Positions 1 to 64,000 are shown, counted from the stretch's first letter. The stretch: 64,000 nucleotides of DNA from Thermoanaerobaculia bacterium (GCA_044869805.1 JBIOXV010000172.1:14715-78714), one strand, 5' to 3'. Notes: generated from the sequence alone by a model not told the origin. Translations and numbers: made by a program.

Positions 1-102
1 CTTCAGGGCCTCGTCGGTCTGGCCCGTGCGGCGATGCTCCTCGGCGAGCTTCAGGAAGGCTTGGGAGGCGGGCCGCTCGGAGGCGGGGGCGGCGTCAGGC
101 AT
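1..102 (-). CDS. Partial CDS. Only the N-terminus of a minus-strand protein lies in the window (MPDAAPASERPASQAFLKLAEEHRRTGQTDEALK...), possibly TPR-like; it continues past the window start.
   Basis: Reverse-complement ATG at 100-102 followed by an open frame to base 1. It is below the ORF-track length cutoff, so this was translated by hand. Confidence 0.3.
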   Translation of the reverse strand, partial: MPDAAPASERPASQAFLKLAEEHRRTGQTDEALK

Positions 103-233
103 GGGTGGCGCCCCATGCCTCGGGAATCAGGCCGGTGGTTCGAGAGGTCAGCAAGCACAAAACGGCGGCATTATACCAATGTCCTTGCAGGACAAGGGTT
201 TCGGCTGAAGCGCGGCCAACAGGGTGCCGCGCT

Positions 234-1163
234 TCAGGGGCTGACGGTGACGATCTTGGTGATCGAGCTTTCGCCGATGCTGTTCCTGACGGTCAGGGTC
301 ACCGCGAAGTCGCAGCTCGTGGCCGCGCACTGGTAGCGATGGCTCGGGTTCTGGCTCTGAGAGGTGGAGCCGTCTCCGAAGTCCCAGTCCCAATCCGTGG
401 GCCTGCCGGTGGACTGGTCGTCGAACGCCACTAGCAGGCCGCTGATGTCGGTGTCGAAGTCGGCGATCGGCGGCCGTTGGATCAGGATGGTGCTGGACTC
501 GTTCTGGGTGCTGCCGCCGGAACCGCTGGCCTGCACGGTCACTTCGAATTGGTCGCCCGCGAAAGCGAGCAGGTCCGAGCTCGAGACCGTCAGGGTGTCG
601 CTGCGCTGGCCCTGGTTGTCGGTGTTGCGAAAGGCGCCGCCCGAAGCGAGCGTCCCGATATCGGTCTGGAAGTTCACCGGCACGCCGCTGACCGGCTGCC
701 CCTGGGAATCGCGGACCAGCGCCAGCAGCGTAATGGTGCCGCCAGTCTCGGGAATGCTCGAGGGAGTGGCCTGCAGGCTCACGGCGGCGGCGAGCCTGCC
801 GACCTGCACCGTGACCTCGTTCGACTCGGACGGCCCCGAACGCGCGATGAGCTTCGCCTCGCCCGGGCGTCCGCCGCCGGTCAAGATCGCCGTGGCGACG
901 CCGGCGTCGTCGGTCTCGACGGTCGTGGCGCTCAACTGCCCCAGGGTCGTCGAGAGCAGGACCTGCGTGCCGGGGTTGACCGGCGTGCCGTTTTCGCGCC
1001 GGGCACGGACGGTGATCGTGGAAGTGCCGTTGGCGGCGATCTCGGCCGGGCTGGCAGAAAGCGTGAGCACGGCGCCGGAGGGCGCCACCGGAGTCGCCTT
1101 GTCGCAGGCATAGACCAAGGGCAGCAGGGCCGTCGCAAGCAGCAAAATGCGGGGTGTTTTCAT
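234..1163 (-). CDS. Lipoprotein with bacterial Ig-like (Big) and PKD domains
   Basis: N-terminal signal peptide with lipobox LVYAC. There are repeated Ig-like segments, and a C-terminal PKD signature (WDWDFGDGSTS) is visible in the translation. Confidence 0.7.
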   Translation of the reverse strand: MKTPRILLLATALLPLVYACDKATPVAPSGAVLTLSASPAEIAANGTSTITVRARRENGTPVNPGTQVLLSTTLGQLSATTVETDDAGVATAILTGGGRPGEAKLIARSGPSESNEVTVQVGRLAAAVSLQATPSSIPETGGTITLLALVRDSQGQPVSGVPVNFQTDIGTLASGGAFRNTDNQGQRSDTLTVSSSDLLAFAGDQFEVTVQASGSGGSTQNESSTILIQRPPIADFDTDISGLLVAFDDQSTGRPTDWDWDFGDGSTSQSQNPSHRYQCAATSCDFAVTLTVRNSIGESSITKIVTVSP

Positions 1164-1249
1164 CTCAGGGCGAGTATACGGAGCGGGGCGGCCCCCCGTC
1201 TAGGAGACCGCCCCGAGGTGCGAGGCCGCGAGAGAGGAGAGCGCCGGCG

Positions 1250-3070
1250 CTACGAGCTCTCGCTCGGGTCGTTCGGCCCGGTGCACTGCGGGTCGAGCGC
1301 GTCGATGAAGGTGTCGCTGTCGTTGTCGAAGCCGTCGCTGCACTGCGGCACCGCGGGCGCCACGTCGCCGCGGCAGCTCTGGTCGGCCGGAATGAAGGTG
1401 AAGGCGCCGGTCGCGGTGTTCTCGCACTCGGTCAGCAGGTTGGAGACCGTGACGTCGACCGCGGTGCGCACGAAGCGCATGCCCTCCTGCGCGTCGCCGT
1501 TGTCGTTGCAGGCCTCCTCCTCGAAGTCGGGGATCACGGTGCTGACGGCGATCTGGGTGCCGGCCGCGTTGACCGAGATCACGGACGCGGCGGCGTCGCC
1601 GAACAGCACCCGGACCGGGGCCTCGAAGCCGCTGCCTGAAACCGTCACGTTCACCGAGCCGCCGCTCGCGCCGGTGGCGCTGGGCGGCGACACGCCGGTC
1701 ACCACCAGCGACGGGACGCGGTAGCGGAAGTCGGCGATCGGCGGGCCTTCACCGCCGTTGGTGGTGTCGGAGGCACCGCTGTTGACGTTGATCACCTGGA
1801 CCGGCCCGGTCACGTCGGAGCAGCCGGTGACCACCGGGATCGGAGCGCGGACGCGGATCTCCGAGCCGCTGACATTCAGGACCTGCGCCTGGATGCCGGC
1901 GAGGTTGACGGTCACCGGCGACTCGAAGCCCTGGCCGAAGATGGTCACCGTGGCCTGCGAGTCGAACACCACCTGGTCCGGCGACACCGAGGTGATGACC
2001 ACGCCGGCGCCGTAGCGGAAGGCGCCCTGCGAGATGGTGGTGAAGCCGCTCGACAGGTTGCGCACCAGGATGTTGACGAGCTGGTTCTGGTTGCCCTGGC
2101 CGAAGCCGGTGGCGGACGGCGTGCGCACCACGATCTGGGTCGTGCTGGCGGACTCGACCGTGGCCTCGACGCCGCTGAAGGTGCCGGGCGTCAAGCCGAG
2201 GCCAAAGAGCACCTGCACCGGCGGCTGGAAGCCGGAGCCGGTGATGGTCACCCGGGTGCCGCCCTCGTTGACGCCGGAGGCCGGGGTGACCGAGTTCACC
2301 GTCGGCTGGCTGGTGGTTCCGCCGGGGGTGTAGATGAAGCCGCTGGTGAGCTGGTCGAGCTGCTGGTTGTCCTCGTTCAGATGGATGGTCACCACCACGT
2401 TCACCGGCCGCGTGGTGCCCGCGGGCACGGTCTCGGTCGAGGCCGGGGTCACCACCCGGATGCTGGTCGGGGTCACCGACAGCACCTGCGCCGCCACGCC
2501 GTCGAAGGTCACCCGCACCGGCTCGGCGAAGCCGCCGCCCTGGATGGTGACCACGTCACCGCCGTTCGGGGTGCCCTGGCTCGGCTGCACGAAGGAGATG
2601 AAGAAGGTGGCCTCGCCCTCGATCCGCACGTTGGCCTGGCCGATCGAGCCCTCGAGCCGCGCCTGCACCACGGCGGTGCCGGCGACCACCCCGGGGAAGA
2701 GCAGGGTCTGGGCGTTGCCGTTGACCAGGCTGAGCACGCCCGAGGTGATGCCGCTTCCCAGCGAGCCCAGGTCGCCGAGCGAGGTGCTGATCACCACGGT
2801 CGTGCCGTCGGCCGGCGGCTGGCCGTTGTCGCGGCGCCGCACCTGGATGGTGATCGTCGAGGCGTCGTCGGATCCCGCCGGAAGGGTGGCTGGATCGGCG
2901 ACCACGCTGATCGTGAAGTTGTTGGTTCCGCCGCCGCCACCGCCGCCGGGCGGCGCTGGCTGCTGGGTCGGCTCCGAGGGCGAATCGGTCGAGCAGCCTG
3001 CCACGAGCGCCAGAACGCCCAGGCAGACCACCGCCAGCAGCGGGTTTCGGGTCACAAGGTGGGTCTTCAT
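1250..3070 (-). CDS. Lipoprotein with repeated IPT/TIG and Ig-like domains and a Cys/Asp-rich C-terminal tail
   Basis: Lipobox LVAGCS and a poly-Gly linker. At least three IPT/TIG-like repeats are present (VTSVTPASG...TITGSGF; VSPDQVVF...TIFGQGF; VTGVSPPS...TVSGSGF). The C-terminus reads CSDGFDNDSDTFIDALDPQC, which looks Ca-binding. Confidence 0.7.
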   Translation of the reverse strand: MKTHLVTRNPLLAVVCLGVLALVAGCSTDSPSEPTQQPAPPGGGGGGGTNNFTISVVADPATLPAGSDDASTITIQVRRRDNGQPPADGTTVVISTSLGDLGSLGSGITSGVLSLVNGNAQTLLFPGVVAGTAVVQARLEGSIGQANVRIEGEATFFISFVQPSQGTPNGGDVVTIQGGGFAEPVRVTFDGVAAQVLSVTPTSIRVVTPASTETVPAGTTRPVNVVVTIHLNEDNQQLDQLTSGFIYTPGGTTSQPTVNSVTPASGVNEGGTRVTITGSGFQPPVQVLFGLGLTPGTFSGVEATVESASTTQIVVRTPSATGFGQGNQNQLVNILVRNLSSGFTTISQGAFRYGAGVVITSVSPDQVVFDSQATVTIFGQGFESPVTVNLAGIQAQVLNVSGSEIRVRAPIPVVTGCSDVTGPVQVINVNSGASDTTNGGEGPPIADFRYRVPSLVVTGVSPPSATGASGGSVNVTVSGSGFEAPVRVLFGDAAASVISVNAAGTQIAVSTVIPDFEEEACNDNGDAQEGMRFVRTAVDVTVSNLLTECENTATGAFTFIPADQSCRGDVAPAVPQCSDGFDNDSDTFIDALDPQCTGPNDPSESS

Positions 3071-3103
3071 TGCTGCTCTCCCTCAAGTCCCTGCACGGGC
3101 CTG

Positions 3104-3649
3104 CTACGGCACGAACTCGACGACGAACGAGGCGGTGTTGGACTTCACGTTGTCACCGGCGAGCGTGCGGCCGAAGAACGTGACGTTGCAGTTGATGCGA
3201 ATGGTGGTCTCCCCGGTCTCCTTGTCGAAACCGCCGTTGATGAACTGGAGATCGGAGAGCGGGACGGTGTCGAGCTGCTCCAGGATGAGGACCGGCAGGT
3301 TGTCGATGGTGTCGGTGCCACCTACCGGCACCGCCCCGAAGATGCCGCCGACGTGGGTGGGCGGGCGGCGGGTGCCGCGATCGGCGCGGGTGTAGACCAC
3401 CTCGAAGGAGCGCAGCTCGATGTCCATCAGGTTGCTGGTCACGCCCGCCGGGTCCTTGGCGAAGTTGCTGAGCGTGAACTCCTCGACCTGCACCGCGGTG
3501 GTGCCGTTGACCGAGACCTGGAACGGCAGCCCGTCGAAGCCGGTGATCGTGAGGATGACGCCGCCTTCGCTCTTGTCGGTGCGATCGTTGCAGCTCGTCG
3601 CCATCGCGGCGAGGGCGATCAACCCCAGAGAGATGAGTGTCTTTCGCAT
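3104..3649 (-). CDS. Small lipoprotein, function unknown, immediately downstream of pilQ
   Basis: Signal peptide with lipobox MATSCN. It starts 19 bp downstream of the pilQ stop on the same strand. The 181-aa ORF has native composition. Confidence 0.6.
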   Translation of the reverse strand: MRKTLISLGLIALAAMATSCNDRTDKSEGGVILTITGFDGLPFQVSVNGTTAVQVEEFTLSNFAKDPAGVTSNLMDIELRSFEVVYTRADRGTRRPPTHVGGIFGAVPVGGTDTIDNLPVLILEQLDTVPLSDLQFINGGFDKETGETTIRINCNVTFFGRTLAGDNVKSNTASFVVEFVP

Positions 3650-3668
3650 GGTGCAGCTACCTCCGAAC

Positions 3669-6203
3669 CTACAGGTTGACCACCCGCGGGGTGATGAAGA
3701 TCAAGAGCTCTTCGTTCTCGTCGGTGCGGCGGCGGTTCTTGAAGATCTCACCGATGATCGGGATATTGGCGAGGCCGGGCACGCGGTCCTGGCCCTGGTC
3801 GCTGGTCACCTTGTAGATGCCGCCGATGACGGTGGTGCCGCCGTCGCGCACGATGACCCGGGTCCGCGCCTCCTTGGTGGCGATCGGCGCGTTGGTGGCG
3901 CCGGCGACGGCGAAGGCGAGCTGCGGCTCGCGCTTCCTGACCTCGAGCTCCATCAGCACCGTGCCCTCGGCGGTCACGTGCGGCGTCACCTGCAGCGCCA
4001 GCGTGGCCTTGACGAACTGGGTGGTGACGGTGTTGTTGGTGATGGTCTGGATCGGGATCTGCAAGCCGCTCTGGATCTCGGCCTCCTCGTTGTTGAGCAC
4101 GGCGACCTTGGGCGCCGAGAGAATGCGGATCAGGCCTTCATTCTCCGCCGCCTGGAGAGCGATGTCCAGGTTGAAGCTGTTGAGGACGTTGCCCAGCGAG
4201 AGGTTGAGGAAGCCGTTCCTGGCGCCGGTGATGAGGTTGACGCCGCCCTGGCCCTCGATGTTGTTGGGGAACACCAGGCCGGTGGTGTTGCCGAAGCGGG
4301 CGCTCGCCTCGCCGCCGACCGACCACTGTACGCCGAGCGAGCGCGTGAAGCGCTTGGTGGTCTCGACGATCCGTGCCTCGATCATCACCTGCGGCTCGGG
4401 GGTGTCGAGCTCGTTGATCACCGCCGTCACGGTGTCCATGTACTCGGGCAGCTCTTTGATGATCAGCGAGTTGGTGCGGGTGTCGACCCACACGCTGCCG
4501 CGCTGCGAAAGGATGCCGCCGCGCACCGCGAGCAGGGCGGCGACTTCTCTCGCCGTGGCGTAGGAGAGCCGCCGCATGATGGTCTTCAGCGGCACCTGCA
4601 GCGCCTTGGCGGCGGCCAGCTCCTGCTGCTCCTTGGCCTCGTCCTTCAGCACCTTGATCGGTGCGATGCGCATCACCGTGCCTTCGAGCTCGTAGCCCAG
4701 GCGGTTGACGCGCAGGATCTGCTCCAGCGCCTGATCCCAGGGCACGTTGTTGAGCTCGACCGTCACCGCGCCCTTGACCTCCGGCTGGACGACGATCGAC
4801 AGCCCCGAGATGGCGGCGAAGCTGCGCAGCGTCTCGACCAGATCGGCGTCGCGCAGGGTCATCGAGATGGTGTCGCCGGAGTAGGTGCGCTCCTGGCCGG
4901 AGACGGTCCGCGAGCCGAAGGTCTTGGTAGTGAAGGTGCGGTCCCCGGGGCCCTCGTCCACCGCCGGCGCCTCCTCCACGGCCCGGGCCGCGTAGGCGCC
5001 GAGGTCGTTGGTCGGCATCGGACGGCGCGGCGGAGGCTCCGCCGCGCGTGGCGCGGCGACCGGCGGCGGAGCGGCGGGCGCCGCGCGCACCACGGCGGGC
5101 GCCGGACGCGCGGGCGCGGCCTCGACCGGCGCCGGCTCCTCGGGGGCCGGTTCGGAGACTGGCACCGGGCGGCTCACCGGCCGTGGGCTCTCGACCACCG
5201 GGCTGGCGGATGCCGGGGAGCCGGGCTCGACGAAGCGCACGGTCAGCCCCGAGGCGGTGCGGTCGATCTCCGGCAGGGCCGGGCCGGTGAGGTCGAAAAC
5301 CACGCGCGAAACCGGCTGCGGGAGGGGCTTGAACTGGGCGGTGCGCACCCGGCGGACCAATCCGCTGCCCACTGGCACGGTGGACGCCGGCGCGGCGTTG
5401 ATCACGCCTTCGAGGTCGATGACGAAGCGCTCCGGGGCCTCGAGGCGGAAGGTCGAGTAGGAGAACTCGCCGTCGCCAGCCACCCTCACGGTGCCGTTGC
5501 CCAGCGCCTCGATCGCTTGCAGGCGGGTGGCGAGCGGGCCGGTTGGCGGCGGCGAGTGATGGGGGTTTTCCAGGGTCCCGAGATCGACGTGCGCGGGGCG
5601 CGGCTCGCTTCCGGCGGTGGGAGTGAGCGCCGTGGGCGCGGGCGCCGCGGGCTCCTCGGGCACCGGCTCGTAGGCCAGCGCGCGGCCGCTCTCGGCCGCC
5701 GGCTGGGCAACCGGGTTGAGCTCGAGGCGCAGCAGGTTGCCGTCGGCGACCAGCGAATGTTCGACCTCGCCGGTGGTCGCCACCGTGAGCCGGGTCAGGG
5801 GGCGGGCGGCATTGCTGTCGCTGTCGACGGCGATCGAGGCGACGAGGCCGCTGCCGGGCAGGCTGGACGGCACTCCGGCGCCGGGCTGGCTGTTCGGAAG
5901 CTCGACCACCAGCTTGCCGTCGTCCGTCCGGTAGCTGGTCCACACCAGGGGCCCGGAAGCGGAGAGGTCCACCCGCATGCCGGGTGCGCCCTCGGCCAGG
6001 TCGATCGACTGGATGGCGATGGGTGGCGGGGTCGCTGGGGCGACGGGAGTCGTCTCCCGTACCGGCGAAGGCGCCGCTGCGGTGGTTGCCACCGACCGGC
6101 TGCCGGAGGAGGAGCACGCCAGCGCGAGGAAGATACCCGTGGCCACCATCAGCGCGATCCAGCGCCGGTTGACGTTGCGTTCGGTTTTCACCAAGTCTCC
6201 CAT
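3669..6203 (-). CDS. pilQ: Type IV pilus secretin PilQ
   Basis: 844 aa. It has a Pro/Ala-rich N-terminal linker with AMIN-like segments and a secretin N domain (LSIVVQPEVKGAVTVELNNVPWDQALEQIL). The C-terminal secretin domain reads VPGLANIPIIGEIFK...LLIFITPRVV. Confidence 0.9.
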   Translation of the reverse strand: MGDLVKTERNVNRRWIALMVATGIFLALACSSSGSRSVATTAAAPSPVRETTPVAPATPPPIAIQSIDLAEGAPGMRVDLSASGPLVWTSYRTDDGKLVVELPNSQPGAGVPSSLPGSGLVASIAVDSDSNAARPLTRLTVATTGEVEHSLVADGNLLRLELNPVAQPAAESGRALAYEPVPEEPAAPAPTALTPTAGSEPRPAHVDLGTLENPHHSPPPTGPLATRLQAIEALGNGTVRVAGDGEFSYSTFRLEAPERFVIDLEGVINAAPASTVPVGSGLVRRVRTAQFKPLPQPVSRVVFDLTGPALPEIDRTASGLTVRFVEPGSPASASPVVESPRPVSRPVPVSEPAPEEPAPVEAAPARPAPAVVRAAPAAPPPVAAPRAAEPPPRRPMPTNDLGAYAARAVEEAPAVDEGPGDRTFTTKTFGSRTVSGQERTYSGDTISMTLRDADLVETLRSFAAISGLSIVVQPEVKGAVTVELNNVPWDQALEQILRVNRLGYELEGTVMRIAPIKVLKDEAKEQQELAAAKALQVPLKTIMRRLSYATAREVAALLAVRGGILSQRGSVWVDTRTNSLIIKELPEYMDTVTAVINELDTPEPQVMIEARIVETTKRFTRSLGVQWSVGGEASARFGNTTGLVFPNNIEGQGGVNLITGARNGFLNLSLGNVLNSFNLDIALQAAENEGLIRILSAPKVAVLNNEEAEIQSGLQIPIQTITNNTVTTQFVKATLALQVTPHVTAEGTVLMELEVRKREPQLAFAVAGATNAPIATKEARTRVIVRDGGTTVIGGIYKVTSDQGQDRVPGLANIPIIGEIFKNRRRTDENEELLIFITPRVVNL

Positions 6204-6243
6204 GACACTCGCCTCTCTTTGCCGGCGCCAGGCTCGCTTCGAG

Positions 6244-6798
6244 CTAGGGGCTGAGGCTCTTGACCACCTCGCGGAACGGCTTCAGGGCTGTTGGGTCCTG
6301 AACGTTTTGCTTGAAGACGATCTCTCTGGCGTTGATCGCGACCACGTCACCGTCGAATAGCTGGTCGCCGACCTTGAGTAGGTAGCTCTTCTTCTCGGAG
6401 GAGTGCACCTGGGCGATGTAGCCGTTGCGGGTCCGGAAGATGCCCGCCAGGACCACCTCGTCGATCATCAAGCCGGGGATGCCCGGCGGCCGTGGCCCCT
6501 TGAACTTGGCTTCGGTGGCGGCGATCTTGAGCGATTTGAACGGATCGCGCCGGCCGCCCGGGTCGTAGCTGTAGCCGCGCCCCGACAGCAGGGCCTCCTC
6601 GCCTTCGAGGATCTCGTCGATGTCCTCGAGCGAGGGCAGCGGCGCCACTACGCCGCTCTCTTCGGTGGTGGTCTCCTCCGGCGCCGCAGTCTCCGCCGGC
6701 TGCTCCTGCGCCGCCCGGGGAAGGACTCCGAAGGCCACCGTGGCGACCACCGCCACGGTGAGCAGCAGGCTGCGGTAGCTCTCGCTCGCTCTACACAT
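6244..6798 (-). CDS. pilP: Type IV pilus assembly protein PilP
   Basis: It lies between pilO and pilQ and has a signal-anchor N-terminus (MCRASESYRSLLLTVAVVATVAFG) followed by a PilP-like C-terminal beta domain. The ORF-track start at 6861 would overlap pilO by 70 bp; the internal ATG at 6796-6798 is preferred. Confidence 0.7.
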   Translation of the reverse strand: MCRASESYRSLLLTVAVVATVAFGVLPRAAQEQPAETAAPEETTTEESGVVAPLPSLEDIDEILEGEEALLSGRGYSYDPGGRRDPFKSLKIAATEAKFKGPRPPGIPGLMIDEVVLAGIFRTRNGYIAQVHSSEKKSYLLKVGDQLFDGDVVAINAREIVFKQNVQDPTALKPFREVVKSLSP

Positions 6799-7483
6799 CG
6801 CCGGCCTTCCTTGCCGCTGCGCCCCGCTTCTTGGCGCCGCCCACTGCGCTGCCGATCTCACCCGCCGCTCCAGCGGCCGAGCGCCCCTGGGCGGCCTCCG
6901 CCTCGGCGCCCTCCTCCTCTTCGTTGTAGAAGAAGGTCTTGGCGATGAAGGCCGCCTGGATCGTCCGCGCGTCCGTCTGCTGCGGCATGGCGGTGATGGT
7001 CAGCTTGTCGATGTTCAAGATGCGCGGGAAACGGCCGATCTTGTCGAAGAACAGCGCCAGGTTGTGGTAGCTGCCCTCGAGCGCGATGTCGATTGGCCAC
7101 TCGCTGTAGAACTCCTTCTTCTGCTCGTTGCCCTCGCGGAACACGTTGAGCGCGAAGTCGCCCTGCTCGGCGAGCGACCGCACCTTGCGCAGCAGCTCCT
7201 GGGTGTTGCGCTTGGCGGGCAGGATGCGCAGCAGCTTCTTGAGCTCGAACTCGAGGCGGCCCACCTCCTCGCGGAACTGCGGCAGGCTCTGGGCGGCGGC
7301 GCGCGCCTCGTCGCGCTTGTCCTCCAGCCGGCGCAGCTCGGCCTTCTGCCGCTTGATCGCCTGCTGCTTCGGCATGGCGAGCTGCCAGTAGCCGGCGCCG
7401 GCCAGGGCAGCGCCGAGGAAGGCGCCGAGCGCCAGCCCATACTGGGGTGACTTGCCGTCGAGGCTGATGCCGAAAAACGCCAC
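6791..7483 (-). CDS. pilO: Type IV pilus assembly protein PilO
   Basis: An N-terminal transmembrane helix is followed by a coiled-coil (KAELRRLEDKRDEARAAAQSLPQF). Its position between pilN and pilP is the conserved order. Confidence 0.75.
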   Translation of the reverse strand: MAFFGISLDGKSPQYGLALGAFLGAALAGAGYWQLAMPKQQAIKRQKAELRRLEDKRDEARAAAQSLPQFREEVGRLEFELKKLLRILPAKRNTQELLRKVRSLAEQGDFALNVFREGNEQKKEFYSEWPIDIALEGSYHNLALFFDKIGRFPRILNIDKLTITAMPQQTDARTIQAAFIAKTFFYNEEEEGAEAEAAQGRSAAGAAGEIGSAVGGAKKRGAAARKAGDV

Positions 7484-7495
7484 TGCTGCCTCCGA

Positions 7496-8185
7496 TCAGC
7501 GAGACGGCGAGGTCGACCCCGGCGCCGCCGGCGCCGGGCCGGGCGCTGGCGGCGCGCCCGGCTCACCACCCGCCGGGGGCGCCGCTGGCACGCCGCTCTC
7601 TTCCGACGGGTCGGCCTGCGTCACCGGCCGGTACCCGAACTGGAGAGAGAAGTTGTAGGTGTCTTCCTCGCGCGTGGTTTGCGTGCGCCGCGGCTCCTGG
7701 AACTCGGGCACCCGGTCGAGGTTCTCGATAAAGGCGGCGACGGCGTTGGTGCTGAAGGTCTCGCCGGTGATGCTCACCAGGTTGGAGGTCATGTCGAGCT
7801 TGGTCAGCCACAGCAGCTCGGGCAGGCCGCGCGACACCTCGTCGAGCACGCGCACCGGGCCGCGCTGGTTCGCCTTGAGCTCGGTGATGACCTGGATCTT
7901 GTGCTCGAGCTCGGCCTTCTTGGCCTTGAACTCGGCGACCTCCTCGATGATCGGGGCGAGCTCCTCGAGCTCCTCGTTGACCTCGGCGATCTGGTCGTTG
8001 GTCCTCGCGAGCTCGGAGTAGAGCAGCCACCAGTAGATCCCGAAGCCGGCGACCAGCAGCAGCAGCGCGCCGCCGAACATCCACTTGGCAAGGTCTTCGG
8101 AGCGGAACAGCTTGCCGCTCGTCGCCTTGGCGCGCCGCACCGCGGTCGGGCGCTTGCCCTCGGAAAGCAGGTTGATCTTGATCAT
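7496..8185 (-). CDS. pilN: Type IV pilus assembly protein PilN
   Basis: The N-terminus MIKINLLSEGKRP with a single TM helix and a coiled-coil is typical of PilN. It lies directly downstream of pilM. Confidence 0.8.
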   Translation of the reverse strand: MIKINLLSEGKRPTAVRRAKATSGKLFRSEDLAKWMFGGALLLLVAGFGIYWWLLYSELARTNDQIAEVNEELEELAPIIEEVAEFKAKKAELEHKIQVITELKANQRGPVRVLDEVSRGLPELLWLTKLDMTSNLVSITGETFSTNAVAAFIENLDRVPEFQEPRRTQTTREEDTYNFSLQFGYRPVTQADPSEESGVPAAPPAGGEPGAPPAPGPAPAAPGSTSPSR

Positions 8186-8191
8186 GGGTGC

Positions 8192-9250
8192 CTAGTCCCC
8201 TACTTTGCGCACCGCCAAGCCGACCGACACCGCCAGCATGGGGGCGATCGACTGCAGCCACTCGCTCGCGAAGTCCCCCTCCCGGTAGCGAATGCGACGC
8301 AGGGGGTTCATCAGCTCGGTGGGAACCTGGAAGCGGTCGGAGAGCACCTGCTGGAGATTCGGGGTCAGGGCGCAGCCGCCGGAGAGCACCAGCTCGTCGA
8401 CCGGGCCCTCGGAGGCGGTGGCCGAGAAGAAGTCGAAGGTCTTGCGGATCTCCTCGGCCATCTCGGCCGACACCGCGTCGAGCACCGGCTTGGCCTCGGA
8501 GAGGCCGTAGCGGTCGACGGACTCGCCCTTCTTCAGCGCCTCGGCCTGCTCGAAGGAGAGGTTGAACTCGCGCTGCAGCGCCTCGCTGAACTGGTTGCCG
8601 CCGAACGAGATGTCGCGCCAGAAGACGGTCGCGCCGCGGGCCAGGATGTTGATGTTCGTCACCCCGGCGCCCATGTTGATCAGCGCCACCGTCTTCAACA
8701 GGTCGAGGTCGTAGTTGATCTCGTAGGCGTTCTGCACCGCGAAGGCGTCGATGTCGACCAGCACCGGGGCCTTGCCCGTCTGGCTGATCACCGACACGTA
8801 GTCGTTGACCTTGTCGCGCTTGACCGCGACCAGCAGCACTTCCATGTTGTCGCGGCCGGGCTCGCCCTCGGACAGCACCACGTAGTCGAGGCGCACGTCC
8901 TGGATGTCGAAGGGGATGTACTGCTCGGCCTCCCACTGGATGGACTCGGCGAGCTCTTCCGGGGCCATCGCCGGGAGCTGGATCTTCTTGATGATCACCG
9001 AGTGGCCGGAGAGCGAGGTGCCGTAGTTGGTGGCCTTGACCTTGGTCTCGTCGTTGAGCTTGTGGATCGCATCGACGACCAGCGAAGAGTCCATGATCGA
9101 GCCGTCGACGATCGCCTCGGGCGACAGCGGCTCCACCCCCAAGCGCTGGAGGTGGAACTCGCCGGCCTTGCGCTCCTTGACCTCGACGAGCTTGATCGCC
9201 GAGCTGCCGATGTCCAGACCGACCAAGCCCTTGGCGCGTGAGAAGAGCAC
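8192..9250 (-). CDS. pilM: Type IV pilus assembly ATPase-like protein PilM (actin-like fold)
   Basis: 352 aa; GLDIGSSAIKLVEV and the actin/FtsA-like fold signatures are present. It is the first gene of the pilMNOPQ run. Confidence 0.9.
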   Translation of the reverse strand: MLFSRAKGLVGLDIGSSAIKLVEVKERKAGEFHLQRLGVEPLSPEAIVDGSIMDSSLVVDAIHKLNDETKVKATNYGTSLSGHSVIIKKIQLPAMAPEELAESIQWEAEQYIPFDIQDVRLDYVVLSEGEPGRDNMEVLLVAVKRDKVNDYVSVISQTGKAPVLVDIDAFAVQNAYEINYDLDLLKTVALINMGAGVTNINILARGATVFWRDISFGGNQFSEALQREFNLSFEQAEALKKGESVDRYGLSEAKPVLDAVSAEMAEEIRKTFDFFSATASEGPVDELVLSGGCALTPNLQQVLSDRFQVPTELMNPLRRIRYREGDFASEWLQSIAPMLAVSVGLAVRKVGD

Positions 9251-9385
9251 AGTAGGCCCCCAAAGTCCTGTGGTTACGCCAACTTACAGCGGGATACTTA
9301 AAGCTTGGCTCGAGGCTAACACCAAGAAATATGGGTGTCAAGAGGCAGATGCATCTATGGCCATATAGGCCCACGAGGCAAGTCC

Positions 9386-9415
9386 TTGAACCGACGAGCC
9401 TTGTTCTGTTACGAT
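9386..9415 (+). promoter_or_regulatory. Candidate sigma70-type promoter for rpmB, inside the AT-richer pilM/rpmB divergent intergenic region
   Basis: TTGAAC at 9386-9391, a 17-nt spacer, then TACGAT at 9410-9415, about 90 bp upstream of the rpmB ATG. The intergenic region 9251-9507 is visibly less GC-rich than its flanks. Confidence 0.3.
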
Positions 9416-9507
9416 CCGCGCTCCTGCGCCGGGGCGAGCCATGCCTCGGCCTCCTTCAAGCACTCGTATCACGCACTCGTCGTCAACGCGCTAGGGAGCT
9501 CGAGGCC

Positions 9508-9735
9508 ATGGCCAAGCAATGCGAGATCTGCGGCAAGGGCACCACGTTCGGCCGCAAGATCAGTCACGCCCACAACGTCACCAACCGCAAGATGGAGCCC
9601 AACCTCCAGCGCGTGAAGGCCGTCGTCGACGGCGCCCCGCGCCACATCCGGGTCTGCACCCGCTGCCAGCGCAGCGGCGCCGTCAAGAAGCCGCTGGTGC
9701 GCACCTGGACGCCGGAAGCCTCTCCGGCGACCTAG
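9508..9735 (+). CDS. rpmB: 50S ribosomal protein L28
   Basis: MAKQCEICGKGTTFGRKISHAHNVTNRKMEPNLQRVK... matches the L28 family at about 75 aa. The real start is the internal ATG at 9508 within the longer track ORF. Confidence 0.85.
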   Translation: MAKQCEICGKGTTFGRKISHAHNVTNRKMEPNLQRVKAVVDGAPRHIRVCTRCQRSGAVKKPLVRTWTPEASPAT

Positions 9736-9785
9736 AGGCGCACAACGAAACCGTCGCGAGCGGTCGATGCAGCAGGTTTCGGCCG

Positions 9786-12014
9786 CTAGGGCAGGGCCTC
9801 GGCCGAGGCCGTCGCATTCTTCCCCATCCGGCGATCCACCCGCAGCACGCCGGGCACCGCCTGGATCCCCCGCCGCAGCTTCTCGAGGTGCTTGAGGTCG
9901 CGCAGCTCGACCACCACCTGGATCTCGCCGCGGCCGGTCTCCAGGGTGTCGGCATCGATCTGGGTGATGTTGGTGTCGAGCTTGGCGATGGCATCGGTGA
10001 GCTTGGCGAGGATGCCGGGCCGGTCCTCGGTCTCGATCACCAGGCTGATGCGGTAGCGCTCCTCGGCGCTTTTCGCCCAGTCCACCTCGATCTCGCGCTC
10101 CGGATTGAACAGCAGGTTCTTGACGTTCGGGCAGTCGACCGAGTGCACGGAGATGCCGTGGCCACGGGTGACGTAGCCGACGATGCCCTCGCCGGGAAGC
10201 GGGTTGCAGCACTTGGCGAGATAGGCCAGCACGTCGCCGTGGCCCTTGACCTCGATCGGCCCGCCTCGCTGCGGCAGGATGCGGCTGACCACGCGCTGGA
10301 AGCGGCTCTCCTTGGCCGGCGGCTCGGCGAGCTGCTCGGCGGGCAATAGGCGGGCCAGCACCTGGCGCGGCTGCATGCGGCCGAAGCCGATGCGACTGAA
10401 CAGGTCCTCGACCTTGGACAGGCCTTCCTCCACCAACAGCGCATCCAGCGCCGGGTTTTCGAGCAGCTTCTTGTAGCTCGCCCGGTAGCGGCGCGCCTCG
10501 CGCTCCAGCATGCGCTGCCCCAGCTCCATGGCGCGGTTCTTCTGCTGGGCGTTGAGCCACTGGCGGATCTTGGTCTTGGCGCGCGAGGTGGCGACCAGGT
10601 TCAGCCAGTCGCGGCTTGGGGCTCGGTTGGGGTTGGTGATCACCTCCACCATGTCGCCGTTGCCGAGCGGCGTGCGCAGCGGCACCAGCCGGCCGTTGAC
10701 CCGGGCGCCGGCGCAGTGGTGGCCGATGTCGGTGTGCACGCGGTAGGCGAAATCGAGCGGCGTGGCGCCGCGCGGGAACGACATCACGTCGCCCTTGGGA
10801 GTGAAGACGTAGACCTCCTCGGGGTAGAGGTCGACCTTGAGCGAGGTGAGGAAGGTGCGGGGGTCCTGCACCTCCTTCTGCCACTCGAGGAGCTGGCGCA
10901 GCCAGAGGATGTTGCGGTCGGTCGACTCGGGGCCCCTGCCTTCCTTGTAGCGCCAGTGCGCGGCGATGCCTTCCTCGGCCACCAGGTCCATCTCGCGGGT
11001 GCGGATCTGCACTTCGAAAGGCTGGCCGGTGTCGCTGACCACCGTGGTGTGCAGCGACTGGTAGAGGTTGGGCTTCGCCATCGCAATGTAGTCCTTGAAG
11101 CGGCCCGGCACCGGCCGCCAGCTCTGGTGCACCACCCCCAACGCCGCGTAGGTGTCGCGCAGGTTGGGGGTGACGACGCGGAACGCCAGGTAGTCGTAGA
11201 GCTGCGAGATGTCGATCCCCTGGCGTAGCAGCTTGCGGTAGATCGAGTAGTAGCGCTTGACCCGCGAGCTGATCTCGGCCTCGATCCCGGCCTCCTCGAG
11301 CGCCGTCACCAGCCGCCGCCGCAGGCGCTCGATGGCATCGTGGCTGACCTTCATCTTCTCCTTGATCTTGGAGTGCAGCTCGGCGAACTGGTGCGGGTAG
11401 AGGTAGTAGAAGGCGAGGTCCTCGAGGTCGCCCTGCACCCGCGCCATCCCCAAGCGGTGGGCGATGGGGGCGTAGATCTCGAGCGTCTCGCGCGAGATGC
11501 GCCGCCGCTTCTCGGGCGGCAGGTGCTCGAGGGTGAGCAGGTTGTGCAGCCGGTCGGCGAGCTTGATGACGATCACCCGCAGGTCCTTGGCCGAGGCCAG
11601 GATCATCTTGCGGAAGGTCTCGGCCTGCACCTCGTCGCGCCGCACGTAGGCGTGGCGGCCGATCTTGGTCACCCCGTCGACCAGCTCGGCGATCTCCTCG
11701 CCGAAGCGCTCGCGGACCACCTCGCGGGTGGTGAGCGTGTCCTCCAGCACGTCGTGCAGCAGGCCGACGGCGACGCAGGTCTCGTCGAACTTGAGGTCGG
11801 CGAGCAGGTAGGCGACGGAGAGCGGGTGGGTGAAGAACGGCTCGCCGGAGCGGCGGAGCTGGTCCTTGTGCATCGCCTCCGAGAACTCGTAGACGGCGCG
11901 CAGGGCCTGGTGGTCGAACGGCCGCCCTTGGGCCTCCAACCGCTCGAGGACGTCCTCGAAGCGCACCCGCCCCCGCGCCTTGACGGGCGGGGGCGGCAGG
12001 TGATCCGTCTTCAC
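9786..12014 (-). CDS. relA: Bifunctional (p)ppGpp synthetase/hydrolase of the RelA/SpoT family
   Basis: 742 aa with an HD hydrolase domain (HDVLEDT), a RelA_SpoT synthetase domain, and TGS and ACT regions at the C-terminus. Confidence 0.9.
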   Translation of the reverse strand: MKTDHLPPPPVKARGRVRFEDVLERLEAQGRPFDHQALRAVYEFSEAMHKDQLRRSGEPFFTHPLSVAYLLADLKFDETCVAVGLLHDVLEDTLTTREVVRERFGEEIAELVDGVTKIGRHAYVRRDEVQAETFRKMILASAKDLRVIVIKLADRLHNLLTLEHLPPEKRRRISRETLEIYAPIAHRLGMARVQGDLEDLAFYYLYPHQFAELHSKIKEKMKVSHDAIERLRRRLVTALEEAGIEAEISSRVKRYYSIYRKLLRQGIDISQLYDYLAFRVVTPNLRDTYAALGVVHQSWRPVPGRFKDYIAMAKPNLYQSLHTTVVSDTGQPFEVQIRTREMDLVAEEGIAAHWRYKEGRGPESTDRNILWLRQLLEWQKEVQDPRTFLTSLKVDLYPEEVYVFTPKGDVMSFPRGATPLDFAYRVHTDIGHHCAGARVNGRLVPLRTPLGNGDMVEVITNPNRAPSRDWLNLVATSRAKTKIRQWLNAQQKNRAMELGQRMLEREARRYRASYKKLLENPALDALLVEEGLSKVEDLFSRIGFGRMQPRQVLARLLPAEQLAEPPAKESRFQRVVSRILPQRGGPIEVKGHGDVLAYLAKCCNPLPGEGIVGYVTRGHGISVHSVDCPNVKNLLFNPEREIEVDWAKSAEERYRISLVIETEDRPGILAKLTDAIAKLDTNITQIDADTLETGRGEIQVVVELRDLKHLEKLRRGIQAVPGVLRVDRRMGKNATASAEALP

Positions 12015-12037
12015 ATTCGGGAATTATAAGGGCGGCG

Positions 12038-14575
12038 TCAGGCCCGCTTGGCCGCGGCCCGCTCGTCGGTACGCAGCGCGCGCGCCTCGCGGCCGAAGAA
12101 TTTCTCCCACAGCAGAGCGAAGGGGCTCGCGATGTAGATCGAGGAGTAGGTGCCGACGATCACGCCGACGAAGAGGATGAAGGCGAAGCCGCGCAGCACC
12201 TCGCCGCCCCACAGCATCAGCGCCAGGCAGGCGGTCATGGTGGTGCCGCCGGTGAGGATGGTCCGTGACAGCGTTTGGTTGAGGCTCAGGTTCATGGTGT
12301 CGACGAGCGGCGTGCGGCGCGAGCGCCGCATGTTCTCGCGCACGCGGTCGAACACCACCACCGTGTCGTTGACCGAGTAGCCGACCAGGGTGAGGAAGGC
12401 GGCGATGGTCGTCAGGTTGAACTCGAAGCCGAAGATGGCGAACAGGCCCACCGTCACCAGCACGTCGTGGACGGCCGCCATCAGGGCACCGACCCCGAAG
12501 CGCAGCTCGAAGCGGATCCAGATGTAGACCAGCATCCCGAGCAGCGAGGAGATCACCGCCAGGATACCCTTGCGGCGCAGCTCCGAGCCCACCTGCGGGC
12601 CCACGTTCTCGGTGGACCGCACCTCGAAGTCCGGGTGCTTGGCCTGCAAGGCCGCGACCAGCTCCTTGGCGCTTCCCTCCTCGCTTCCGGGGCGGGTGGG
12701 GGTGCGGATCAGGACCTCGTTCTCCTCCACCCGACCGATGCGCTGGATCTGGGCGTCGCCGAAGCCGGCCTGGCCCAGGACCGAGCGCAGCTCGTCGACC
12801 TGCGGCTGGCTCGGGAAGCGCAGCGTGAGCTGGGTGCCACCCGTGAAGTCGATGCCGAAGTTGAGCTTGCTGGCGCCGAAGATGGCCACCATACCGATGG
12901 CGATGACCACGAAGGAGATCACCACCCAGAACTTGCGGTAGCGCATGAAGTTGAAGTTGGTGGCCGGGAACCGCAGGCCCCAGATCGCCATCTTGCCCTC
13001 GCCCTTCTCGCGCCAGCGGGCCAGGGCGTCGAACAGCCAGCGGCTGAAGAAGACACCGGCGAAGAGCGTGGCCAGGATGCCGAGCGACAGCGTCACCGCG
13101 AAGCCCTTGACCGGCCCGGTGCCGAAGCTGAACAGGAAGAGGGCCGCCACCAGGGTGGTGATGTTGGAGTCCACGATCGAGGACAGCGCCTTGGTGAACC
13201 CGGCATCGATCGACGAGCGCACCGTGCGCCCGGCCTTGAGCTCCTCGCGAATGCGCTCGAAGACCAGCACGTTGGCGTCGAAGGCCATGCCGATGGTGAG
13301 CACGATGCCGGCGATGCCGGGCAGCGTGAGCACGGCGCCGGTGCTCCCCAGAGCGCCAAACAGGAGAACGACGTTGAGCGCCAGCGCCGCCACCGCGTTG
13401 AAGCCGGTCAGCGAGTAGACGGCGAACATGGCGACAATGGTCAGCACGGTGGCGATCACGCCGGCCTCGAGGCCGCGGCGGACGGAGTCGGCGCCCAGCG
13501 AGGCGCCCACGGTGCGCTCCTCTAGATACTGGATGCCGGCCGGCAAGGCTCCGGAGCGCAGCGTGGTCACCAGGTCCTCGACCTCTTGCAGGGTGCGGAT
13601 GCCGGTGATCTGCCCGCGGTCGCTGATCCGCTCCTGAATGGTCGCCACGCTGCGCACCTTGCCATCCAGGATCACGGCCAGCTTGCGGCCCTTGCTCTCG
13701 TTGGTGACCTTGCTGAAGATCCGCGCCCCGTCCTGCGACAGCTCGAAGTGCACGGCCGGGCGCTGGTACTCGTCGGTGCCCACGCGGGCGGTGCGCAGGT
13801 CGCGGCCGGTGATCACCTGGCGCCTCTCCAGCGCCCAGAACCGCTCGTCAACCTGCTTGTCCTGGCTGTCGAAGACCGGCTCCGGAAGCACCTCCACGTT
13901 CTCCGGAGTCGTGCCTCCGAAGAGCGCCGCCAGGGCCTCGCGGCTGGGGGCCGGGTTGCCGCCGCCGGCGGCATCGACCAGCCGGAGCTCGAGGAAGGCC
14001 GTGCTCTTGATCAGGTTCTTGACGCGCTCGGGGTCCTCGACCCCGGGAAGCTGGACGATGATGCGCTCGCTGCCCGGCTGGCGGGCGATCTGGTGCTCGG
14101 CGACGCCGAAGGCATCGACGCGGTTGTTGATGGTCTGTAACGCCTGCTCGACCGCCTGGTTCTTGATCTCCACCCGATTGGCGTCGGTCATCGTGAAGAC
14201 CAGCTTGTCGCCGCGGCGGCTCCTCTCCCAACGCGGGCTGTTGCCGGGCCCGTACTTGAAGAAGTCGTCGTAGATCTCCTCGATCACCGGGTCGCGGTCG
14301 GGGGGCACGCCGGCCGCCTCGAAGCTGGTGTCGCCGATCCGGCGCACCGTGATGCCGGTGACTCCCTTGTTCACCGCCTCGCGGCGCAGCAGCTCCATGT
14401 CCTTCTCGGTCTCGGCGCGCAGCGCGTCCTCGGACTTCACCTGCAGCACCAGGTGCATGCCGCCCTGGAGGTCGAGGCCGCGCTTGATCTTTTCCTTGGG
14501 CGGCAGGGAGTAGAGCAGTGCCACGGCCGTGATGGCCGCGATCAGCGCTCCCCGCCAGACGAGGCTCTTGTTCAT
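12038..14575 (-). CDS. secDF: Protein translocase subunit SecDF (fused SecD-SecF)
   Basis: 845 aa. SecD periplasmic and transmembrane regions are followed by a SecF-like half (FMRYRKFWVVISFVVIAIGM...). Confidence 0.9.
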   Translation of the reverse strand: MNKSLVWRGALIAAITAVALLYSLPPKEKIKRGLDLQGGMHLVLQVKSEDALRAETEKDMELLRREAVNKGVTGITVRRIGDTSFEAAGVPPDRDPVIEEIYDDFFKYGPGNSPRWERSRRGDKLVFTMTDANRVEIKNQAVEQALQTINNRVDAFGVAEHQIARQPGSERIIVQLPGVEDPERVKNLIKSTAFLELRLVDAAGGGNPAPSREALAALFGGTTPENVEVLPEPVFDSQDKQVDERFWALERRQVITGRDLRTARVGTDEYQRPAVHFELSQDGARIFSKVTNESKGRKLAVILDGKVRSVATIQERISDRGQITGIRTLQEVEDLVTTLRSGALPAGIQYLEERTVGASLGADSVRRGLEAGVIATVLTIVAMFAVYSLTGFNAVAALALNVVLLFGALGSTGAVLTLPGIAGIVLTIGMAFDANVLVFERIREELKAGRTVRSSIDAGFTKALSSIVDSNITTLVAALFLFSFGTGPVKGFAVTLSLGILATLFAGVFFSRWLFDALARWREKGEGKMAIWGLRFPATNFNFMRYRKFWVVISFVVIAIGMVAIFGASKLNFGIDFTGGTQLTLRFPSQPQVDELRSVLGQAGFGDAQIQRIGRVEENEVLIRTPTRPGSEEGSAKELVAALQAKHPDFEVRSTENVGPQVGSELRRKGILAVISSLLGMLVYIWIRFELRFGVGALMAAVHDVLVTVGLFAIFGFEFNLTTIAAFLTLVGYSVNDTVVVFDRVRENMRRSRRTPLVDTMNLSLNQTLSRTILTGGTTMTACLALMLWGGEVLRGFAFILFVGVIVGTYSSIYIASPFALLWEKFFGREARALRTDERAAAKRA

Positions 14576-14589
14576 GATGGGATGCCTTT

Positions 14590-14946
14590 CTACACGCTGA
14601 GCTTGTCGGCGTCCTTCTCGGCGCTGGCCTCGAGGCCGGAGACCGCCGCCTTGGACACCCGCACCCTGACGTTGTCGGCGATCTTCAGCAGCACCACCGG
14701 GCCGTCGACGCTCACCACCTCGCCGTAGAGGCCGCCGTTGGTGACCACCTTGTCGCCCTTCTTCAGGGCCTCGATCAGCCGCTGCAGGTCCTGCTGGCGC
14801 TTGCGCGCCGGCCGCAGCAGAAGGAAGTAGAAGATGAGGAAGATGACCAGAATGGGGGCCAGCGAGACCAGGAACTCGCCCGTCGAGGGCTGCGCCTGCG
14901 CCACCACCGGGATCGAGGCTCGGAAGATCGCGGAAAAGTCGATCAC
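14590..14946 (-). CDS. yajC: Preprotein translocase subunit YajC
   Basis: 118 aa with a single TM helix and a YajC-like C-terminus (KKGDKVVTNGGLYGEVVSVDG). It sits in the conserved tgt-yajC-secDF order. Confidence 0.85.
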   Translation of the reverse strand: MIDFSAIFRASIPVVAQAQPSTGEFLVSLAPILVIFLIFYFLLLRPARKRQQDLQRLIEALKKGDKVVTNGGLYGEVVSVDGPVVLLKIADNVRVRVSKAAVSGLEASAEKDADKLSV

Positions 14947-15058
14947 GTGCAGGCTCCTAGTGAATGTGCCGGGGCAGGGCGATCACTCTCTGGTGACGGC
15001 GAAACCCCGACAAAGGACGCGGTCTCGCCGGAGGTCCTTCTCGCGGCAGGTCCTTTGG

Positions 15059-16156
15059 TCAGGGAGTTCTCAAGGCGGGCGCCGCCAGATCGCTTAAGCG
15101 TCCAGACCGGATAGCGTGCCTGAGATCCGCCATGAAGTCAAGGTAATGGTGGAGGTTGTGGACCGTGGCGAGCACCGCTCCGGTGAGCTCGCCGGAGCGC
15201 ACCAGATGGTGCAGGAAAGCGCGGGAGACGCGCCGGCAAACCGGGCAGCCGCAGGCCGGGTCCGGCGGCGCCGGATCGGCCGCGTGGCGGGCGTTCTTGA
15301 TCTTGAGCAGCCCCGAGCGGGTGAACAGCACGCCGTGGCGTGCGTTCCTCGCCGGCAGCACGCAGTCGAAGAGGTCCACTCCCTGGCGCACGGCGTGGAG
15401 GATGTCGTCGGGGTAGCCGACGCCCATCAGGTAGCGGGGCCGCTCGGCGGGCAGCAGCGGCGCCGTCCACTCGACGGCACTGCGGCGATCGATCTCGCCC
15501 TCGCCCACCGAGACGCCGCCGATGGCGTAGCCGTCGAATTCGAGCTCGGAGAGCTCCGCCGCGGCGCGCTCGCGGAGCTCACGGAAGACGCTCCCCTGGA
15601 CGATGCCGAAGAGCCCGCCCGGCGCGCCCGGCCAGGCCTCGCGGGCGCACCGCGCCCAGGCGAGGGTGCGGGCCCAGGAGGCGGCCGCCTCTGCCGCGCT
15701 GACCGGAAAGGGCGGGCACTCGTCGAGCACCATGGCGACGTCCACCCCCAGGCGGAGCTGGGACTGGACCACGCTCTCGGGGGTGAAGCGCAGCGGGCTG
15801 CCGTCGAGGTGGCTGCGGAAGGTCACCCCGCCGTCGTCGACCCGCCGCAGGCCGGCGAGGCTCCACACCTGGAAGCCGCCGCTGTCGGTCAAGATCGGGC
15901 GCTGCCAGCCGGCGAAGCTGTGCAGGCCGCCGAGGCTCTCGATGAGCTCGATGCCGGGGCGCAGCGACAGGTGATAGAGGTTGGCGAGCAGGATCTGCGC
16001 GCCCGCCTGCTCCAGAGCATCGGGCGAGATCCCCTTGACCGCGCCCAGCGTGGCGACCGGCATGAAGGCCGGGGTTTCGACCACGCCGTGCGGAGTCAGG
16101 AGGCGGCCGGCGCGCGCCAGGCCGTCGACCGTGAGGACCTCGAAGCGCAGGGTCAC
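15059..16156 (-). CDS. tgt: Queuine tRNA-ribosyltransferase (tRNA-guanine transglycosylase)
   Basis: 365 aa; TPAFMPVATLGAVKG, the Zn site CGCPVC and the LVRSGE C-terminus are characteristic. Confidence 0.9.
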   Translation of the reverse strand: MTLRFEVLTVDGLARAGRLLTPHGVVETPAFMPVATLGAVKGISPDALEQAGAQILLANLYHLSLRPGIELIESLGGLHSFAGWQRPILTDSGGFQVWSLAGLRRVDDGGVTFRSHLDGSPLRFTPESVVQSQLRLGVDVAMVLDECPPFPVSAAEAAASWARTLAWARCAREAWPGAPGGLFGIVQGSVFRELRERAAAELSELEFDGYAIGGVSVGEGEIDRRSAVEWTAPLLPAERPRYLMGVGYPDDILHAVRQGVDLFDCVLPARNARHGVLFTRSGLLKIKNARHAADPAPPDPACGCPVCRRVSRAFLHHLVRSGELTGAVLATVHNLHHYLDFMADLRHAIRSGRLSDLAAPALRTP

Positions 16157-16181
16157 GATTCAGGCGCGTGCGGCGCTGGGG

Positions 16182-16919
16182 CTACGACGCTCGATCCAGA
16201 TCCACCACCCTGACCTCGACCCCCGGCGGCAGCTTGAGCTCGAAGCGGTCCGGCGGCAGGTCGGCGTTGACCTCGAGGTTCTCGAAGAAGTACTCGGTGA
16301 CCGCGCCGTCTCCGGACTCGTACTTGAGGTGCGTGGGGATGTAGCGCACCGGGTCGATCCACAGGGTGAGCGACTTCAGCCGCTTGGCGACCCGCGCGTA
16401 GCGCGGCGTCATCTCCAGCCGGTACGGGGTCTTGGCGTCCCCGGGAAAAGCGGCGCGCACGTCGAAGTACTCGAGCAGCGTGTCGAGCGAGCCGGTCGCC
16501 CCCAGGTACTTGAGCACCCGCTCGGAGTAACGGCCGATCCGCATCTCGTCGGCGCGCGCCAGGTCGCGGTACCAGGTGGTCATGGTCTTGCCGTGGATCA
16601 GCATGCTGATCGGCCGCGGGCTCTCGTACTCCCAGCGCACGCGGTCGGGCGCGGCGTAGGAGAAGACGCCGCGTGACTCTTCGGGAGCGACCAGGAACTC
16701 GCTCTCCTGCTTCTGGACGAAGCGCGCCTCGAGGGTCTTGACCTTGCCCTGCTCGAGCTTGACACGCTCGACCAGCGCGTCGAGCCGCTCGGTCGCCGAG
16801 AGGCTGGGGTCGCGGGGATCGGGCGGCGCGGCTGGGCCCGGGACGGCGAGCGCCACCGGGGATGCGAGGGCGAGGGCCGCCACCGCGGCAAGGGTCTGCT
16901 CGAGGAACGGGATTCGCAT
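16182..16919 (-). CDS. lolA: LolA-like outer-membrane lipoprotein carrier protein
   Basis: The real gene is the C-terminal 245 aa of the 606-aa track ORF, which has an Arg/Gly-rich spurious N-terminal extension. The start MRIPFLEQ is followed by a signal peptide and a LolA-like fold (LEARFVQKQESEFL). Confidence 0.65.
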   Translation of the reverse strand: MRIPFLEQTLAAVAALALASPVALAVPGPAAPPDPRDPSLSATERLDALVERVKLEQGKVKTLEARFVQKQESEFLVAPEESRGVFSYAAPDRVRWEYESPRPISMLIHGKTMTTWYRDLARADEMRIGRYSERVLKYLGATGSLDTLLEYFDVRAAFPGDAKTPYRLEMTPRYARVAKRLKSLTLWIDPVRYIPTHLKYESGDGAVTEYFFENLEVNADLPPDRFELKLPPGVEVRVVDLDRAS

Positions 16920-17014
16920 AGTCGCGCTAGACAGCACAGCCCGTGCCAGGTGGGCAGCGGGCAAACTCACGAATCGTAGCATGCGCCCAGCCGGTGCCGG
17001 GCGATCCGCCGCCC

Positions 17015-17797
17015 TCAGAAGCCGAAGCCGTCGGCGGCGAGATCCTGCGCAATCGCCTGCAGCAGGGCCTCGCGCCGGTGGTTGATGTAGAAGTGGTCGC
17101 CGGGGAACATGCGCAGGCTGAAGGGACTGCTGCTGTAGACCCGCCAGGCTTCGAGGTGGGCGCGGGAGATCTCGGGGTCGGCGAGACCGCCCCAGGCCGA
17201 GAGCGGGAAGGCCAGGGGCGCCTCCGGCGCCACTTGGTAGGACTCGACCATCTCGAAGTCGGCGCGCAAGGTGGGCAGCAACATCTTCATCAGCTCGGGG
17301 TGTTGCAGGGCCTCCTCGGGCGTGCCGTTGAGCTCGCGCAGGCGGGCGAGGAACTCCTCCTCCGGCAGGCCGGTCATCGGTTCCTTGTCGTCCGGCAGGT
17401 GGGGAGCGCGGCGCGCCGAGGCGAACAGGCGCCGCGGCTGCGGCCCGCCCTCGCGGCGCAGCCAGCGCGCCAGCTCGAAGGCGACGAGCGCTCCCAACGA
17501 GTGACCGAAGAGGGCGAAGGGCCGGTCGAGGAGCGGCAAGAGCGCCGGCCCGGCGCCGGCCACCGCCTCGGCGACGCTCTCGCAGGGTGCCTCGCGGAAG
17601 CGGCTCGCCCTGCCCGGCAGCTCGACGGCGAAGACCTCGATGCCGGCGGGAAGCAGCTCCGACCACCCGCGGTAGATGCCGGAGGCGCCGCCGGCATAGG
17701 GAAAGCAGAACAGCCGCCAACGCGCCTCCGCGGTGGCGTGGCCTGCCGACTTGGGAGGCAGCGGGACGATCCAGGGACTGCGGCTGCTCGAGGGCAT
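17015..17797 (-). CDS. Stand-alone type II thioesterase (alpha/beta hydrolase, GrsT/TE-II-like)
   Basis: FCFPYAGGASGIYRGW, the GHSLGALVAFELA nucleophile elbow and a length of about 260 aa fit the family. The start was moved to the internal ATG at 17795-17797. Confidence 0.7.
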   Translation of the reverse strand: MPSSSRSPWIVPLPPKSAGHATAEARWRLFCFPYAGGASGIYRGWSELLPAGIEVFAVELPGRASRFREAPCESVAEAVAGAGPALLPLLDRPFALFGHSLGALVAFELARWLRREGGPQPRRLFASARRAPHLPDDKEPMTGLPEEEFLARLRELNGTPEEALQHPELMKMLLPTLRADFEMVESYQVAPEAPLAFPLSAWGGLADPEISRAHLEAWRVYSSSPFSLRMFPGDHFYINHRREALLQAIAQDLAADGFGF

Positions 17798-17955
17798 GGC
17801 GGGTTGCGGGACGCGCCGGAGTTTTAACCGAAACGCGCCGCGGGCGCCAGCGGCCGCCACCACCACCGCGGACGTTGACAGTGCCGGGGGTGGGTGCTAG
17901 CTTGCCGCCCTTCGGCCGGCGCGGCGGACGCGGCGAGCTTGTGGAGCTCTTGGAC

Positions 17956-18258
17956 ATGCCTGATCTGGGATCGAAGCACGAGTGCCCCAACTGCGGGATC
18001 AAGTTCTACGACCTCGGCAAGCCCGAGCCGATCTGCCCCAAGTGCGGCGCCAACGTCAAGCACCTCGCTCCCAGCGAGCCTGCGAGCGCCTCGCAAGCGG
18101 CCCGCCGCCGCCGCAAGGCGGAGCTCGCCGCCGAGGATGAGGTCACCGAGGCGGAGGATGCGCCGGGTGCCGACGCCGGCGAGCCCATCCTCGACGCCGA
18201 CGAAGACGAGGAGATCGCCGGCGAGGAGGAAGCCGATCTCGTCGACCTCGAGGACTGA
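17956..18258 (+). CDS. FYDLN_acid family protein (TIGR02300-type): zinc-ribbon followed by a poly-acidic tail
   Basis: MPDLGSKHECPNCGIKFYDLGKPEPICPKCG contains two CxxC pairs. The C-terminal half is Asp/Glu-rich. The real start is the internal ATG at 17956; the upstream part of the track ORF is spurious. Confidence 0.7.
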   Translation: MPDLGSKHECPNCGIKFYDLGKPEPICPKCGANVKHLAPSEPASASQAARRRRKAELAAEDEVTEAEDAPGADAGEPILDADEDEEIAGEEEADLVDLED

Positions 18259-18268
18259 CGCCGGGCGG

Positions 18269-18784
18269 GTGCCTTTCGCGCTCGGCCTGGGCGCCAACCT
18301 CGGACCTGCCGAACAGACTCTGCGCCACGCCATCCATTGCCTGGAGCGGGCGCTGGGGCCGCTCACCGTCGGCGGCCTGTACCGCACCCTCCCCCACTCT
18401 TCCATCCCGCAGCCGCCGTTCCTCAACACCGCCGTCGCCGGCGCCACGCGCTTGGCGCCCGAGGAGATCCTCGCCTTGGGCCAGGAGCTCGAGCGCCAGG
18501 CCGGCCGCCTGCCGGGCCCGCGCCACGGGCCGCGCCCGCTCGACGTGGACCTCCTGGTCTACGGCGATCGGGTGCTCGCGGGCCCGCACCTCAACGTTCC
18601 CCATCCGCGCCTGCGCCAACGGCGCTTCGTGCTCGCGCCGCTGGCCGACGCGGCGCCCGAGCTCGCGGTGCCGCCCGACGGCGCGCGGGTGGTGGAGCTG
18701 CTGGCCGCGGTCGGGCAGGAGCGGGAAGTGGAGCGCCTGCCGTGGGCTATCATGCCCGTGCCCGACTCGGACCGGCCGCCGTGA
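18269..18784 (+). CDS. folK: 2-amino-4-hydroxy-6-hydroxymethyldihydropteridine pyrophosphokinase (HPPK)
   Basis: GANLGP, LYRT, PQPPFLNTAV, LDVDLLVYGD and PHPRLRQRRFVLAPL are HPPK signatures. A GTG start at 18269 is inferred because no in-frame ATG precedes the conserved N-terminus. Confidence 0.8.
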   Translation: MPFALGLGANLGPAEQTLRHAIHCLERALGPLTVGGLYRTLPHSSIPQPPFLNTAVAGATRLAPEEILALGQELERQAGRLPGPRHGPRPLDVDLLVYGDRVLAGPHLNVPHPRLRQRRFVLAPLADAAPELAVPPDGARVVELLAAVGQEREVERLPWAIMPVPDSDRPP

Positions 18785-19458
18785 GCTCGACCAGCTATCT
18801 GCCGCTCTTCCCGCTGCCCAACGTGGTGCATTTTCCGGGCACCGATCTGAAGCTCCACGTCTTCGAGCCGCGCTACCGCAAGCTGGTGCGCGACCTGCTC
18901 GAGGTGGCGCCCGAGAGCCGCTTCGTCGGCATGGTGCTGATGAAGCCGGGGGCCAGCAAGCTGGGCGTGCCGGAGGTGTTCCCGGGCGGCACCGCGGGCC
19001 TGCTGGTCGACGTCGAGCTGCTCGCGGACGGCCGCTCCAACATCCTGCTGCACGGCGACTTCCGTTTCGAGATCGAGCGCGAGGTCGACGCCAACCCCTA
19101 CCGGCGGGCCCTGGTGCGGCAGCTCGCCGAGCCACAGCTCGCCGAGGACGACGCCGGCATCCTGACCGTGCGCCGCGGCCTGCTCGAGCTGGTCGGCGCC
19201 CTGGCGGCGGAGATCGGCGACGCCTTCCCGTTGCGGCAAGAGCACTTCGGCGACGCCGCCGAGACGCTGCCCTTCGAGCTGCTGGTCAACCGCATCGCGG
19301 CGGAGATCGACCTGCCGGCGATGACCAAGATCCAGCTCTTGAACGACGCCCTGCCGGAGCGCGCCGTCAGCCTGCTCGACATCCTGCGCAACCGCCGGCA
19401 GGTGCTGGACGTGCTCCGCCCGTTCCGCCATCTGGCCACCGACAGCGAGCTCAATTGA
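18781..19458 (+). CDS. LON N-terminal (substrate-binding, PUA-like) domain protein
   Basis: LPLFPLPNVVHFPGTDLKLHVFEPRYRKLV is the LON N-domain signature. Its GTG start overlaps the folK stop (GTGA). Confidence 0.7.
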   Translation: MSSTSYLPLFPLPNVVHFPGTDLKLHVFEPRYRKLVRDLLEVAPESRFVGMVLMKPGASKLGVPEVFPGGTAGLLVDVELLADGRSNILLHGDFRFEIEREVDANPYRRALVRQLAEPQLAEDDAGILTVRRGLLELVGALAAEIGDAFPLRQEHFGDAAETLPFELLVNRIAAEIDLPAMTKIQLLNDALPERAVSLLDILRNRRQVLDVLRPFRHLATDSELN

Positions 19459-20651
19459 GCGTCCTTTCGCTGCGCGACCCGGTGCACGGCTTCATCCGTG
19501 CCGACGAGCTCGAGGCGGCGCTCATCGCCAGCGCGCCGGTGCAGCGGCTGCGCTTCATCCACCAGCTCGGCCTCTCGCACCTGGTCTTCCCCGGCGCCGA
19601 GCACAGCCGCTTCTCGCACGCGGTGGGCGCCATGGCGCTCGCCGGGCGGGTCTACGACCAGCTCGCGGCCAAGGGAGGCGGCCTGCTGCCGGACGACCGC
19701 CGGGCGCCGGAGCGCCGGCTGGTGCGGGCGGCGGCCCTGCTGCACGACATCGGCCACGCGCCCTACAGCCACTCGGCCGAGGAGCTGTTCGAGGAGGAGA
19801 TCGACCACGAGGAGATGACCCGTCGCCTGCTCGCCCTGCCCGAGGTGGAAAGCGCCTTTCGCAGTCACGGCCAGGGCCTGACGCCGGAGCACGTGCTCGC
19901 GCTGCTGGCCGGCGGCGAAGGGCCGACCGGCAGCCTGCTGGCGCAGATCGTTTCCGGCGAGCTCGACGTCGACAAGATGGACTACTTGCTGCGCGACAGC
20001 CTGTACTGCGGCGTGCGCTACGGCAACTACGACCTCGAGCGCCTGCTCGACACCATCGCGCCCCTGGCCGACGCCGAGGCCGGCCGCTGGGGGGTGGGGG
20101 TCGAGGAGGGCGGCGTGCACGCTCTCGAGGCGCTGGTGATGGCGCGCTACTACATGTTCACCCAGGTCTACTTCAACCTCACCAGCAAGGCGCTCGAGCT
20201 GCACTTGAACGAGTGGCTGCTGGCCGAGAACCGCCGTTGGCCGGCCGATCCGCGGGCCTTCCTCGCCGAGGACGACGTCTCGGTGCTGACCGCGATGCGG
20301 CGCTCGCCGAGCGTGCACGCGGCGGCAGTGGTGGAGCGCCGCCACTACCCGCTCGCCTACCAGACGCGGGAACACCTGTCGGCGGCCGACAACTCGCGCT
20401 TCCGCGCCCTGATCGCCGAGCTCTCGGCGGAGCTCGGCGCGGGCAGCCTGCTGATCTCGCACTCCTCGAAGGACTCGCACCGGCTGGGCAAGGCGCGGGT
20501 CCTGGTGCGGCGCCTCGACGGCGCGCTCGAGCCCATGGAACGCGCCAGCCACTTCATCGGCCACCTGCGGCGCATCGACCGCTTCCGGGTCTACACGCCG
20601 CCGGCGCTGGTCGACCAGGTGGCGGCGGCGATCAAGGAGCGCTGGGAGTAG
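19455..20651 (+). CDS. HD-domain phosphohydrolase (dNTP triphosphohydrolase-like)
   Basis: IRDPVHGFI, an HD motif (LLHDIGHAPYSH) and DKMDYLLRDSLYCGV are present. The TTG start at 19455 overlaps the preceding stop. Confidence 0.8.
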   Translation: MSVLSLRDPVHGFIRADELEAALIASAPVQRLRFIHQLGLSHLVFPGAEHSRFSHAVGAMALAGRVYDQLAAKGGGLLPDDRRAPERRLVRAAALLHDIGHAPYSHSAEELFEEEIDHEEMTRRLLALPEVESAFRSHGQGLTPEHVLALLAGGEGPTGSLLAQIVSGELDVDKMDYLLRDSLYCGVRYGNYDLERLLDTIAPLADAEAGRWGVGVEEGGVHALEALVMARYYMFTQVYFNLTSKALELHLNEWLLAENRRWPADPRAFLAEDDVSVLTAMRRSPSVHAAAVVERRHYPLAYQTREHLSAADNSRFRALIAELSAELGAGSLLISHSSKDSHRLGKARVLVRRLDGALEPMERASHFIGHLRRIDRFRVYTPPALVDQVAAAIKERWE

Positions 20652-20752
20652 GGGCGGCCCTCGTGGCCGCCCGTCCGAGGGCAGGCACAAGGCCTGCCCC
20701 TACAGGGCCAGCAGGTGGCGCCCTCGCCCGGCGCCGGCGTGGTGGGGAACCC

Positions 20753-22336
20753 TCAACCCCAAGGCCACCACTTCTTCCAGCCGCGCGCCTCCCCCTTGCG
20801 CAGCAGCTTCTCCATCTCGTGGCGCTGCCCCGCCGCCGCGGGATCGTCGGCCAGGTTGTAGAGCTCGTCCGGGTCGGCCTGGTGGTCGTAGAGCTCGGCG
20901 CGCTCGCGGCTGCCCCACTCGGTGTACCGGAAGCGCTCGGTGCGCACCGTCCTCGCCAGCTCGTCCTCGCCGTCGCCGATCGAGAGCACGGTGTAGGCCG
21001 GGCGTTCCCAGGCCGCGGCCGGCTGGCGCAGCAGGGGCAGCAGGCTCTTGCCCTCGAGCCCCTCCGGCAGCGGCAGCCCGGCCAGCTCGGACAGCGTCGG
21101 GTAGAGGTCGAGGAGCTCGACCGGCCGCGGGCAACGCGCGCCGGCGGCGATGCCCGGCCCGGTCACCATCAGCGGCACCCGCACCGCCGGCTCGTAGAGC
21201 GCCCCCTTGCCCCACAGGCCGCCGTGCTCGCCGAGCAGGAAGCCGTGGTCGGAGGTCAGCACCACCACCGTGCTCTCCGCCAGGCCCAGCTTGTCCAGCG
21301 CCTCGAGCACCAGCCCGACCTGCGAGTCGACGTAGGACACCGAGGCGTAGTACGAGGCGATCACCCGGCGCTGCTCGTCGGGCGTCATCGACGGGAAGCT
21401 CGCTCGGGTGTGCACGGCGCGCGGCGGCACCGGGGGCGCGCCGGGCGGCGGCGCGATCGGCAGCTCGATCGACTCCGGCGGGTAGAGGGCGAAGAACTTC
21501 TCCGGCGCCTCGAAGGGCAGGTGCGGCCGGTGGAAGCCCAGGGCCATGAAGAACGGCTCCTCGCGGCGCTGCGAGCGCTTGAGCCAGCGCACGGCCTCCT
21601 CGGCCACGTGGTGGTCGCGGAGGTTCAACCTCGCCTCGGCGCCCTCGACCACGATGGGTGAGAGCAGGCGGTTCTCGCCCTCGCCGTCGTCAGCCGCCGG
21701 GTCCTCGTGGCGCTGCGGCGCCGCCCGGCCCTCCTCCCCGGCTCGCGCGGAGGCTCTGGCATTCGGCTCGTCCCGGGCGCTCGGCTCGCGCTTGGCGCCG
21801 GCCTGGGACGCCTCACCCAGCTTGAGCTTGGCGAGCGGCCGGTTGAGCTTGCCGACCACATCCCACTCGATGGCGCCCTCGAAGGCGACGCCGTGCAGGA
21901 TCTTGCCGGCGCGCATGGTCCAGTAGCCATGCTGCCGGAAATGGGTCGGCAGCGAGACGTTCTCCGCCAAGGCACGGGCGGGAGGCGTGCGCATGGAGAG
22001 CACGCCGAGGGTCTGCGGCCGGCGTCCCGCCAGGAACGAGGTCCGCGAGGGATTGCACAGCGGGTACTGGCAGTAGGCGCGCTCGAAGACCACGCCGCGA
22101 GCGGCCAGGCGGTCGACGCTCGGTGTCGAAACCCGCGCGTTGCCGTAGGCGCCGAGCGCGGTGTTGAGGTCGTCGACGACCATCAGCAGCACGTTGGGCC
22201 GCGGCCCGGCGGGCGCCGGCGCGGAGGCCATCTCGCCGCGGCAACCCGAGAGCAGACCACCCAGGGACAGGCAGCCCAGCAGCACCAGGGCCGCGAGCGG
22301 ACCGACACGACAAGCCTTCACTCGGGCCTCTTTCAT
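20753..22336 (-). CDS. Sulfatase (Cys-type, formylglycine-dependent) carrying a long low-complexity internal insertion
   Basis: Signal peptide present. The sulfatase signature CNPSRTSFLAGRR (CxPxR) and alkaline-phosphatase-superfamily motifs are visible. An insertion of about 60 aa rich in acidic residues and Ala lies near residues 170-235. Confidence 0.85.
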   Translation of the reverse strand: MKEARVKACRVGPLAALVLLGCLSLGGLLSGCRGEMASAPAPAGPRPNVLLMVVDDLNTALGAYGNARVSTPSVDRLAARGVVFERAYCQYPLCNPSRTSFLAGRRPQTLGVLSMRTPPARALAENVSLPTHFRQHGYWTMRAGKILHGVAFEGAIEWDVVGKLNRPLAKLKLGEASQAGAKREPSARDEPNARASARAGEEGRAAPQRHEDPAADDGEGENRLLSPIVVEGAEARLNLRDHHVAEEAVRWLKRSQRREEPFFMALGFHRPHLPFEAPEKFFALYPPESIELPIAPPPGAPPVPPRAVHTRASFPSMTPDEQRRVIASYYASVSYVDSQVGLVLEALDKLGLAESTVVVLTSDHGFLLGEHGGLWGKGALYEPAVRVPLMVTGPGIAAGARCPRPVELLDLYPTLSELAGLPLPEGLEGKSLLPLLRQPAAAWERPAYTVLSIGDGEDELARTVRTERFRYTEWGSRERAELYDHQADPDELYNLADDPAAAGQRHEMEKLLRKGEARGWKKWWPWG

Positions 22337-22351
22337 TCGTCAACCCCCAGA

Positions 22352-23236
22352 CTAGCCCGCACAGCGGAACCCCAGGCTGTTGAGGCCACTGTCCGGCGTC
22401 GCCTGGCTGCGCGCCGCCACGCGGTAGCCCGTGCAGTAGTTCTCGCTGCACAGGAACGAGCCGCCGCGGATCGACCGCGCCTCGCCGGTGGCCGGGCCTC
22501 GCGGGTCGTCGCGCGGGCTCTCGGCGTAGTAGCCGGGGTCGTACCAGTCGGCCGTCCATTCCCAGACGTTGCCGGTCATGTCGTAGAGCCCGAGGCCGTT
22601 GGGCGGGAAGCTCTCGACCGGGGCGCGGCTCACGAATCCGTCCTCCCCCTCGTCCCCGAGCGGGAAGCTGCCCTGGTAGACGTTGGTGTGGTGCCTGCCC
22701 TCGGCCAGCAGCTCGTCGCCCCAGCCGTAGGCCCTGCCCTCCAGCCCGCCGCGCGCCGCGAGCTCGAACTCGGCCTCGGTGGGCAGGCGGCCGCCGCGCC
22801 AGCGGCAGAAGGCGACGGCGTCGTTCCAGGAGACCTGCGTCACCGGCTCTCTCTCCTGCGCTCGCCGCCCAGGCCCCTCCGGCTCCCTCCAGCTCGCACC
22901 GTCGACCTTCGTCCACTCGCCACGCTGTGCATCGAAGGCGCCCGACCAGCCGAAGCCCTCGGCCTCGGTCCGGTAGCCGGTAGCCTCGACGAAGCGGGCG
23001 AACTCGCCGACCGTGACCTCGTGGCGGTCGATGGCGAAGGGCTGCAAGCGGACCTCGTGCACCGGGCCTTCGTAGGGAAAGCCTTGGTCCGTGCCCATGT
23101 GGAACGAGCCGCCTGCGATGCGCACCATGGATGCGGTGGCCAGGGATCCCCCGGCGGCCGGCGGCGCCGGGGCGCCGCAGGAGCAGGCGAGCAGCGCAGC
23201 GGTCAGCAGGGCGACGGCAGGGCAGCGGCAGCTCAT
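22352..23236 (-). CDS. Formylglycine-generating enzyme (FGE/SUMF1 family)
   Basis: FGE-sulfatase domain motifs are present (RGGSFLC, YRVAARS, GFRCA), with a signal peptide. It lies immediately upstream of the sulfatase on the same strand. Confidence 0.85.
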   Translation of the reverse strand: MSCRCPAVALLTAALLACSCGAPAPPAAGGSLATASMVRIAGGSFHMGTDQGFPYEGPVHEVRLQPFAIDRHEVTVGEFARFVEATGYRTEAEGFGWSGAFDAQRGEWTKVDGASWREPEGPGRRAQEREPVTQVSWNDAVAFCRWRGGRLPTEAEFELAARGGLEGRAYGWGDELLAEGRHHTNVYQGSFPLGDEGEDGFVSRAPVESFPPNGLGLYDMTGNVWEWTADWYDPGYYAESPRDDPRGPATGEARSIRGGSFLCSENYCTGYRVAARSQATPDSGLNSLGFRCAG

Positions 23237-24138
23237 CGCAGCAAGTCCCGGAGCGCCGCTTCGAGGTCGGGGAAGCGGAACGAGAAGCCGAGCTCTGCGA
23301 GGCGTCTGGGTACGGCCCGCTGGCTGACCAGCAGGGCGTCGGCCATCTCGCCCAGCGCCAGCCGCACGGCGAAGGACGGGGCGGGCAGGAGGCTCGGGCG
23401 CCGCAGCACCCGGCCCAGGGTGCGCGCCAGCTCGCGCGCGGTGACGGGCCGGGGTGCGGTCAGGTTGAAGGGGCCGCTCGCGGTCTCGTGCGCGAGCAGG
23501 AAGCGGATGGCGGCAACGTGGTCGGCGACGTGGATCCAGGGCCGCCAGGCATCGGCGCCGCCCACCGTTCCGCCGGCGAAGAGGCGGAACGGCAGCGCCA
23601 GCCGGGGCAGCGCGCCACCCTCCCGCGCCAGCACCATGGCGGTGCGCAGCACGGCGCGCCGCACGCCAAGCGCCTCGACGTCGGCCGTCACCGCCTCCCA
23701 GTCGCGGCAGACCTCGGCCAGGAACCCCGACCCCAGGGGCGAGCCCTCGTCGAGCTCGCGGGCGCCGCCGTCGCCGTAGCAGCCTACCCCCGAAGCCTGC
23801 AGCAGCACCCGCGGCTTCTCCTCCGCCTGCTCCACGGCGGCGAGCACCGCCTCGCCGGAGCGCACGCGGCTGTCGTAGATGCGGCGCTTGCGAGCCGCCG
23901 TCCAGCGGCCGGCGCCGATGTTCTCGCCCGCCAGGTGGACGATCGCCGCGCCGGCCACCAGGTGGCCCCAGCCGGTGGCGGTCTTGGCGTCCCAGCCCAC
24001 GGCCCGCACCCCCGGCGGCAGGGCCCCGGCGGCCGACGGGTCGCGGGTCAGCACCACGACTTCGTGGCCGCCGGCCGCGAGCTCGCGCCGCAGGTGGCTG
24101 CCGATCAGGCCGGTGCCGCCGGTGATGAGAACGCGCAT
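23233..24138 (-). CDS. TIGR01777-family NAD-dependent epimerase/dehydratase-like protein (SDR39U1/YfcH-like, with DUF1731 at the C-terminus)
   Basis: MRVLITGGTGLIGSHL is a Rossmann N-terminus. The length and C-terminal region fit the YfcH-like family. The internal ATG at 24136-24138 was chosen as the start. Confidence 0.75.
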   Translation of the reverse strand: MRVLITGGTGLIGSHLRRELAAGGHEVVVLTRDPSAAGALPPGVRAVGWDAKTATGWGHLVAGAAIVHLAGENIGAGRWTAARKRRIYDSRVRSGEAVLAAVEQAEEKPRVLLQASGVGCYGDGGARELDEGSPLGSGFLAEVCRDWEAVTADVEALGVRRAVLRTAMVLAREGGALPRLALPFRLFAGGTVGGADAWRPWIHVADHVAAIRFLLAHETASGPFNLTAPRPVTARELARTLGRVLRRPSLLPAPSFAVRLALGEMADALLVSQRAVPRRLAELGFSFRFPDLEAALRDLLR

Positions 24139-24193
24139 CGAAGAGTTAGAGCGCTGAACGAGGCCACGAGACAAACCGTCGCGAGCGGGTGGC

Positions 24194-25939
24194 TCATACC
24201 ACTGCCAGTTCCTCTTCGAGCTGCTGCCTGCGCTCCAGGTCCGCGTAGTAGCCGCCGCGGGCCACCAGCTCGCCGTGGGTGCCGCGCTCGACGATCCGCC
24301 CCTGCTCGAGCACCACGATCTGGTCCGCCGACTTGACGGTGGACACGCGGTGCGAGACCAGGAACACCGTGCGGCCGGCGAAGATGCGCCGCAGGTTGGC
24401 GAGGATCTTCTCCTCGGTATGGGTGTCGACCGCCGACAGGCAGTCGTCGAGCAGCAGAATACGCGGCCGGCGCAGCAGGGCGCGGGCCAGCGCCACGCGC
24501 TGCTTCTGGCCGCCGGAGAGCGTGATCCCCCGCTCCCCCACCATGGTCTCGAGGCCGCGCGGGAAGCCGGCCAAGTCCTCGTCGAGGCCGGCGAGCAGCG
24601 CCGCCTCGAGCACCTGCTCGTCGCTCGCCTCCGGCACGCCGAGGGCGATGTTGTCGCGCACCGTGGCCGAGAACAGGAAGGTCTCCTGCGGCACCATGCC
24701 GATCGCGGCGCGCAAGGTGGCGAGCGGAAGCTGGCGCACGTCGATGCCGTCCACCGCCAGGGTGGCGGGCGGCGGGTCGATCAGCCGCGGGACGAGCGAC
24801 AGCAGCGTGCTCTTGCCCGAGCCGGTGCGGCCGACGATCGCCACCGTGCTGCCGGCCGGCGCGTCGAGGTCGAGCCCCAAGAGCACCGGCGCTCCCTCGC
24901 CGTAGGCGAAGTCGAGCTCCCGGAAGCGCACCGCGCCGCGAATGGTGTGGCCGGCGAAGGCCTCGCTGCCGGCCAAGTCGGCGATCGCCGGCTCGATCTC
25001 CATCACCTCGCGGATGCGGCCCAGCGAAGCCGTGCCGCGCTCGACCAGGTTCGAGACCCAGCCGACGGCGATCATCGGCCACACCATGCGGCCGAGGAAG
25101 AAGTTGAAGGTCACGAACTCGCCGACGCTGATCGCGCCCTGGCGCACCAGCAGGCCGCCATAGCCGAGCACCACCACGTAGCCCAGGCCGATCAGCCCTT
25201 CGAGCGCCGGCATGAAGGCGGCGTTCCAGCGGATAAGGCTGCGGTTGGCCTCGACGTTGGCGCGGTTGGCGCGGTCGAAGCTCGCCTCCTCGAAGCGCTC
25301 GCGGGCATAGGCGCGCACCACTCGCACCCCGGCCAGGTGCTCCTGCACCCGTGCCGAGAGCGAGGAGAACCGCTCCTGCACGGTGGTGAAGAGCTGGTGG
25401 ATGCGGGTGCCGAACCCGCGCGTGGCCACCGCCGTGAGCGGCATGGTGGCGAGCGCCGCCAGCGCCAGCAGGGGGTGGATTCGCAGCATGAAGAACAGCG
25501 ACCCGAGGCCGGTGAACAACGTGTTGCCGGCGTACATGATCGCCGGCCCGCAGATCATGCGCACCGCCGAGAGATCGTTGGTGGCGCGCGCCATCAGGTC
25601 GCCGGTCTGGCGGTTCTGGAAGAAGGACAACGGCTGCTTCTCGAGGTGGGCGAAAAAGCGGGTGATCATGTCGCGCTCGATCGAACGGCTCATGGTCACC
25701 AGGATCATGCGCTGCAGGTAGGTGAACAGGCCGCGCACCGCCGCCACCCCGATCAGCAGGCCGGCGTAGAGCAGGATCGTGCGACTCGAGAGCTCGGCGG
25801 TGAGCGCGTCCACGGCGCGGCCGAGCAGGATCGGCGAGGCGAGCCCCACCACCGAGGCGGCGAGGATCGCCGCCATGCCCGCGGTGAGCGATCCCCGATA
25901 GCGGCGGAAGTAGGGAAGGAGGTAAGAGAGCTTCTTCAT
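24194..25939 (-). CDS. ABC transporter, fused permease/ATPase exporter (MsbA-like)
   Basis: Six N-terminal TM helices are followed by an NBD with Walker A (GRTGSGKST), the signature LSGGQKQR and Walker B (ILLLDD). An alternative start at 25966 is possible. Confidence 0.85.
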   Translation of the reverse strand: MKKLSYLLPYFRRYRGSLTAGMAAILAASVVGLASPILLGRAVDALTAELSSRTILLYAGLLIGVAAVRGLFTYLQRMILVTMSRSIERDMITRFFAHLEKQPLSFFQNRQTGDLMARATNDLSAVRMICGPAIMYAGNTLFTGLGSLFFMLRIHPLLALAALATMPLTAVATRGFGTRIHQLFTTVQERFSSLSARVQEHLAGVRVVRAYARERFEEASFDRANRANVEANRSLIRWNAAFMPALEGLIGLGYVVVLGYGGLLVRQGAISVGEFVTFNFFLGRMVWPMIAVGWVSNLVERGTASLGRIREVMEIEPAIADLAGSEAFAGHTIRGAVRFRELDFAYGEGAPVLLGLDLDAPAGSTVAIVGRTGSGKSTLLSLVPRLIDPPPATLAVDGIDVRQLPLATLRAAIGMVPQETFLFSATVRDNIALGVPEASDEQVLEAALLAGLDEDLAGFPRGLETMVGERGITLSGGQKQRVALARALLRRPRILLLDDCLSAVDTHTEEKILANLRRIFAGRTVFLVSHRVSTVKSADQIVVLEQGRIVERGTHGELVARGGYYADLERRQQLEEELAVV

Positions 25940-26013
25940 AGGCGAGCCCCGGCGAGACGAGCGCAAAGGATACTACGGTGCCCGGAGTCACCCCGGCACT
26001 ACAATCGCCGCCG

Positions 26014-28326
26014 ATGCCGGACCCGAGCCGTACCGCGCCGCGTGCGCAGGAGCCCGTCGAGCTGGTGCTGGTCGGCGCCGGCCACTCGCACGTGCAGGTG
26101 CTGCGCTCCTTCGCCATGGAGCCCCCTTCCGGCGCACGGGTCACGCTGGTCGTCGACACGCCGCTCGCCGTCTACTCGGGCATGGTGCCGGGCTTCGTGG
26201 CCGGCCAGTATCGGGCCGCGGAGCTCGAGATCGACGCCGTGCCGCTGGCGCGGCGGGCCGGCGCGAGGGTGATCCTGGCGCGCTGCTCGGGGATCGACCC
26301 GGTGGCGCGGCGCATCGAGCTCGAGGGACGGCCCGCGATCCCCTACGACCTGGCCTCGCTCGACGTCGGCTCCACCGTTGCCGGCCTAGAGCTGCCCGGC
26401 GTCGCGGCCCGCGCCATCCCCACGCGGCCGATCGGCCGCTTCGTGGGCCGGGTGGCCGCGGTGGAGGAGGCGGCGCGGGCCGCGTTCCGGTCGCGGGCGC
26501 CCTTTCGGGTGGTGATAGTGGGCGGCGGCGCCGGCGGCGTGGAGCTCGCTGCCACCATCCGCACCCGGCTGGAGAGCGGGCCGCGCGAGGAAGGCAGCCG
26601 CCTGGAGGTCTTCCTGGTCGACGGCGATGCGCGCCTGCTCCCCGGCTATCCCGAGCGCCTGGCGCGCCGCGTCGAGCGGGCGCTCGCGCGGCGAGGTGTC
26701 CAGCTCCTCACCGGCCGCACGGTGCTCGCGGCCGAGGACGGCGCGGTCCTCCTCGACGACGGCTCGCGCCTGCCTTGCGACGCGCTCCTCTGGGTGACCG
26801 GAGCGGCCAGCTTTCCCCTCTTCCAGCCCTCGGGCCTCGCCACCGACTCGCGGGGTTTCGTGCTCACCCGGCCGACGCTGCAGGTGATCGGCCACGACGA
26901 CCTGTTCGCGGCCGGCGACTGCTCCACGCTTGCCGACTACCCCGCCACCCGCAAGGCCGGTGTGTACGCTGTGCGCCAGGGCCCGGTGCTGACCCGCAAC
27001 CTGCGCGCCGTCCTGGCCGGCGGCCCGGGCGCGCCGCTCGAGCGCTATCGCCCGCAGACCGATTTCCTGACCCTCCTCAACCTGGGGGACGGCACCGCCG
27101 TGGGCGCCAAGTGGGGCCTCTCCTTCGAGGGCCGCTGGATGATGCGGTGGAAGGACTGGATCGACCGCCGCTTCATGCGCCGCTTCCAGATGCTGGCACC
27201 CGACGGGGCGCCCGGGCCGGCGCTGGCCACCATGCCGCCGATGGAGGGCGCCATGGAGCCGGTGTGCGGCGGCTGCGCCGCGAAGCTCTCACAGGACGCC
27301 CTGGCGCGCGCCCTCGGACGCCTCGGAGCGTCGCCGGCCGCGCCCGAGGTGGTGCTCGGTCTCGCCGAGGCCGACGACGCCGCGGCCTTTCGCACCCCGG
27401 GCGGCGAGCTGCTGGTGGCGAGCGTCGACTCCTTCCGCGCCTTCACCGACGACCCCTACCTGGTCGGCCGGGTGGCGGCGGCCAACGCCGTCTCCGACCT
27501 CGAGGCCAAGGGAGTGGCGCCGCGCTGGGCCCTGGCCCTGGTGGCGCTGCCGCTCGCGGCCGGCGAGCGCGAGGCCGAGGAGACGCTCCTCCAGGTGCTC
27601 GCCGGCGCGCGCGCCGCCTTCGACCCGCTGGGCGTGCGCCTGGTGGGCGGCCACACCAGCCGCGCCACCGAGCTGCAGGTGGGCTTCAGCGTGCAGGGGA
27701 TCGCGGCCTCGGAAGGCGAGCTGCTGCGCCGGCACGGCCGGCTCGAGGCCGGCCAGGCCCTGGTCCTCACCCGGCCCCTCGGCACCGGCGTGCTCCTCCA
27801 CGCCGACATGGCCGGTCGGGCGCGCGGGCCGTGGCTCACGGCCGCCCTCGCCTCGATGCTCACCGGCAACGGCACCGCGGCCGGGGTCGCCCGCGAGGCG
27901 GGGGCCACGGCCTCGACCGACGTCACCGGCTTCGGCCTCGCCGGCCACTTGGTGGCGATGCTCGCCGGGAGCGGCCTCGCTGCCCGCCTGGAGCTCGCCT
28001 CGCTGCCCGCCCTGCCCGGCGCCCTCGAGCTCCTGGCCCGCGGCGAGCGCAGCACCTTTCACGACGAGAACGCCCGCCTGCGCCGCGCCCTGGCCATCCC
28101 CGCGGCCGCGGCCGGCGACCCGCGCCTCGAGCTGCTGTTCGATCCCCAGACCGCCGGCGGGCTGTTGCTGGCGCTGCCGGCCGCGGCGGCGCCGGAAGCG
28201 GTCTCCCGCCTGCGCGCCGCAGGCTGTCTCCAGGCGGCCGTGATCGGCGACATCACGCCGGGCAGGGCCGACGGCGCCGTGGCAGAGGTCATCGTCGCGT
28301 CCGTGGCTCGGTCCCCTGCTTCCTGA
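26014..28326 (+). CDS. selD: Fusion protein: pyridine nucleotide-disulfide (NADH dehydrogenase-like) oxidoreductase domain joined to selenide, water dikinase SelD (Cys-type)
   Basis: The N-terminal roughly 400 aa carry FAD/NAD Rossmann motifs (LVLVGAGHSH; VVIVGGGAGGVE). The C-terminal part is AIR-synthase-related SelD, with VCGGCAAKL at the active site and DDAAAF...LLVASVDSF. An alternative start at 25978 is possible. Confidence 0.8.
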   Translation: MPDPSRTAPRAQEPVELVLVGAGHSHVQVLRSFAMEPPSGARVTLVVDTPLAVYSGMVPGFVAGQYRAAELEIDAVPLARRAGARVILARCSGIDPVARRIELEGRPAIPYDLASLDVGSTVAGLELPGVAARAIPTRPIGRFVGRVAAVEEAARAAFRSRAPFRVVIVGGGAGGVELAATIRTRLESGPREEGSRLEVFLVDGDARLLPGYPERLARRVERALARRGVQLLTGRTVLAAEDGAVLLDDGSRLPCDALLWVTGAASFPLFQPSGLATDSRGFVLTRPTLQVIGHDDLFAAGDCSTLADYPATRKAGVYAVRQGPVLTRNLRAVLAGGPGAPLERYRPQTDFLTLLNLGDGTAVGAKWGLSFEGRWMMRWKDWIDRRFMRRFQMLAPDGAPGPALATMPPMEGAMEPVCGGCAAKLSQDALARALGRLGASPAAPEVVLGLAEADDAAAFRTPGGELLVASVDSFRAFTDDPYLVGRVAAANAVSDLEAKGVAPRWALALVALPLAAGEREAEETLLQVLAGARAAFDPLGVRLVGGHTSRATELQVGFSVQGIAASEGELLRRHGRLEAGQALVLTRPLGTGVLLHADMAGRARGPWLTAALASMLTGNGTAAGVAREAGATASTDVTGFGLAGHLVAMLAGSGLAARLELASLPALPGALELLARGERSTFHDENARLRRALAIPAAAAGDPRLELLFDPQTAGGLLLALPAAAAPEAVSRLRAAGCLQAAVIGDITPGRADGAVAEVIVASVARSPAS

Positions 28327-28338
28327 TCTCTCGCCGCC

Positions 28339-30822
28339 TCAGTCTCCGCGCAGTGCCTCGAGAGGGCTCGAGCCCGCCGCCTGCCGCGCCGGGAGGAGGC
28401 TCGCCAGCAGGGCCACGGCGGCGACCAGAAGCGCCACCGCGGCGAGCGTCGGGGCGTCGGTGGGGCTGATCCCGTAGAGCAGAGCCGCGAGCGCGCGGCT
28501 GGTGGCCACGGCCAGGGCGAGCCCGGCGCCGATGCCGGCCAGAGCGAGGCCCATCCCCTGGCGCAGCACGAGGCGCAGGATGTCGCCGCGGGCTGCTCCC
28601 ACCGCCATGCGGACGCCGATCTCCCGCCGGCGCTGGCCGGCGGTATAGAGCATGAGGCCGTAGATCCCGAGCGCCGCGAGCCCCAAGCCGATGAAGCCGA
28701 GGACGGAGAACAGGACCGCCGCCATGCGAGGCAGGAAAAGGGTGAGCCCGAGGGTGTCCTCGAGAGTCTCGAGGCGGGCGAGCGCTACCTGGGCATCGAC
28801 CTCGTGGATCGCCGTGCGCAGACCGCCGAGCGCCGCCCGCGCCTCGCCATGAGTCCTTGCCACGAGCGTCTCCGAGCCGGTGGTGATCTCGCCGCTCTCG
28901 CCCAGATCGCTCCATCGGCCCTGGTCCAGGGCACGCCAGAGAAACGGTCGGGGAGCCTCGCCGAGGGTGCGGTACTTGCCGTCCCGCACCACGCCCACCA
29001 CCTCGTAGATAGCGCCGTAGGGTGCGCCCCCATCGGCCATCCGCAGCCGCTGCCCCAGCGCCTCTCCCTGCGGCCAGAAGCGTGCCGCGAAGCTCTGGTT
29101 GACCACCGCCACGAGAGGTGCGCCCTCACGGTCGCCGGCCTCGAAGCCACGCCCGCGAAGCACCGGGGTGCGCAGGGTCTCGAAGTAACCGGGGCTCACC
29201 AGGGCGCTGTCCACGGCGGGCCACGCTCCGGCCGGCGGCTCGTCCGGCACCGCCGCTACGCGGTCGTAGCGGATCTCGACGGTGAGCGGCAAGTGGCTCG
29301 CCAGAGCCACGGACTCGATGCCGGGAAGCGAACGCACCCCCTCCGTGAGGCGCGCGAAGAAGTCCTCGGTTTCGGCGCGCGAGAAACCCTGCAGGCGGGG
29401 GGCGACGGTGGCGACGACGACCCCCGAGGGCTCGAAGCCGGGGTCCACGCGATGCGCGTTGGCGAGGCTGCGCGCCGCCAGCCCGGCGTCTACCAGGAGC
29501 ACCAGCGACAGCCCCACCTGCGCCACCACCAGCAGGCCGCCGAGCCGGCGCTGGACACGGCCGCCGGCGCTCGCCCCGCTGCGCAGCATGGTCGCGAGGT
29601 CGCCGCGGGCTGCCGTCCAGGAAGGCGCCAGGCCAAAGAGGAGGGTCGACAGGATCGAGGCAGCCAGGGTGAAGAGCAGGACCCGCCCGTCCAGAGCGAG
29701 ATCGAGCGCGAGGTCCACCGGCACCGGCAAGCGGAGCGCGGTGAAGGCGCGGTTCGAGGTCCAGGCCAGGCCCAGCCCGAGGCCACCGCCGAGGATCGCC
29801 AGCAGCAGGCTCTCGGCCAGGAGCTGGCGCGCCACGGCTGCCGTGCCGGCACCCAGGGCCCGGCGGGTGGCGATCTCGCGCCGCCGCGACAGAGCGCGGG
29901 CCAGGACGAGGTTGGCGACGTTGGTGCTGGCGATCAGCAGCACCAGGCCGATCACCCCCATGACGACGCTCGAGGCGGCGCCCAGCCTGGCGTCGACGCC
30001 GGGCAGGATGCGCACCCGGCTGGCCGGCACGGCCAGGAGCCCGCCTGCCGAACCGGGCGGCTGCTCGCCGATACGCGGCGCGAGGGCCGCGAGCTCGCCC
30101 GTGACCTCCGCCCAGGTCACGCCCGGCTCCCGCCGGCCCATCGCCCACAGCCAGCGGAGCTGGCGGCCGCCTCGCGGCGCACGCCCGGCGCCGGCGAGGT
30201 CGAGCCGTACCCAGACCTCGGGCGCCGCTGCCCGCGCGAGGCCGAAGAACCCGGGAGGAGCGACGCCGACCACCGTGTGGACCTTGCCGTTGAGGCGGAC
30301 AGTCTGGCCCAGGACCCGCGGATCGGCGCCGAACCGCCGCCTCCAGGCGAGGTAGCTCAGCACCGCCTCGTCCCCAGGAGCGCTCTCCGCCGCGCCGGCC
30401 GCCGACTCGGCACCGAAGAAACGGCCCAGGGCAGGCTCCAGCCCGAGCGTCGAGAAGTAGCCGGCGGTGGCCCGCACGCCGAGGACGAGCCGGCTCTCCT
30501 CGCCGCGCTCCAGGGCCATGGGCGCATAGCAGTAGGCGAAGAGGGCGCCGAGCCCCCGCACCGCGCCGCCGAGGTCCAGATACTCGGCCGTCGACAGCGG
30601 CGACGCGGCCATGAGCTCGCCCGGCGACGCGGTGTAGATCGCCACCAGCTCCTCCGGTGCCACCACCGGCAGCGGCCGGAAGAGCGTGGCGTTGACCAGA
30701 CTGAAGACCGCGGCGTTGAGCCCGATGCCGAGCGCCAGGATGGCCACCGCCGCCGCGGCAAAGCCAGGGCTCGCACGGAGCTGGCGGACGGCGCAGCGCA
30801 GGTCGTGTGCGAGGAGGGTCAT
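28339..30822 (-). CDS. ADOP-family duplicated FtsX/MacB-like ABC permease (orphan; no adjacent ATPase)
   Basis: 827 aa. The N-terminus MTLLAHDLRCAVRQLRASPGF is typical of ADOP. There are two FtsX-like four-TM modules, each preceded by a MacB-like periplasmic domain. Confidence 0.8.
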   Translation of the reverse strand: MTLLAHDLRCAVRQLRASPGFAAAAVAILALGIGLNAAVFSLVNATLFRPLPVVAPEELVAIYTASPGELMAASPLSTAEYLDLGGAVRGLGALFAYCYAPMALERGEESRLVLGVRATAGYFSTLGLEPALGRFFGAESAAGAAESAPGDEAVLSYLAWRRRFGADPRVLGQTVRLNGKVHTVVGVAPPGFFGLARAAAPEVWVRLDLAGAGRAPRGGRQLRWLWAMGRREPGVTWAEVTGELAALAPRIGEQPPGSAGGLLAVPASRVRILPGVDARLGAASSVVMGVIGLVLLIASTNVANLVLARALSRRREIATRRALGAGTAAVARQLLAESLLLAILGGGLGLGLAWTSNRAFTALRLPVPVDLALDLALDGRVLLFTLAASILSTLLFGLAPSWTAARGDLATMLRSGASAGGRVQRRLGGLLVVAQVGLSLVLLVDAGLAARSLANAHRVDPGFEPSGVVVATVAPRLQGFSRAETEDFFARLTEGVRSLPGIESVALASHLPLTVEIRYDRVAAVPDEPPAGAWPAVDSALVSPGYFETLRTPVLRGRGFEAGDREGAPLVAVVNQSFAARFWPQGEALGQRLRMADGGAPYGAIYEVVGVVRDGKYRTLGEAPRPFLWRALDQGRWSDLGESGEITTGSETLVARTHGEARAALGGLRTAIHEVDAQVALARLETLEDTLGLTLFLPRMAAVLFSVLGFIGLGLAALGIYGLMLYTAGQRRREIGVRMAVGAARGDILRLVLRQGMGLALAGIGAGLALAVATSRALAALLYGISPTDAPTLAAVALLVAAVALLASLLPARQAAGSSPLEALRGD

Positions 30823-30871
30823 CGCGGATGCGCCCCCGCGGCAGGGGCAGTGGCCTGAGCTCAGCGCGCCC

Positions 30872-31594
30872 TCAGGCGAGGGCGTGGAAGACCTTCTGCA
30901 CGTCGTCGTCCTGCTCCAGCCGGTCGACCAGCTTCAGCACCTCGGTCGCCTTGTCCTCGGGCAGCTCGACGGGAGTCTGCGGGACGTACTCGGACTCCGC
31001 CGAGAGCGGCGTGATGCCGCGGTCCTCGAGGCCCTTCTGCAGATGGCCGAAGTCGGCGAAGGCACAGCGCAGCACGAGCTGCGGCTCGCCCTTTTCGCCC
31101 GTCGACTCGCCCAGCTCCTCGAGCCCGTGGTCGATCAGCTCGAGCTCCAGCTCCTCGGCGTCGAGGCCGGCCGGGTTCAAGCGGAAGGCTCCCATGCGCT
31201 TGAACAGGAAGCTCACGCTGCCGCTGTTGCCGAGGTTGCCGTTCCCCTTGTTGAAGTGCATCCGCAGGTTGGAGACGGTGCGCGTCGGGTTGTCGGTGGC
31301 GGTCTCGACCAGGATGGGAACGCCGTGGGGGCCGTAGCCCTCGTAGAGGACCTCCTGGTAGTTCTCCGCTTCCTTGCCCGCGGCGCGCTTGATCGCCGCC
31401 TCGACCTTGTCTTTCGGCATGTTGACGGCGCGCGCGTTCTGCACCACGCGCCGCAGCATGGGGTTCGCGGCCGGGTCAGGGCCGCCCGCCTTGACGGCGA
31501 TGGTGATGTCCTTGCCGATCCTGGCGAACTGCTTCGCCATGCGGTCCCAGCGGGCGAACATCACGTGCTTGCGGGTTTCGAAGATACGTCCCAT
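30872..31594 (-). CDS. yebC: YebC/PmpR family DNA-binding transcriptional regulator
   Basis: 240 aa; [23 protein letters not shown]...HALA is full length for YebC. The upstream 283 aa of the track ORF is a spurious extension. Confidence 0.85.
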
Positions 31595-31695
31595 GGTCTG
31601 TCCGCGGAGATGGAGGTCCAGGAAGTCCAGAGTGGAGCCGCCCGGGAGCGCCGGGCTGCGGTTTGAAGGCGACGGGCCTTTGTTGCGGGCCGAAT

Positions 31696-32772
31696 CTAGC
31701 TTGAGGGCGGAGGTGGAGTAAAGGGTTCGCCCTCGGCGCCCAGCTCCCGCCGCCGGGCCTCGGCCGGCAGCTCGGCGAGGCGACGCACCCGGGCGAAGAA
31801 GCGACCGAGGTCGCCGGCCTCGCTCGAGAGCAGGGCCTCGAAGCCGGGCACCAGCTCGTGATAAGCGCTGAACGAGGCGAGCCGAGCGTTGTTGAGGCCG
31901 CTCTCGAACCATCCCGCGTACGGCGATCTGCCCCACTCCGCGGCCTTCCGCAGGTGCTCCGCCCTGAGCTCGGCCAGCACCTCCGCCTTGCGGCGGCGTT
32001 TCCAGTCGTCGGCTTCGGCCGCGGCGTAGACGGCGGCCAGCCGCAGTCGCGCCCCCGCCACCAGGCGGGCGACCTCGGCCTCGTGGGACCGCCCGGCACG
32101 GTAGGCCGCGACCTCTTCGCCCCGCCCCCGGGCGGCGAGCCAGCGCTCCACCCCCGCCTGCTCCACGGCGGTGGCGAAGGACTCGTTGAAGGCGGTGTCG
32201 TCGCGCACGTAGACCACCTGGTGCGCGAGCTCGTGGAAGAGCAGGCCGGCGAGGTCGGCATCGGGCAGGGCGAGGAAGGTGTTGAGCACCGGGTCGTCGA
32301 GCCAGCCCAGAGTCGAGAAGGCTGCCACGCCGCCGATATCCACGTCGTGGCCCTGATCGCGCCAGCGCGCCGCGAAGCGCTCGGCCGCCTGGCGCGAGAA
32401 GTAGCCGCGGTAGGTCACGCAGCCGGCGATGGGGAAGCACCACTGCCGCGGCTCGAGCGCCAGCTCCGGCGCCACCACCACCGTCCAGGTCGAGTAGGGT
32501 CGGCCGAGGTCGGCGTAGGAACGGTAGCTGCCGTTGTCCGGCAGCGCCAGCGCCTCGACCGCGAACTCCCGCATCTCCTGCACCACCTGGAGCCGGCCGC
32601 GCAGCTCGGCGTCGACGGCGGGGTCGGCGAGCAGGCGCGCGATCGAGCGCCGCTTGCAGACGATCTCCAGGCCGCCTCGCACCGCCTGCGCGTAGTAGCC
32701 CACGCTGCTGCAGGCGCCGGCCAGGCCGAGGCAGGCGGCGACCACCAGGACGCGGGCGAAGCGTCGGCGCAC
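31696..32772 (-). CDS. Predicted aminopeptidase lipoprotein (DUF2265-like, HExxH)
   Basis: Lipoprotein signal (LAGACSS) and an HELAHQ zinc motif are present. Length and flanking residues fit the DUF2265 predicted-aminopeptidase family. Confidence 0.6.
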
Positions 32773-32902
32773 GTGGCCGACTCTATCCGCAGCGGGCCTA
32801 CCAACACGGCCGGGACAAGCCCGGCCGCTTCGTCCGGAAGGGGCACGGCTCCGGGGTAGCGGCCGGACCTGTGCCGGCCTTCCTGCACCTCCAGGCCGGC
32901 CT

Positions 32903-33655
32903 TCAGTCAGGCCGGAACAGCTCCGCGGGTGCGTGGACCAACCCGGCGGCGCTCGTCCCCGGATGGCTCGCCAGGTATTCCTCGACCAGCCGGAAGCCCA
33001 GCGCGTAGCCGGTCCAGCGCGGCAGGGCCGGGTCGGTGCCGAAGAACCAGGCGCCGAAGTCGAAGGTCGTGGAGTCGAAGAGCGGCCGCGCCTGGGCCAT
33101 GTAGTGCGGGATCGAGGCTTCGGAGAGGGCGCTGGACCACGGCGGGATCGGTGCGCCCAGGAGCTCCACCGCGAAATGGTCCGCCATTCCCTCGGAGATC
33201 ATGGCCTCGAGCAGCGTCACCCCGTAGCCCGGGCCTCGCCAACGCGCTGCATGGTGCAGCTCGTGGGCGGCGAGCGGCGGCAGGCGATCGGGCAGCACCT
33301 GGGCCAGCGCCGGGAAGGCTGGGTCGGCCACGATCTCGATGGTGAAGGCATTGGGCGTGTAACCGCCGAGACCGTAGCCGGGGATGGAGCGCGCCCGGTC
33401 CGGCGACACCAGGAAGGTGACGCCCCCGACCGGGATCGCCCTCGCGGCGGTCTCGAAGGTGGAGATCAGAAGACCCCGGATCGCCGGCTCGACCGCCGCG
33501 AGCTGGCCGTTGGGGTCGACGACGACGATCGAGCTAGAGCCCGGCGGGTCGCCTGGCTCGGAGGGCGAGCGGCGGTCGCAGGCCGCGGCGGCGAGCCAGA
33601 CGCCGGTGATCCAAAGGGCGGCGAGCGAGGCGAAGGCGGGAGCGCGGCGCTGCAT
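32903..33655 (-). CDS. Putative zinc-dependent protease lipoprotein (HExxH; DUF2268-like)
   Basis: Signal peptide with Cys (LAAAACD) and an HELHHAARW motif. The family assignment is tentative. Confidence 0.45.
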   Translation of the reverse strand: MQRRAPAFASLAALWITGVWLAAAACDRRSPSEPGDPPGSSSIVVVDPNGQLAAVEPAIRGLLISTFETAARAIPVGGVTFLVSPDRARSIPGYGLGGYTPNAFTIEIVADPAFPALAQVLPDRLPPLAAHELHHAARWRGPGYGVTLLEAMISEGMADHFAVELLGAPIPPWSSALSEASIPHYMAQARPLFDSTTFDFGAWFFGTDPALPRWTGYALGFRLVEEYLASHPGTSAAGLVHAPAELFRPD

Positions 33656-33782
33656 ACGGGCCCTCCTTCGGAAAAACGGCGGTCGATCTGGTAAGCGACG
33701 CTTGCAAGTCCTCTGCCGCCGGGTGCTAGCCTGCGCTCCTACTCATGCCCCCCTACCCATGCGTCTCGAGAAGGAGCTCCCG

Positions 33783-35219
33783 ATGAAGGCGCCAGCCGCC
33801 GCCCGGCTCATCGCCGCGGCCTGCTTCCTCTGTTCTTCGGCCCTCGCCGCCGACGGCCCCCCGGCCGCCGCCGCCACTGCGCCGCCGCGCACTCTGCGGC
33901 TCGACTACGTACACGCGGGCAACGCCGGCGAGGAGCGTTTCGCGCTTGAGCGCGTGGTGCTCGAGCCGCTCGCCTGGCCGGGCAATCCCCGCCGGCCGTT
34001 CGACGACACCAACCTCGGCCCCTATCGCTTCGAGGTGATCGACGGCGAGACTGGCCGCCCTCTCTACTCGCGCGGCTTCGCCTCGATCTTCGGCGAGTGG
34101 CAGACCACGGCCGAGGCCAAGGAGCTGTGGCGGGCGTTCTCCGAGTCGGTGCGCTTCCCGGCGCCCGAGAAGCCGGTGCGGATGATCCTCAAGAAGCGCG
34201 ATGCCGGCCAGGCCTTCGTCGAGGTGGCGAGCTTCGCGATCGATCCCGCGAGCCCGTTCATCGACCGCTCGGCGCCGCCGGCCCCGGGGCCGGTGCTCGA
34301 GATCCAGAAGAGCGGCGACCCGGCCGGCAAGGTGGACCTGCTGCTGCTCGGCGACGGCTACACGACGGCCGAGCAGGGCAAGTTCGAGCGCGACGCCCGC
34401 CGCCTGGCCGAGGTGCTGTTCTCGCACTCTCCGTTCAAGGAGCACCGCGGCGACTTCAACGTCTGGGCGCTGGCGCCGGCCGCGGCCGAGAGCGGCGTCT
34501 CGCGCCCCTCGACCGGCGTCCACCTGCGCTCGCCGCTCGGCGCCACCTACGACGCCTTCGGCTCCGAGCGCTACGTGCTCTCCTTCGACAACCGCGCCTT
34601 CCGCGACGTCGCCGCCTTCGCGCCCCACGACTTCGTGGAGATCCTGGTCAACGGCGCCACCTACGGCGGCGGCGGCATCTTCCAGCTCTACGGCACGGTG
34701 GCGGCCGACAGCGCCTGGGCGCCCTACATCTTCGTGCACGAGTTCGGGCACCACTTCGCCGCCCTGGCGGACGAGTACTACACCTCGCCCGTGGCCTACG
34801 AGCCGAAGGGGGACACGGCGCGCGTCGAGCCCTGGGAGAAGAACGTCACGGCCGACCCCCGGGCCGCGAAGTGGAGCGATCTCGCGAGCCCCGGCGTGCC
34901 GCTCGCCACGCCGTGGCGGAAGGCCGAGTTCGAGGCCTTCCAGCGCGACGTCCAGGCCCGGCGCCGGGCGATCCGCGCCGCGCGCCGGCCGGAGGCCGAG
35001 ATGGACGCCCTGTTCCGCGAGGAGCAGGCCCACGCCACCCGCCTGCTGGGCAGCGACGAGCACTCCGGCAAGGTGGGCGCCTTCGAAGGCGCCTCCTACG
35101 AGGCGCAGGGCCTCTACCGGCCGCAGGAGGACTGCACCATGTTCACCCGCGACGAGGTGGGCTTCTGCGCCGTGTGCCGGCGGGCGATCGAAGAGGTGAT
35201 CGACCTGTACACGAAGTAG
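33783..35219 (+). CDS. Peptidase M64 family zinc metalloprotease (IgA-peptidase-like)
   Basis: HEFGHHFAALADEYY is the M64 zinc site. A signal peptide is present, with an N-terminal M64_N-like domain. A good Shine-Dalgarno (AAGGAG) precedes the ATG at 33783; an alternative ATG lies at 33759. Confidence 0.75.
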   Translation: MKAPAAARLIAAACFLCSSALAADGPPAAAATAPPRTLRLDYVHAGNAGEERFALERVVLEPLAWPGNPRRPFDDTNLGPYRFEVIDGETGRPLYSRGFASIFGEWQTTAEAKELWRAFSESVRFPAPEKPVRMILKKRDAGQAFVEVASFAIDPASPFIDRSAPPAPGPVLEIQKSGDPAGKVDLLLLGDGYTTAEQGKFERDARRLAEVLFSHSPFKEHRGDFNVWALAPAAAESGVSRPSTGVHLRSPLGATYDAFGSERYVLSFDNRAFRDVAAFAPHDFVEILVNGATYGGGGIFQLYGTVAADSAWAPYIFVHEFGHHFAALADEYYTSPVAYEPKGDTARVEPWEKNVTADPRAAKWSDLASPGVPLATPWRKAEFEAFQRDVQARRRAIRAARRPEAEMDALFREEQAHATRLLGSDEHSGKVGAFEGASYEAQGLYRPQEDCTMFTRDEVGFCAVCRRAIEEVIDLYTK

Positions 35220-36232
35220 GGCACGGGGCCACGCCTACAGCCTTCGGGCCGGCCGTCGGCCTCGACGCGCAGGTAGAGCTGGTGCAGCATCTCGACCACT
35301 CGCTCGAAGCGCCGCTGGGCCTCGCCGTGGGTGTCACGGGTCAGGCCGGCGAACTGTCGCGCCTGGAGGCTCCGCCCGCGACCGAGCACCTCGAGCGCCA
35401 GGTCGACGTAGCGAGCGGCGTAGAGGTTGCCCGGCAGGTCGGCGACTTCCTCCTCGGCTAGGCGGCGGGCGAGCTCCGAGATATCGGTGGCCGAGAGCGC
35501 CAGCACCCGTGCCTCGGCTCCGTCCGCCGGCGAGGCCTGCGCCGTGGCCCGGCCCGCCTCCAGGCGCAGCAGCCAGCCTCCCTCGCCCTGCTCCGGCCGT
35601 TCGGCTTCCTCGAGGAGCTGCAGCACCACGGTCTCGCCCGCCAGGCGGCCGTCGGCGACCTTCGCTAGCCCCTCGGCGAGGCTGGCGGCACGCTCACCCT
35701 CGGCGCCGGCGCCCGCGACGGCCGCGAGGACCTCCTCCGCCAGCTCGCGGAGGGCCGCCGATTGGCGACCGCCGGCGAGCTGGAACACCTGCTTCTCGAC
35801 GCCGTCGAGGCGCAGCTTGACCCTGCAGACGAGCTCCAGTGCCAGGGACGGCTCGCCGGGAGCCGGGTCGTCCCGGCCGCCGTAGCGCTCGGCGAGGGAG
35901 GCGAAGCCTTGCTGGCGGAAGGCCTCCAGCAGCAGGCGGATCTCACCGCGCTCGAGAGTGAGCTGGCGTTCCTGGTCCCAGATGGCGACGCCGCTGCCAA
36001 ACACAGTGACCGAGCGCATGCCGGCCTCGCCACCGCACTCCACTTCGATCTCGAGCTCGTCCCAGGACTGTTTCGACAGGGCCTGCTCGAGCGCCCGACT
36101 CAGCGGCTCGTCCACCGCCGGCGGCAGGGCCGTCGGGGAGGTCAGCGCCAAGGGGCGCAGGCGGTCGCCGCAGGCTGCCAGTAGACAGAGGGCCAAGGCA
36201 AAGGCGAGCGCCGTCCCACGGGTTCTGTTCAT
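35114..36232 (-). CDS. Hypothetical lipoprotein
   Basis: Lipobox (LLAAC) after the internal ATG at 36230-36232; the composition is Ala/Glu-rich. Its 3' end overlaps the convergent M64 gene by about 106 bp (see findings). Confidence 0.45.
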   Translation of the reverse strand: MNRTRGTALAFALALCLLAACGDRLRPLALTSPTALPPAVDEPLSRALEQALSKQSWDELEIEVECGGEAGMRSVTVFGSGVAIWDQERQLTLERGEIRLLLEAFRQQGFASLAERYGGRDDPAPGEPSLALELVCRVKLRLDGVEKQVFQLAGGRQSAALRELAEEVLAAVAGAGAEGERAASLAEGLAKVADGRLAGETVVLQLLEEAERPEQGEGGWLLRLEAGRATAQASPADGAEARVLALSATDISELARRLAEEEVADLPGNLYAARYVDLALEVLGRGRSLQARQFAGLTRDTHGEAQRRFERVVEMLHQLYLRVEADGRPEGCRRGPVPYFVYRSITSSIARRHTAQKPTSSRVNMVQSSCGR

Positions 36233-36419
36233 CCTCGCTCCGAGCCGAGTGGGTCCCGTTTGTACCACGGCCGCCTGCCGGCACACGGGCTGTCCCGGCG
36301 ACGGTGGCAGCCGGCACTCTTAGGACAGGTAATCTTCCGCCATTTTCGCCGGGATCGGCGGGCATCGCCGGCTTGCGATCGCCCGGGCGCCCCGACGAGC
36401 TTAAGTCAAGGAGGCCGTG

Positions 36420-38057
36420 ATGAGCTCAGTCCCGAACGGAGCCCGCCTCGCTGTGGCCCTCGCGCTCGTCGGAGCGCTGCCGGCCGTCCCCGCCCTCGCG
36501 GCGTCGCCCGACCATCCCGAGGTCAGCTTCGCCGTGCGGCACGACGTCTCACCGCCGCTCGCCCAGCAGCCGATCCGCCGCCCGCGGGCCGGCCAGCCCG
36601 ATCGGCAGATCCCCCTGCGCGTGCCGCTGGACTTGGCGGCCCGGTATCACCCCACCCCGCCCGCCGCGGACCCGCTGCTCGCGGTGAGCGAGACCTTCGC
36701 GGTCGCCACACCCTCTCCGATCCTCACTTTCGAGGGCCTGTCGGACGACGACAACGCCGCCGTCACCGGCGGCCGGATCGTGCCGCCGGACACCCAGGGC
36801 GACGTGGGCCTCACCCAGTACCTCCAGGCGATCAACCTGATCCTCGCCGTCTACAACAAGGCGACCGGGGCCCGCACCTTCGGCCCGGTGACGGTCGCCT
36901 CGCTGTGGGCCGGCTTCGGGGGCGAATGCGAAACCAACAACGACGGCGATCCCATCGTGCTGTACGACGACGCGGCCGACCGTTGGCTGGTGAGCCAGTT
37001 CGCGATCGCCGCCGACGGCCACCAGTGCATCGCCATCTCCACCACCAACAACCCCGCCGGCTCCTATTTCCGCTACGACTTCGTGGTCAGCCCCGACGCC
37101 TTCAACGACTATCCCAAGCTCGGCGTCTGGCCGGACGGCTACTACATGAGCGCCAACGAGTTCGAGACCAACTTCACCGGCGCCATCGCGGTGGCCTTCG
37201 AGCGCAGCAGGATGCTGCTCGGCCAGCCCGCTCAGATGGTGAAGTTCGGGCCTCTCGCCTGTGGCAGCGAGTGCTTCTTTTCCCTCCAGCCCTCTCACTT
37301 CGAGGGCGGCACGGCGCCGCCGGCCGGCGCGCCCAACACCTTCGTGATGGCCTTCGACGACGAAACCTGGGGAACCGGCTCCAACCCGGACGGCTACCGG
37401 ATCTGGGACTTCACCGTCAACTGGACGAGCCCGGGCAGCTCTAGCTTCATCGTCCGTCCACAGGTCAACGCTCCCGAGTTCGACGCCAACCTGTGCAACT
37501 TCTCGCGGAACTGCATCCGCCAGCCCTCGCCAGGCGAGCGCCTGGACCCGCTGGGTCAGTTCACTATGTTCCGGGCTCAGTACCGAAACTTCGGCACCAG
37601 CGAGCGGATCGTCCTCAACCACACGGTGGACGTGGGCAGCAACCGCGCCGGGGTGCGCTGGACCGAGCTGCGCGACAACGGCAGCGGCTGGGTGCTGCAC
37701 CAGACCGGGACCGTCGCACCCGGCTCCGATTCACGCTGGGTGGGCTCGATCGCCATGGACGGTGACGGCAACATCGCGCTCGGCTACAGCGTCTCGAGCC
37801 AGACCGTCAGGCCCTCGATCCGCTACGCCACGCGCTCGGCGGGAGACCCCTTGGGCACCATGGGCGCGGAGGTGACGCTGCAGGCCGGGGCGGGCGTACA
37901 GCGCCAGTCCTTCAACCGCTGGGGCGACTACTCGACGATGAGCGTCGACCCGGCGGACGACTGCACCTTCTGGTACACGCAGGAGTACTACGCCAACAAC
38001 GGCAGCTTCGACTTCAAGACGCGGATCGGCTCGTTCAAGGTGCCGGGCTGTAGCTGA
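36420..38057 (+). CDS. Secreted hypothetical protein, possibly beta-propeller/Asp-box-like
   Basis: A strong Shine-Dalgarno (AAGGAGG) sits 8 nt upstream and a signal peptide is present. The 545-aa ORF has native codon usage. Asp-box-like segments are visible (SIAMDGDGN; WGDYSTMS). I recognised no confident family. Confidence 0.55.
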   Translation: MSSVPNGARLAVALALVGALPAVPALAASPDHPEVSFAVRHDVSPPLAQQPIRRPRAGQPDRQIPLRVPLDLAARYHPTPPAADPLLAVSETFAVATPSPILTFEGLSDDDNAAVTGGRIVPPDTQGDVGLTQYLQAINLILAVYNKATGARTFGPVTVASLWAGFGGECETNNDGDPIVLYDDAADRWLVSQFAIAADGHQCIAISTTNNPAGSYFRYDFVVSPDAFNDYPKLGVWPDGYYMSANEFETNFTGAIAVAFERSRMLLGQPAQMVKFGPLACGSECFFSLQPSHFEGGTAPPAGAPNTFVMAFDDETWGTGSNPDGYRIWDFTVNWTSPGSSSFIVRPQVNAPEFDANLCNFSRNCIRQPSPGERLDPLGQFTMFRAQYRNFGTSERIVLNHTVDVGSNRAGVRWTELRDNGSGWVLHQTGTVAPGSDSRWVGSIAMDGDGNIALGYSVSSQTVRPSIRYATRSAGDPLGTMGAEVTLQAGAGVQRQSFNRWGDYSTMSVDPADDCTFWYTQEYYANNGSFDFKTRIGSFKVPGCS

Positions 38058-39471
38058 GCCCGGCCGATTCCAGCTTCGCCGCCTCCTCCCGCACCACCTG
38101 GTCCGCGGTCAGGCTGGTGCGGGAACTCTTGATGACCGAGAGCTGGTCCAGTAGCCAGGGCGCCGGATCGGCGCCCGTGGCGCGGGCCGTCCTGGCGACG
38201 GCCGCGGCCGCGGCCTTGAGGCAGTTCCTGGGCTCGATGCGATCGAGCTCGTCCCAGAACCAGCCGCAGGAAGAGAACATGCGGTGCCTGAGGCGCTGCG
38301 CCTCGAGGAGATCGCCCAGGCGCGTGACCTCGATGCGCTTGAGCGCGCGCTTCGCAAAGGCGGCCGCCAGCTTGGGCAAGGTCCGCCGGCCGAGTGCCAA
38401 GTCGATCGCGGCCAGCAACAGGCCGTGCGGGTCGTCCACCAGCTCGCCGGCGGCCTGCTGGTAGGCGCGATCGAGATCGACCGCCAAGGCGTTGAGCGCG
38501 GCGCGCAGCGGCGCCTTCCAGTGCGCCTGCGGGGTGCAGTGGCAGAGGTCGCTCCAGCGCGCCACGCCATGGTGACAGCTCCAGGAGCTGGGCTCGACCA
38601 CCTCCATCGACTGGCGCGGCGGGTGCGCGTCGAGGAAGCGGGCGAGGTTGGTGACCTCGAAGCCAGCACGCGACGCGGAGCTCCTCAGCAGGCGGCGCAG
38701 GAAGAGCTGGCGGTCCTTCTGATGGTGGCCGTAGAGCTCGCCGTCGGTGGCGATGAGCAGCAGCCGGTCCTCGCCCTCGGGCTCGAGCCGGGCGCCCAGG
38801 GGCTTGAGCTGCTCGCGGGCGAAGCGGTCGGCGTTGGTGGTGGCGCTGGGGTCGAAGGAGATGCGGCCCGAGAGGCTGCGCACGAAGAAGAAGGCGGCGA
38901 GGCGCCGGCCCTGGGGAAGCTCCACCCAGTAGGGCCGCGTGGGGTCGAGGGTCTGGGTCTTCGCCTGCCAGGGGGCGAGGACCGTGAATTCGATCCCTTG
39001 CTCGGCCGCCACCGCCAGCGTCTCGCGGTCGGCCGCCGTCTCCGGCAGCCACAGGCCGCGGGGCTTCCGACCGAAGCGCCGCTCGAAGTCGGCAACTCCC
39101 CAGGCGATCTCGAGCTCCTTCTCGGCCCGGGTGGCGAGCGGCAGGATGGTGTGGTGGTAGCTCTGGGCGAGCGCTCCGCCGGTGCCCGAGCGGCCGGCTC
39201 CAGATCGCCGGGCGCTCGCCTTGTCGGCGGCGACGATCTTCTTGTGCACGGCGGGGGCCGCGCGCGCCATCCAGGCGAGCAGAGTGGGGCCGAAGTCGAA
39301 GGACAGCAGCTCGTAGTTGCCGGCCTCGGCGTTCGGCCGGTAGCACTCGGCGGTGATCTTCTCGTTGAAGTTGGGATAGGGATCGGCGCCGGGCTCTTCC
39401 GGGATCTCGCCGCTCGCCGGGTCGTCGCGCGGAGGTTGGTAGAAGTGGCCGTGGACGGCGAGGAAGGTCAC
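38035..39471 (-). CDS. Glycoside hydrolase family 57-like protein with a DUF3536 C-terminal region
   Basis: The N-terminus (V)TFLAVHGHFYQPPRDDPASGEI...NFNEKITAECYRPNAEA is characteristic of GH57/DUF3536 proteins. A GTG start at 39469-39471 is inferred. The remaining 673 aa of the 1151-aa track ORF upstream are spurious. Confidence 0.8.
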   Translation of the reverse strand: MTFLAVHGHFYQPPRDDPASGEIPEEPGADPYPNFNEKITAECYRPNAEAGNYELLSFDFGPTLLAWMARAAPAVHKKIVAADKASARRSGAGRSGTGGALAQSYHHTILPLATRAEKELEIAWGVADFERRFGRKPRGLWLPETAADRETLAVAAEQGIEFTVLAPWQAKTQTLDPTRPYWVELPQGRRLAAFFFVRSLSGRISFDPSATTNADRFAREQLKPLGARLEPEGEDRLLLIATDGELYGHHQKDRQLFLRRLLRSSASRAGFEVTNLARFLDAHPPRQSMEVVEPSSWSCHHGVARWSDLCHCTPQAHWKAPLRAALNALAVDLDRAYQQAAGELVDDPHGLLLAAIDLALGRRTLPKLAAAFAKRALKRIEVTRLGDLLEAQRLRHRMFSSCGWFWDELDRIEPRNCLKAAAAAVARTARATGADPAPWLLDQLSVIKSSRTSLTADQVVREEAAKLESAGLSYSPAP

Positions 39472-40688
39472 GCCGCCCGTACCTTGACTCGCTCCCCCAC
39501 CAGCTCGAGCAGGCGCTTGAGCTCGTCGTAATCCGGGTAGCGCAGCCGCACCCAGGCGTTGGCCATGTAGCCCGCCTCCACCGGCTGGGTACGCGAGCCC
39601 ACCGGTGGAAAGTGATAGTCGATGATCCACTCCGCGAGCTCGTGCTCCATCTCCTCGACGCCCTCGTAGGCGACGATCCGCCCGTCGCGGTCCGGCCGCA
39701 GGTTGACGATGCCGGCCGAGAAGCGCCGGCTGGGCACCTGGGTGGTGTGGCCGTGGACGATCGCCGCCGCCCACTCGCGGTAGACGTCCATCTCGTTGGC
39801 GGCGCAGTAGAGGTCCCAGGCGCCCACCCCCGGCGGCCGGCAGCCGATCTCCGAGAACTTGAGGCCCTTGTTGCCGAAGAACCACTCCATGTGGGTGGCC
39901 GAGGTGCCGATCGAGAGCGCCGCGATCACCTGCGTCCCCAGCCGCTTGACCTCGTCGTACCCTGAAGAGTCGATGCGGTTGGTGGCGATGAACATCGGCG
40001 AGACGTGGCGCTCGCGCATCGCGGTCAGCACCCGCGGGTAGTAGTGGGTGATGAACTCGTGGCCTACCTCGCCGCCGGCGGTGATGGTGTCGTAGAAGCC
40101 CTCGTGCCCGTCGATGAACTCCTCGACGGCGACCGAGGCGCCGCGCTCGAAGCCCTGCTCGGCAATCGCCGCCTCGAGCTCGCGCGCGTCGTCGGCGCGC
40201 GTGGTGCCGGCGGCGCCGGCGCCGCTCCTCGGCTTCAAGATCACGGGGAAGCCGACGCGCGCCGCGAAGTCGCGCACCTCCGCGGCCGAGGAAGCCGCCG
40301 CCGACTGCGCGCAGGGGATGCCCTGCTCGCGCAGGAACTCCTTCATCGCCGGCTTGTCGCGGCAGAGGTAGGTGGTCTGGACCGAGGTGCCGGGGATGCC
40401 GCAGGCCTCGCGCACATGCGCCGCGGTCATCACGTGCGCCTCGATGGTGGCTTCGAGGCGATCCACCCAGCCGCGCCGCTGCACGTTGCGCACCGCCTCG
40501 AGCAGGGACTCCTCGTGTACCACCGAGGAGACCTCCTCGTAGTCGTGCAGCATTCGCCTGAGATCGGACGGCAGGGCCGAGGCCGGCACCTCGCCGATCG
40601 CCGTCACCTTGGCCCCCACCTCGGCCAGGCCGCGCACGAACTTGCGCTGGTTGAAGGGGAAGGCGGGCTCCACGAAGACCACGTGCAT
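39468..40688 (-). CDS. ATP-grasp domain ligase (paralog 1 of 3)
   Basis: MHVVFVEPAFPF is the N-terminus. A central ATP-grasp fold (VILKPRSGAGAAG, HMEWFF, EIGCRPPG) is present. Its stop overlaps the GH57 GTG start (GTGA). Confidence 0.75.
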   Translation of the reverse strand: MHVVFVEPAFPFNQRKFVRGLAEVGAKVTAIGEVPASALPSDLRRMLHDYEEVSSVVHEESLLEAVRNVQRRGWVDRLEATIEAHVMTAAHVREACGIPGTSVQTTYLCRDKPAMKEFLREQGIPCAQSAAASSAAEVRDFAARVGFPVILKPRSGAGAAGTTRADDARELEAAIAEQGFERGASVAVEEFIDGHEGFYDTITAGGEVGHEFITHYYPRVLTAMRERHVSPMFIATNRIDSSGYDEVKRLGTQVIAALSIGTSATHMEWFFGNKGLKFSEIGCRPPGVGAWDLYCAANEMDVYREWAAAIVHGHTTQVPSRRFSAGIVNLRPDRDGRIVAYEGVEEMEHELAEWIIDYHFPPVGSRTQPVEAGYMANAWVRLRYPDYDELKRLLELVGERVKVRAA

Positions 40689-40731
40689 GCGGGTTCTCCA
40701 AAGCCGGGAACGCGGGGATAATACACCGCCT

Positions 40732-41682
40732 ATGGCGAGGGCTATCGTTCTTCTGGGGCCGCAGCGGCTGCAGCCGACGCTGGTATCGGTGTGCGACGAG
40801 ATGGGCCTTCGGGGTCCCATCGCGGCGGTCACCGCCGGCTGGCAGGAGCGCGAGGCCGAGGTCGAGGAGATGCGGGCGCATCTCAATCGCCCGGTGGTCA
40901 ACCTGATGCTCCACGAGCGGGGCGAGAAGCTCTTCGCCGCCGATCCCAGGCTGGCCGAGAAGTACCGCGAGCGGCAGGACCGCCTGCGCGACCTGCAAGC
41001 GCTCTACCGCCTGCGCCTGGCCCACGCCCTGGCCGCGGCGCGCGAGGTGATGAGCCGCGCCGCCGCTTCGCTTCCCGGGGGCTCGGAGCTGTTCGAGCCC
41101 GAGGTCGAGGCGGCGATCGACGCCGTGCGCGACCTGGACGCGCACCACCTGGCGCGCGTGCGCGAGGTGCACGCGCGCTTCGAGGCCGAGGCGAGGCCCC
41201 TCGAGCGGCCCGCCCTGCTGCGCCACCGGCACGAGCTCGGCCGCCTGCTCGCCGGCTCCACGGCGCTCGCCATCGCCGGCGGCCACGTCGCCGTGCTGCT
41301 CAACCGGCTGCGCCTCTTCGGGGTGCTGGAGCTCGCCGGCGCGCGGCCGATCATCGCCTGGTCGGCCGGCGCCATGGTGCTCGGCGACCGCGTCGTCCTG
41401 TTCCACGACAACCCGCCGCAGGGCGCCGGCAACGCCGAGCTGCTGGAGGCCGGGCTGGGGCTGTTCGCCGACCTGCTGCCCCTGCCGCACGCCGGCAAGC
41501 GCCTAGAGCTCGACGACACCCTGCGCGTCTCGCTCTTCGCCCGTCGCTTCGCCCCCGCCGCCTGCGTGGCCTTGGATCCCCTGGCCCGCGTCTCGCGCCG
41601 CGAGGCCGGCGGCTGGCGGCCGGGCCCCGGCACCCAGGTACTGACCGCCAAGGGAGCCCTGCGGAAGGCCGCTTCGCTATGA
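40732..41682 (+). CDS. Peptidase S51-like protein (peptidase E/cyanophycinase family; class I glutamine-amidotransferase-like fold)
   Basis: RPIIAWSAGAMVLGDRVVLFHD resembles the GxSAG nucleophile region of S51 peptidases, and the protein is about 316 aa. The family call comes from motif recognition only. Confidence 0.5.
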   Translation: MARAIVLLGPQRLQPTLVSVCDEMGLRGPIAAVTAGWQEREAEVEEMRAHLNRPVVNLMLHERGEKLFAADPRLAEKYRERQDRLRDLQALYRLRLAHALAAAREVMSRAAASLPGGSELFEPEVEAAIDAVRDLDAHHLARVREVHARFEAEARPLERPALLRHRHELGRLLAGSTALAIAGGHVAVLLNRLRLFGVLELAGARPIIAWSAGAMVLGDRVVLFHDNPPQGAGNAELLEAGLGLFADLLPLPHAGKRLELDDTLRVSLFARRFAPAACVALDPLARVSRREAGGWRPGPGTQVLTAKGALRKAASL

Positions 41683-42815
41683 GCCTGGCGATCCACGAGC
41701 TGCAGCGCAAGAAGCGCATCACCACCAAGGCGGTCGACGACTTCCTGGCCAAGAACGCCTTCCCGCTGGTCGAGGGGCCGAGCGTGACCTTCGTCTATCG
41801 CGGCAAGGCGGACGCCGTGCTGCTCCAGCACTTCATCTACGGGCTGCCCACCTCGCGGCCCTTCAAGCGCATCGACGGCGCCGACCTCTGGTACCTGGTG
41901 ATGGAGCTCCCCGCCAACTCGCGGGTGGAGTACAAGCTGAACGTGGTGAACGGCAAGGATCACCACTGGATCCGCGATCCTTTAAACCCGGTCACCGCCC
42001 GCGACCCGTTCGGCGCCAACTCGGTGGTTCACTCCGCGGGGCACGTGCAGCCGGATTGGACGCTCTTCGACCCGGAGGCCCGCCCCGGCACGATCGAGGA
42101 GCGCGAGATCAAGAGCGAGGCCTTCAAGCGTACCCACGGCTACCGGCTCTACCTGCCGGCACGCTTCAGGACTACCCGGCGCTACCCGCTCCTCGTCCTC
42201 CACGACGGCGACGACTACCTGCGCTTCGCCTCCCTCCAGACGGTGCTCGACAACCTGATCCACCGCATGGAGGTGGCGCCGATCATCGTCGCGCTGATCT
42301 CTTCGCGCGAGCGCCTGACCGAGTACGCGGACGACCCGCGCCACGCGCGCTTCGTGGCCGAGGAGCTGCTGCCCCAGCTCGACCGTACCCTGCCCCTGGA
42401 GCCCTCCCCGGCGGCCCGCGGCCTCGCCGGAGCGAGCTTCGGCGCCGTGGCGTCGCTGGCCACCGCCTGGCGCTACTCCGGGCGCTTCGGCAGGCTGCTC
42501 CTGCAGTCGGGCTCCTTCGCCTTCACCGACATCGGCCACCACAAGCGGGGCCCGGCCTTCGACCCGGTGGTCAAGTTCGTCAACGCCTTCCGCGATCAGC
42601 CGGGGCGGCCGACGGAGAAGGTCTTCGTCTCCTGCGGCACCTACGAGTCGCTGATCTACGAGAACCGCTCGCTCGTCCCGCTGCTGCAGGCCACCGGCAT
42701 GGAGGTCCGCTACGTGGAGGCGCGCGACGGCCACAACTGGGAGAACTGGCGCGACCGCCTGCGCGAGGGCCTCTCGTGGCTGTTCCCCGGGCCACTGTGG
42801 ATGGTGTATGAGTAG
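41679..42815 (+). CDS. Esterase-family alpha/beta hydrolase (PF00756-like) with an N-terminal Ig-like/CBM48-like domain
   Basis: The N-terminal beta domain (VTFVYRGKADAVLLQHF...WYLVMELPANSRVEYKLNV) resembles the enterochelin-esterase N-domain and CBM48. The catalytic region LAGASFGA is present. Its ATG overlaps the preceding stop (ATGA). Confidence 0.7.
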   Translation: MSLAIHELQRKKRITTKAVDDFLAKNAFPLVEGPSVTFVYRGKADAVLLQHFIYGLPTSRPFKRIDGADLWYLVMELPANSRVEYKLNVVNGKDHHWIRDPLNPVTARDPFGANSVVHSAGHVQPDWTLFDPEARPGTIEEREIKSEAFKRTHGYRLYLPARFRTTRRYPLLVLHDGDDYLRFASLQTVLDNLIHRMEVAPIIVALISSRERLTEYADDPRHARFVAEELLPQLDRTLPLEPSPAARGLAGASFGAVASLATAWRYSGRFGRLLLQSGSFAFTDIGHHKRGPAFDPVVKFVNAFRDQPGRPTEKVFVSCGTYESLIYENRSLVPLLQATGMEVRYVEARDGHNWENWRDRLREGLSWLFPGPLWMVYE

Positions 42816-42840
42816 ACCACCTACCGACGAAAGGTAAACC

Positions 42841-44112
42841 ATGGCCACCGTCACCAAGAAGATCGGGCTCTCCCTGGGCGCAGACCTCTGCTGGCCCCTG
42901 TGCTACGAGGAGATCGTCAAGCAGCTCGAGCTGGCGGTGCCGATCGACGGGCACACGGTCGGCGTCGAAGTCGAACGGGTCACTATCGAGCCCTTCAACC
43001 TGCGCCAGCCGGTGAAGTACGACTTGGTGCTCGATCGGCTCACCCACTGGTACCACACCAGCCGCGAGTGGATCAAAAAAGCGGTGCTGATGAACGACCT
43101 CTACGTGCTCAACAACCCGTGGGCCATCCAGTCTATGGAGAAGCACACCACCTACTGCGCCATGATGCGCCTCGGCTTCCCGATCCCCGAGACCTGGATG
43201 CTGCCGCCCAAGGAGTACGAGCCCTCCGACGACCTGCAGGTCACGCTCGAGCGCTACGCGCGGCTCTTCAGCCTGTCCTCGATCGGCGACGAGGTCGGAT
43301 ACCCGATGTTCATGAAGCCGTTCGACGGCGGCGCCTGGAAGGGGGTGCAGCGCATCGAGGACGCCGCCGCCCTGCGCGCGGCCTACGAAGGCAGCGGCAA
43401 GAACATCATGCACCTGCAGAAGGCGGTGGAGGGCTTCGACCTCTTCGTGCGCGGCATCGGCATCGGGCCGCAGGTGCGCTGCGTGCGTTACAACCCGTCG
43501 GCGCCGCTCCATGCGCGCTACGAGGTGGCCTTCAACTTCCTGACCGGCGAGGAGGCCTCCTACCTGCGCGACCAGACGCTGACCATCAACACCTTCTTCG
43601 GCTGGGACTTCAACTCCTGCGAGTCGCTGCGCCAGGGCGGGGTCTTCTACCCTATCGACTTCGCCAACGCCTGCCCCGACTCGCAGGTGACCTCGCTGCA
43701 CTTCCATTTCCCTTGGCTGGTCAAGGCGCAGGTGCGCTGGAGCCTGTTCTGCGCCCTGACCGATCGCAAGATGCGCAAGAACCTGGACTGGGAGCCGTAC
43801 TACCTGATCGCCGACCGCGACGACCTCTCCTTCCGAGAGAAGCTCGCCGCCTACGCCCAGATCGCCGACCAGCGCCTGGACACCGAGCGCTTCCAGGACT
43901 TCTGCAACCGCAATTTGGCGCACCTCGACGAGGTGTCGTGGGAGTTCTTCGGCACCGGCACCGCCAAGGAGGCAGTGCGCAGCAAGGTGGCCGCCCTCTT
44001 CCCGGAGCACGAGATCGAAGAGTTCACCGAGCACTTCTGGGGCCTGATCCAGTTCTGGCGCAAGACCGAGTCCGACCGCATCGGCACGGGGCGAGGGGAG
44101 GAGACGGCGTAG
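42841..44112 (+). CDS. Distinct ATP-grasp-like ligase (RimK/GshB-like fold), family unassigned
   Basis: GYPMFMKPFDGGAWKGV is a K-P ATP-binding loop, and a C-terminal YPIDFANACP segment is Mg-site-like. The composition is unusually rich in aromatic residues and Lys and poor in Ala and Arg for this genome. Confidence 0.55.
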   Translation: MATVTKKIGLSLGADLCWPLCYEEIVKQLELAVPIDGHTVGVEVERVTIEPFNLRQPVKYDLVLDRLTHWYHTSREWIKKAVLMNDLYVLNNPWAIQSMEKHTTYCAMMRLGFPIPETWMLPPKEYEPSDDLQVTLERYARLFSLSSIGDEVGYPMFMKPFDGGAWKGVQRIEDAAALRAAYEGSGKNIMHLQKAVEGFDLFVRGIGIGPQVRCVRYNPSAPLHARYEVAFNFLTGEEASYLRDQTLTINTFFGWDFNSCESLRQGGVFYPIDFANACPDSQVTSLHFHFPWLVKAQVRWSLFCALTDRKMRKNLDWEPYYLIADRDDLSFREKLAAYAQIADQRLDTERFQDFCNRNLAHLDEVSWEFFGTGTAKEAVRSKVAALFPEHEIEEFTEHFWGLIQFWRKTESDRIGTGRGEETA

Positions 44113-44167
44113 GTCGACCTTTCCAAGCTCGCCCGCCTTCGCACTCTGCGACTGGAGACACTTGCCT

Positions 44168-47167
44168 ATGGCCTCTCGCCGCCTGATCTGCCTCGCCTTC
44201 GCTTTCATGGCCGCCGCGGCTCGCGGTGACGACGACCTCGACGCGCGCCTCGCCGAGATCGCCGCCTGCCAGCTCGACACCGCCAAGGCGGTCACCGTCC
44301 GCGGCCTCGCGCTCAACACCGGCATGGCCACCCTCAAGGTGGACACCGGCACCTTCTTCCCCGCCAGCCCGGTGGCCGGCCGGGTGACGGAAGCGGTCTT
44401 CCTGGGCAAGGCGCGGCTGGTGCTCGATCCCCCCGACGAGATCGAGCGCGCGCAGCTCGAGATCTTCACCGGCCGGACGCGCCTCGAGGTGGAGATCTCC
44501 GAGGCCGCTTTCGTGCTCGCCAGTGACCGGGCCGCGGAAGCGGTGTTCAAGCGCTCGCCGGCCGCGGTCGAGCCGGCCCTCGCCAGCCGGGCGACGGAGC
44601 TCTTCGCCACCTGGAAGGCGAGCCCGGAGCGCAAGCAGCTCGACGTCGACGGCGCCATCCTCGCCGACAGCCTCGGCGACGCCTTCGCCCAGGGCTACTT
44701 CGCCGGCTGGTTCCAGAGCGCGGAGCTGGGCAAGTTCCTCTACCTGGTCGAGCCGAGCTCCGTCGAGCAGGTGACGCTCGGGCAGTTCGTGCCCATCGAC
44801 CTCACCAAGAAAGAGAAACGCAAGGCGGCCAAGCTGATCCACCGCGAGCAGCGGCGGGGGCGGCTGATCGGCATCGAGGTCGAGGACCTGGGGCAGTGGG
44901 ATACCTGGGTCTCGGCCTCGCTCCGCGGCGCCGCGGCCGGGCCCACGCCCGGCGATCCCGGCTTCGAGCCCGAGCGCTACGTGGTCGATCTCTCGCTCGC
45001 CGACCGCGACCTCGCGGTCAGCGGCCGGGCGCAGATCCAGCTCCGGGCCACGCTCGGCATCACCCGCATCGTGCACCTCGCCGTCCACTCCGAGCTCGAA
45101 GTGACGAAGGTGCTGGGCGAAGGCGGGGAGGCGCTGCCCTTCCGCCAGACCGGCGGCGAGGTGATGGTCGTGCTGCCGCGGGCGCCGGCGGCGGGAGAGA
45201 CCGCCGTCGTCGAGGCCCACTTCGACGGGGAGCTGCTGGAGAAGGTCGAGGGCGGCGTCTTCCTCCTCGCCGAGACCGTGAACTGGCACCCCCACGCCGG
45301 CGACGTCGACCGTGCCACCTACGACGTGACCTTCCACTGGCCGGGGCGCCTCGAGCTGCTGGCCGGCGGCAAGCGGGTGGGCGGCGGCGCGGAGAAGAGC
45401 GGCCGGCAATGGGAGCGGCGGTCGATCGAGCTGCCGGCCGCGGGGCTCGGCTTCGAGGTCGGCAAGTTCCATCTCACGACCCGCCAGGCCGGGCACGTGG
45501 CGATCCGGCTGGGGATGATGCCTTTCGCCGGCGAGGGCCGCAAAGGAATCGAGGAACGCATCCTCGATGCCGCCAGCCGGTCCCTCACCTACTTCGAGGA
45601 GGCCTTCGGTCCCTACCCGCTCGACGAGCTGATCCTAGTGCTGACCCCGCGCCTCTACTCGCAGGCCCTGCTCGGTTTCGTCACCCTGTCGGCGGTGATG
45701 ATGGCCGAAGACAGCCTCTTGGTCTGGCTGATCGGCCTCGAGGACCCGCGCACGGTGATCGCCCACGAGGTCGCGCACCAGTGGTGGGGCCACCAGGTGG
45801 GCTGGCTGGGCTACCGCGACCAGTGGCTGTCCGAGGCGATGGCCAACTACGCGGCGGTGCTCTTCGCGCGGAACGAGCTCGGCGGCGAGCTGCGCTACGC
45901 CCGCGGCCCCACCTCCGACTGGCAGGCGGCGCTGCTCGAGGAGACCGCGGACGGCCGGCCCATCGAGTCGCTGGGGCCGCTGGTGCTCGGGGCGCGGCTC
46001 TCCTCGAGCCGCGGCGGCGACGCCTATAGCTCGATCGTCTACCGCAAGGGGGCGGTAGTGCTCGACATGCTCGCCCGCCGCTTCGGCGAGCAGGCCTTCC
46101 TCGGCATGCTCAAGAAGACCGCCGAGGTCGCCGCCCACCGCGCCATCTCGACCGAGATCTTCCTCGACGCGCTGGAGCGGCAGTCCGGGGTCGAGCTCGA
46201 CGGCTTCGCCGGCCAGTTCATCTACGGCACCGGCCTGCCGGAGGTGTACTACGACTACACCTTCGCCCAGGCGGAGGGCGGCAAGTGGAAGGTGACCGGC
46301 ACCGCCCGCCAGAGCGCCCCTTACCGCTTCCGGTACCGCGTGGTGGAGAGCGCCGGCGGCTTCGACGTGGGGCGCGAGCGGATCGACCTGGCGCGGGTCG
46401 CCGACTCGGCGCTGATCGTGCCGGTGCAGATCGCGCTGTACGACCCGACGAAGCAGGAGGAGAAGAAGGCGAAGCGCAGCGAGGCGCGCGCGATCGGCAA
46501 CAGTCTGCTCTCGGGCCACATCCTGCTCCGGGGCGAGTCGACGCCCCTCTCCTTCGAGCTCGACCACGAGCCCAAGGAGGTCTGGCTCGACCGCCGGGAG
46601 GAGGTGTTCGGCCGCTTCTTCAACCAGCGTCGGCATCCGAAGCGCATGCTCCTGTACCAGGCGATCGACCTCGCGGCCGCCGGCCGCCGCGAGGAGGCGC
46701 TGGCGCTCGCCGCCCAGGCCCTCGCCGCCGAGACCTTCTCCGGCCCCCGTTACGAGGACTCTCCCGGGCCCGAGGACCTCGAGGCCGAGGCGCAGTCGCT
46801 CGACGGCCAGGTGCACCTCCTGCTCGGCCGCCTCCACCTCGACGCCGGCCGCGACGCCGAGGCGCGCTCGGCGCTGGGCGCGGCGAGAGACCTCCTCGAG
46901 CCCGGCAAGCACCCGTGGCGGAAGGGGGAGATCGACCTGCTGGACGCCCGCCTGGCGCTGCACGAGAAGGACTTCGAGCGCGCCTACCGCCTGCTGCGCA
47001 AGGGGGTGGTCAAGCAGGGCACCATCGAGGGCGCCGAGGGCTCGCTGCTGCTGGCGATCGCGGCCCGCGCCACCGGCCACACCGAGGAAGCGAAGCAGGC
47101 GATCGAGGACGCCAAGCAAGGAGGCGCCGAGGTGGGGGCGCTCACCGCGGCGGCCAAGCCCCGCTGA
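44168..47167 (+). CDS. Secreted M1-family zinc metallopeptidase (aminopeptidase-N-like) with a C-terminal TPR region
   Basis: A signal peptide is followed by the M1 signatures IAHEVAHQWWGHQVGW and downstream LSEAMANY. The C-terminal roughly 250 aa carry TPR-like repeats. Confidence 0.8.
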   Translation: MASRRLICLAFAFMAAAARGDDDLDARLAEIAACQLDTAKAVTVRGLALNTGMATLKVDTGTFFPASPVAGRVTEAVFLGKARLVLDPPDEIERAQLEIFTGRTRLEVEISEAAFVLASDRAAEAVFKRSPAAVEPALASRATELFATWKASPERKQLDVDGAILADSLGDAFAQGYFAGWFQSAELGKFLYLVEPSSVEQVTLGQFVPIDLTKKEKRKAAKLIHREQRRGRLIGIEVEDLGQWDTWVSASLRGAAAGPTPGDPGFEPERYVVDLSLADRDLAVSGRAQIQLRATLGITRIVHLAVHSELEVTKVLGEGGEALPFRQTGGEVMVVLPRAPAAGETAVVEAHFDGELLEKVEGGVFLLAETVNWHPHAGDVDRATYDVTFHWPGRLELLAGGKRVGGGAEKSGRQWERRSIELPAAGLGFEVGKFHLTTRQAGHVAIRLGMMPFAGEGRKGIEERILDAASRSLTYFEEAFGPYPLDELILVLTPRLYSQALLGFVTLSAVMMAEDSLLVWLIGLEDPRTVIAHEVAHQWWGHQVGWLGYRDQWLSEAMANYAAVLFARNELGGELRYARGPTSDWQAALLEETADGRPIESLGPLVLGARLSSSRGGDAYSSIVYRKGAVVLDMLARRFGEQAFLGMLKKTAEVAAHRAISTEIFLDALERQSGVELDGFAGQFIYGTGLPEVYYDYTFAQAEGGKWKVTGTARQSAPYRFRYRVVESAGGFDVGRERIDLARVADSALIVPVQIALYDPTKQEEKKAKRSEARAIGNSLLSGHILLRGESTPLSFELDHEPKEVWLDRREEVFGRFFNQRRHPKRMLLYQAIDLAAAGRREEALALAAQALAAETFSGPRYEDSPGPEDLEAEAQSLDGQVHLLLGRLHLDAGRDAEARSALGAARDLLEPGKHPWRKGEIDLLDARLALHEKDFERAYRLLRKGVVKQGTIEGAEGSLLLAIAARATGHTEEAKQAIEDAKQGGAEVGALTAAAKPR

Positions 47168-47177
47168 CCGCCGGCCG

Positions 47178-47489
47178 TTACTCGGTCATCCGGCTGCGCC
47201 GGGCCCGATTCTCCAGCATCTCCAGGAACCACGCCTCGGGGGTCGCCACGTCGCGCCAGCGGTAGATCAGCATCGCCACCACGTCGGCGAGGATCACGGC
47301 GGCGGTGTCGGGGTGCACGCCGTAGCGCTGAAACATCTCGATGATGCGCGGCTCGAGGCGCGCGACCAGGGCCTGGATCTCCTTCCACTGACCCGGCTCG
47401 CCGTCCTCTCCGCCGCCGTCATCACCGTCCGACATGGCTTCATTATCTACGCGGTCAAGACCGGCCCCCAGGATACGCGGCCGGCGCAC
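47178..47489 (-). CDS. Small hypothetical protein with an acidic N-terminus, downstream of glgA
   Basis: A 103-aa ORF (or 85 aa from MSDGDDGG). It lies 39 bp downstream of glgA on the same strand. No family was recognised. Confidence 0.3.
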   Translation of the reverse strand: MRRPRILGAGLDRVDNEAMSDGDDGGGEDGEPGQWKEIQALVARLEPRIIEMFQRYGVHPDTAAVILADVVAMLIYRWRDVATPEAWFLEMLENRARRSRMTE

Positions 47490-47528
47490 GCCGGGATTAC
47501 CGCCCGGCGTAACGCGCCCGGGGCGAGA

Positions 47529-49043
47529 TCAGAAGTGCCCCGCCAGGAGCGCCTCGTACAGTGCCACGTAGCGCTCGATCTGCGACTCCCAGGAGAAGTC
47601 CCGGCTCATGCCGGCGAGCATCAATCGCCGCCAGGCCTCGCGATCCTGGTAGAGGTCGAGCGCCTGGTTCACGGCCCACGCCAGGCCCTCGGGCGTGAAG
47701 TGCTCGAATACGAAGCCGGTGCCACTGCCGTCCCCGGGGTCGAAGGGCTCCACCGTGTCGGCGAGGCCGCCGGTCTTGCGCACCACGGGCGGCGTGCCGT
47801 AGCGCTGGCTGTACATCTGGTTCAAGCCGCAGGGCTCGTAGAGCGAGGGCATGAGGAAGATATCGGCGCCCGCCTCGATCAGATGGGCCAGCGGCTCGCT
47901 GTAACCGCGGTAGAAGACCACGCGGTCGGGGAAGCCGTGCTGCAGCCCGGCGAAGAACTCCTCGTACTTGCGCTCGCCGTTGCCGAGCACCACCAGGCGG
48001 GCGTTGCGTCGCGCCAGCAGGCCCGGCAGGACCTCGAAGAACAGGTCGAAGCCCTTCTGCGCGGTGAGGCGCGACACCACGCCCAAGAGTGGCACCCGCT
48101 CCTCGGCGGCCGAGCCGGGAGCGGCGAGCCCCAGGGAGGCCAGCCCCAGAGAAGCTAGCAAATCGGCCTTGTTGGCGGCCTTGCCGGAGAGGTCGGCCGC
48201 CGAGTAGGGGTGGGGGATGTGGGGGTCGTTCGCCGGGTCCCACTCCTCGGCGTCGATGCCGTTGACGATCCCCACCAGGTGGTCGCCGCGCGCCCGCAGC
48301 ACGCCCTGGAGCCCCATGCCGTAGCGGTCGGTCTGGATCTCCAGGGCGTGGGTGCGCGACACGGTGGTGATGACCCCGGCATAGAGCAGGCCGGTCTTCA
48401 AGAAGTTGATCCGCCCGGCCGCGAGGTCGTCCTGGTAGAGGTAGGAGGCGACCCCCGCGAGCCCCAGCTCGGGCAGCAGGCCGCTGCCGAACACTCCCTG
48501 GTAGCCCACGTTGTGCAGCGTGAGCACGGTCTTGGTGCCGGCGAACAGGCGGTCCCAGGCGTAGACGGTGCGCAGGTAGAGGGGCATCAAGGCGGTGTGC
48601 CAGTCGTGCGCGTGCACGATGTCCGGTGCCCAGCCCATGCGCTGGCAGCACTCGAGCGCCGCCCGCGACAGGAAGGCGAAGCGCAGCGCCTCGTCCGCGT
48701 CCTGCGTGTAGTAGCCCTCGCGGTCGTAGAGCGCCGGGCAGTGGATGAAGTAGAGCGGCGGCCCGCCGCCGTGGGTGCCGACGCCCGGCAGCGGCGCCGT
48801 GTAGGCGGAGAAGGAGAGGTGGCGGTCGCCCACCGAGATCGGCACGTCGCGCAGGAAGGCGACCGGGAAAAACGAGTGCTGCGAGCGATCGATCTTCGAG
48901 TACAGCGGCAGGAAGGCGCGCACGTCGTGCCCGGCGCGGTCGAGGTAGCGGGCGAGCGAGGCGGCGACATCGCCCAGGCCGCCGGTCTTGGCGAACGGGG
49001 TGAGCTCGGAGCTCGCCTGGCAGATGCGCAGCGGCCGGTCCAC
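47529..49043 (-). CDS. glgA: Glycogen (starch) synthase, ADP-glucose type (GT5)
   Basis: SSELTPFAKTGGLGDV and C-terminal GT-B motifs (LMPSLYEPCGLNQMY) identify it. A GTG start at 49041-49043 is inferred. The upstream 668 aa of the 1172-aa track ORF are a spurious extension. Confidence 0.85.
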   Translation of the reverse strand: MDRPLRICQASSELTPFAKTGGLGDVAASLARYLDRAGHDVRAFLPLYSKIDRSQHSFFPVAFLRDVPISVGDRHLSFSAYTAPLPGVGTHGGGPPLYFIHCPALYDREGYYTQDADEALRFAFLSRAALECCQRMGWAPDIVHAHDWHTALMPLYLRTVYAWDRLFAGTKTVLTLHNVGYQGVFGSGLLPELGLAGVASYLYQDDLAAGRINFLKTGLLYAGVITTVSRTHALEIQTDRYGMGLQGVLRARGDHLVGIVNGIDAEEWDPANDPHIPHPYSAADLSGKAANKADLLASLGLASLGLAAPGSAAEERVPLLGVVSRLTAQKGFDLFFEVLPGLLARRNARLVVLGNGERKYEEFFAGLQHGFPDRVVFYRGYSEPLAHLIEAGADIFLMPSLYEPCGLNQMYSQRYGTPPVVRKTGGLADTVEPFDPGDGSGTGFVFEHFTPEGLAWAVNQALDLYQDREAWRRLMLAGMSRDFSWESQIERYVALYEALLAGHF

Positions 49044-50308
49044 TAGACCTCCGTGCCGTCCGGCACCACCGCCCCGGCCGCCACCACGATGATGCCGTCG
49101 CGGATGCACCAGTTGTCGCCGTCGGCGTGGGTCACGCCGCCCGCGTTGACCAGCTTGACGCCGTTGCCGATGCGCACGTCGCGGTCGAGGATGGCGTGCT
49201 TGATCACGCAGTCGCGGCCGATACCGAGCGGGATGTTGCTGCCCGCCGCCTCGTCGGGCTCGAAGAAGTTGGCGCCCATCACCACGCTGTCCTCGACCAC
49301 CGAGCCGGAGCGGATCACCGAGCGCACCCCGAAGATCGAGCGCTGGATCTCGGCGCCGGTGATGATCGAGCCGTCGCACAGCACCGAGTGGTAGACCCGG
49401 CACTCGTTCACCTTCACCCCGGGCAGGAAGCGCGGGTGGGTGAAGATCGGGTAGTCGGGGCTGTAGAGGTTGAGCGGCGGCACCGGCACCGCGAGCTCCA
49501 GGTTCGAGCTGTGGAAGTTGCCGATGGTGCCGATGTCGCGCCAGTAGCCGTCGTAGCCGAAGGCGTAGATCTTCCGCTCGTGGATCGCCTTGGGGATGAT
49601 CTCTTTGCCGAAGTCGTGGTCGTCGGTGCCCACCAGCAGGTCGCGCAGCAGGCCGGGGCGGAAGACGTAGATGCCCATGCTGGCGAGGAGCGCGTCCTCC
49701 TCGGTTTCGAAGCCGAGCTTCTTCAGCGTGGCGGCGTCGGTAATCAGGCGGTCGAGGACCTCCTTCTCGGTCGGCTTCTCCACGAACTCGATGATGCGGC
49801 CGGCGGAGTTGACGCGCATGATCCCCAGGCCTTTGGCCTGTGACCGGGGCACCGCCTTGACCGCCACCGTCATGTCCGCCTTCTTCTGCCGATGGGTGTC
49901 GACGAAGTTCCTCATCTCCATCAGGTAGAGCTGGTCGCCGGACAGCACCAGCACCTCGGAAGGCTGCAGCAGGAGCAGCCGGTCCAGGTTCTGGCGCACG
50001 GCGTCGGCCGTGCCCTGGTACCAGTCGCGGCGCTCGAGGCCCTGCTCGGCGGCCAGGATGTTGACGAAGCCGCGCGAGAAGACGTCGAAGCGATAGGTCT
50101 GCGCGATGTGCTGGTGCAGGCTCGCCGAGTTGAACTGGGTCAAGACGAAGATGCGGGTGATGCCGGCGTGCAGGGAGTTCGAGATCGGCACGTCGATCAG
50201 CCGAAACTTGCCCCCCACCGGCACCGCCGGCTTGGCCCGGCTCTTGGTGAGCGGCCACAGGCGCGCTCCCTGCCCACCCCCCAGGATCGCGGTGACGACG
50301 TTCCTCAT
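49043..50308 (-). CDS. glgC: Glucose-1-phosphate adenylyltransferase
   Basis: ILGGGQGARLWPLT, KPAVPVGGKFRLIDVPISN and the left-handed beta-helix C-terminus match GlgC. The TAG stop overlaps the glgA start by 1 nt. Confidence 0.9.
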   Translation of the reverse strand: MRNVVTAILGGGQGARLWPLTKSRAKPAVPVGGKFRLIDVPISNSLHAGITRIFVLTQFNSASLHQHIAQTYRFDVFSRGFVNILAAEQGLERRDWYQGTADAVRQNLDRLLLLQPSEVLVLSGDQLYLMEMRNFVDTHRQKKADMTVAVKAVPRSQAKGLGIMRVNSAGRIIEFVEKPTEKEVLDRLITDAATLKKLGFETEEDALLASMGIYVFRPGLLRDLLVGTDDHDFGKEIIPKAIHERKIYAFGYDGYWRDIGTIGNFHSSNLELAVPVPPLNLYSPDYPIFTHPRFLPGVKVNECRVYHSVLCDGSIITGAEIQRSIFGVRSVIRSGSVVEDSVVMGANFFEPDEAAGSNIPLGIGRDCVIKHAILDRDVRIGNGVKLVNAGGVTHADGDNWCIRDGIIVVAAGAVVPDGTEV

Positions 50309-50397
50309 CGGCGCCCCTCTCTTGAAGCCAAGCCTCTGAGGTGGCAGATCTTACTCGCACTCGCCCGCCCGGCCCAAGGCCGCTATACTCCCCGCCC

Positions 50398-51618
50398 GTG
50401 CCGCACGTCGTCTTCGTAGCGCCGTTCCTGATGCCGGCCACGGCGCGCTTCGCGCAGGCCACGGCGAGCCTGCCGGGGGTCAAGGTCGGGCTCATCACCC
50501 AGGACCCGGCGGCCAAGATCCCGCCTTCGCTCGCCGCCTCGATCGCCGCCCACCGGCGGGTGGAGAACGCTTTCGACCCGGTGCGCTTGGCCGATGCGGC
50601 CCGCGACCTCGCGCGCTCGATCGGCGGCCTCGACCGGCTGATGGGGGCCCTGGAGCAGCTCCAGGTGCCGCTCGCCCAGGCGCGCGAGATCCTGGGGGTC
50701 GAGGGCATGCGGGTAGAGGCGGCGAAGAACTTCCGCGACAAGGCGCGCATGAAGACCGTGCTGCGGGAGGCCGGCCTGCCCTGCGCCCGCCACCGGCTGG
50801 CGGCTTCCGCCGAGGAGGCGCGCGACTTCGCGCGCGAGGTCGGCCTGCCGCTGGTGGTCAAGCCCCCGGACGGCGCGGGCGCCAAGGCCACCTTCAGGGT
50901 GGGCACGCCCGAGGCGCTGGAGGAGGCCTTGAAGGTCAACGCGCCGGCGCCCGGCCGCCCGGTGCTGCTCGAGGAGTTCGTCACCGGCGACGAGTACTCT
51001 TTCGAGACCGTTTCGATCGCCGGCCGGCCGGTGTGGTACTCCTCCACCCGCTACCTGCCGACGCCGCTCGAGGCGATGCACAACCCATGGATTCAGTGGT
51101 GCGTGCTGCTGCCTCGGGAGCGCGAGGACCCGCGCTTCGACGACGTCAAGGAAGTGGCTTTCAAGGGGCTCGCGGCGCTGGGCATGGGCACCGGCCTCTC
51201 GCACATGGAGTGGTTTCGGCGCCGCGACGGCTCGCTCGCCATCTCCGAGGTCGCCGCCCGCCCTCCGGGCGCGCAGATCACCACCCTGGTTTCGGTGGCG
51301 CACGAGTTCGACTTCCTCGCCGCCTGGGCACGCCTCATGGTGTTCAGCGAGTTCCATCCGCCGCCGCGCAAGTGGGCCTCCGGCGCCGCCTTCTTCCGCG
51401 GCATGGGCGGGAGCCGCGTCAAGGCCGTGCACGGCCTCGACCAGGCGCAGAAGGAGCTGGGGCCGCTGGTGGTCGAGGCCAAGCTGCCCAAGCCCGGCGC
51501 CCCCAAGTCCGACAGCTACGAGGGCGACGGCTACGCCGTGCTGCGCCACGAGAGCACCGAGACGGTACGGAAGGCGCTGATGCGGCTGGTGGCGCTGGTG
51601 CGCGTCGAATACAACTGA
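50398..51618 (+). CDS. ATP-grasp domain ligase (paralog 2 of 3)
   Basis: (V)PHVVFVAPFLMP, LVVKPPDGAGAKA, HMEWF and EVAARPPG are present. A GTG start at 50398 is chosen by alignment to its paralogs; an alternative ATG lies at 50341. Confidence 0.7.
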   Translation: MPHVVFVAPFLMPATARFAQATASLPGVKVGLITQDPAAKIPPSLAASIAAHRRVENAFDPVRLADAARDLARSIGGLDRLMGALEQLQVPLAQAREILGVEGMRVEAAKNFRDKARMKTVLREAGLPCARHRLAASAEEARDFAREVGLPLVVKPPDGAGAKATFRVGTPEALEEALKVNAPAPGRPVLLEEFVTGDEYSFETVSIAGRPVWYSSTRYLPTPLEAMHNPWIQWCVLLPREREDPRFDDVKEVAFKGLAALGMGTGLSHMEWFRRRDGSLAISEVAARPPGAQITTLVSVAHEFDFLAAWARLMVFSEFHPPPRKWASGAAFFRGMGGSRVKAVHGLDQAQKELGPLVVEAKLPKPGAPKSDSYEGDGYAVLRHESTETVRKALMRLVALVRVEYN

Positions 51619-51628
51619 GATCCCGTCG

Positions 51629-52846
51629 ATGAACGTGGTGATGATCGCTCCGGCCTACCCGTGGGAGATGACCCTCTTCACCCGCGGGCTGGCGCGGGTG
51701 GGCGCCAAGGTGCTCGGCGTGGGGGACACGCCGGCCGCGGGGCTGTCGCCGATGGTGAAGGAGAGCCTCGCCGCCTACCTGCACGTGCCCTCGCTGTGGG
51801 ACGAGGAGGCAGTGATCGAGGCCGTGCGCCGGCACCCGGCGGCGCGCTCGCTCGACCTCGTGGAATGCCTGTGGGAGCCGGGCATGATCCTCGCCGCCCG
51901 GCTGCGCGAGCGGCTGGGCCTGCCCGGCATGACGGTCGCCGAAACCGTTCCCTTCCGCGACAAGGGGCGAATGAAACAGGTGCTCGACGCCGCCGGCATC
52001 CGCACTCCGCGTCACTTCCGCGCCGCGTCGACCCGCGAGGTGCGCGCCGCGGCCGAACGCATCGGCTTCCCGCTGATCGTCAAGCCGATCGCCGGCGCCG
52101 GCTCCAAGGACACCCATCGGGTCGACGACGACGCGGAGCTCGAGCAGGTCATCGCCAAGGTCCGGCACGTCGAGGAGGTGAGCGTCGAGGAGTACATCGA
52201 GGGCGAGGAGCACACTTTCGACACCATCTGTGCCGACGGCGAGATCCGCTATTTCAACCTCGCCTGGTACCGGCCGCGGCCGCTGCTGCAGCGCACCGTC
52301 GAGTGGATCAGCCCGATGACCGTCACCCTGCGGGACGTGTTCCGCGACGACCTCGCACCGGGCCGAGAGATGGGCCAGGCGGTGCTCGAGGCCCTGGGAT
52401 TCAAGACCGGCTTCACCCACATGGAGTGGTTCCTGAAGCCTGACGGCGAGGCGGTGTTCGGCGAGATCGGCGCCCGCCCGCCCGGCGCGCGCTCGACCGA
52501 GCTGATGAACTACGGCTGCGACATCGACGTCTTCACCGGCTGGGCCGAGGCGGTGTGCCACCGGCGATTCAGCCAGAAGGTGGTGCGCCGCTACAACAGC
52601 GCCGTGATCTTCAAGCGCGCCCAGGGCCAGGGCCGCATCCAGCGCATCGAGGGCCTGGAGCGCCTGCTCGGCCGCTTCGGCGAGGCGATCGTCTCCGTCG
52701 ATCTCCTGCCGATCGGCTCGCCGCGCCGCAACTGGCTCCAGACCCTGCTCTCCGACGGCCACGTCATCCTCCGCCACCCGCACCTACCGACCTGCATCGA
52801 GATGGCGGACACGGTGGCCGAGGAGCTGCAGCTCTACGCTGCCTAG
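51629..52846 (+). CDS. ATP-grasp domain ligase (paralog 3 of 3)
   Basis: MNVVMIAPAYPW, LIVKPIAGAGSKD, HMEWF and EIGARPPG are present. It follows paralog 2 after a 10-bp gap. Confidence 0.75.
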   Translation: MNVVMIAPAYPWEMTLFTRGLARVGAKVLGVGDTPAAGLSPMVKESLAAYLHVPSLWDEEAVIEAVRRHPAARSLDLVECLWEPGMILAARLRERLGLPGMTVAETVPFRDKGRMKQVLDAAGIRTPRHFRAASTREVRAAAERIGFPLIVKPIAGAGSKDTHRVDDDAELEQVIAKVRHVEEVSVEEYIEGEEHTFDTICADGEIRYFNLAWYRPRPLLQRTVEWISPMTVTLRDVFRDDLAPGREMGQAVLEALGFKTGFTHMEWFLKPDGEAVFGEIGARPPGARSTELMNYGCDIDVFTGWAEAVCHRRFSQKVVRRYNSAVIFKRAQGQGRIQRIEGLERLLGRFGEAIVSVDLLPIGSPRRNWLQTLLSDGHVILRHPHLPTCIEMADTVAEELQLYAA

Positions 52847-54420
52847 CGCAGCGCCAGCCGCAGCGCTGCGACCTCCCCCGACAGCTCGTCGGCCACCGCG
52901 ACCGCGACGGCCTCGCTGTCGGCGGCGAGCACGAGCTCCGTGACGTAGCTGAGCCGGCAGGGCTCTGCCTCCATCGTGGGGCGCGTGGCGCGCAGCGCCA
53001 GGCGCTCGACCGGAGAGGCCCTGCCCCCCGGCTCCCTCACCGCCACCGCCAGCGTCAGCCGCGCCTGCTCGCCGCTCGCCGTGGTCTCGAAGCGCACGTG
53101 GTCGCAGGGCAGAGCGAAATCGAGCGGAAACGCGATCGTCCCGGTGCCGCGGGAGACGGCGGGACCGGCGACCGCGGTGAGCCGCAGCGGGTTCTCGCCA
53201 TTGCCCCGCCAGAGCGCCCCCAACGCGTGGGCAGCGGGCGAAGGGCCGGCCTCGGCGAGCGCCACCGTGGACGCGTGGCGTACTTCCAGTCGGGGCCGCG
53301 AGACCTCGACCTTGATCATCGGCGAAGCACCCTCCACGGCTGCCGGCGCCGCGAAGCGCAGCCGGTAGGTGCCGCCGAGCAGCGTCTCCAGCCGTTCCAT
53401 CGCGGCCTGCGGGTGGCCGGCGCGGAGCAGCTCGCCGCCGCTCGACCGGGCGAGCTCCGCGAGATGCGGCTCGAAGAGGGTGCGGCGCTCGAGCGATCCC
53501 GCGAGGCCGCCGCGCAGCTCTGCCGCAGCCGGCTCCACGATCCACGGAAAGAACGTCACCTGCGCCTGGCCGGCCGCGGCGAGCAAAGCAGCGAGGCGGG
53601 GCGGCACGTTTCTTCCCTGGCCCGAGGGCAGCGGCGGCTGCGACACCAGATAGCGCAGCGACGGGCTGTCCTGGGGCGACCCAGGCAACGGGGTCTCCGT
53701 TCCGCTCACCACGCGCACGCTGAAGCTCCTCGGGGCCTCGCTGGTCGAGCGCGGATCGCTGGCGTAGGGCAACCCGCCCGTCACGTAGAGGAGCGCCTTC
53801 GGGCCGGCGAGGTCACCGACCGCCTGGAGCAGGGACTCGAGCCCGTCGAGCGAGGCACGGCTGGCGCGGCGCAGGGCGTCGTCGAGGCTGGCGCGCTCTC
53901 CCAGCGCGACGGGTGCGTGGTCCGGCTGCTCGGGGCTCCGCCTTCGCCACTGCCGGTCGACCTCGACCGCGAGCGCGGTGGCCCGGCGCCCTGAGAGCTC
54001 CGCGAGCCGCAACTGGGCCGTGGAGCCGTCGCGGGCAAGCGGCGCCACCAGCTCGAGGCTGCCGTCGAAGGAGGCGAGGAGCACGCGATCGCCGCGCTGG
54101 GCGCGCGCCGAGGTGAAGCGCGCCAGCGCATCGACCAGGCCCTGAAGGCGGCCGGGGGGCAGAAGCTGGTGATCGACCAGGACGACGAAGGTCTGACTTC
54201 CGCCCGCCGGCTGCTGCAGCTCCTGGACCGGCAGCCCGGCGAGGGAGACGCGGAATTCGGCCGCCTCGAGGTCGGTCACCGGCCGGCCCTGACGGTCGAG
54301 CACCAGGGCGGCGAGCTCGACGCTCGGCAGGAAGGAGTGCGGCGCTCCCTCCTGGGCTATGGCCGCGCCCAGCCACGCGACTCCACTCAGAACGAGACCG
54401 CCGAGCCGGGATGCCTTCAC
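52843..54420 (-). CDS. VWFA-related (Acidobacterial-type) domain protein, secreted
   Basis: The signal peptide follows a GTG start at 54418-54420. The N-terminal VWA-like region (TFVVLVDHQ...LLASFDGS) resembles the VWFA-related Acidobacterial family. The upstream 134 aa of the track ORF are spurious. Confidence 0.5.
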   Translation of the reverse strand: MKASRLGGLVLSGVAWLGAAIAQEGAPHSFLPSVELAALVLDRQGRPVTDLEAAEFRVSLAGLPVQELQQPAGGSQTFVVLVDHQLLPPGRLQGLVDALARFTSARAQRGDRVLLASFDGSLELVAPLARDGSTAQLRLAELSGRRATALAVEVDRQWRRRSPEQPDHAPVALGERASLDDALRRASRASLDGLESLLQAVGDLAGPKALLYVTGGLPYASDPRSTSEAPRSFSVRVVSGTETPLPGSPQDSPSLRYLVSQPPLPSGQGRNVPPRLAALLAAAGQAQVTFFPWIVEPAAAELRGGLAGSLERRTLFEPHLAELARSSGGELLRAGHPQAAMERLETLLGGTYRLRFAAPAAVEGASPMIKVEVSRPRLEVRHASTVALAEAGPSPAAHALGALWRGNGENPLRLTAVAGPAVSRGTGTIAFPLDFALPCDHVRFETTASGEQARLTLAVAVREPGGRASPVERLALRATRPTMEAEPCRLSYVTELVLAADSEAVAVAVADELSGEVAALRLALR

Positions 54421-55046
54421 CAGCGCAAGGTTACTCCGGCCGTGGCATCGGCCTGGTAGAGGTCGCCCCCCACGCTCTGCGGCAGTCCCGTCCACCAGCC
54501 TCGCCCTTCGAAGCGCAGGCTCACGCGCTCGGTGAGCGCGACCTTGAGGCCCAGCCCCAGGCTGGCTGCAGGGTGCTCGCCCTCCGGCCAGGTGTGCAGG
54601 AAGGTGCGGCGCCCCGAGGTCGCGAGGTGCGCCAGCCCCACGGTGGCAGCGGCAAAGGGGCTGAGCCGCTCTCCGGGGCGCTGGTAGACGACCCCGACCT
54701 GGAAGTGGGTGGTGGTAAGCGTGTTTTCGTCGAACACCACCGGCTCGACCGGGAGCGTGTGCGGGTCGTCGACGAAGCCGAGGTCGCTCTCTTGCCGGCT
54801 CACCAAGGCTTCCAGGCCCCATCCGCCACGCAGCTCATGGTCGACGATGAGGCCGAAGGCGGGCCCGGAGTCCGCCGCCACGTTGATGGGGCAAGGCGCC
54901 TGGATCGAGGCGAGGCAGACGACCGACTGGGCGTAGGCGACGTCGCCGTCGCGGTAGGCGACGGAGGGAGTGATCTCGACGCCGTGCGCGGTCGTGGTGC
55001 AGAGTGAGGCGAGAAGCAGGCCGGGAAGGAAGCGGAACCAACGCAT
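54417..55046 (-). CDS. Outer-membrane beta-barrel protein (OmpA/OmpW-like small porin family)
   Basis: A signal peptide is followed by alternating amphipathic beta strands and a C-terminal aromatic residue (GVTLRW). The internal ATG at 55044-55046 was chosen as the start. Confidence 0.55.
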   Translation of the reverse strand: MRWFRFLPGLLLASLCTTTAHGVEITPSVAYRDGDVAYAQSVVCLASIQAPCPINVAADSGPAFGLIVDHELRGGWGLEALVSRQESDLGFVDDPHTLPVEPVVFDENTLTTTHFQVGVVYQRPGERLSPFAAATVGLAHLATSGRRTFLHTWPEGEHPAASLGLGLKVALTERVSLRFEGRGWWTGLPQSVGGDLYQADATAGVTLRW

Positions 55047-55167
55047 GGGCTCTCCTTTCGCAGAGGGATTGCCTCGTTTGCGGTCCCTCGGGCGCCGAAT
55101 CGTGGGCACCTCCCCTCAAGATCCCGTGCCTCCGCGCAAGTGTTAGGACCAGAACGCGAGCACTGCG

Positions 55168-57789
55168 TCATCGCCAGTCGCCCTGCAGCTCGAATGCGGC
55201 CCAGAACGAGGGGGCGCGCCAGCGAGCGTCGCCCCAGAGGGCGGCGTGGGCGGCCCGCAGCGCCGCCGCCGCGGGCAGGCGTTCGGCGAGCAGGCCGGTG
55301 TAGAAGCGGCCCATGAACGCGGCGGCGGCCTCGTCCGCCACCGGCCACGAGCTGACCAGCACGCGCTCTGCCCCGGCGGCGAGAAAGCCGCCCGGCAGCC
55401 CCACGATGCCCTCGCTCTCCACTTGCTGGCCGAGCGCCGTGCGGCAGGCGGAGAGGGTGACGAGGTCCGCCGCCAGGTCGAGGCGTGCGATCTCGAGCAG
55501 CCGCAGCCAGCCGTCTCGCGGCCGGCCCTGCCGATCGACGAGCGAGAGGGCGAGCCCCGAGACCTCCGGCTGGTGGGCGTCGATCAGGCCATGGGTGGCG
55601 AGGTGCAGGGTGTGGTAGGAGCCGAGCGCGCCGCCGCGCAGGAGCTCGGCATCGGCCTCGAAGTCGAGGGCGACGAAGGCCTCGCCGGCCGGTGGCAGCC
55701 GGGCCAGGATCTCGGCTTCCCGCCGCGTCGCCGGAAGCCGCGGCAGATAGCCAGCCGGTCCGGCCGCCGGCCGGGGCGGCGACAGCCGCGGGTCCGCGGC
55801 GGAGAACACCGGATCGGCGAGGATCGCTAGCGTGCGCCCGGGCTGAGGCCGGCGAGCCGGGCGCTCCCGCAGCGCGGCGAGGACCCCGGCAGAAGGCAGC
55901 GACACCAGCTCTCGGGCGACACCCAGCGGCCGCCGCAGCGAATCGCCCGGCAGCGGCAAAGCCGCGAACGGCAGGTGGGCCAGGGCGCCGTCCGGCACCA
56001 CGACGACGCGAGGCCGGCTGAGCTCGGCGGCCACGGGCCCGAGCAGCAGCTCCGCGAGCGCCGCCGCAGCCACCTCGGCCGGGGCGCGAAAGGCGCGCTC
56101 GTGGCTGCGTGCCAGGAGCTCGTGCAGCCGGACGGCGGCGGGCTCGATCTCGCCTCGGCGAGGGAGCACGGCCACCTGCAGCGAGCCCGGCGTCAGCACC
56201 CACACGTAACTCGCCCGGCGGCCGAGGAAGTACTCGAGGAGGACCGTGTCGCCGTCGAGAAGGCCAGCGGCGCCGGCGTGGTCGAGGGCCGCGGGGCGCA
56301 GGGCCGCGGCCGGCAGGGCTGCTCGCCAAGACGCTTCCGCGTCGCGGTACTCCTCGAGCAGGGCCTCCAGCTCGCGCGCCCGCTCGGACGATTCTCTCTC
56401 CCGCCCGGCCTCGGCCAGCCGGCGTTGCTCGCCGGCCAGGGCGCTTGCCCGGCGCGCGAGAACGGTGAGCGCCTGCGCAGCGGGGTCCTCGTCGTCCCCC
56501 CGGCGCAGCCACAACTGCTCGCGCAGGCTCTGCGCTCGCGCGGCCTCCGCGGCCTCCAGTGCGCGGCCTGCGAAACCCTGCCCCGGCCGCTGCTGCTCGA
56601 GCTCGATCAGCAGCTCCACCAACAGCTCGTAGAGATCGCGCTGCGAGGCCACCCAGGAGGATCGAAGGTCGGGCCGCAGCACCCTGGCCCGGACCGAGCG
56701 CACCAGCGCCAGTGCCTCGTTCACCCTCTCCACGGCGGCCTCGGGCCGGCCGCGGTCGCGCGCCAGGCGCGCCTGCCGGGCGAGGGTGAAGGCCTGCTCC
56801 CAGGGATTCGCAAGGCGCCGCTGCACGGCGAGCGCGGTCGCCAACAGCTCCTCCGCCGCCGCCAGCCGACCCTGCCGGCGTTCGGCCTCTCCGAGGTTGC
56901 CGAGGGTGGCCGCCTCGCCTCGCAGATCGTGCTCCAGGCGCCGCAAATGGAGGGCGGCCTCGAACGCCTTCTTGGCTGCGGCCGGCTCCCCCATCTCGTG
57001 ATGCGCGAGGCCCAGGTTGTTGAGCAGGTCGGCCTCGGCCCGCCGGTCGGCCACGGAGCGATGAATCGCCAGCGCCAGGTCGAACAGCTCGCGCGCCTGC
57101 TTCGCCTCGCCTGACCGCAGCCGGACTCGGCCCAGGTTGTTGAGCGCCGCTGCTTCGCCGGCGCGGTCGCCGAGCTCACGGGTCAGCTTCAGGGCGCCGT
57201 GCAGCTTCTGCTCAGCCGGCAGCCGGCGGCCGAGACCCGTGAGCAGGACTCCGAGGTTGTTGAGCGCGGCGGCCTGGCCTGCCCGGTCGCTCAGCTCCTT
57301 GGTGAGCCACAGCGCTCGGCGGTGGAGCTCGAGGGCTTGCTGCACCTCGCCGAGGTCGGCATAGAGCGTCGCGAGATTGTGGGTGGTCTCGGCCTCCGCC
57401 GCAGGATCGCGCGCGTCCCGGCGCAGCGCCAGCGCCTGCTCGAGCAACTTCACCGCTTCGACGGCGCCGCCTTCCTCGACCGCGAGCAGACCGAGGTTGT
57501 TGAGCACCGCCGCCTCGCCTTGCCGGTGGCCGGCGGCGCGATAGATCTCGAGCGTCCGCTCGTAGATCACCTCGGCTGCCGGCCGATCGCCTCGCTCGGC
57601 CGCGACCTGGGCCTCTCGAAAGAGCTCGGCGGCGAGAGCGATCTCACCGGCCGAAGGCTCCTGGGCCGAAGCGCCTTGGGCCGAAGCAGCTGGGGTCGAA
57701 GCCACTGGGGCCAGGACCGGCAGCGCAAGAAAGACCAGCCACAGGGCGCCAGCGCGGGCCGGGAGAGAGAGCGGCTCCCAGCCGAGCAT
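55168..57789 (-). CDS. TPR-repeat protein with a C-terminal CHAT (caspase-like) protease domain, secreted
   Basis: A signal peptide is followed by at least 7 TPR units with a recurring AAALNNLG motif. The C-terminal CHAT domain has a His/Cys dyad (LHLATHG ... LVTLSACRTA). The start is the ATG at 57787-57789. Confidence 0.8.
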   Translation of the reverse strand: MLGWEPLSLPARAGALWLVFLALPVLAPVASTPAASAQGASAQEPSAGEIALAAELFREAQVAAERGDRPAAEVIYERTLEIYRAAGHRQGEAAVLNNLGLLAVEEGGAVEAVKLLEQALALRRDARDPAAEAETTHNLATLYADLGEVQQALELHRRALWLTKELSDRAGQAAALNNLGVLLTGLGRRLPAEQKLHGALKLTRELGDRAGEAAALNNLGRVRLRSGEAKQARELFDLALAIHRSVADRRAEADLLNNLGLAHHEMGEPAAAKKAFEAALHLRRLEHDLRGEAATLGNLGEAERRQGRLAAAEELLATALAVQRRLANPWEQAFTLARQARLARDRGRPEAAVERVNEALALVRSVRARVLRPDLRSSWVASQRDLYELLVELLIELEQQRPGQGFAGRALEAAEAARAQSLREQLWLRRGDDEDPAAQALTVLARRASALAGEQRRLAEAGRERESSERARELEALLEEYRDAEASWRAALPAAALRPAALDHAGAAGLLDGDTVLLEYFLGRRASYVWVLTPGSLQVAVLPRRGEIEPAAVRLHELLARSHERAFRAPAEVAAAALAELLLGPVAAELSRPRVVVVPDGALAHLPFAALPLPGDSLRRPLGVARELVSLPSAGVLAALRERPARRPQPGRTLAILADPVFSAADPRLSPPRPAAGPAGYLPRLPATRREAEILARLPPAGEAFVALDFEADAELLRGGALGSYHTLHLATHGLIDAHQPEVSGLALSLVDRQGRPRDGWLRLLEIARLDLAADLVTLSACRTALGQQVESEGIVGLPGGFLAAGAERVLVSSWPVADEAAAAFMGRFYTGLLAERLPAAAALRAAHAALWGDARWRAPSFWAAFELQGDWR

Positions 57790-57818
57790 GGCCAAGGCTG
57801 CCCAGCGCGTCGTCAAGG

Positions 57819-58613
57819 TCAGGGCTCCTCGAAGACGGCGCGATACTCCTCGATCAACGACTCGCTCCCGCCGCGAACGCCCAGCAGGCGGAAGCGCAGC
57901 TCTCCCACGGCGAGGCGCTGCGGCAGGAGCAGCGAGAAGCTCCCGGACTCGCCCGGCTCGACGGCACCCTGCCACAGGGGCTTGCCCGACCTTTCCTCGA
58001 CCGAGAGACGATAGGAGGTGAAGGCCTGGGCGTCGGCGGGCGGCGTGAGCAGGACGGTGACCCAGCGGGCCGCGCGGGGCAGGGAGACGCTCTGCGGCCC
58101 CTCCTCGCCCCGTGGGCGGAAGCTCCCGGGGTAGAGGTCGACGACCGCCGCACCCGCCTGCGGCTCGAACGCCGCACGCAGCCGCGAATTCTCGGAGGCG
58201 AGCGAGAAGGCCCACAGGCCTAGCCCCGCGGCAGCCAGGAAGAGCGCGGCTACAAGGCTCGGCACGAGCCTGTTCGCGAGCTGTCGCCGAGATCCCGGAA
58301 GCGAAGCCGGGGAAGGCGCGGCCGGCGGGAAGGCGCGGGCCACCACGGCGTCGACCGCGGCCGCCAGCGCCTCCGGCTCGAGGTCCACATCCGGCTGAGC
58401 GTCGGCGGCGAGCGCGCGCAGCTCGAGCGCCCGGTCCGTGCACTCGCGGCAGGCGGCGAGGTGGGCCTCGATCTGGTCCCGCTCCGCCGCCGCCAGCTCG
58501 GCCTGGGCGAAGGCTCCGAGCGCAGCGGGCGAGGGATGCTGCTCGGAGCCCTCGGCGAGGAGGGCGAAGGCCTGGTAGAGCTCTGCCTCGGAAAGTGGAT
58601 CTCGCTCGTTCAC
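57819..58613 (-). CDS. Anti-sigma factor, zf-HC2 type, single-pass membrane
   Basis: HLAACRECTDR (HxxxCxxC) lies at the N-terminus with a central TM helix (LVPSLVAALFLAAAGLGLWAF). It starts with GTG, 4 nt after the sigma-gene stop. Confidence 0.65.
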   Translation of the reverse strand: MNERDPLSEAELYQAFALLAEGSEQHPSPAALGAFAQAELAAAERDQIEAHLAACRECTDRALELRALAADAQPDVDLEPEALAAAVDAVVARAFPPAAPSPASLPGSRRQLANRLVPSLVAALFLAAAGLGLWAFSLASENSRLRAAFEPQAGAAVVDLYPGSFRPRGEEGPQSVSLPRAARWVTVLLTPPADAQAFTSYRLSVEERSGKPLWQGAVEPGESGSFSLLLPQRLAVGELRFRLLGVRGGSESLIEEYRAVFEEP

Positions 58614-58617
58614 GGCC

Positions 58618-59217
58618 TCATCCTTCGCCTCTTCGGTCCTCGCCGGCGAGCTCGGCCTCGAGCCGCTTCCGCGCCTGGTACAGGTGCGCCTTCACGGTAT
58701 CCACGGTCAGCCCCATGAGGACCGCGATCTCGCCGTAGCTCCTCTCCTGGTACACCCGCAGCGCAAGGCAGGTGCGCATCCGCGCCGGCAGGCGCTCGAT
58801 CGCCTGCCGCAGCCGCTCCCGCCGTTCCTTGGCGAGCGCCTGGCGCAGCGGGTCGTCCGCGAGCGGTGCCCGAGCCACCTCCGCCAAGGCCGATCCCTCC
58901 GGCAGATCCACCATGGCCGTCTCGCCCTGGCGTTTGTGCGCGCGTACGCGGCGCACCGCCTTGCGCAGCACGTTGGCCGCGATCTCGAACAGCCAGGGCT
59001 CGAAGCGCGTGGCCTGGCGGACCTCCGCCAACCCTCTTACGATCCCGAGGAACGTCTGCTGGGTTAGATCGCGCGCCTCCTCGTCGGCGAGGCCCCGCCG
59101 CACGAAGTAGCGGTGCACCGGGCGGTAGTAGGCCTCGACTAAGCGCCGGAAGCTCGCTTCGCGGTCGCTCCCCCGCCGCCACGCGGCGACCAGCCGATCG
59201 ATCTCCTCGCGCTCCAA
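58618..59217 (-). CDS. ECF-type RNA polymerase sigma-70 factor
   Basis: Region 2 (DLTQQTFLGIVRGL) and region 4 (ERSYGEIAVLMGLTVDTVKAHLYQARKRL) are visible. There is no in-frame ATG, so a TTG start at 59215-59217 is inferred; an alternative TTG lies at 59264-59266. Confidence 0.7.
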   Translation of the reverse strand: MEREEIDRLVAAWRRGSDREASFRRLVEAYYRPVHRYFVRRGLADEEARDLTQQTFLGIVRGLAEVRQATRFEPWLFEIAANVLRKAVRRVRAHKRQGETAMVDLPEGSALAEVARAPLADDPLRQALAKERRERLRQAIERLPARMRTCLALRVYQERSYGEIAVLMGLTVDTVKAHLYQARKRLEAELAGEDRRGEG

Positions 59218-59299
59218 GCGCCGCCAGTCTATTGCTCTGCCGTGACCGGTCTCTGCAAGTGACCCCAACGCTCCCGCGCCCTGGCGCGTCTTAGAGAGC

Positions 59300-59878
59300 G
59301 TGGAACGAACGGTGGTGCTGGGAGAGCTGACGCTGCGACCGATCGAGGCAGAGGAAGCGGGCGAACGGTTGGAGCGGCTCTTCGACGCCCACCACCAACG
59401 CCTGTTTCGCCTGGCGCGGCGGCTCAGCTCGGACGCCGAGGAGGCCCGCGACCTGGTACAGGAGACCTTCCTGCGCGCGGCGCGGCGGCCGGCGGCGGTC
59501 CCCGAGGGCGAGAGTGGCGGCGAGGCCTGGCTGGTGCGCGTACTGGTCAACCTCTGCCGCGATCGTTACCGGCGCCGCTCCGTGCGCCAGGAGTCGCGGC
59601 CCGCCCTGGCGGTGCCGAGTGCCGTCCAGGACCCGGCGGAGGCGGCCGTGGCCAGGGCGTCGGTGACCGCGGCGCTGGCGCGGCTTCCGGCGCGGCGGCG
59701 GGCCGTGGTGGTGCTCGCCGAGCTCGAGGAGCTGCCGAACGTGGAGGTGGCGCGGCTCCTGGGGATGGCCAAGGTCACCGTGCGCTGGCATCTCGCCGCC
59801 GCGCGCAAGCAGCTCGCCGTGATCCTGCGGCCGGTGCTGAAGGCGCCCGGTGCTCGCATCGAGGAGGTGGAACCATGA
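59300..59878 (+). CDS. ECF-type RNA polymerase sigma-70 factor
   Basis: Region 2 (DLVQETFLRAARR) and region 4 (LEELPNVEVARLLGMAKVTVRWHLAAARKQL) are visible. It begins with a GTG start. Confidence 0.8.
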   Translation: MERTVVLGELTLRPIEAEEAGERLERLFDAHHQRLFRLARRLSSDAEEARDLVQETFLRAARRPAAVPEGESGGEAWLVRVLVNLCRDRYRRRSVRQESRPALAVPSAVQDPAEAAVARASVTAALARLPARRRAVVVLAELEELPNVEVARLLGMAKVTVRWHLAAARKQLAVILRPVLKAPGARIEEVEP

Positions 59879-60465
59879 GCTCGAACCGCAAGCCCGAGAC
59901 GGACCTGACCCGGCTGCTGCGGCGGGGAGACCCGGCCTTGGAAGGCGAAAGTCTGCCGCCCACCGACGTGGCGCGGATGCGCCGCAGCATGCTCGCCGCG
60001 ATCGAGGCGGCGGTCAGGCCACCCTTGCTCCCCTGGCGGCCGGTACTCGCCGCGGCCGGCAGCGTGGCCCTCGTCTTCGCCTTGGGGGTCGCCTGGTGGA
60101 GGCTCGGACCGCCGGCCGGATCGAGAGAAGAGAAGCTGGCCGTCGTAGTCGGCGTACCAGAACCGCCTGGCCAGATGCTTCCCGCCGAGCCGGCAGGCGC
60201 CAGCCGCGGAACCGCGGCGGCGCAGCAGCAGCTCACCCGCAGTGCACCAGCTCCAGGCGCCATCACCCCTGCGTCGCGGCCGGCTCGCAAGCCGCGGCCC
60301 GCTCGGCCGGGTCCCGCTGCCCCGCGGGCGGCGCCGGCCTCCCCGGCGGGGGCCGCGGTCCATGCCGCACGCCAGGTCGAGTTCGAAACCCCGGGCGGGA
60401 CCCGTGTCGTCTGGGTCCTCGACCCTTACTTCTCTCTCCACCCAACGGAGGTTCAAACCCGATGA
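59875..60465 (+). CDS. Putative anti-sigma factor / membrane protein cognate to the preceding ECF sigma
   Basis: Its ATG overlaps the sigma stop (ATGA). A single TM helix is present (VLAAAGSVALVFALGVAWW). The remainder is Pro/Ala-rich and no zinc motif is visible. Confidence 0.45.
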   Translation: MSSNRKPETDLTRLLRRGDPALEGESLPPTDVARMRRSMLAAIEAAVRPPLLPWRPVLAAAGSVALVFALGVAWWRLGPPAGSREEKLAVVVGVPEPPGQMLPAEPAGASRGTAAAQQQLTRSAPAPGAITPASRPARKPRPARPGPAAPRAAPASPAGAAVHAARQVEFETPGGTRVVWVLDPYFSLHPTEVQTR

Positions 60466-61238
60466 AGATCCTGCGACTGCCTTGCCGGCCCTGGTCTCTG
60501 CTCGCCCTGGGCCTAGTCTGGGCCGTGGCCCTCGCGCTCCCCATGCCGCTTTCCGCGGCAGAAGGCGGGAAGGTGGATGTCTACGAGCGCGAATACATGC
60601 TGCGCCAGCTCTCGTCGCACGAGGCCGAGGTCCTGCTGTGGGACCAGTGCCCCAAGCCGCCCACCGGAGTGTGCCGTGTGCGCGGCACCGGGCTGCGGGA
60701 CGGCGTGTGGGTCATCGTCGTGTACGCGGACGACGCCACCCACGCCCGCATCGCTCGCGCCCTCGCAGCGCAAGACGTGTTGCCGGCCACCCACGCCTTC
60801 CAGGTGGTCTTGCTCCTCGCCGACCGCCAGACCGGCGGCATCCCCAAGGAGCTGCCTGCCAACACGCAGAAGGCCCTGCAGGATGTGGTGGGCTTCCTGC
60901 CCTTCACCCGCTTCCGCGTGCTCGACTCGGGCTGGGTGCGCACCGCGGGCGACGGCCAGTTGCTGCTGGGAGGCTTGGCCGGCCCACCCATCCAGGTGAC
61001 GCTCGAGCTCGGCCGCCGTGGGGGCGACCAGATGTACATGCAAGGCTTCCAGGTGGCAGCCCCGATCGTGCCGCCGAGCTACGATCCCAAGGACGCGAAG
61101 AACCCGCCGCACTGGCCGATGCGCATCCTGATCAACACCGCCTTCGGGATCAGGCTCGGCGAAACGCTGGTGGTCGGCACCTCGAGGCTCGACGGAGGCG
61201 ACGAGGCGCTGGTAGCGCTGGTGAGCGCCGTGGAGTAA
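60462..61238 (+). CDS. Secreted hypothetical protein
   Basis: Its ATG overlaps the preceding stop. A signal peptide is present. The 258-aa ORF has native composition and no recognised family. Confidence 0.5.
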   Translation: MKILRLPCRPWSLLALGLVWAVALALPMPLSAAEGGKVDVYEREYMLRQLSSHEAEVLLWDQCPKPPTGVCRVRGTGLRDGVWVIVVYADDATHARIARALAAQDVLPATHAFQVVLLLADRQTGGIPKELPANTQKALQDVVGFLPFTRFRVLDSGWVRTAGDGQLLLGGLAGPPIQVTLELGRRGGDQMYMQGFQVAAPIVPPSYDPKDAKNPPHWPMRILINTAFGIRLGETLVVGTSRLDGGDEALVALVSAVE

Positions 61239-61308
61239 GGAGCATGTGCGGCGTGGCCCGCGCGGGCGCTACCCAGCCGTGGGGTAGTCTTCGCGCGGAC
61301 CGCCGACC

Positions 61309-62901
61309 GTGCAGACCGCCAGCGCAGAGCCGATCGCCACAGCCTCATCGCACCCGGATGCCGCCCCCGCACGCTCCCGTCGCGCCGGGATCCTCCTCCA
61401 CCCGACCTCGCTCCCCGGCCCTTTCGGCATCGGTGACCTGGGCCCGGCCGCGGAGGCGTTCCTCGACTGGGCGGCGAGCGCCGGCCAGGGGACCTGGCAG
61501 GTGCTTCCCCTCTCGCCCACGGGCTACGGCAACTCGCCCTACAGTGCGCTGTCTTCGTTCGCCGGCAACCCGCTGCTGATCTCTCCCGAGGCGCTGGAGC
61601 GCGACGGCCTGCTCGACGCGGCGGAGCTCGAGCGGCTGCCGCGGAGCGCCGGCTCCCGCGTCGACTTCCCGGCGGTGCACGCCGCCAAGGCCGCGATACT
61701 CCGCGCCGCGTGGGAGCGCTTCCGTTCGACACCGCCGGCCGGTCTCGGCGACGCCCTCGAGCTTTTCTCCAGCGTCGCCGCGACCGCCGCCTGGCTCGAC
61801 GAATGGTGCCTGTTCGCGGCACTGCGCGACCGCTTCGCCGGCCGGCCCTGGCCGGCCTGGGACCGCGAGCTGGCGCACCGCGAACCCGCGGCCCTGGCGA
61901 CGGCACGCCGCGAGCTCGAGGCGGAGATCGCCTTCCGCCGCTTCGTCCAGTTCCTCTTCTTCCGCCAGTGGCAGGCGATTCGGGAGCGGGCGCGAGTGTT
62001 GGGCATCGAGGTGATGGGCGACCTGCCGATCTACGTGCCGCTCGACAGTGCGGACGTGTGGTCGCGCCAGGACCTGTTCGAGCTCGACGATGGCGGCCGG
62101 TCGCTCGCGGTCTCGGGTGTGCCGCCGGACGCCTTCAGCAGCACGGGCCAGCTCTGGGGCACGCCCATCTACCGCTGGGACCGCCTCCGCGACGAGGAGT
62201 TCGGCTGGTGGGTCGACCGCCTGCGCGCCAGCCTGCGCTTCGCCGATCGCGTGCGGCTCGACCACTTCCGCGGCTTCGAGTCGTACTGGCGCGTGCCGGC
62301 CGAGGCCGAGACCGCGATCGACGGCCGGTGGGAGCCGGGGCCGGGCCTCGGTCTCTTCGAGGCCTTCGAGCGTGGCCTGGGGAGGCCGAACCTGGTCGCG
62401 GAGGATCTGGGGGTGATCACGCCCGAGGTCGAGTCGCTGCTCGAGGCGACCGGCCTGCCGCGCATGAAGGTCTTGCAGTTCGCCTTCTCCGAGGCCGACA
62501 GCAAGCACCTGCCGCACCACCACCTGCCCAAGGCGGTGGCCTACACCGGCACCCACGACAACGACACGGTGCGCGGCTGGTTCTCCGGCCTCGGCCCGGA
62601 GGAGCGACAGAGGGCGCGGGATTACCTGGGGCTGGAAGAGCGAACCGGGAGCGGAGGGGAAAGCGGCATCGAGTGGGCGATGATCCGCGCCGCGTACACC
62701 TCGGTGGCGGAGACCGCCGTGGTGCCGCTCCAGGACGTGCTGGGCCTGGGCAGCGAGGCGCGGATGAACCGGCCGGGAAGGCCGGAGGGCAACTGGTCGT
62801 GGCGGGCGCGGGAAGAGGAGGTCCGCGCCGGGCTCTCCGCACGCCTGCGGCGGCTGGCCGAGATCAGCGGCAGGCTGAGCTCGGCGTCGCGCACCCCCTG
62901 A
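61309..62901 (+). CDS. malQ: 4-alpha-glucanotransferase (amylomaltase, GH77)
   Basis: GILLHPTSLPGPFGIGDLG, LPLSPTGYGNSPY and PDAFSSTGQLWGTPIYRW match GH77 MalQ. The true start may be a little downstream of the called ATG. Confidence 0.85.
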   Translation: MQTASAEPIATASSHPDAAPARSRRAGILLHPTSLPGPFGIGDLGPAAEAFLDWAASAGQGTWQVLPLSPTGYGNSPYSALSSFAGNPLLISPEALERDGLLDAAELERLPRSAGSRVDFPAVHAAKAAILRAAWERFRSTPPAGLGDALELFSSVAATAAWLDEWCLFAALRDRFAGRPWPAWDRELAHREPAALATARRELEAEIAFRRFVQFLFFRQWQAIRERARVLGIEVMGDLPIYVPLDSADVWSRQDLFELDDGGRSLAVSGVPPDAFSSTGQLWGTPIYRWDRLRDEEFGWWVDRLRASLRFADRVRLDHFRGFESYWRVPAEAETAIDGRWEPGPGLGLFEAFERGLGRPNLVAEDLGVITPEVESLLEATGLPRMKVLQFAFSEADSKHLPHHHLPKAVAYTGTHDNDTVRGWFSGLGPEERQRARDYLGLEERTGSGGESGIEWAMIRAAYTSVAETAVVPLQDVLGLGSEARMNRPGRPEGNWSWRAREEEVRAGLSARLRRLAEISGRLSSASRTP

Positions 62902-62917
62902 GCTGCCGTCGGGCCGC

Positions 62918-63523
62918 TCAGGAGGGGCGCTTCGCGCCCAACAGGCTGCCGAGCACGCCGATGCCGCTCGCCGCCAGGTCGTCGAGCATCGAGCCGTCGC
63001 CGTCGCGGTCGAAGAGCGAGCCCAGGGAGCCCATCAGATCGGGCGCCGCTTCGGTGGCGCGCGTCTGCTCCTTTTCGAGCAGGTCGGAGAGCCCGCCAGC
63101 GTCGAGGTCGCGTCGCCGTTGCAGCTTGCCGAGCGCCGCCATGACGATCGGCGCCAGCAGGGCGAGGATGCGCGCCACCTGAGCGCCGTCGAGGCCCGAG
63201 GAGCGGCCGAGGGTGCTCTCCACGGCATCCCGCTTGCCTCCCAGCACGTGGCCCAGGATGCCGTCACCGAGCGAGAAGTTGCCGCCGCCGAGGAAGCTCC
63301 CCAGGTCGTCGAGCAAGCTGCCGTCGTGATCGCGGTTGAGAGCACCGAGGATCGACGCGGCGTCGCCCGCGCTGGCGTTCCTCGCCAGCGCGCTGACCAG
63401 CATGGGGACCGCGGTCTCGACGACGTTGCGGGTGGCCCCGATGCCGGTGCCGGCCTGCCGGCTGATCTCGGCGACCGTGTCGTCGCCGAGGTGCTGACCC
63501 AAGAGGTCGAAGATCGAGGACAT
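62918..63523 (-). CDS. DUF937 (YidB-like) domain protein
   Basis: MSSIFDLLGQHLGDD is followed by repeated GSLLDDLG-type motifs typical of DUF937. Confidence 0.65.
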   Translation of the reverse strand: MSSIFDLLGQHLGDDTVAEISRQAGTGIGATRNVVETAVPMLVSALARNASAGDAASILGALNRDHDGSLLDDLGSFLGGGNFSLGDGILGHVLGGKRDAVESTLGRSSGLDGAQVARILALLAPIVMAALGKLQRRRDLDAGGLSDLLEKEQTRATEAAPDLMGSLGSLFDRDGDGSMLDDLAASGIGVLGSLLGAKRPS

Positions 63524-63578
63524 GCGGTGCTCCTCCTATTGACCGGAGCTCACGATTTTGCCGAGGCGGCGCCAGAGG

Positions 63579-64000
63579 CTAGTGCGGCAAGGGCGGCTGG
63601 GCGGAGATCGAGCGGCCCTTGTGCTCGGCCAGCGGGCTGGCAAAGCCGGCGCAACCGTCGAGCTCGAGCAGGCGCTCGGTCTCGACGATGCGCGGGCGCT
63701 CGGCGAAGCCGTCGCCCGCTGGCACGCGCTCGAGATAGGTCTGTTTCAGACGCCGGTAGTTGGCGCGGCTCGAGAAATGGACTACCAGGCTCTTGCGCGT
63801 CAGTGCCGGCACCTCGGGCGTCGAGCCGCCATGGAGCAGCGAGTGGTGCCAGAGCAGGGCCTCGCCGCGCCGCGGCGTGAAGGGCACCACCGCGAGGTTC
63901 GCGCGCCGCATCTCGGCGCGGTCGAACTCCTCCATGGCGCGGATCTCGGCCTCGCCGTGGCGCTTGTGATCGAAGCGATGCTCGCCTGCCGCGAGCTGGT
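63579..64000 (-). CDS. Phytanoyl-CoA dioxygenase (PhyH)-family protein, C-terminal part (gene continues past the window end)
   Basis: LLWHHSLLHGGS and HFSS..YRR look like a PhyH-like 2OG-Fe(II) oxygenase C-terminus. The frame stays open to base 64000, so the track's M at 63935 is probably internal. Confidence 0.45.
   Translation of the reverse strand, partial: QLAAGEHRFDHKRHGEAEIRAMEEFDRAEMRRANLAVVPFTPRRGEALLWHHSLLHGGSTPEVPALTRKSLVVHFSSRANYRRLKQTYLERVPAGDGFAERPRIVETERLLELDGCAGFASPLAEHKGRSISAQPPLPH

What the first reader, a model, noticed from the sequence alone, without database searches (positions are those of the whole stretch)
39468..52846. Three paralogous ATP-grasp proteins share an unusual E-x-G-x-R-P-P-G motif where E-x-N is expected
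The three proteins align along their whole length. Their N-termini read HVVFVEPAFPF, HVVFVAPFLMP and NVVMIAPAYPW, and all have a K-P ATP loop (ILKPRSGAGAAG, VVKPPDGAGAKA, IVKPIAGAGSKD) and HMEWF. All three read E-I/V-G/A-x-R-P-P-G (EIGCRPPG, EVAARPPG, EIGARPPG) in the C-terminal metal/substrate region, where most ATP-grasp families have E-x-N. This points to a distinct, internally duplicated subfamily. The two tandem copies at 50398-52846 are only 10 bp apart, which suggests sequential action or a heteromer.
Basis: seen in the sequence. Interest (0 to 1): 0.6.

Follow-up and report, generated by a model that had tools for sequence, protein, structure and literature searches.

The report
Glycogen-linked triple peptide-ligase gene cluster
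Three related ATP-dependent ligases of the L-amino-acid-ligase type, whose 'odd' motif is normal for that type, belong to a gene set that many bacterial phyla keep next to glycogen-synthesis genes; the set also holds a fourth ligase, a cyanophycinase-like hydrolase and esterases, and its product is unknown.

Summary
Three full-length paralogues lie at the stated coordinates: A 39468-40688(-), B 50398-51618(+) and C 51629-52846(+). They share 32-36% identity, every quoted string is present, and B and C are 10 bp apart.

The motif E-[IV]-[GA]-x-R-P-P-G sits exactly on the E-x-N site of AccC and DdlB. However, loss of the Asn is not peculiar. PurT, PurK and the solved L-amino acid ligases (Lals: BL00235, RizA, RhiM/RhiC type) have S, A or G there too. 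In Lals the E...E-x-x-x-R-x-x-G residues are the published Mg2+ and carboxylate-binding residues. So these are catalytically intact Lal-type ATP-grasp ligases. They form their own clade, triplicated long ago (A, B and C each 100% bootstrap).

The larger finding is the context. Orthologues (60-71% identical) occur in at least 9 phylum-level groups. They sit in a recurring cluster with a RimK-fold ligase, an S51 (cyanophycinase/PepE-fold) protein, a Fes-like esterase, a second esterase and very often glgA (glgA→A tandem in 32 of 80 loci). I found no description of this cluster.

Most likely it is a cytoplasmic, stepwise peptide-building and recycling pathway coupled to glycogen storage. The substrates are unknown.

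The parts
39468..40688 (-). ATP-grasp paralogue A (406 aa), Lal-type. Motif EIGCRPPG at 39828-39851.
   Evidence: ORF and start. Pfam ATP-grasp PF02222 with a weak LAL_C2 hit. Orthologues are 60-71% identical in 80 loci. Its stop overlaps the GH57 start in GTGA.
50398..51618 (+). ATP-grasp paralogue B (406 aa, GTG start). Motif EVAARPPG at 51247-51270.
   Evidence: Orthologues of 406 aa sit next to glgC/glgA in L001 and L002.
51629..52846 (+). ATP-grasp paralogue C (405 aa). Motif EIGARPPG at 52463-52486. Lies 10 nt after B.
   Evidence: Pfam ATPgrasp_N plus ATP-grasp_4. Best solved relatives are Lals: 3VOT at E 1.7e-20, then 4WD3, 30vh and BacD.
40732..41682 (+). S51-fold (cyanophycinase/PepE-like) protein with a ~110-aa helical hairpin insertion. 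Divergent from A across a 43-bp spacer.
   Evidence: Weak Pfam Peptidase_S51 hit. AF2 model pLDDT 92.8. The top 18 PDB fold hits are all S51. WS211AGAM aligns with PepE Ser120. Found next to A in 56 of 80 loci.
41679..42815 (+). Serine esterase (PF00756) with an Enterochelin_N / E-set N-domain. Its start overlaps the S51 stop (ATGA).
   Evidence: Best PDB hit is enterochelin esterase 2B20 (E 2.7e-15), followed by ferulic acid esterases. Conserved GxSxG Ser (56/56), plus an invariant Asp and His (D350, H352; 56/56 each) in the EARDGHNWENW segment. Present in 57 of 80 loci.
42841..44112 (+). Fourth, divergent ATP-grasp protein ('AG4', 423 aa): a RimK-fold core plus a C-terminal helical domain.
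   Evidence: No Pfam hit. Weak rimK_fam hit. Profile against PDB gives Ddl at E 7e-5. AF2 pTM 0.82. Best fold hits are RimK 7qyr/7qys/5zct. Present in 47 of 80 loci.
47529..49043 (-). glgA, ADP-glucose glycogen/starch synthase (GT5). Its GTG start overlaps the glgC stop by 1 nt.
   Evidence: TIGR02095 scores 515 against a cutoff of 328, but no equivalog-level GlgA model is passed. Start. Orthologues at 50-58% identity lie directly upstream of A in 32 of 80 loci.
49043..50308 (-). glgC, glucose-1-phosphate adenylyltransferase. Divergent from B across an 89-bp spacer.
   Evidence: PRK02862 scores 537.3 against a cutoff of 537. The same glgA-glgC / B-C divergent arrangement occurs in L001, L002, L034, L043 and L075.
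38035..39471 (-). GH57 + DUF3536 alpha-glucan-active enzyme, translationally coupled to A.
   Evidence: Pfam hits. GTGA overlap with the A stop. This A-GH57 coupling is lineage-specific: only 2 of 80 loci have a GH57 nearby.
44162..47167 (+). M1-family metallopeptidase-like protein with a signal-peptide-like N-terminus. Probably not part of the conserved set.
   Evidence: Pfam Peptidase_M1. N-terminus. No orthologue next to the cluster in other loci. It occupies the position where most genomes carry the second esterase.
61288..62901 (+). GH77 4-alpha-glucanotransferase (MalQ). Further glycogen-metabolism context.
   Evidence: Pfam Glyco_hydro_77, E 2.9e-165.

Best explanation
A, B and C are catalytically competent ATP-grasp carboxylate ligases of the L-amino-acid-ligase (Lal) branch.

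Mechanism, inferred from solved Lals: ATP is bound by the K-P loop and the E-E-x-x-x-G-x-E hinge. H-M-E and the Glu of E-x-[GA]-x-R-P-P-G hold Mg2+. The Arg and Gly of that motif hold the carboxylate of the first substrate while it is turned into an acyl-phosphate. An amine (or possibly a hydroxyl) of a second substrate then attacks it. The missing Asn is the normal state of the Lal/PurT/PurK branch, not a new chemistry.

The three are an ancient triplication. I infer that they perform three different ligation steps of one cytoplasmic pathway. The other members of that pathway are a RimK-fold ligase (AG4), an S51-fold hydrolase and one or two esterase-family hydrolases, which I infer trim or recycle the product.

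The pathway is genetically coupled to glycogen synthesis (glgA, glgC and other alpha-glucan genes). The most likely product class is an amino-acid-built oligomer or polymer, meaning a cyanophycin-like reserve or a defined peptide, made and degraded in step with glycogen.

Shown: family assignment, intact catalytic residues, the triplication, and the conserved cluster with its link to glgA.
Inferred: stepwise action, product class and the role of the hydrolases.
For: Family and motif:
- Lal structures are the best solved relatives (3VOT at E 1.7e-20).
- The architecture is Lal-like: ATPgrasp_N, ATP-grasp and LAL_C2.
- The motif aligns to AccC E288/N290/R292 and DdlB E270/N272/G276, and to the PurT and PurK S/A variants.
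- RhiC E258/E271 bind Mg2+ and R275/G278 bind the substrate carboxylate, with the same spacing as E268/E280/R284/G287 of A (PMC13579937).
- RDK..MK, K-P, EE..G.E, HxE and E...R..G are invariant or nearly so in 81 A, 47 B and 48 C orthologues.

Triplication:
- A, B and C each have 100% bootstrap, the A+B+C clade 84%, and A+B+C plus Lals against PurT/PurK 99%.

Cluster:
- Among 47 loci of at least 20 kb, EST is present in 40, S51 in 38, AG4 in 35, C in 34, B in 33 and glgA in 29.
- glgA→A are in tandem in 32 of 80 loci.
- A second esterase is present in 44 of 80 loci, and directly follows AG4 in 36 of these.
- The loci come from Acidobacteriota, Planctomycetota, Myxococcota, Gemmatimonadota, Woeseiaceae, Krumholzibacteriia, Eiseniibacteriota, Dormiibacterota, Acidimicrobiia and SAR324.

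Partners:
- AG4 has a RimK fold.
- The S51-like protein matches only S51 peptidases and cyanophycinases.
- EST is closest to Fes and then to carbohydrate ferulic acid esterases.

Precedents:
- Two Lals act in sequence in rhizocticin synthesis.
- Linked peptide ligases commonly perform successive ligations, as in cyanophycin (PMC4431377).
Against: - No substrate or product is known for any member. All named homologues are 'ATP-grasp domain-containing' or 'hypothetical'.
- The cluster has no Mur-ligase-like domain such as CphA has.
- The S51 'P-H' histidine is kept in only 25 of 37 orthologues, and the Ser is replaced in 2, so hydrolase activity may not be universal.
- Esterases are not expected for a pure polyamide.
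- Linkage to glgA could reflect co-regulation only. It is absent from about 40% of loci.
- All three paralogues are within 20 kb in only about two thirds of long loci.
Confidence: 0.55

Rival explanations
1. One reading: the E-x-G/A-x-R-P-P-G motif marks an unusual metal/substrate site that sets these proteins apart from ordinary ATP-grasp enzymes and implies altered chemistry.
For: Asn is indeed absent at the aligned position. HMEWF and RPPG are near-invariant signatures of the clade among the 150 best library representatives.
Against: The same position is S in PurT and A in PurK, and G, A or A in three solved Lals. It varies freely (N, A, H, S) among more distant Lal-like relatives, for example EVNARLGG, EINGRLIG and ETHTRMGG. 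Lal catalysis uses the two Glu, the Arg and the Gly without any Asn.
Confidence: 0.07
2. Glucan decoration. The ligases activate amino-acid or peptide carboxylates and transfer them to hydroxyls of glycogen or malto-oligosaccharides made by the adjacent GlgA. This would give an aminoacyl- or peptidyl-esterified alpha-glucan. The two esterases would strip these groups and the S51 protein would process the peptides.
For: Tight and repeatedly reshuffled linkage to glgA (32 of 80 loci in tandem with A), and to glgC, GH57, glgB, glgP, GDE and MalQ. There are two PF00756 esterases per cluster. The next-best solved relatives of EST are carbohydrate ferulic acid esterases. Its N-domain is an E-set beta-sandwich with recurrent, individually insignificant CBM_20 starch-binding hits in 7 of 10 orthologues. 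From general knowledge, ATP-grasp enzymes can form esters (VanA, MdnB/C), and MdnC is among the AG4 fold hits.
Against: No such polymer is known. Lals are amine-directed. The CBM_20 hits are below threshold. The best EST match is Fes, which acts on seryl esters rather than sugar esters. About 40% of loci lack glgA nearby.
Confidence: 0.17
3. Small-molecule product. The ligases assemble a di-, tri- or tetrapeptide-type metabolite, such as a compatible solute, a thiol or cofactor-like peptide, or an antibiotic as made by known Lals. The glycogen genes are neighbours only through shared regulation.
For: All characterised Lals make short peptides, and two Lals act in series in rhizocticin synthesis. 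A GCS2 (glutamate-cysteine-ligase-like) + CBS protein joins the cluster in 11 or more loci. PF00756 also contains thioesterases such as S-formylglutathione hydrolase (general knowledge).
Against: 60-71% identity across phyla and 893 clusters at E<=1e-30 look like core metabolism, not a specialised antibiotic. No exporter, resistance or tailoring genes recur. No homologue closer than 34% identity is on plasmids. Three hydrolases per cluster are many for a small end product.
Confidence: 0.2
4. Protein modification. Like RimK or tubulin-tyrosine ligases, the enzymes add amino acids to a protein (for example GlgA or a granule protein), and the hydrolases remove them.
For: AG4 has the RimK fold. 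Linked ATP-grasp ligases have been proposed to act in protein-tagging systems.
Against: A, B and C are closest to free-amino-acid ligases. No conserved small target gene was found in the cluster. Esterases are unexplained.
Confidence: 0.06

Closest known systems
L-amino acid ligases (BL00235 3VOT, RizA 4WD3, RhiM/RhiC, BacD, LdmS)
   Same: Best sequence matches among solved structures. They share the domain order (ATPgrasp_N, ATP-grasp, LAL_C2) and the same Mg2+ and carboxylate residues H-x-E ... E-x-x-x-R-x-x-G without Asn. There is a precedent for two paralogues acting in sequence.
   Different: Only 23-25% identical. A, B and C form a separate clade at 84% bootstrap. They occur as a conserved trio in core-like, phylum-spanning clusters with glycogen genes, not in antibiotic gene clusters. 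Substrates are unknown. HMEWF and R-P-P-G are clade-specific.
PurT / PurK (PF02222 ATP-grasp)
   Same: Best Pfam model for A and B. The Asn is replaced in the same way: E-V-S-P-R-P-H and E-L-A-P-R-V-H.
   Different: 17-20% identity, and an outgroup in the tree at 99%. The scores are far below the family cutoffs. There is no purine-pathway context.
Cyanophycin metabolism (CphA synthetase + CphB S51 cyanophycinase)
   Same: ATP-grasp ligation combined with an S51-fold hydrolase. A cytoplasmic reserve-polymer logic fits the glycogen link.
   Different: No Mur-ligase-like M domain and no CphA-length protein. The ligases are Lal and RimK types. The S51 protein has a large helical insertion and a non-universal His. 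Esterases are present.
RimK (poly-alpha-glutamate ligase)
   Same: AG4's best fold match (E about 4e-7, TM about 0.6 on the target).
   Different: 17% identity. rimK_fam scores 25 bits against a cutoff of 143. AG4 has an extra C-terminal helical domain of about 130 aa and a D-F-A-N-x-C-P-D motif instead of E-x-N-x-S-P-G.
Enterochelin esterase Fes / CE1 ferulic acid esterases
   Same: EST shares the E-set N-domain plus PF00756 catalytic domain and the conserved GxSxG Ser, with an invariant Asp and His nearby.
   Different: 108.9 bits against the Fes cutoff of 222. No siderophore genes are nearby. It has no signal peptide, so it is cytoplasmic.

Membership tests
ATP-grasp superfamily | ATP-binding Lys loop, adenine-binding acidic hinge, and two acidic Mg2+ ligands in the C-domain | tested here: met
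   Pfam ATP-grasp models pass their cutoffs for A, B and C. K-P, EE..G.E, HxE and E...R are invariant in orthologues.
ATP-grasp superfamily | Canonical E-x-N third metal-site residue | tested here: not met
   Aligned position is G (A), A (B) and G (C) opposite AccC N290 and DdlB N272. The same is true of PurT, PurK and the solved Lals, so this residue is not defining for that branch.
L-amino acid ligase (Lal) family | Closest solved relatives are Lals, and the domain architecture is Lal-like (N-domain, ATP-grasp, C2 domain) | tested here: met
   3VOT at E 1.7e-20, 4WD3 at 3.5e-13, 30vh at 2.2e-11 and BacD at 5e-9. PF18130 is found in C and a weak PF18603 LAL_C2 hit in A.
L-amino acid ligase (Lal) family | Catalytic set Glu (HxE), Glu-x-x-x-Arg-x-x-Gly as in RhiC E258/E271/R275/G278 | tested here: met
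   A has E268, E280, R284 and G287. The residues are invariant in all three groups. Roles are taken from PMC13579937.
L-amino acid ligase (Lal) family | ATP-dependent ligation of two free L-amino acids | not testable with these tools
   Needs enzyme assays.
L-amino acid ligase (Lal) family | Falls inside a characterised Lal subfamily | tested here: not met
   A+B+C form a separate clade at 84% bootstrap, 23-25% identical to solved Lals. The BacD equivalog model scores 27-32 bits against a cutoff of 850.
PurT/PurK | Passes the equivalog models | tested here: not met
   PurT scores 31-33 bits against 502, and PurK 30-37 bits against 318.
Cyanophycin synthetase system | CphA architecture (ATP-grasp G domain + Mur-ligase-like M domain) | tested here: not met
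   Only about 90-residue ATP-loop matches, at 38-47 bits against cutoffs of 850-877. No Mur-ligase domain occurs in the window cluster or among recurrent neighbours.
Peptidase S51 (PepE / cyanophycinase) | S51 fold | tested here: met
   The top 18 Foldseek PDB hits are all S51, from a model with pLDDT 92.8.
Peptidase S51 (PepE / cyanophycinase) | Ser-His-Glu catalytic triad conserved | tested here: inconclusive
   The Ser aligns to PepE Ser120 and is kept in 35 of 37 orthologues. The 'P-H' His is present in the window protein but in only 25 of 37 orthologues. The Glu was not mapped. The Pfam score of 21.1 is below the cutoff of 23.9.
RimK family (for AG4) | Passes rimK_fam / RimK Pfam model | tested here: not met
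   25.1 bits against 143.4, and no Pfam hit. There is only fold-level similarity.
Enterochelin esterase (for EST) | Passes the Fes equivalog model | tested here: not met
   108.9 bits against 222. PF00756 is passed at 83.6 bits against 22.

The most novel reading that the evidence does not exclude
The cluster encodes an undescribed, phylum-spanning reserve-material pathway in which Lal-type and RimK-type ATP-grasp ligases build amino-acid or peptide units that are physically joined to glycogen. The product would be an aminoacyl- or peptidyl-esterified alpha-glucan, a combined carbon and nitrogen store. Dedicated esterases and an S51 hydrolase would mobilise it.
Probability: 0.15. Interest if true: 0.85.

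Novelty: new variant of a known kind. Interest (0 to 1): 0.5.

Why it matters
The motif itself is ordinary for the Lal/PurT/PurK branch, so that part of the claim should be dropped.

What remains is a large, strongly conserved enzyme set with no assigned function: 893 clusters (at 50% identity) match the three-paralogue (A/B/C) profile at E<=1e-30, and orthologues of paralogue A are 60-71% identical across phyla. Its members are three Lal-type ligases, a RimK-fold ligase, an S51-fold protein and two esterases. The set is repeatedly kept beside glycogen synthase in Acidobacteriota, Planctomycetota, Myxococcota, Gemmatimonadota, Woeseiaceae and other groups.

If it makes a second reserve compound or modifies glycogen, it would add a missing piece to carbon and nitrogen storage in abundant soil and sediment bacteria. 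It would also supply new peptide-forming biocatalysts. The question is directly testable with recombinant enzymes.

Tried and rejected
- Literature: seven full-text searches combined ATP-grasp or Lal with glycogen synthase, cyanophycinase, S51, GCS2/CBS, Planctomycetes or Myxococcus. None found a description of this cluster.
- The Iyer et al. 2009 amidoligase survey (PMC3268129) is the most likely place for a prior mention, but it is not held. Prior description therefore cannot be excluded.
- Cluster-member names gave only 'ATP-grasp domain-containing' or 'hypothetical' proteins from MAGs, with no model organism.
- The promoter and terminator scan of 37.5-53.5 kb gave nothing above shuffles.
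- The plasmid collection held only relatives at 34% identity or less, so a mobile-element origin is rejected.
- The GCS2+CBS gene and the second esterase, which recur elsewhere, are absent from the whole window.
- The first tree attempt timed out. The second used a Kimura correction that is invalid at these distances, so its bootstraps were discarded. Poisson distances were used instead.
- Global hhalign against RimK and GshB failed to give a meaningful alignment for A, B and C.
- A RiPP-like precursor was considered and rejected, because no conserved small ORF turned up among recurrent neighbours.
- I considered that the M1 peptidase belongs to the system. I rejected this because it has a signal-peptide-like N-terminus and no counterpart in other loci.

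Full report
**1. What is in the sequence**

The window is about 70% G+C. Its closest protein relatives come from Thermoanaerobaculia (Acidobacteriota) MAGs.

A runs 39468-40688(-), starting at the ATG at 40688. B runs 50398-51618(+), starting at a GTG. C runs 51629-52846(+).

The three proteins align over their whole length at 32-36% identity. Mutual tblastn E-values are 1e-51 to 1e-69. The three motif octapeptides translate from 39828-39851(-), 51247-51270(+) and 52463-52486(+). B and C are separated by 10 nt.

**2. Is the motif at the E-x-N site, and is it unusual?**

I fetched E. coli DdlB, PurK, PurT, AccC, GshB and RimK and aligned them to a profile of 176 A, B and C orthologues.

- hhalign places F-S-E-I-G-C-R-P-P-G on AccC F-I-E288-M-N290-T-R292 and on DdlB L-L-E270-A-N272-T-(S)-P-G276. 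The motif therefore is the E-x-N site, with Asn replaced by Gly or Ala.
- hmmsearch aligns the same segment with PurT 'FSEVSPRPHDTG' and PurK 'INELAPRVHNSG'.
- phmmer against the PDB aligns it with the L-amino acid ligases BL00235 'IEVGARIGGSG', RizA 'GEIAMRIGGGG' and 30vh 'IECASRLSGG'.
- A 2026 structural study of the Lals RhiM and RhiC shows Mg2+ bound by E258 and E271 (E268 and E281 in RhiM). The carboxylate of the first substrate is held by R275 and G278. These residues are conserved in BacD, and no Asn is involved (PMC13579937). Paralogue A has E268, E280, R284 and G287 with the same spacing.
- Among more distant Lal-like library representatives the position is N, A, H or S, as in EVNARLGG, EINGRLIG, EIANRAGG and ETHTRMGG.

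Loss of the Asn is therefore the normal state of the Lal/PurT/PurK branch. Only the HMEWF and R-P-P-G wording is specific to this clade, where it is near-invariant.

**3. Family placement**

Pfam gives generic ATP-grasp models, plus ATPgrasp_N in C and a weak LAL_C2 hit in A. NCBIfam gives nothing near any cutoff.

In an NJ tree (204 well-occupied columns, Poisson distances, 100 bootstraps) A, B and C are each monophyletic at 100%. The A+B+C clade has 84% support and A+C 72%. A+B+C together with the solved Lals separate from PurT and PurK at 99%.

Identities are 31-35% between the paralogue groups, 24-25% to Lals and 17-20% to PurT or PurK. Within groups they are 64% (A), 54% (B) and 55% (C).

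All ATP-binding and catalytic residues are conserved in all three groups, so none looks like a dead paralogue.

An exhaustive profile search of 1.84 billion representatives finds 893 clusters at E<=1e-30 and 9951 at E<=1e-10. The best 150 are almost all of A, B or C type. The 'distinct, internally duplicated subfamily' reading is thus right, but for reasons other than the missing Asn.

**4. Surroundings in the window**

- A's stop overlaps the start of a GH57+DUF3536 gene in GTGA.
- Divergently from A lies an operon: an S51-like gene (40732-41682), an esterase that starts inside the S51 stop (41679-42815), and a fourth, Pfam-silent ATP-grasp-like gene, AG4 (42841-44112).
- An M1-type peptidase with a signal-peptide-like N-terminus follows.
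- glgC and glgA, overlapping by 1 nt, run divergently from B-C.
- A GH77 MalQ lies 8 kb further on.

**5. The same set elsewhere**

A scan of one genome per GTDB species returned 80 loci whose A orthologues are 59-71% identical. They carry labels from Acidobacteriota, Planctomycetota, Myxococcota, Gemmatimonadota, Gammaproteobacteria (Woeseiaceae), Krumholzibacteriia, Eiseniibacteriota, Dormiibacterota, Acidimicrobiia, SAR324 and others.

I ran tblastn with the window's proteins against these loci. Counts below are loci containing each gene.

| Gene | Of 47 loci ≥20 kb |
|---|---|
| EST | 40 |
| S51-like | 38 |
| AG4 | 35 |
| C | 34 |
| B | 33 |
| glgA (≥45% identity) | 29 |
| All six non-glgA genes | 23 |

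Across all 80 loci:

- glgA lies directly upstream of A on the same strand in 32.
- B→C are in tandem in 31.
- The order is shuffled between phyla, yet the genes stay together. A common form is C←B← →glgA→A→S51→EST→AG4.
- Clustering the remaining ORFs revealed a second small PF00756 esterase. It is present in 44 of 80 loci, and in 36 of them it directly follows AG4.
- A GCS2 (glutamate-cysteine-ligase family 2) + 2×CBS protein is present in at least 11 loci.
- glgB, glgP and a debranching enzyme recur in 6-10 loci each.
- Two independent look-ups starting from C homologues show the window's own glgA-glgC / B-C arrangement.
- Neither the second esterase nor the GCS2+CBS gene is in the window.

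**6. The partners**

*AG4.* Profile search against the PDB gives Ddl at E 7e-5. The AF2 model has pLDDT 79 and pTM 0.82. Its best Foldseek hits are RimK (7qyr, 7qys, 5zct), then Ddl, ITPK1, MdnC and LysX. It carries an extra helical C-terminal domain.

*S51-like protein.* Its sequence profile barely reaches the PDB. The AF2 model (pLDDT 92.8) matches only S51 peptidases in its top 18 hits, namely 6nqc, pseudo-CphB, dipeptidase E, cyanophycinase and PepE. It has a helical hairpin insertion of about 110 residues. Its WS211AGAM aligns with the PepE nucleophile GWS120AGAN. The Ser is kept in 35 of 37 orthologues, but the 'P-H' His in only 25 of 37.

*EST.* It is closest to enterochelin esterase (2B20, E 2.7e-15) and then to ferulic acid esterases. 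It has a conserved GxSxG Ser and an invariant Asp and His. Its N-domain is an Enterochelin_N/E-set domain with recurrent sub-threshold CBM_20 hits.

*glgA and glgC.* glgA passes the ADP-glucose glycogen/starch synthase subfamily model but no equivalog model. glgC just passes PRK02862.

**7. Interpretation**

Firmly shown:

- These are Lal-type ligases with an intact active site.
- They are an ancient triplication.
- They belong to a conserved, cytoplasmic set of several ligases and several hydrolases that is linked to glycogen genes.

Inferred:

- Each ligase performs a different acyl-phosphate-mediated ligation in one pathway. The precedents are RhiM then RhiC, and the general observation that linked peptide ligases perform successive ligations.
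- The product is an amino-acid-built oligomer or polymer that is turned over by the S51 and esterase proteins in step with glycogen.

The main rivals are amino-acid or peptide esters on the glucan itself, a small peptide metabolite, and protein tagging. They are weighed in the rival-explanations section. The evidence does not settle the substrate.

**8. Novelty**

No paper in the searchable library describes the cluster. The 2009 amidoligase survey could not be read.

As enzymes, these are new members of the Lal kind. As a system, a conserved trio together with a RimK-fold ligase, an S51 protein and esterases beside glgA looks like a new variant with unknown chemistry.

What actually sits there is moderately interesting.

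Noticed in passing
window 25942-28326 (+): A single ORF fuses a pyridine-nucleotide-disulphide oxidoreductase (Pyr_redox_2) to AIRS/AIRS_C domains. This looks like a SelD-like selenophosphate synthetase fused to a flavoprotein.
   Followed up: no
window 40732-41682 (+), residues ~60-175: The S51-fold protein carries a ~110-residue antiparallel helical hairpin (H72-112, H118-154) that none of the solved S51 peptidases it matches has. It might serve for oligomerisation or for binding a granule.
   Followed up: partly
L012, L024, L040, L048, L068, L072, L077 and others (e.g. L077:16916-18862): A protein of about 650 aa combines a GCS2 glutamate-cysteine-ligase-like domain with two CBS domains. 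It follows the second esterase in at least 11 related loci but is absent from this window.
   Followed up: partly
related loci, directly after AG4 (e.g. L055:107-856): A second, ~250-aa PF00756 esterase is present in 44 of 80 loci. In this window an M1 peptidase with a signal-peptide-like N-terminus (44162-47167) sits in that position instead.
   Followed up: partly
window 41679-42100 (esterase N-domain): The N-domains of 7 of 10 esterase orthologues give sub-threshold CBM_20 (starch-binding domain) hits at the same place (E 0.03-0.26). This is only a hint that the esterase could bind glucan.
   Followed up: partly
library representatives P0406, P0428: Some A-type representatives depart from the motif. 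P0406 reads S-E-L-G-L-H-P-P-P, with His in place of the catalytic Arg, so it may be an inactive variant.
   Followed up: no
window 47529-50308 (-): This glgA passes only the subfamily model (515 bits against 328) and none of the 11 equivalog-level GlgA/starch-synthase models listed. Several related genomes carry a second, more distant glgA/glgC/GH57 set near the cluster (L030, L060, L067, L081). The cluster-linked GlgA may therefore be a distinct clade.
   Followed up: partly
window 55168-59565 (-): A large TPR + CHAT-domain protein sits next to an ECF-type sigma factor. An analogous TPR-kinase with an ECF sigma lies near the cluster in L002.
   Followed up: no
window 3669-16159 (-): Housekeeping block: type IV pilus genes pilM/N/O and a secretin, then RelA/SpoT, fused SecDF and tRNA-guanine transglycosylase.
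   Followed up: no
window 47178-47489 (-): A 103-aa ORF with high GC3 lies just downstream of glgA. It has no Pfam hit, and no gene is called in the equivalent position downstream of glgA in L001 or L002.
   Followed up: partly
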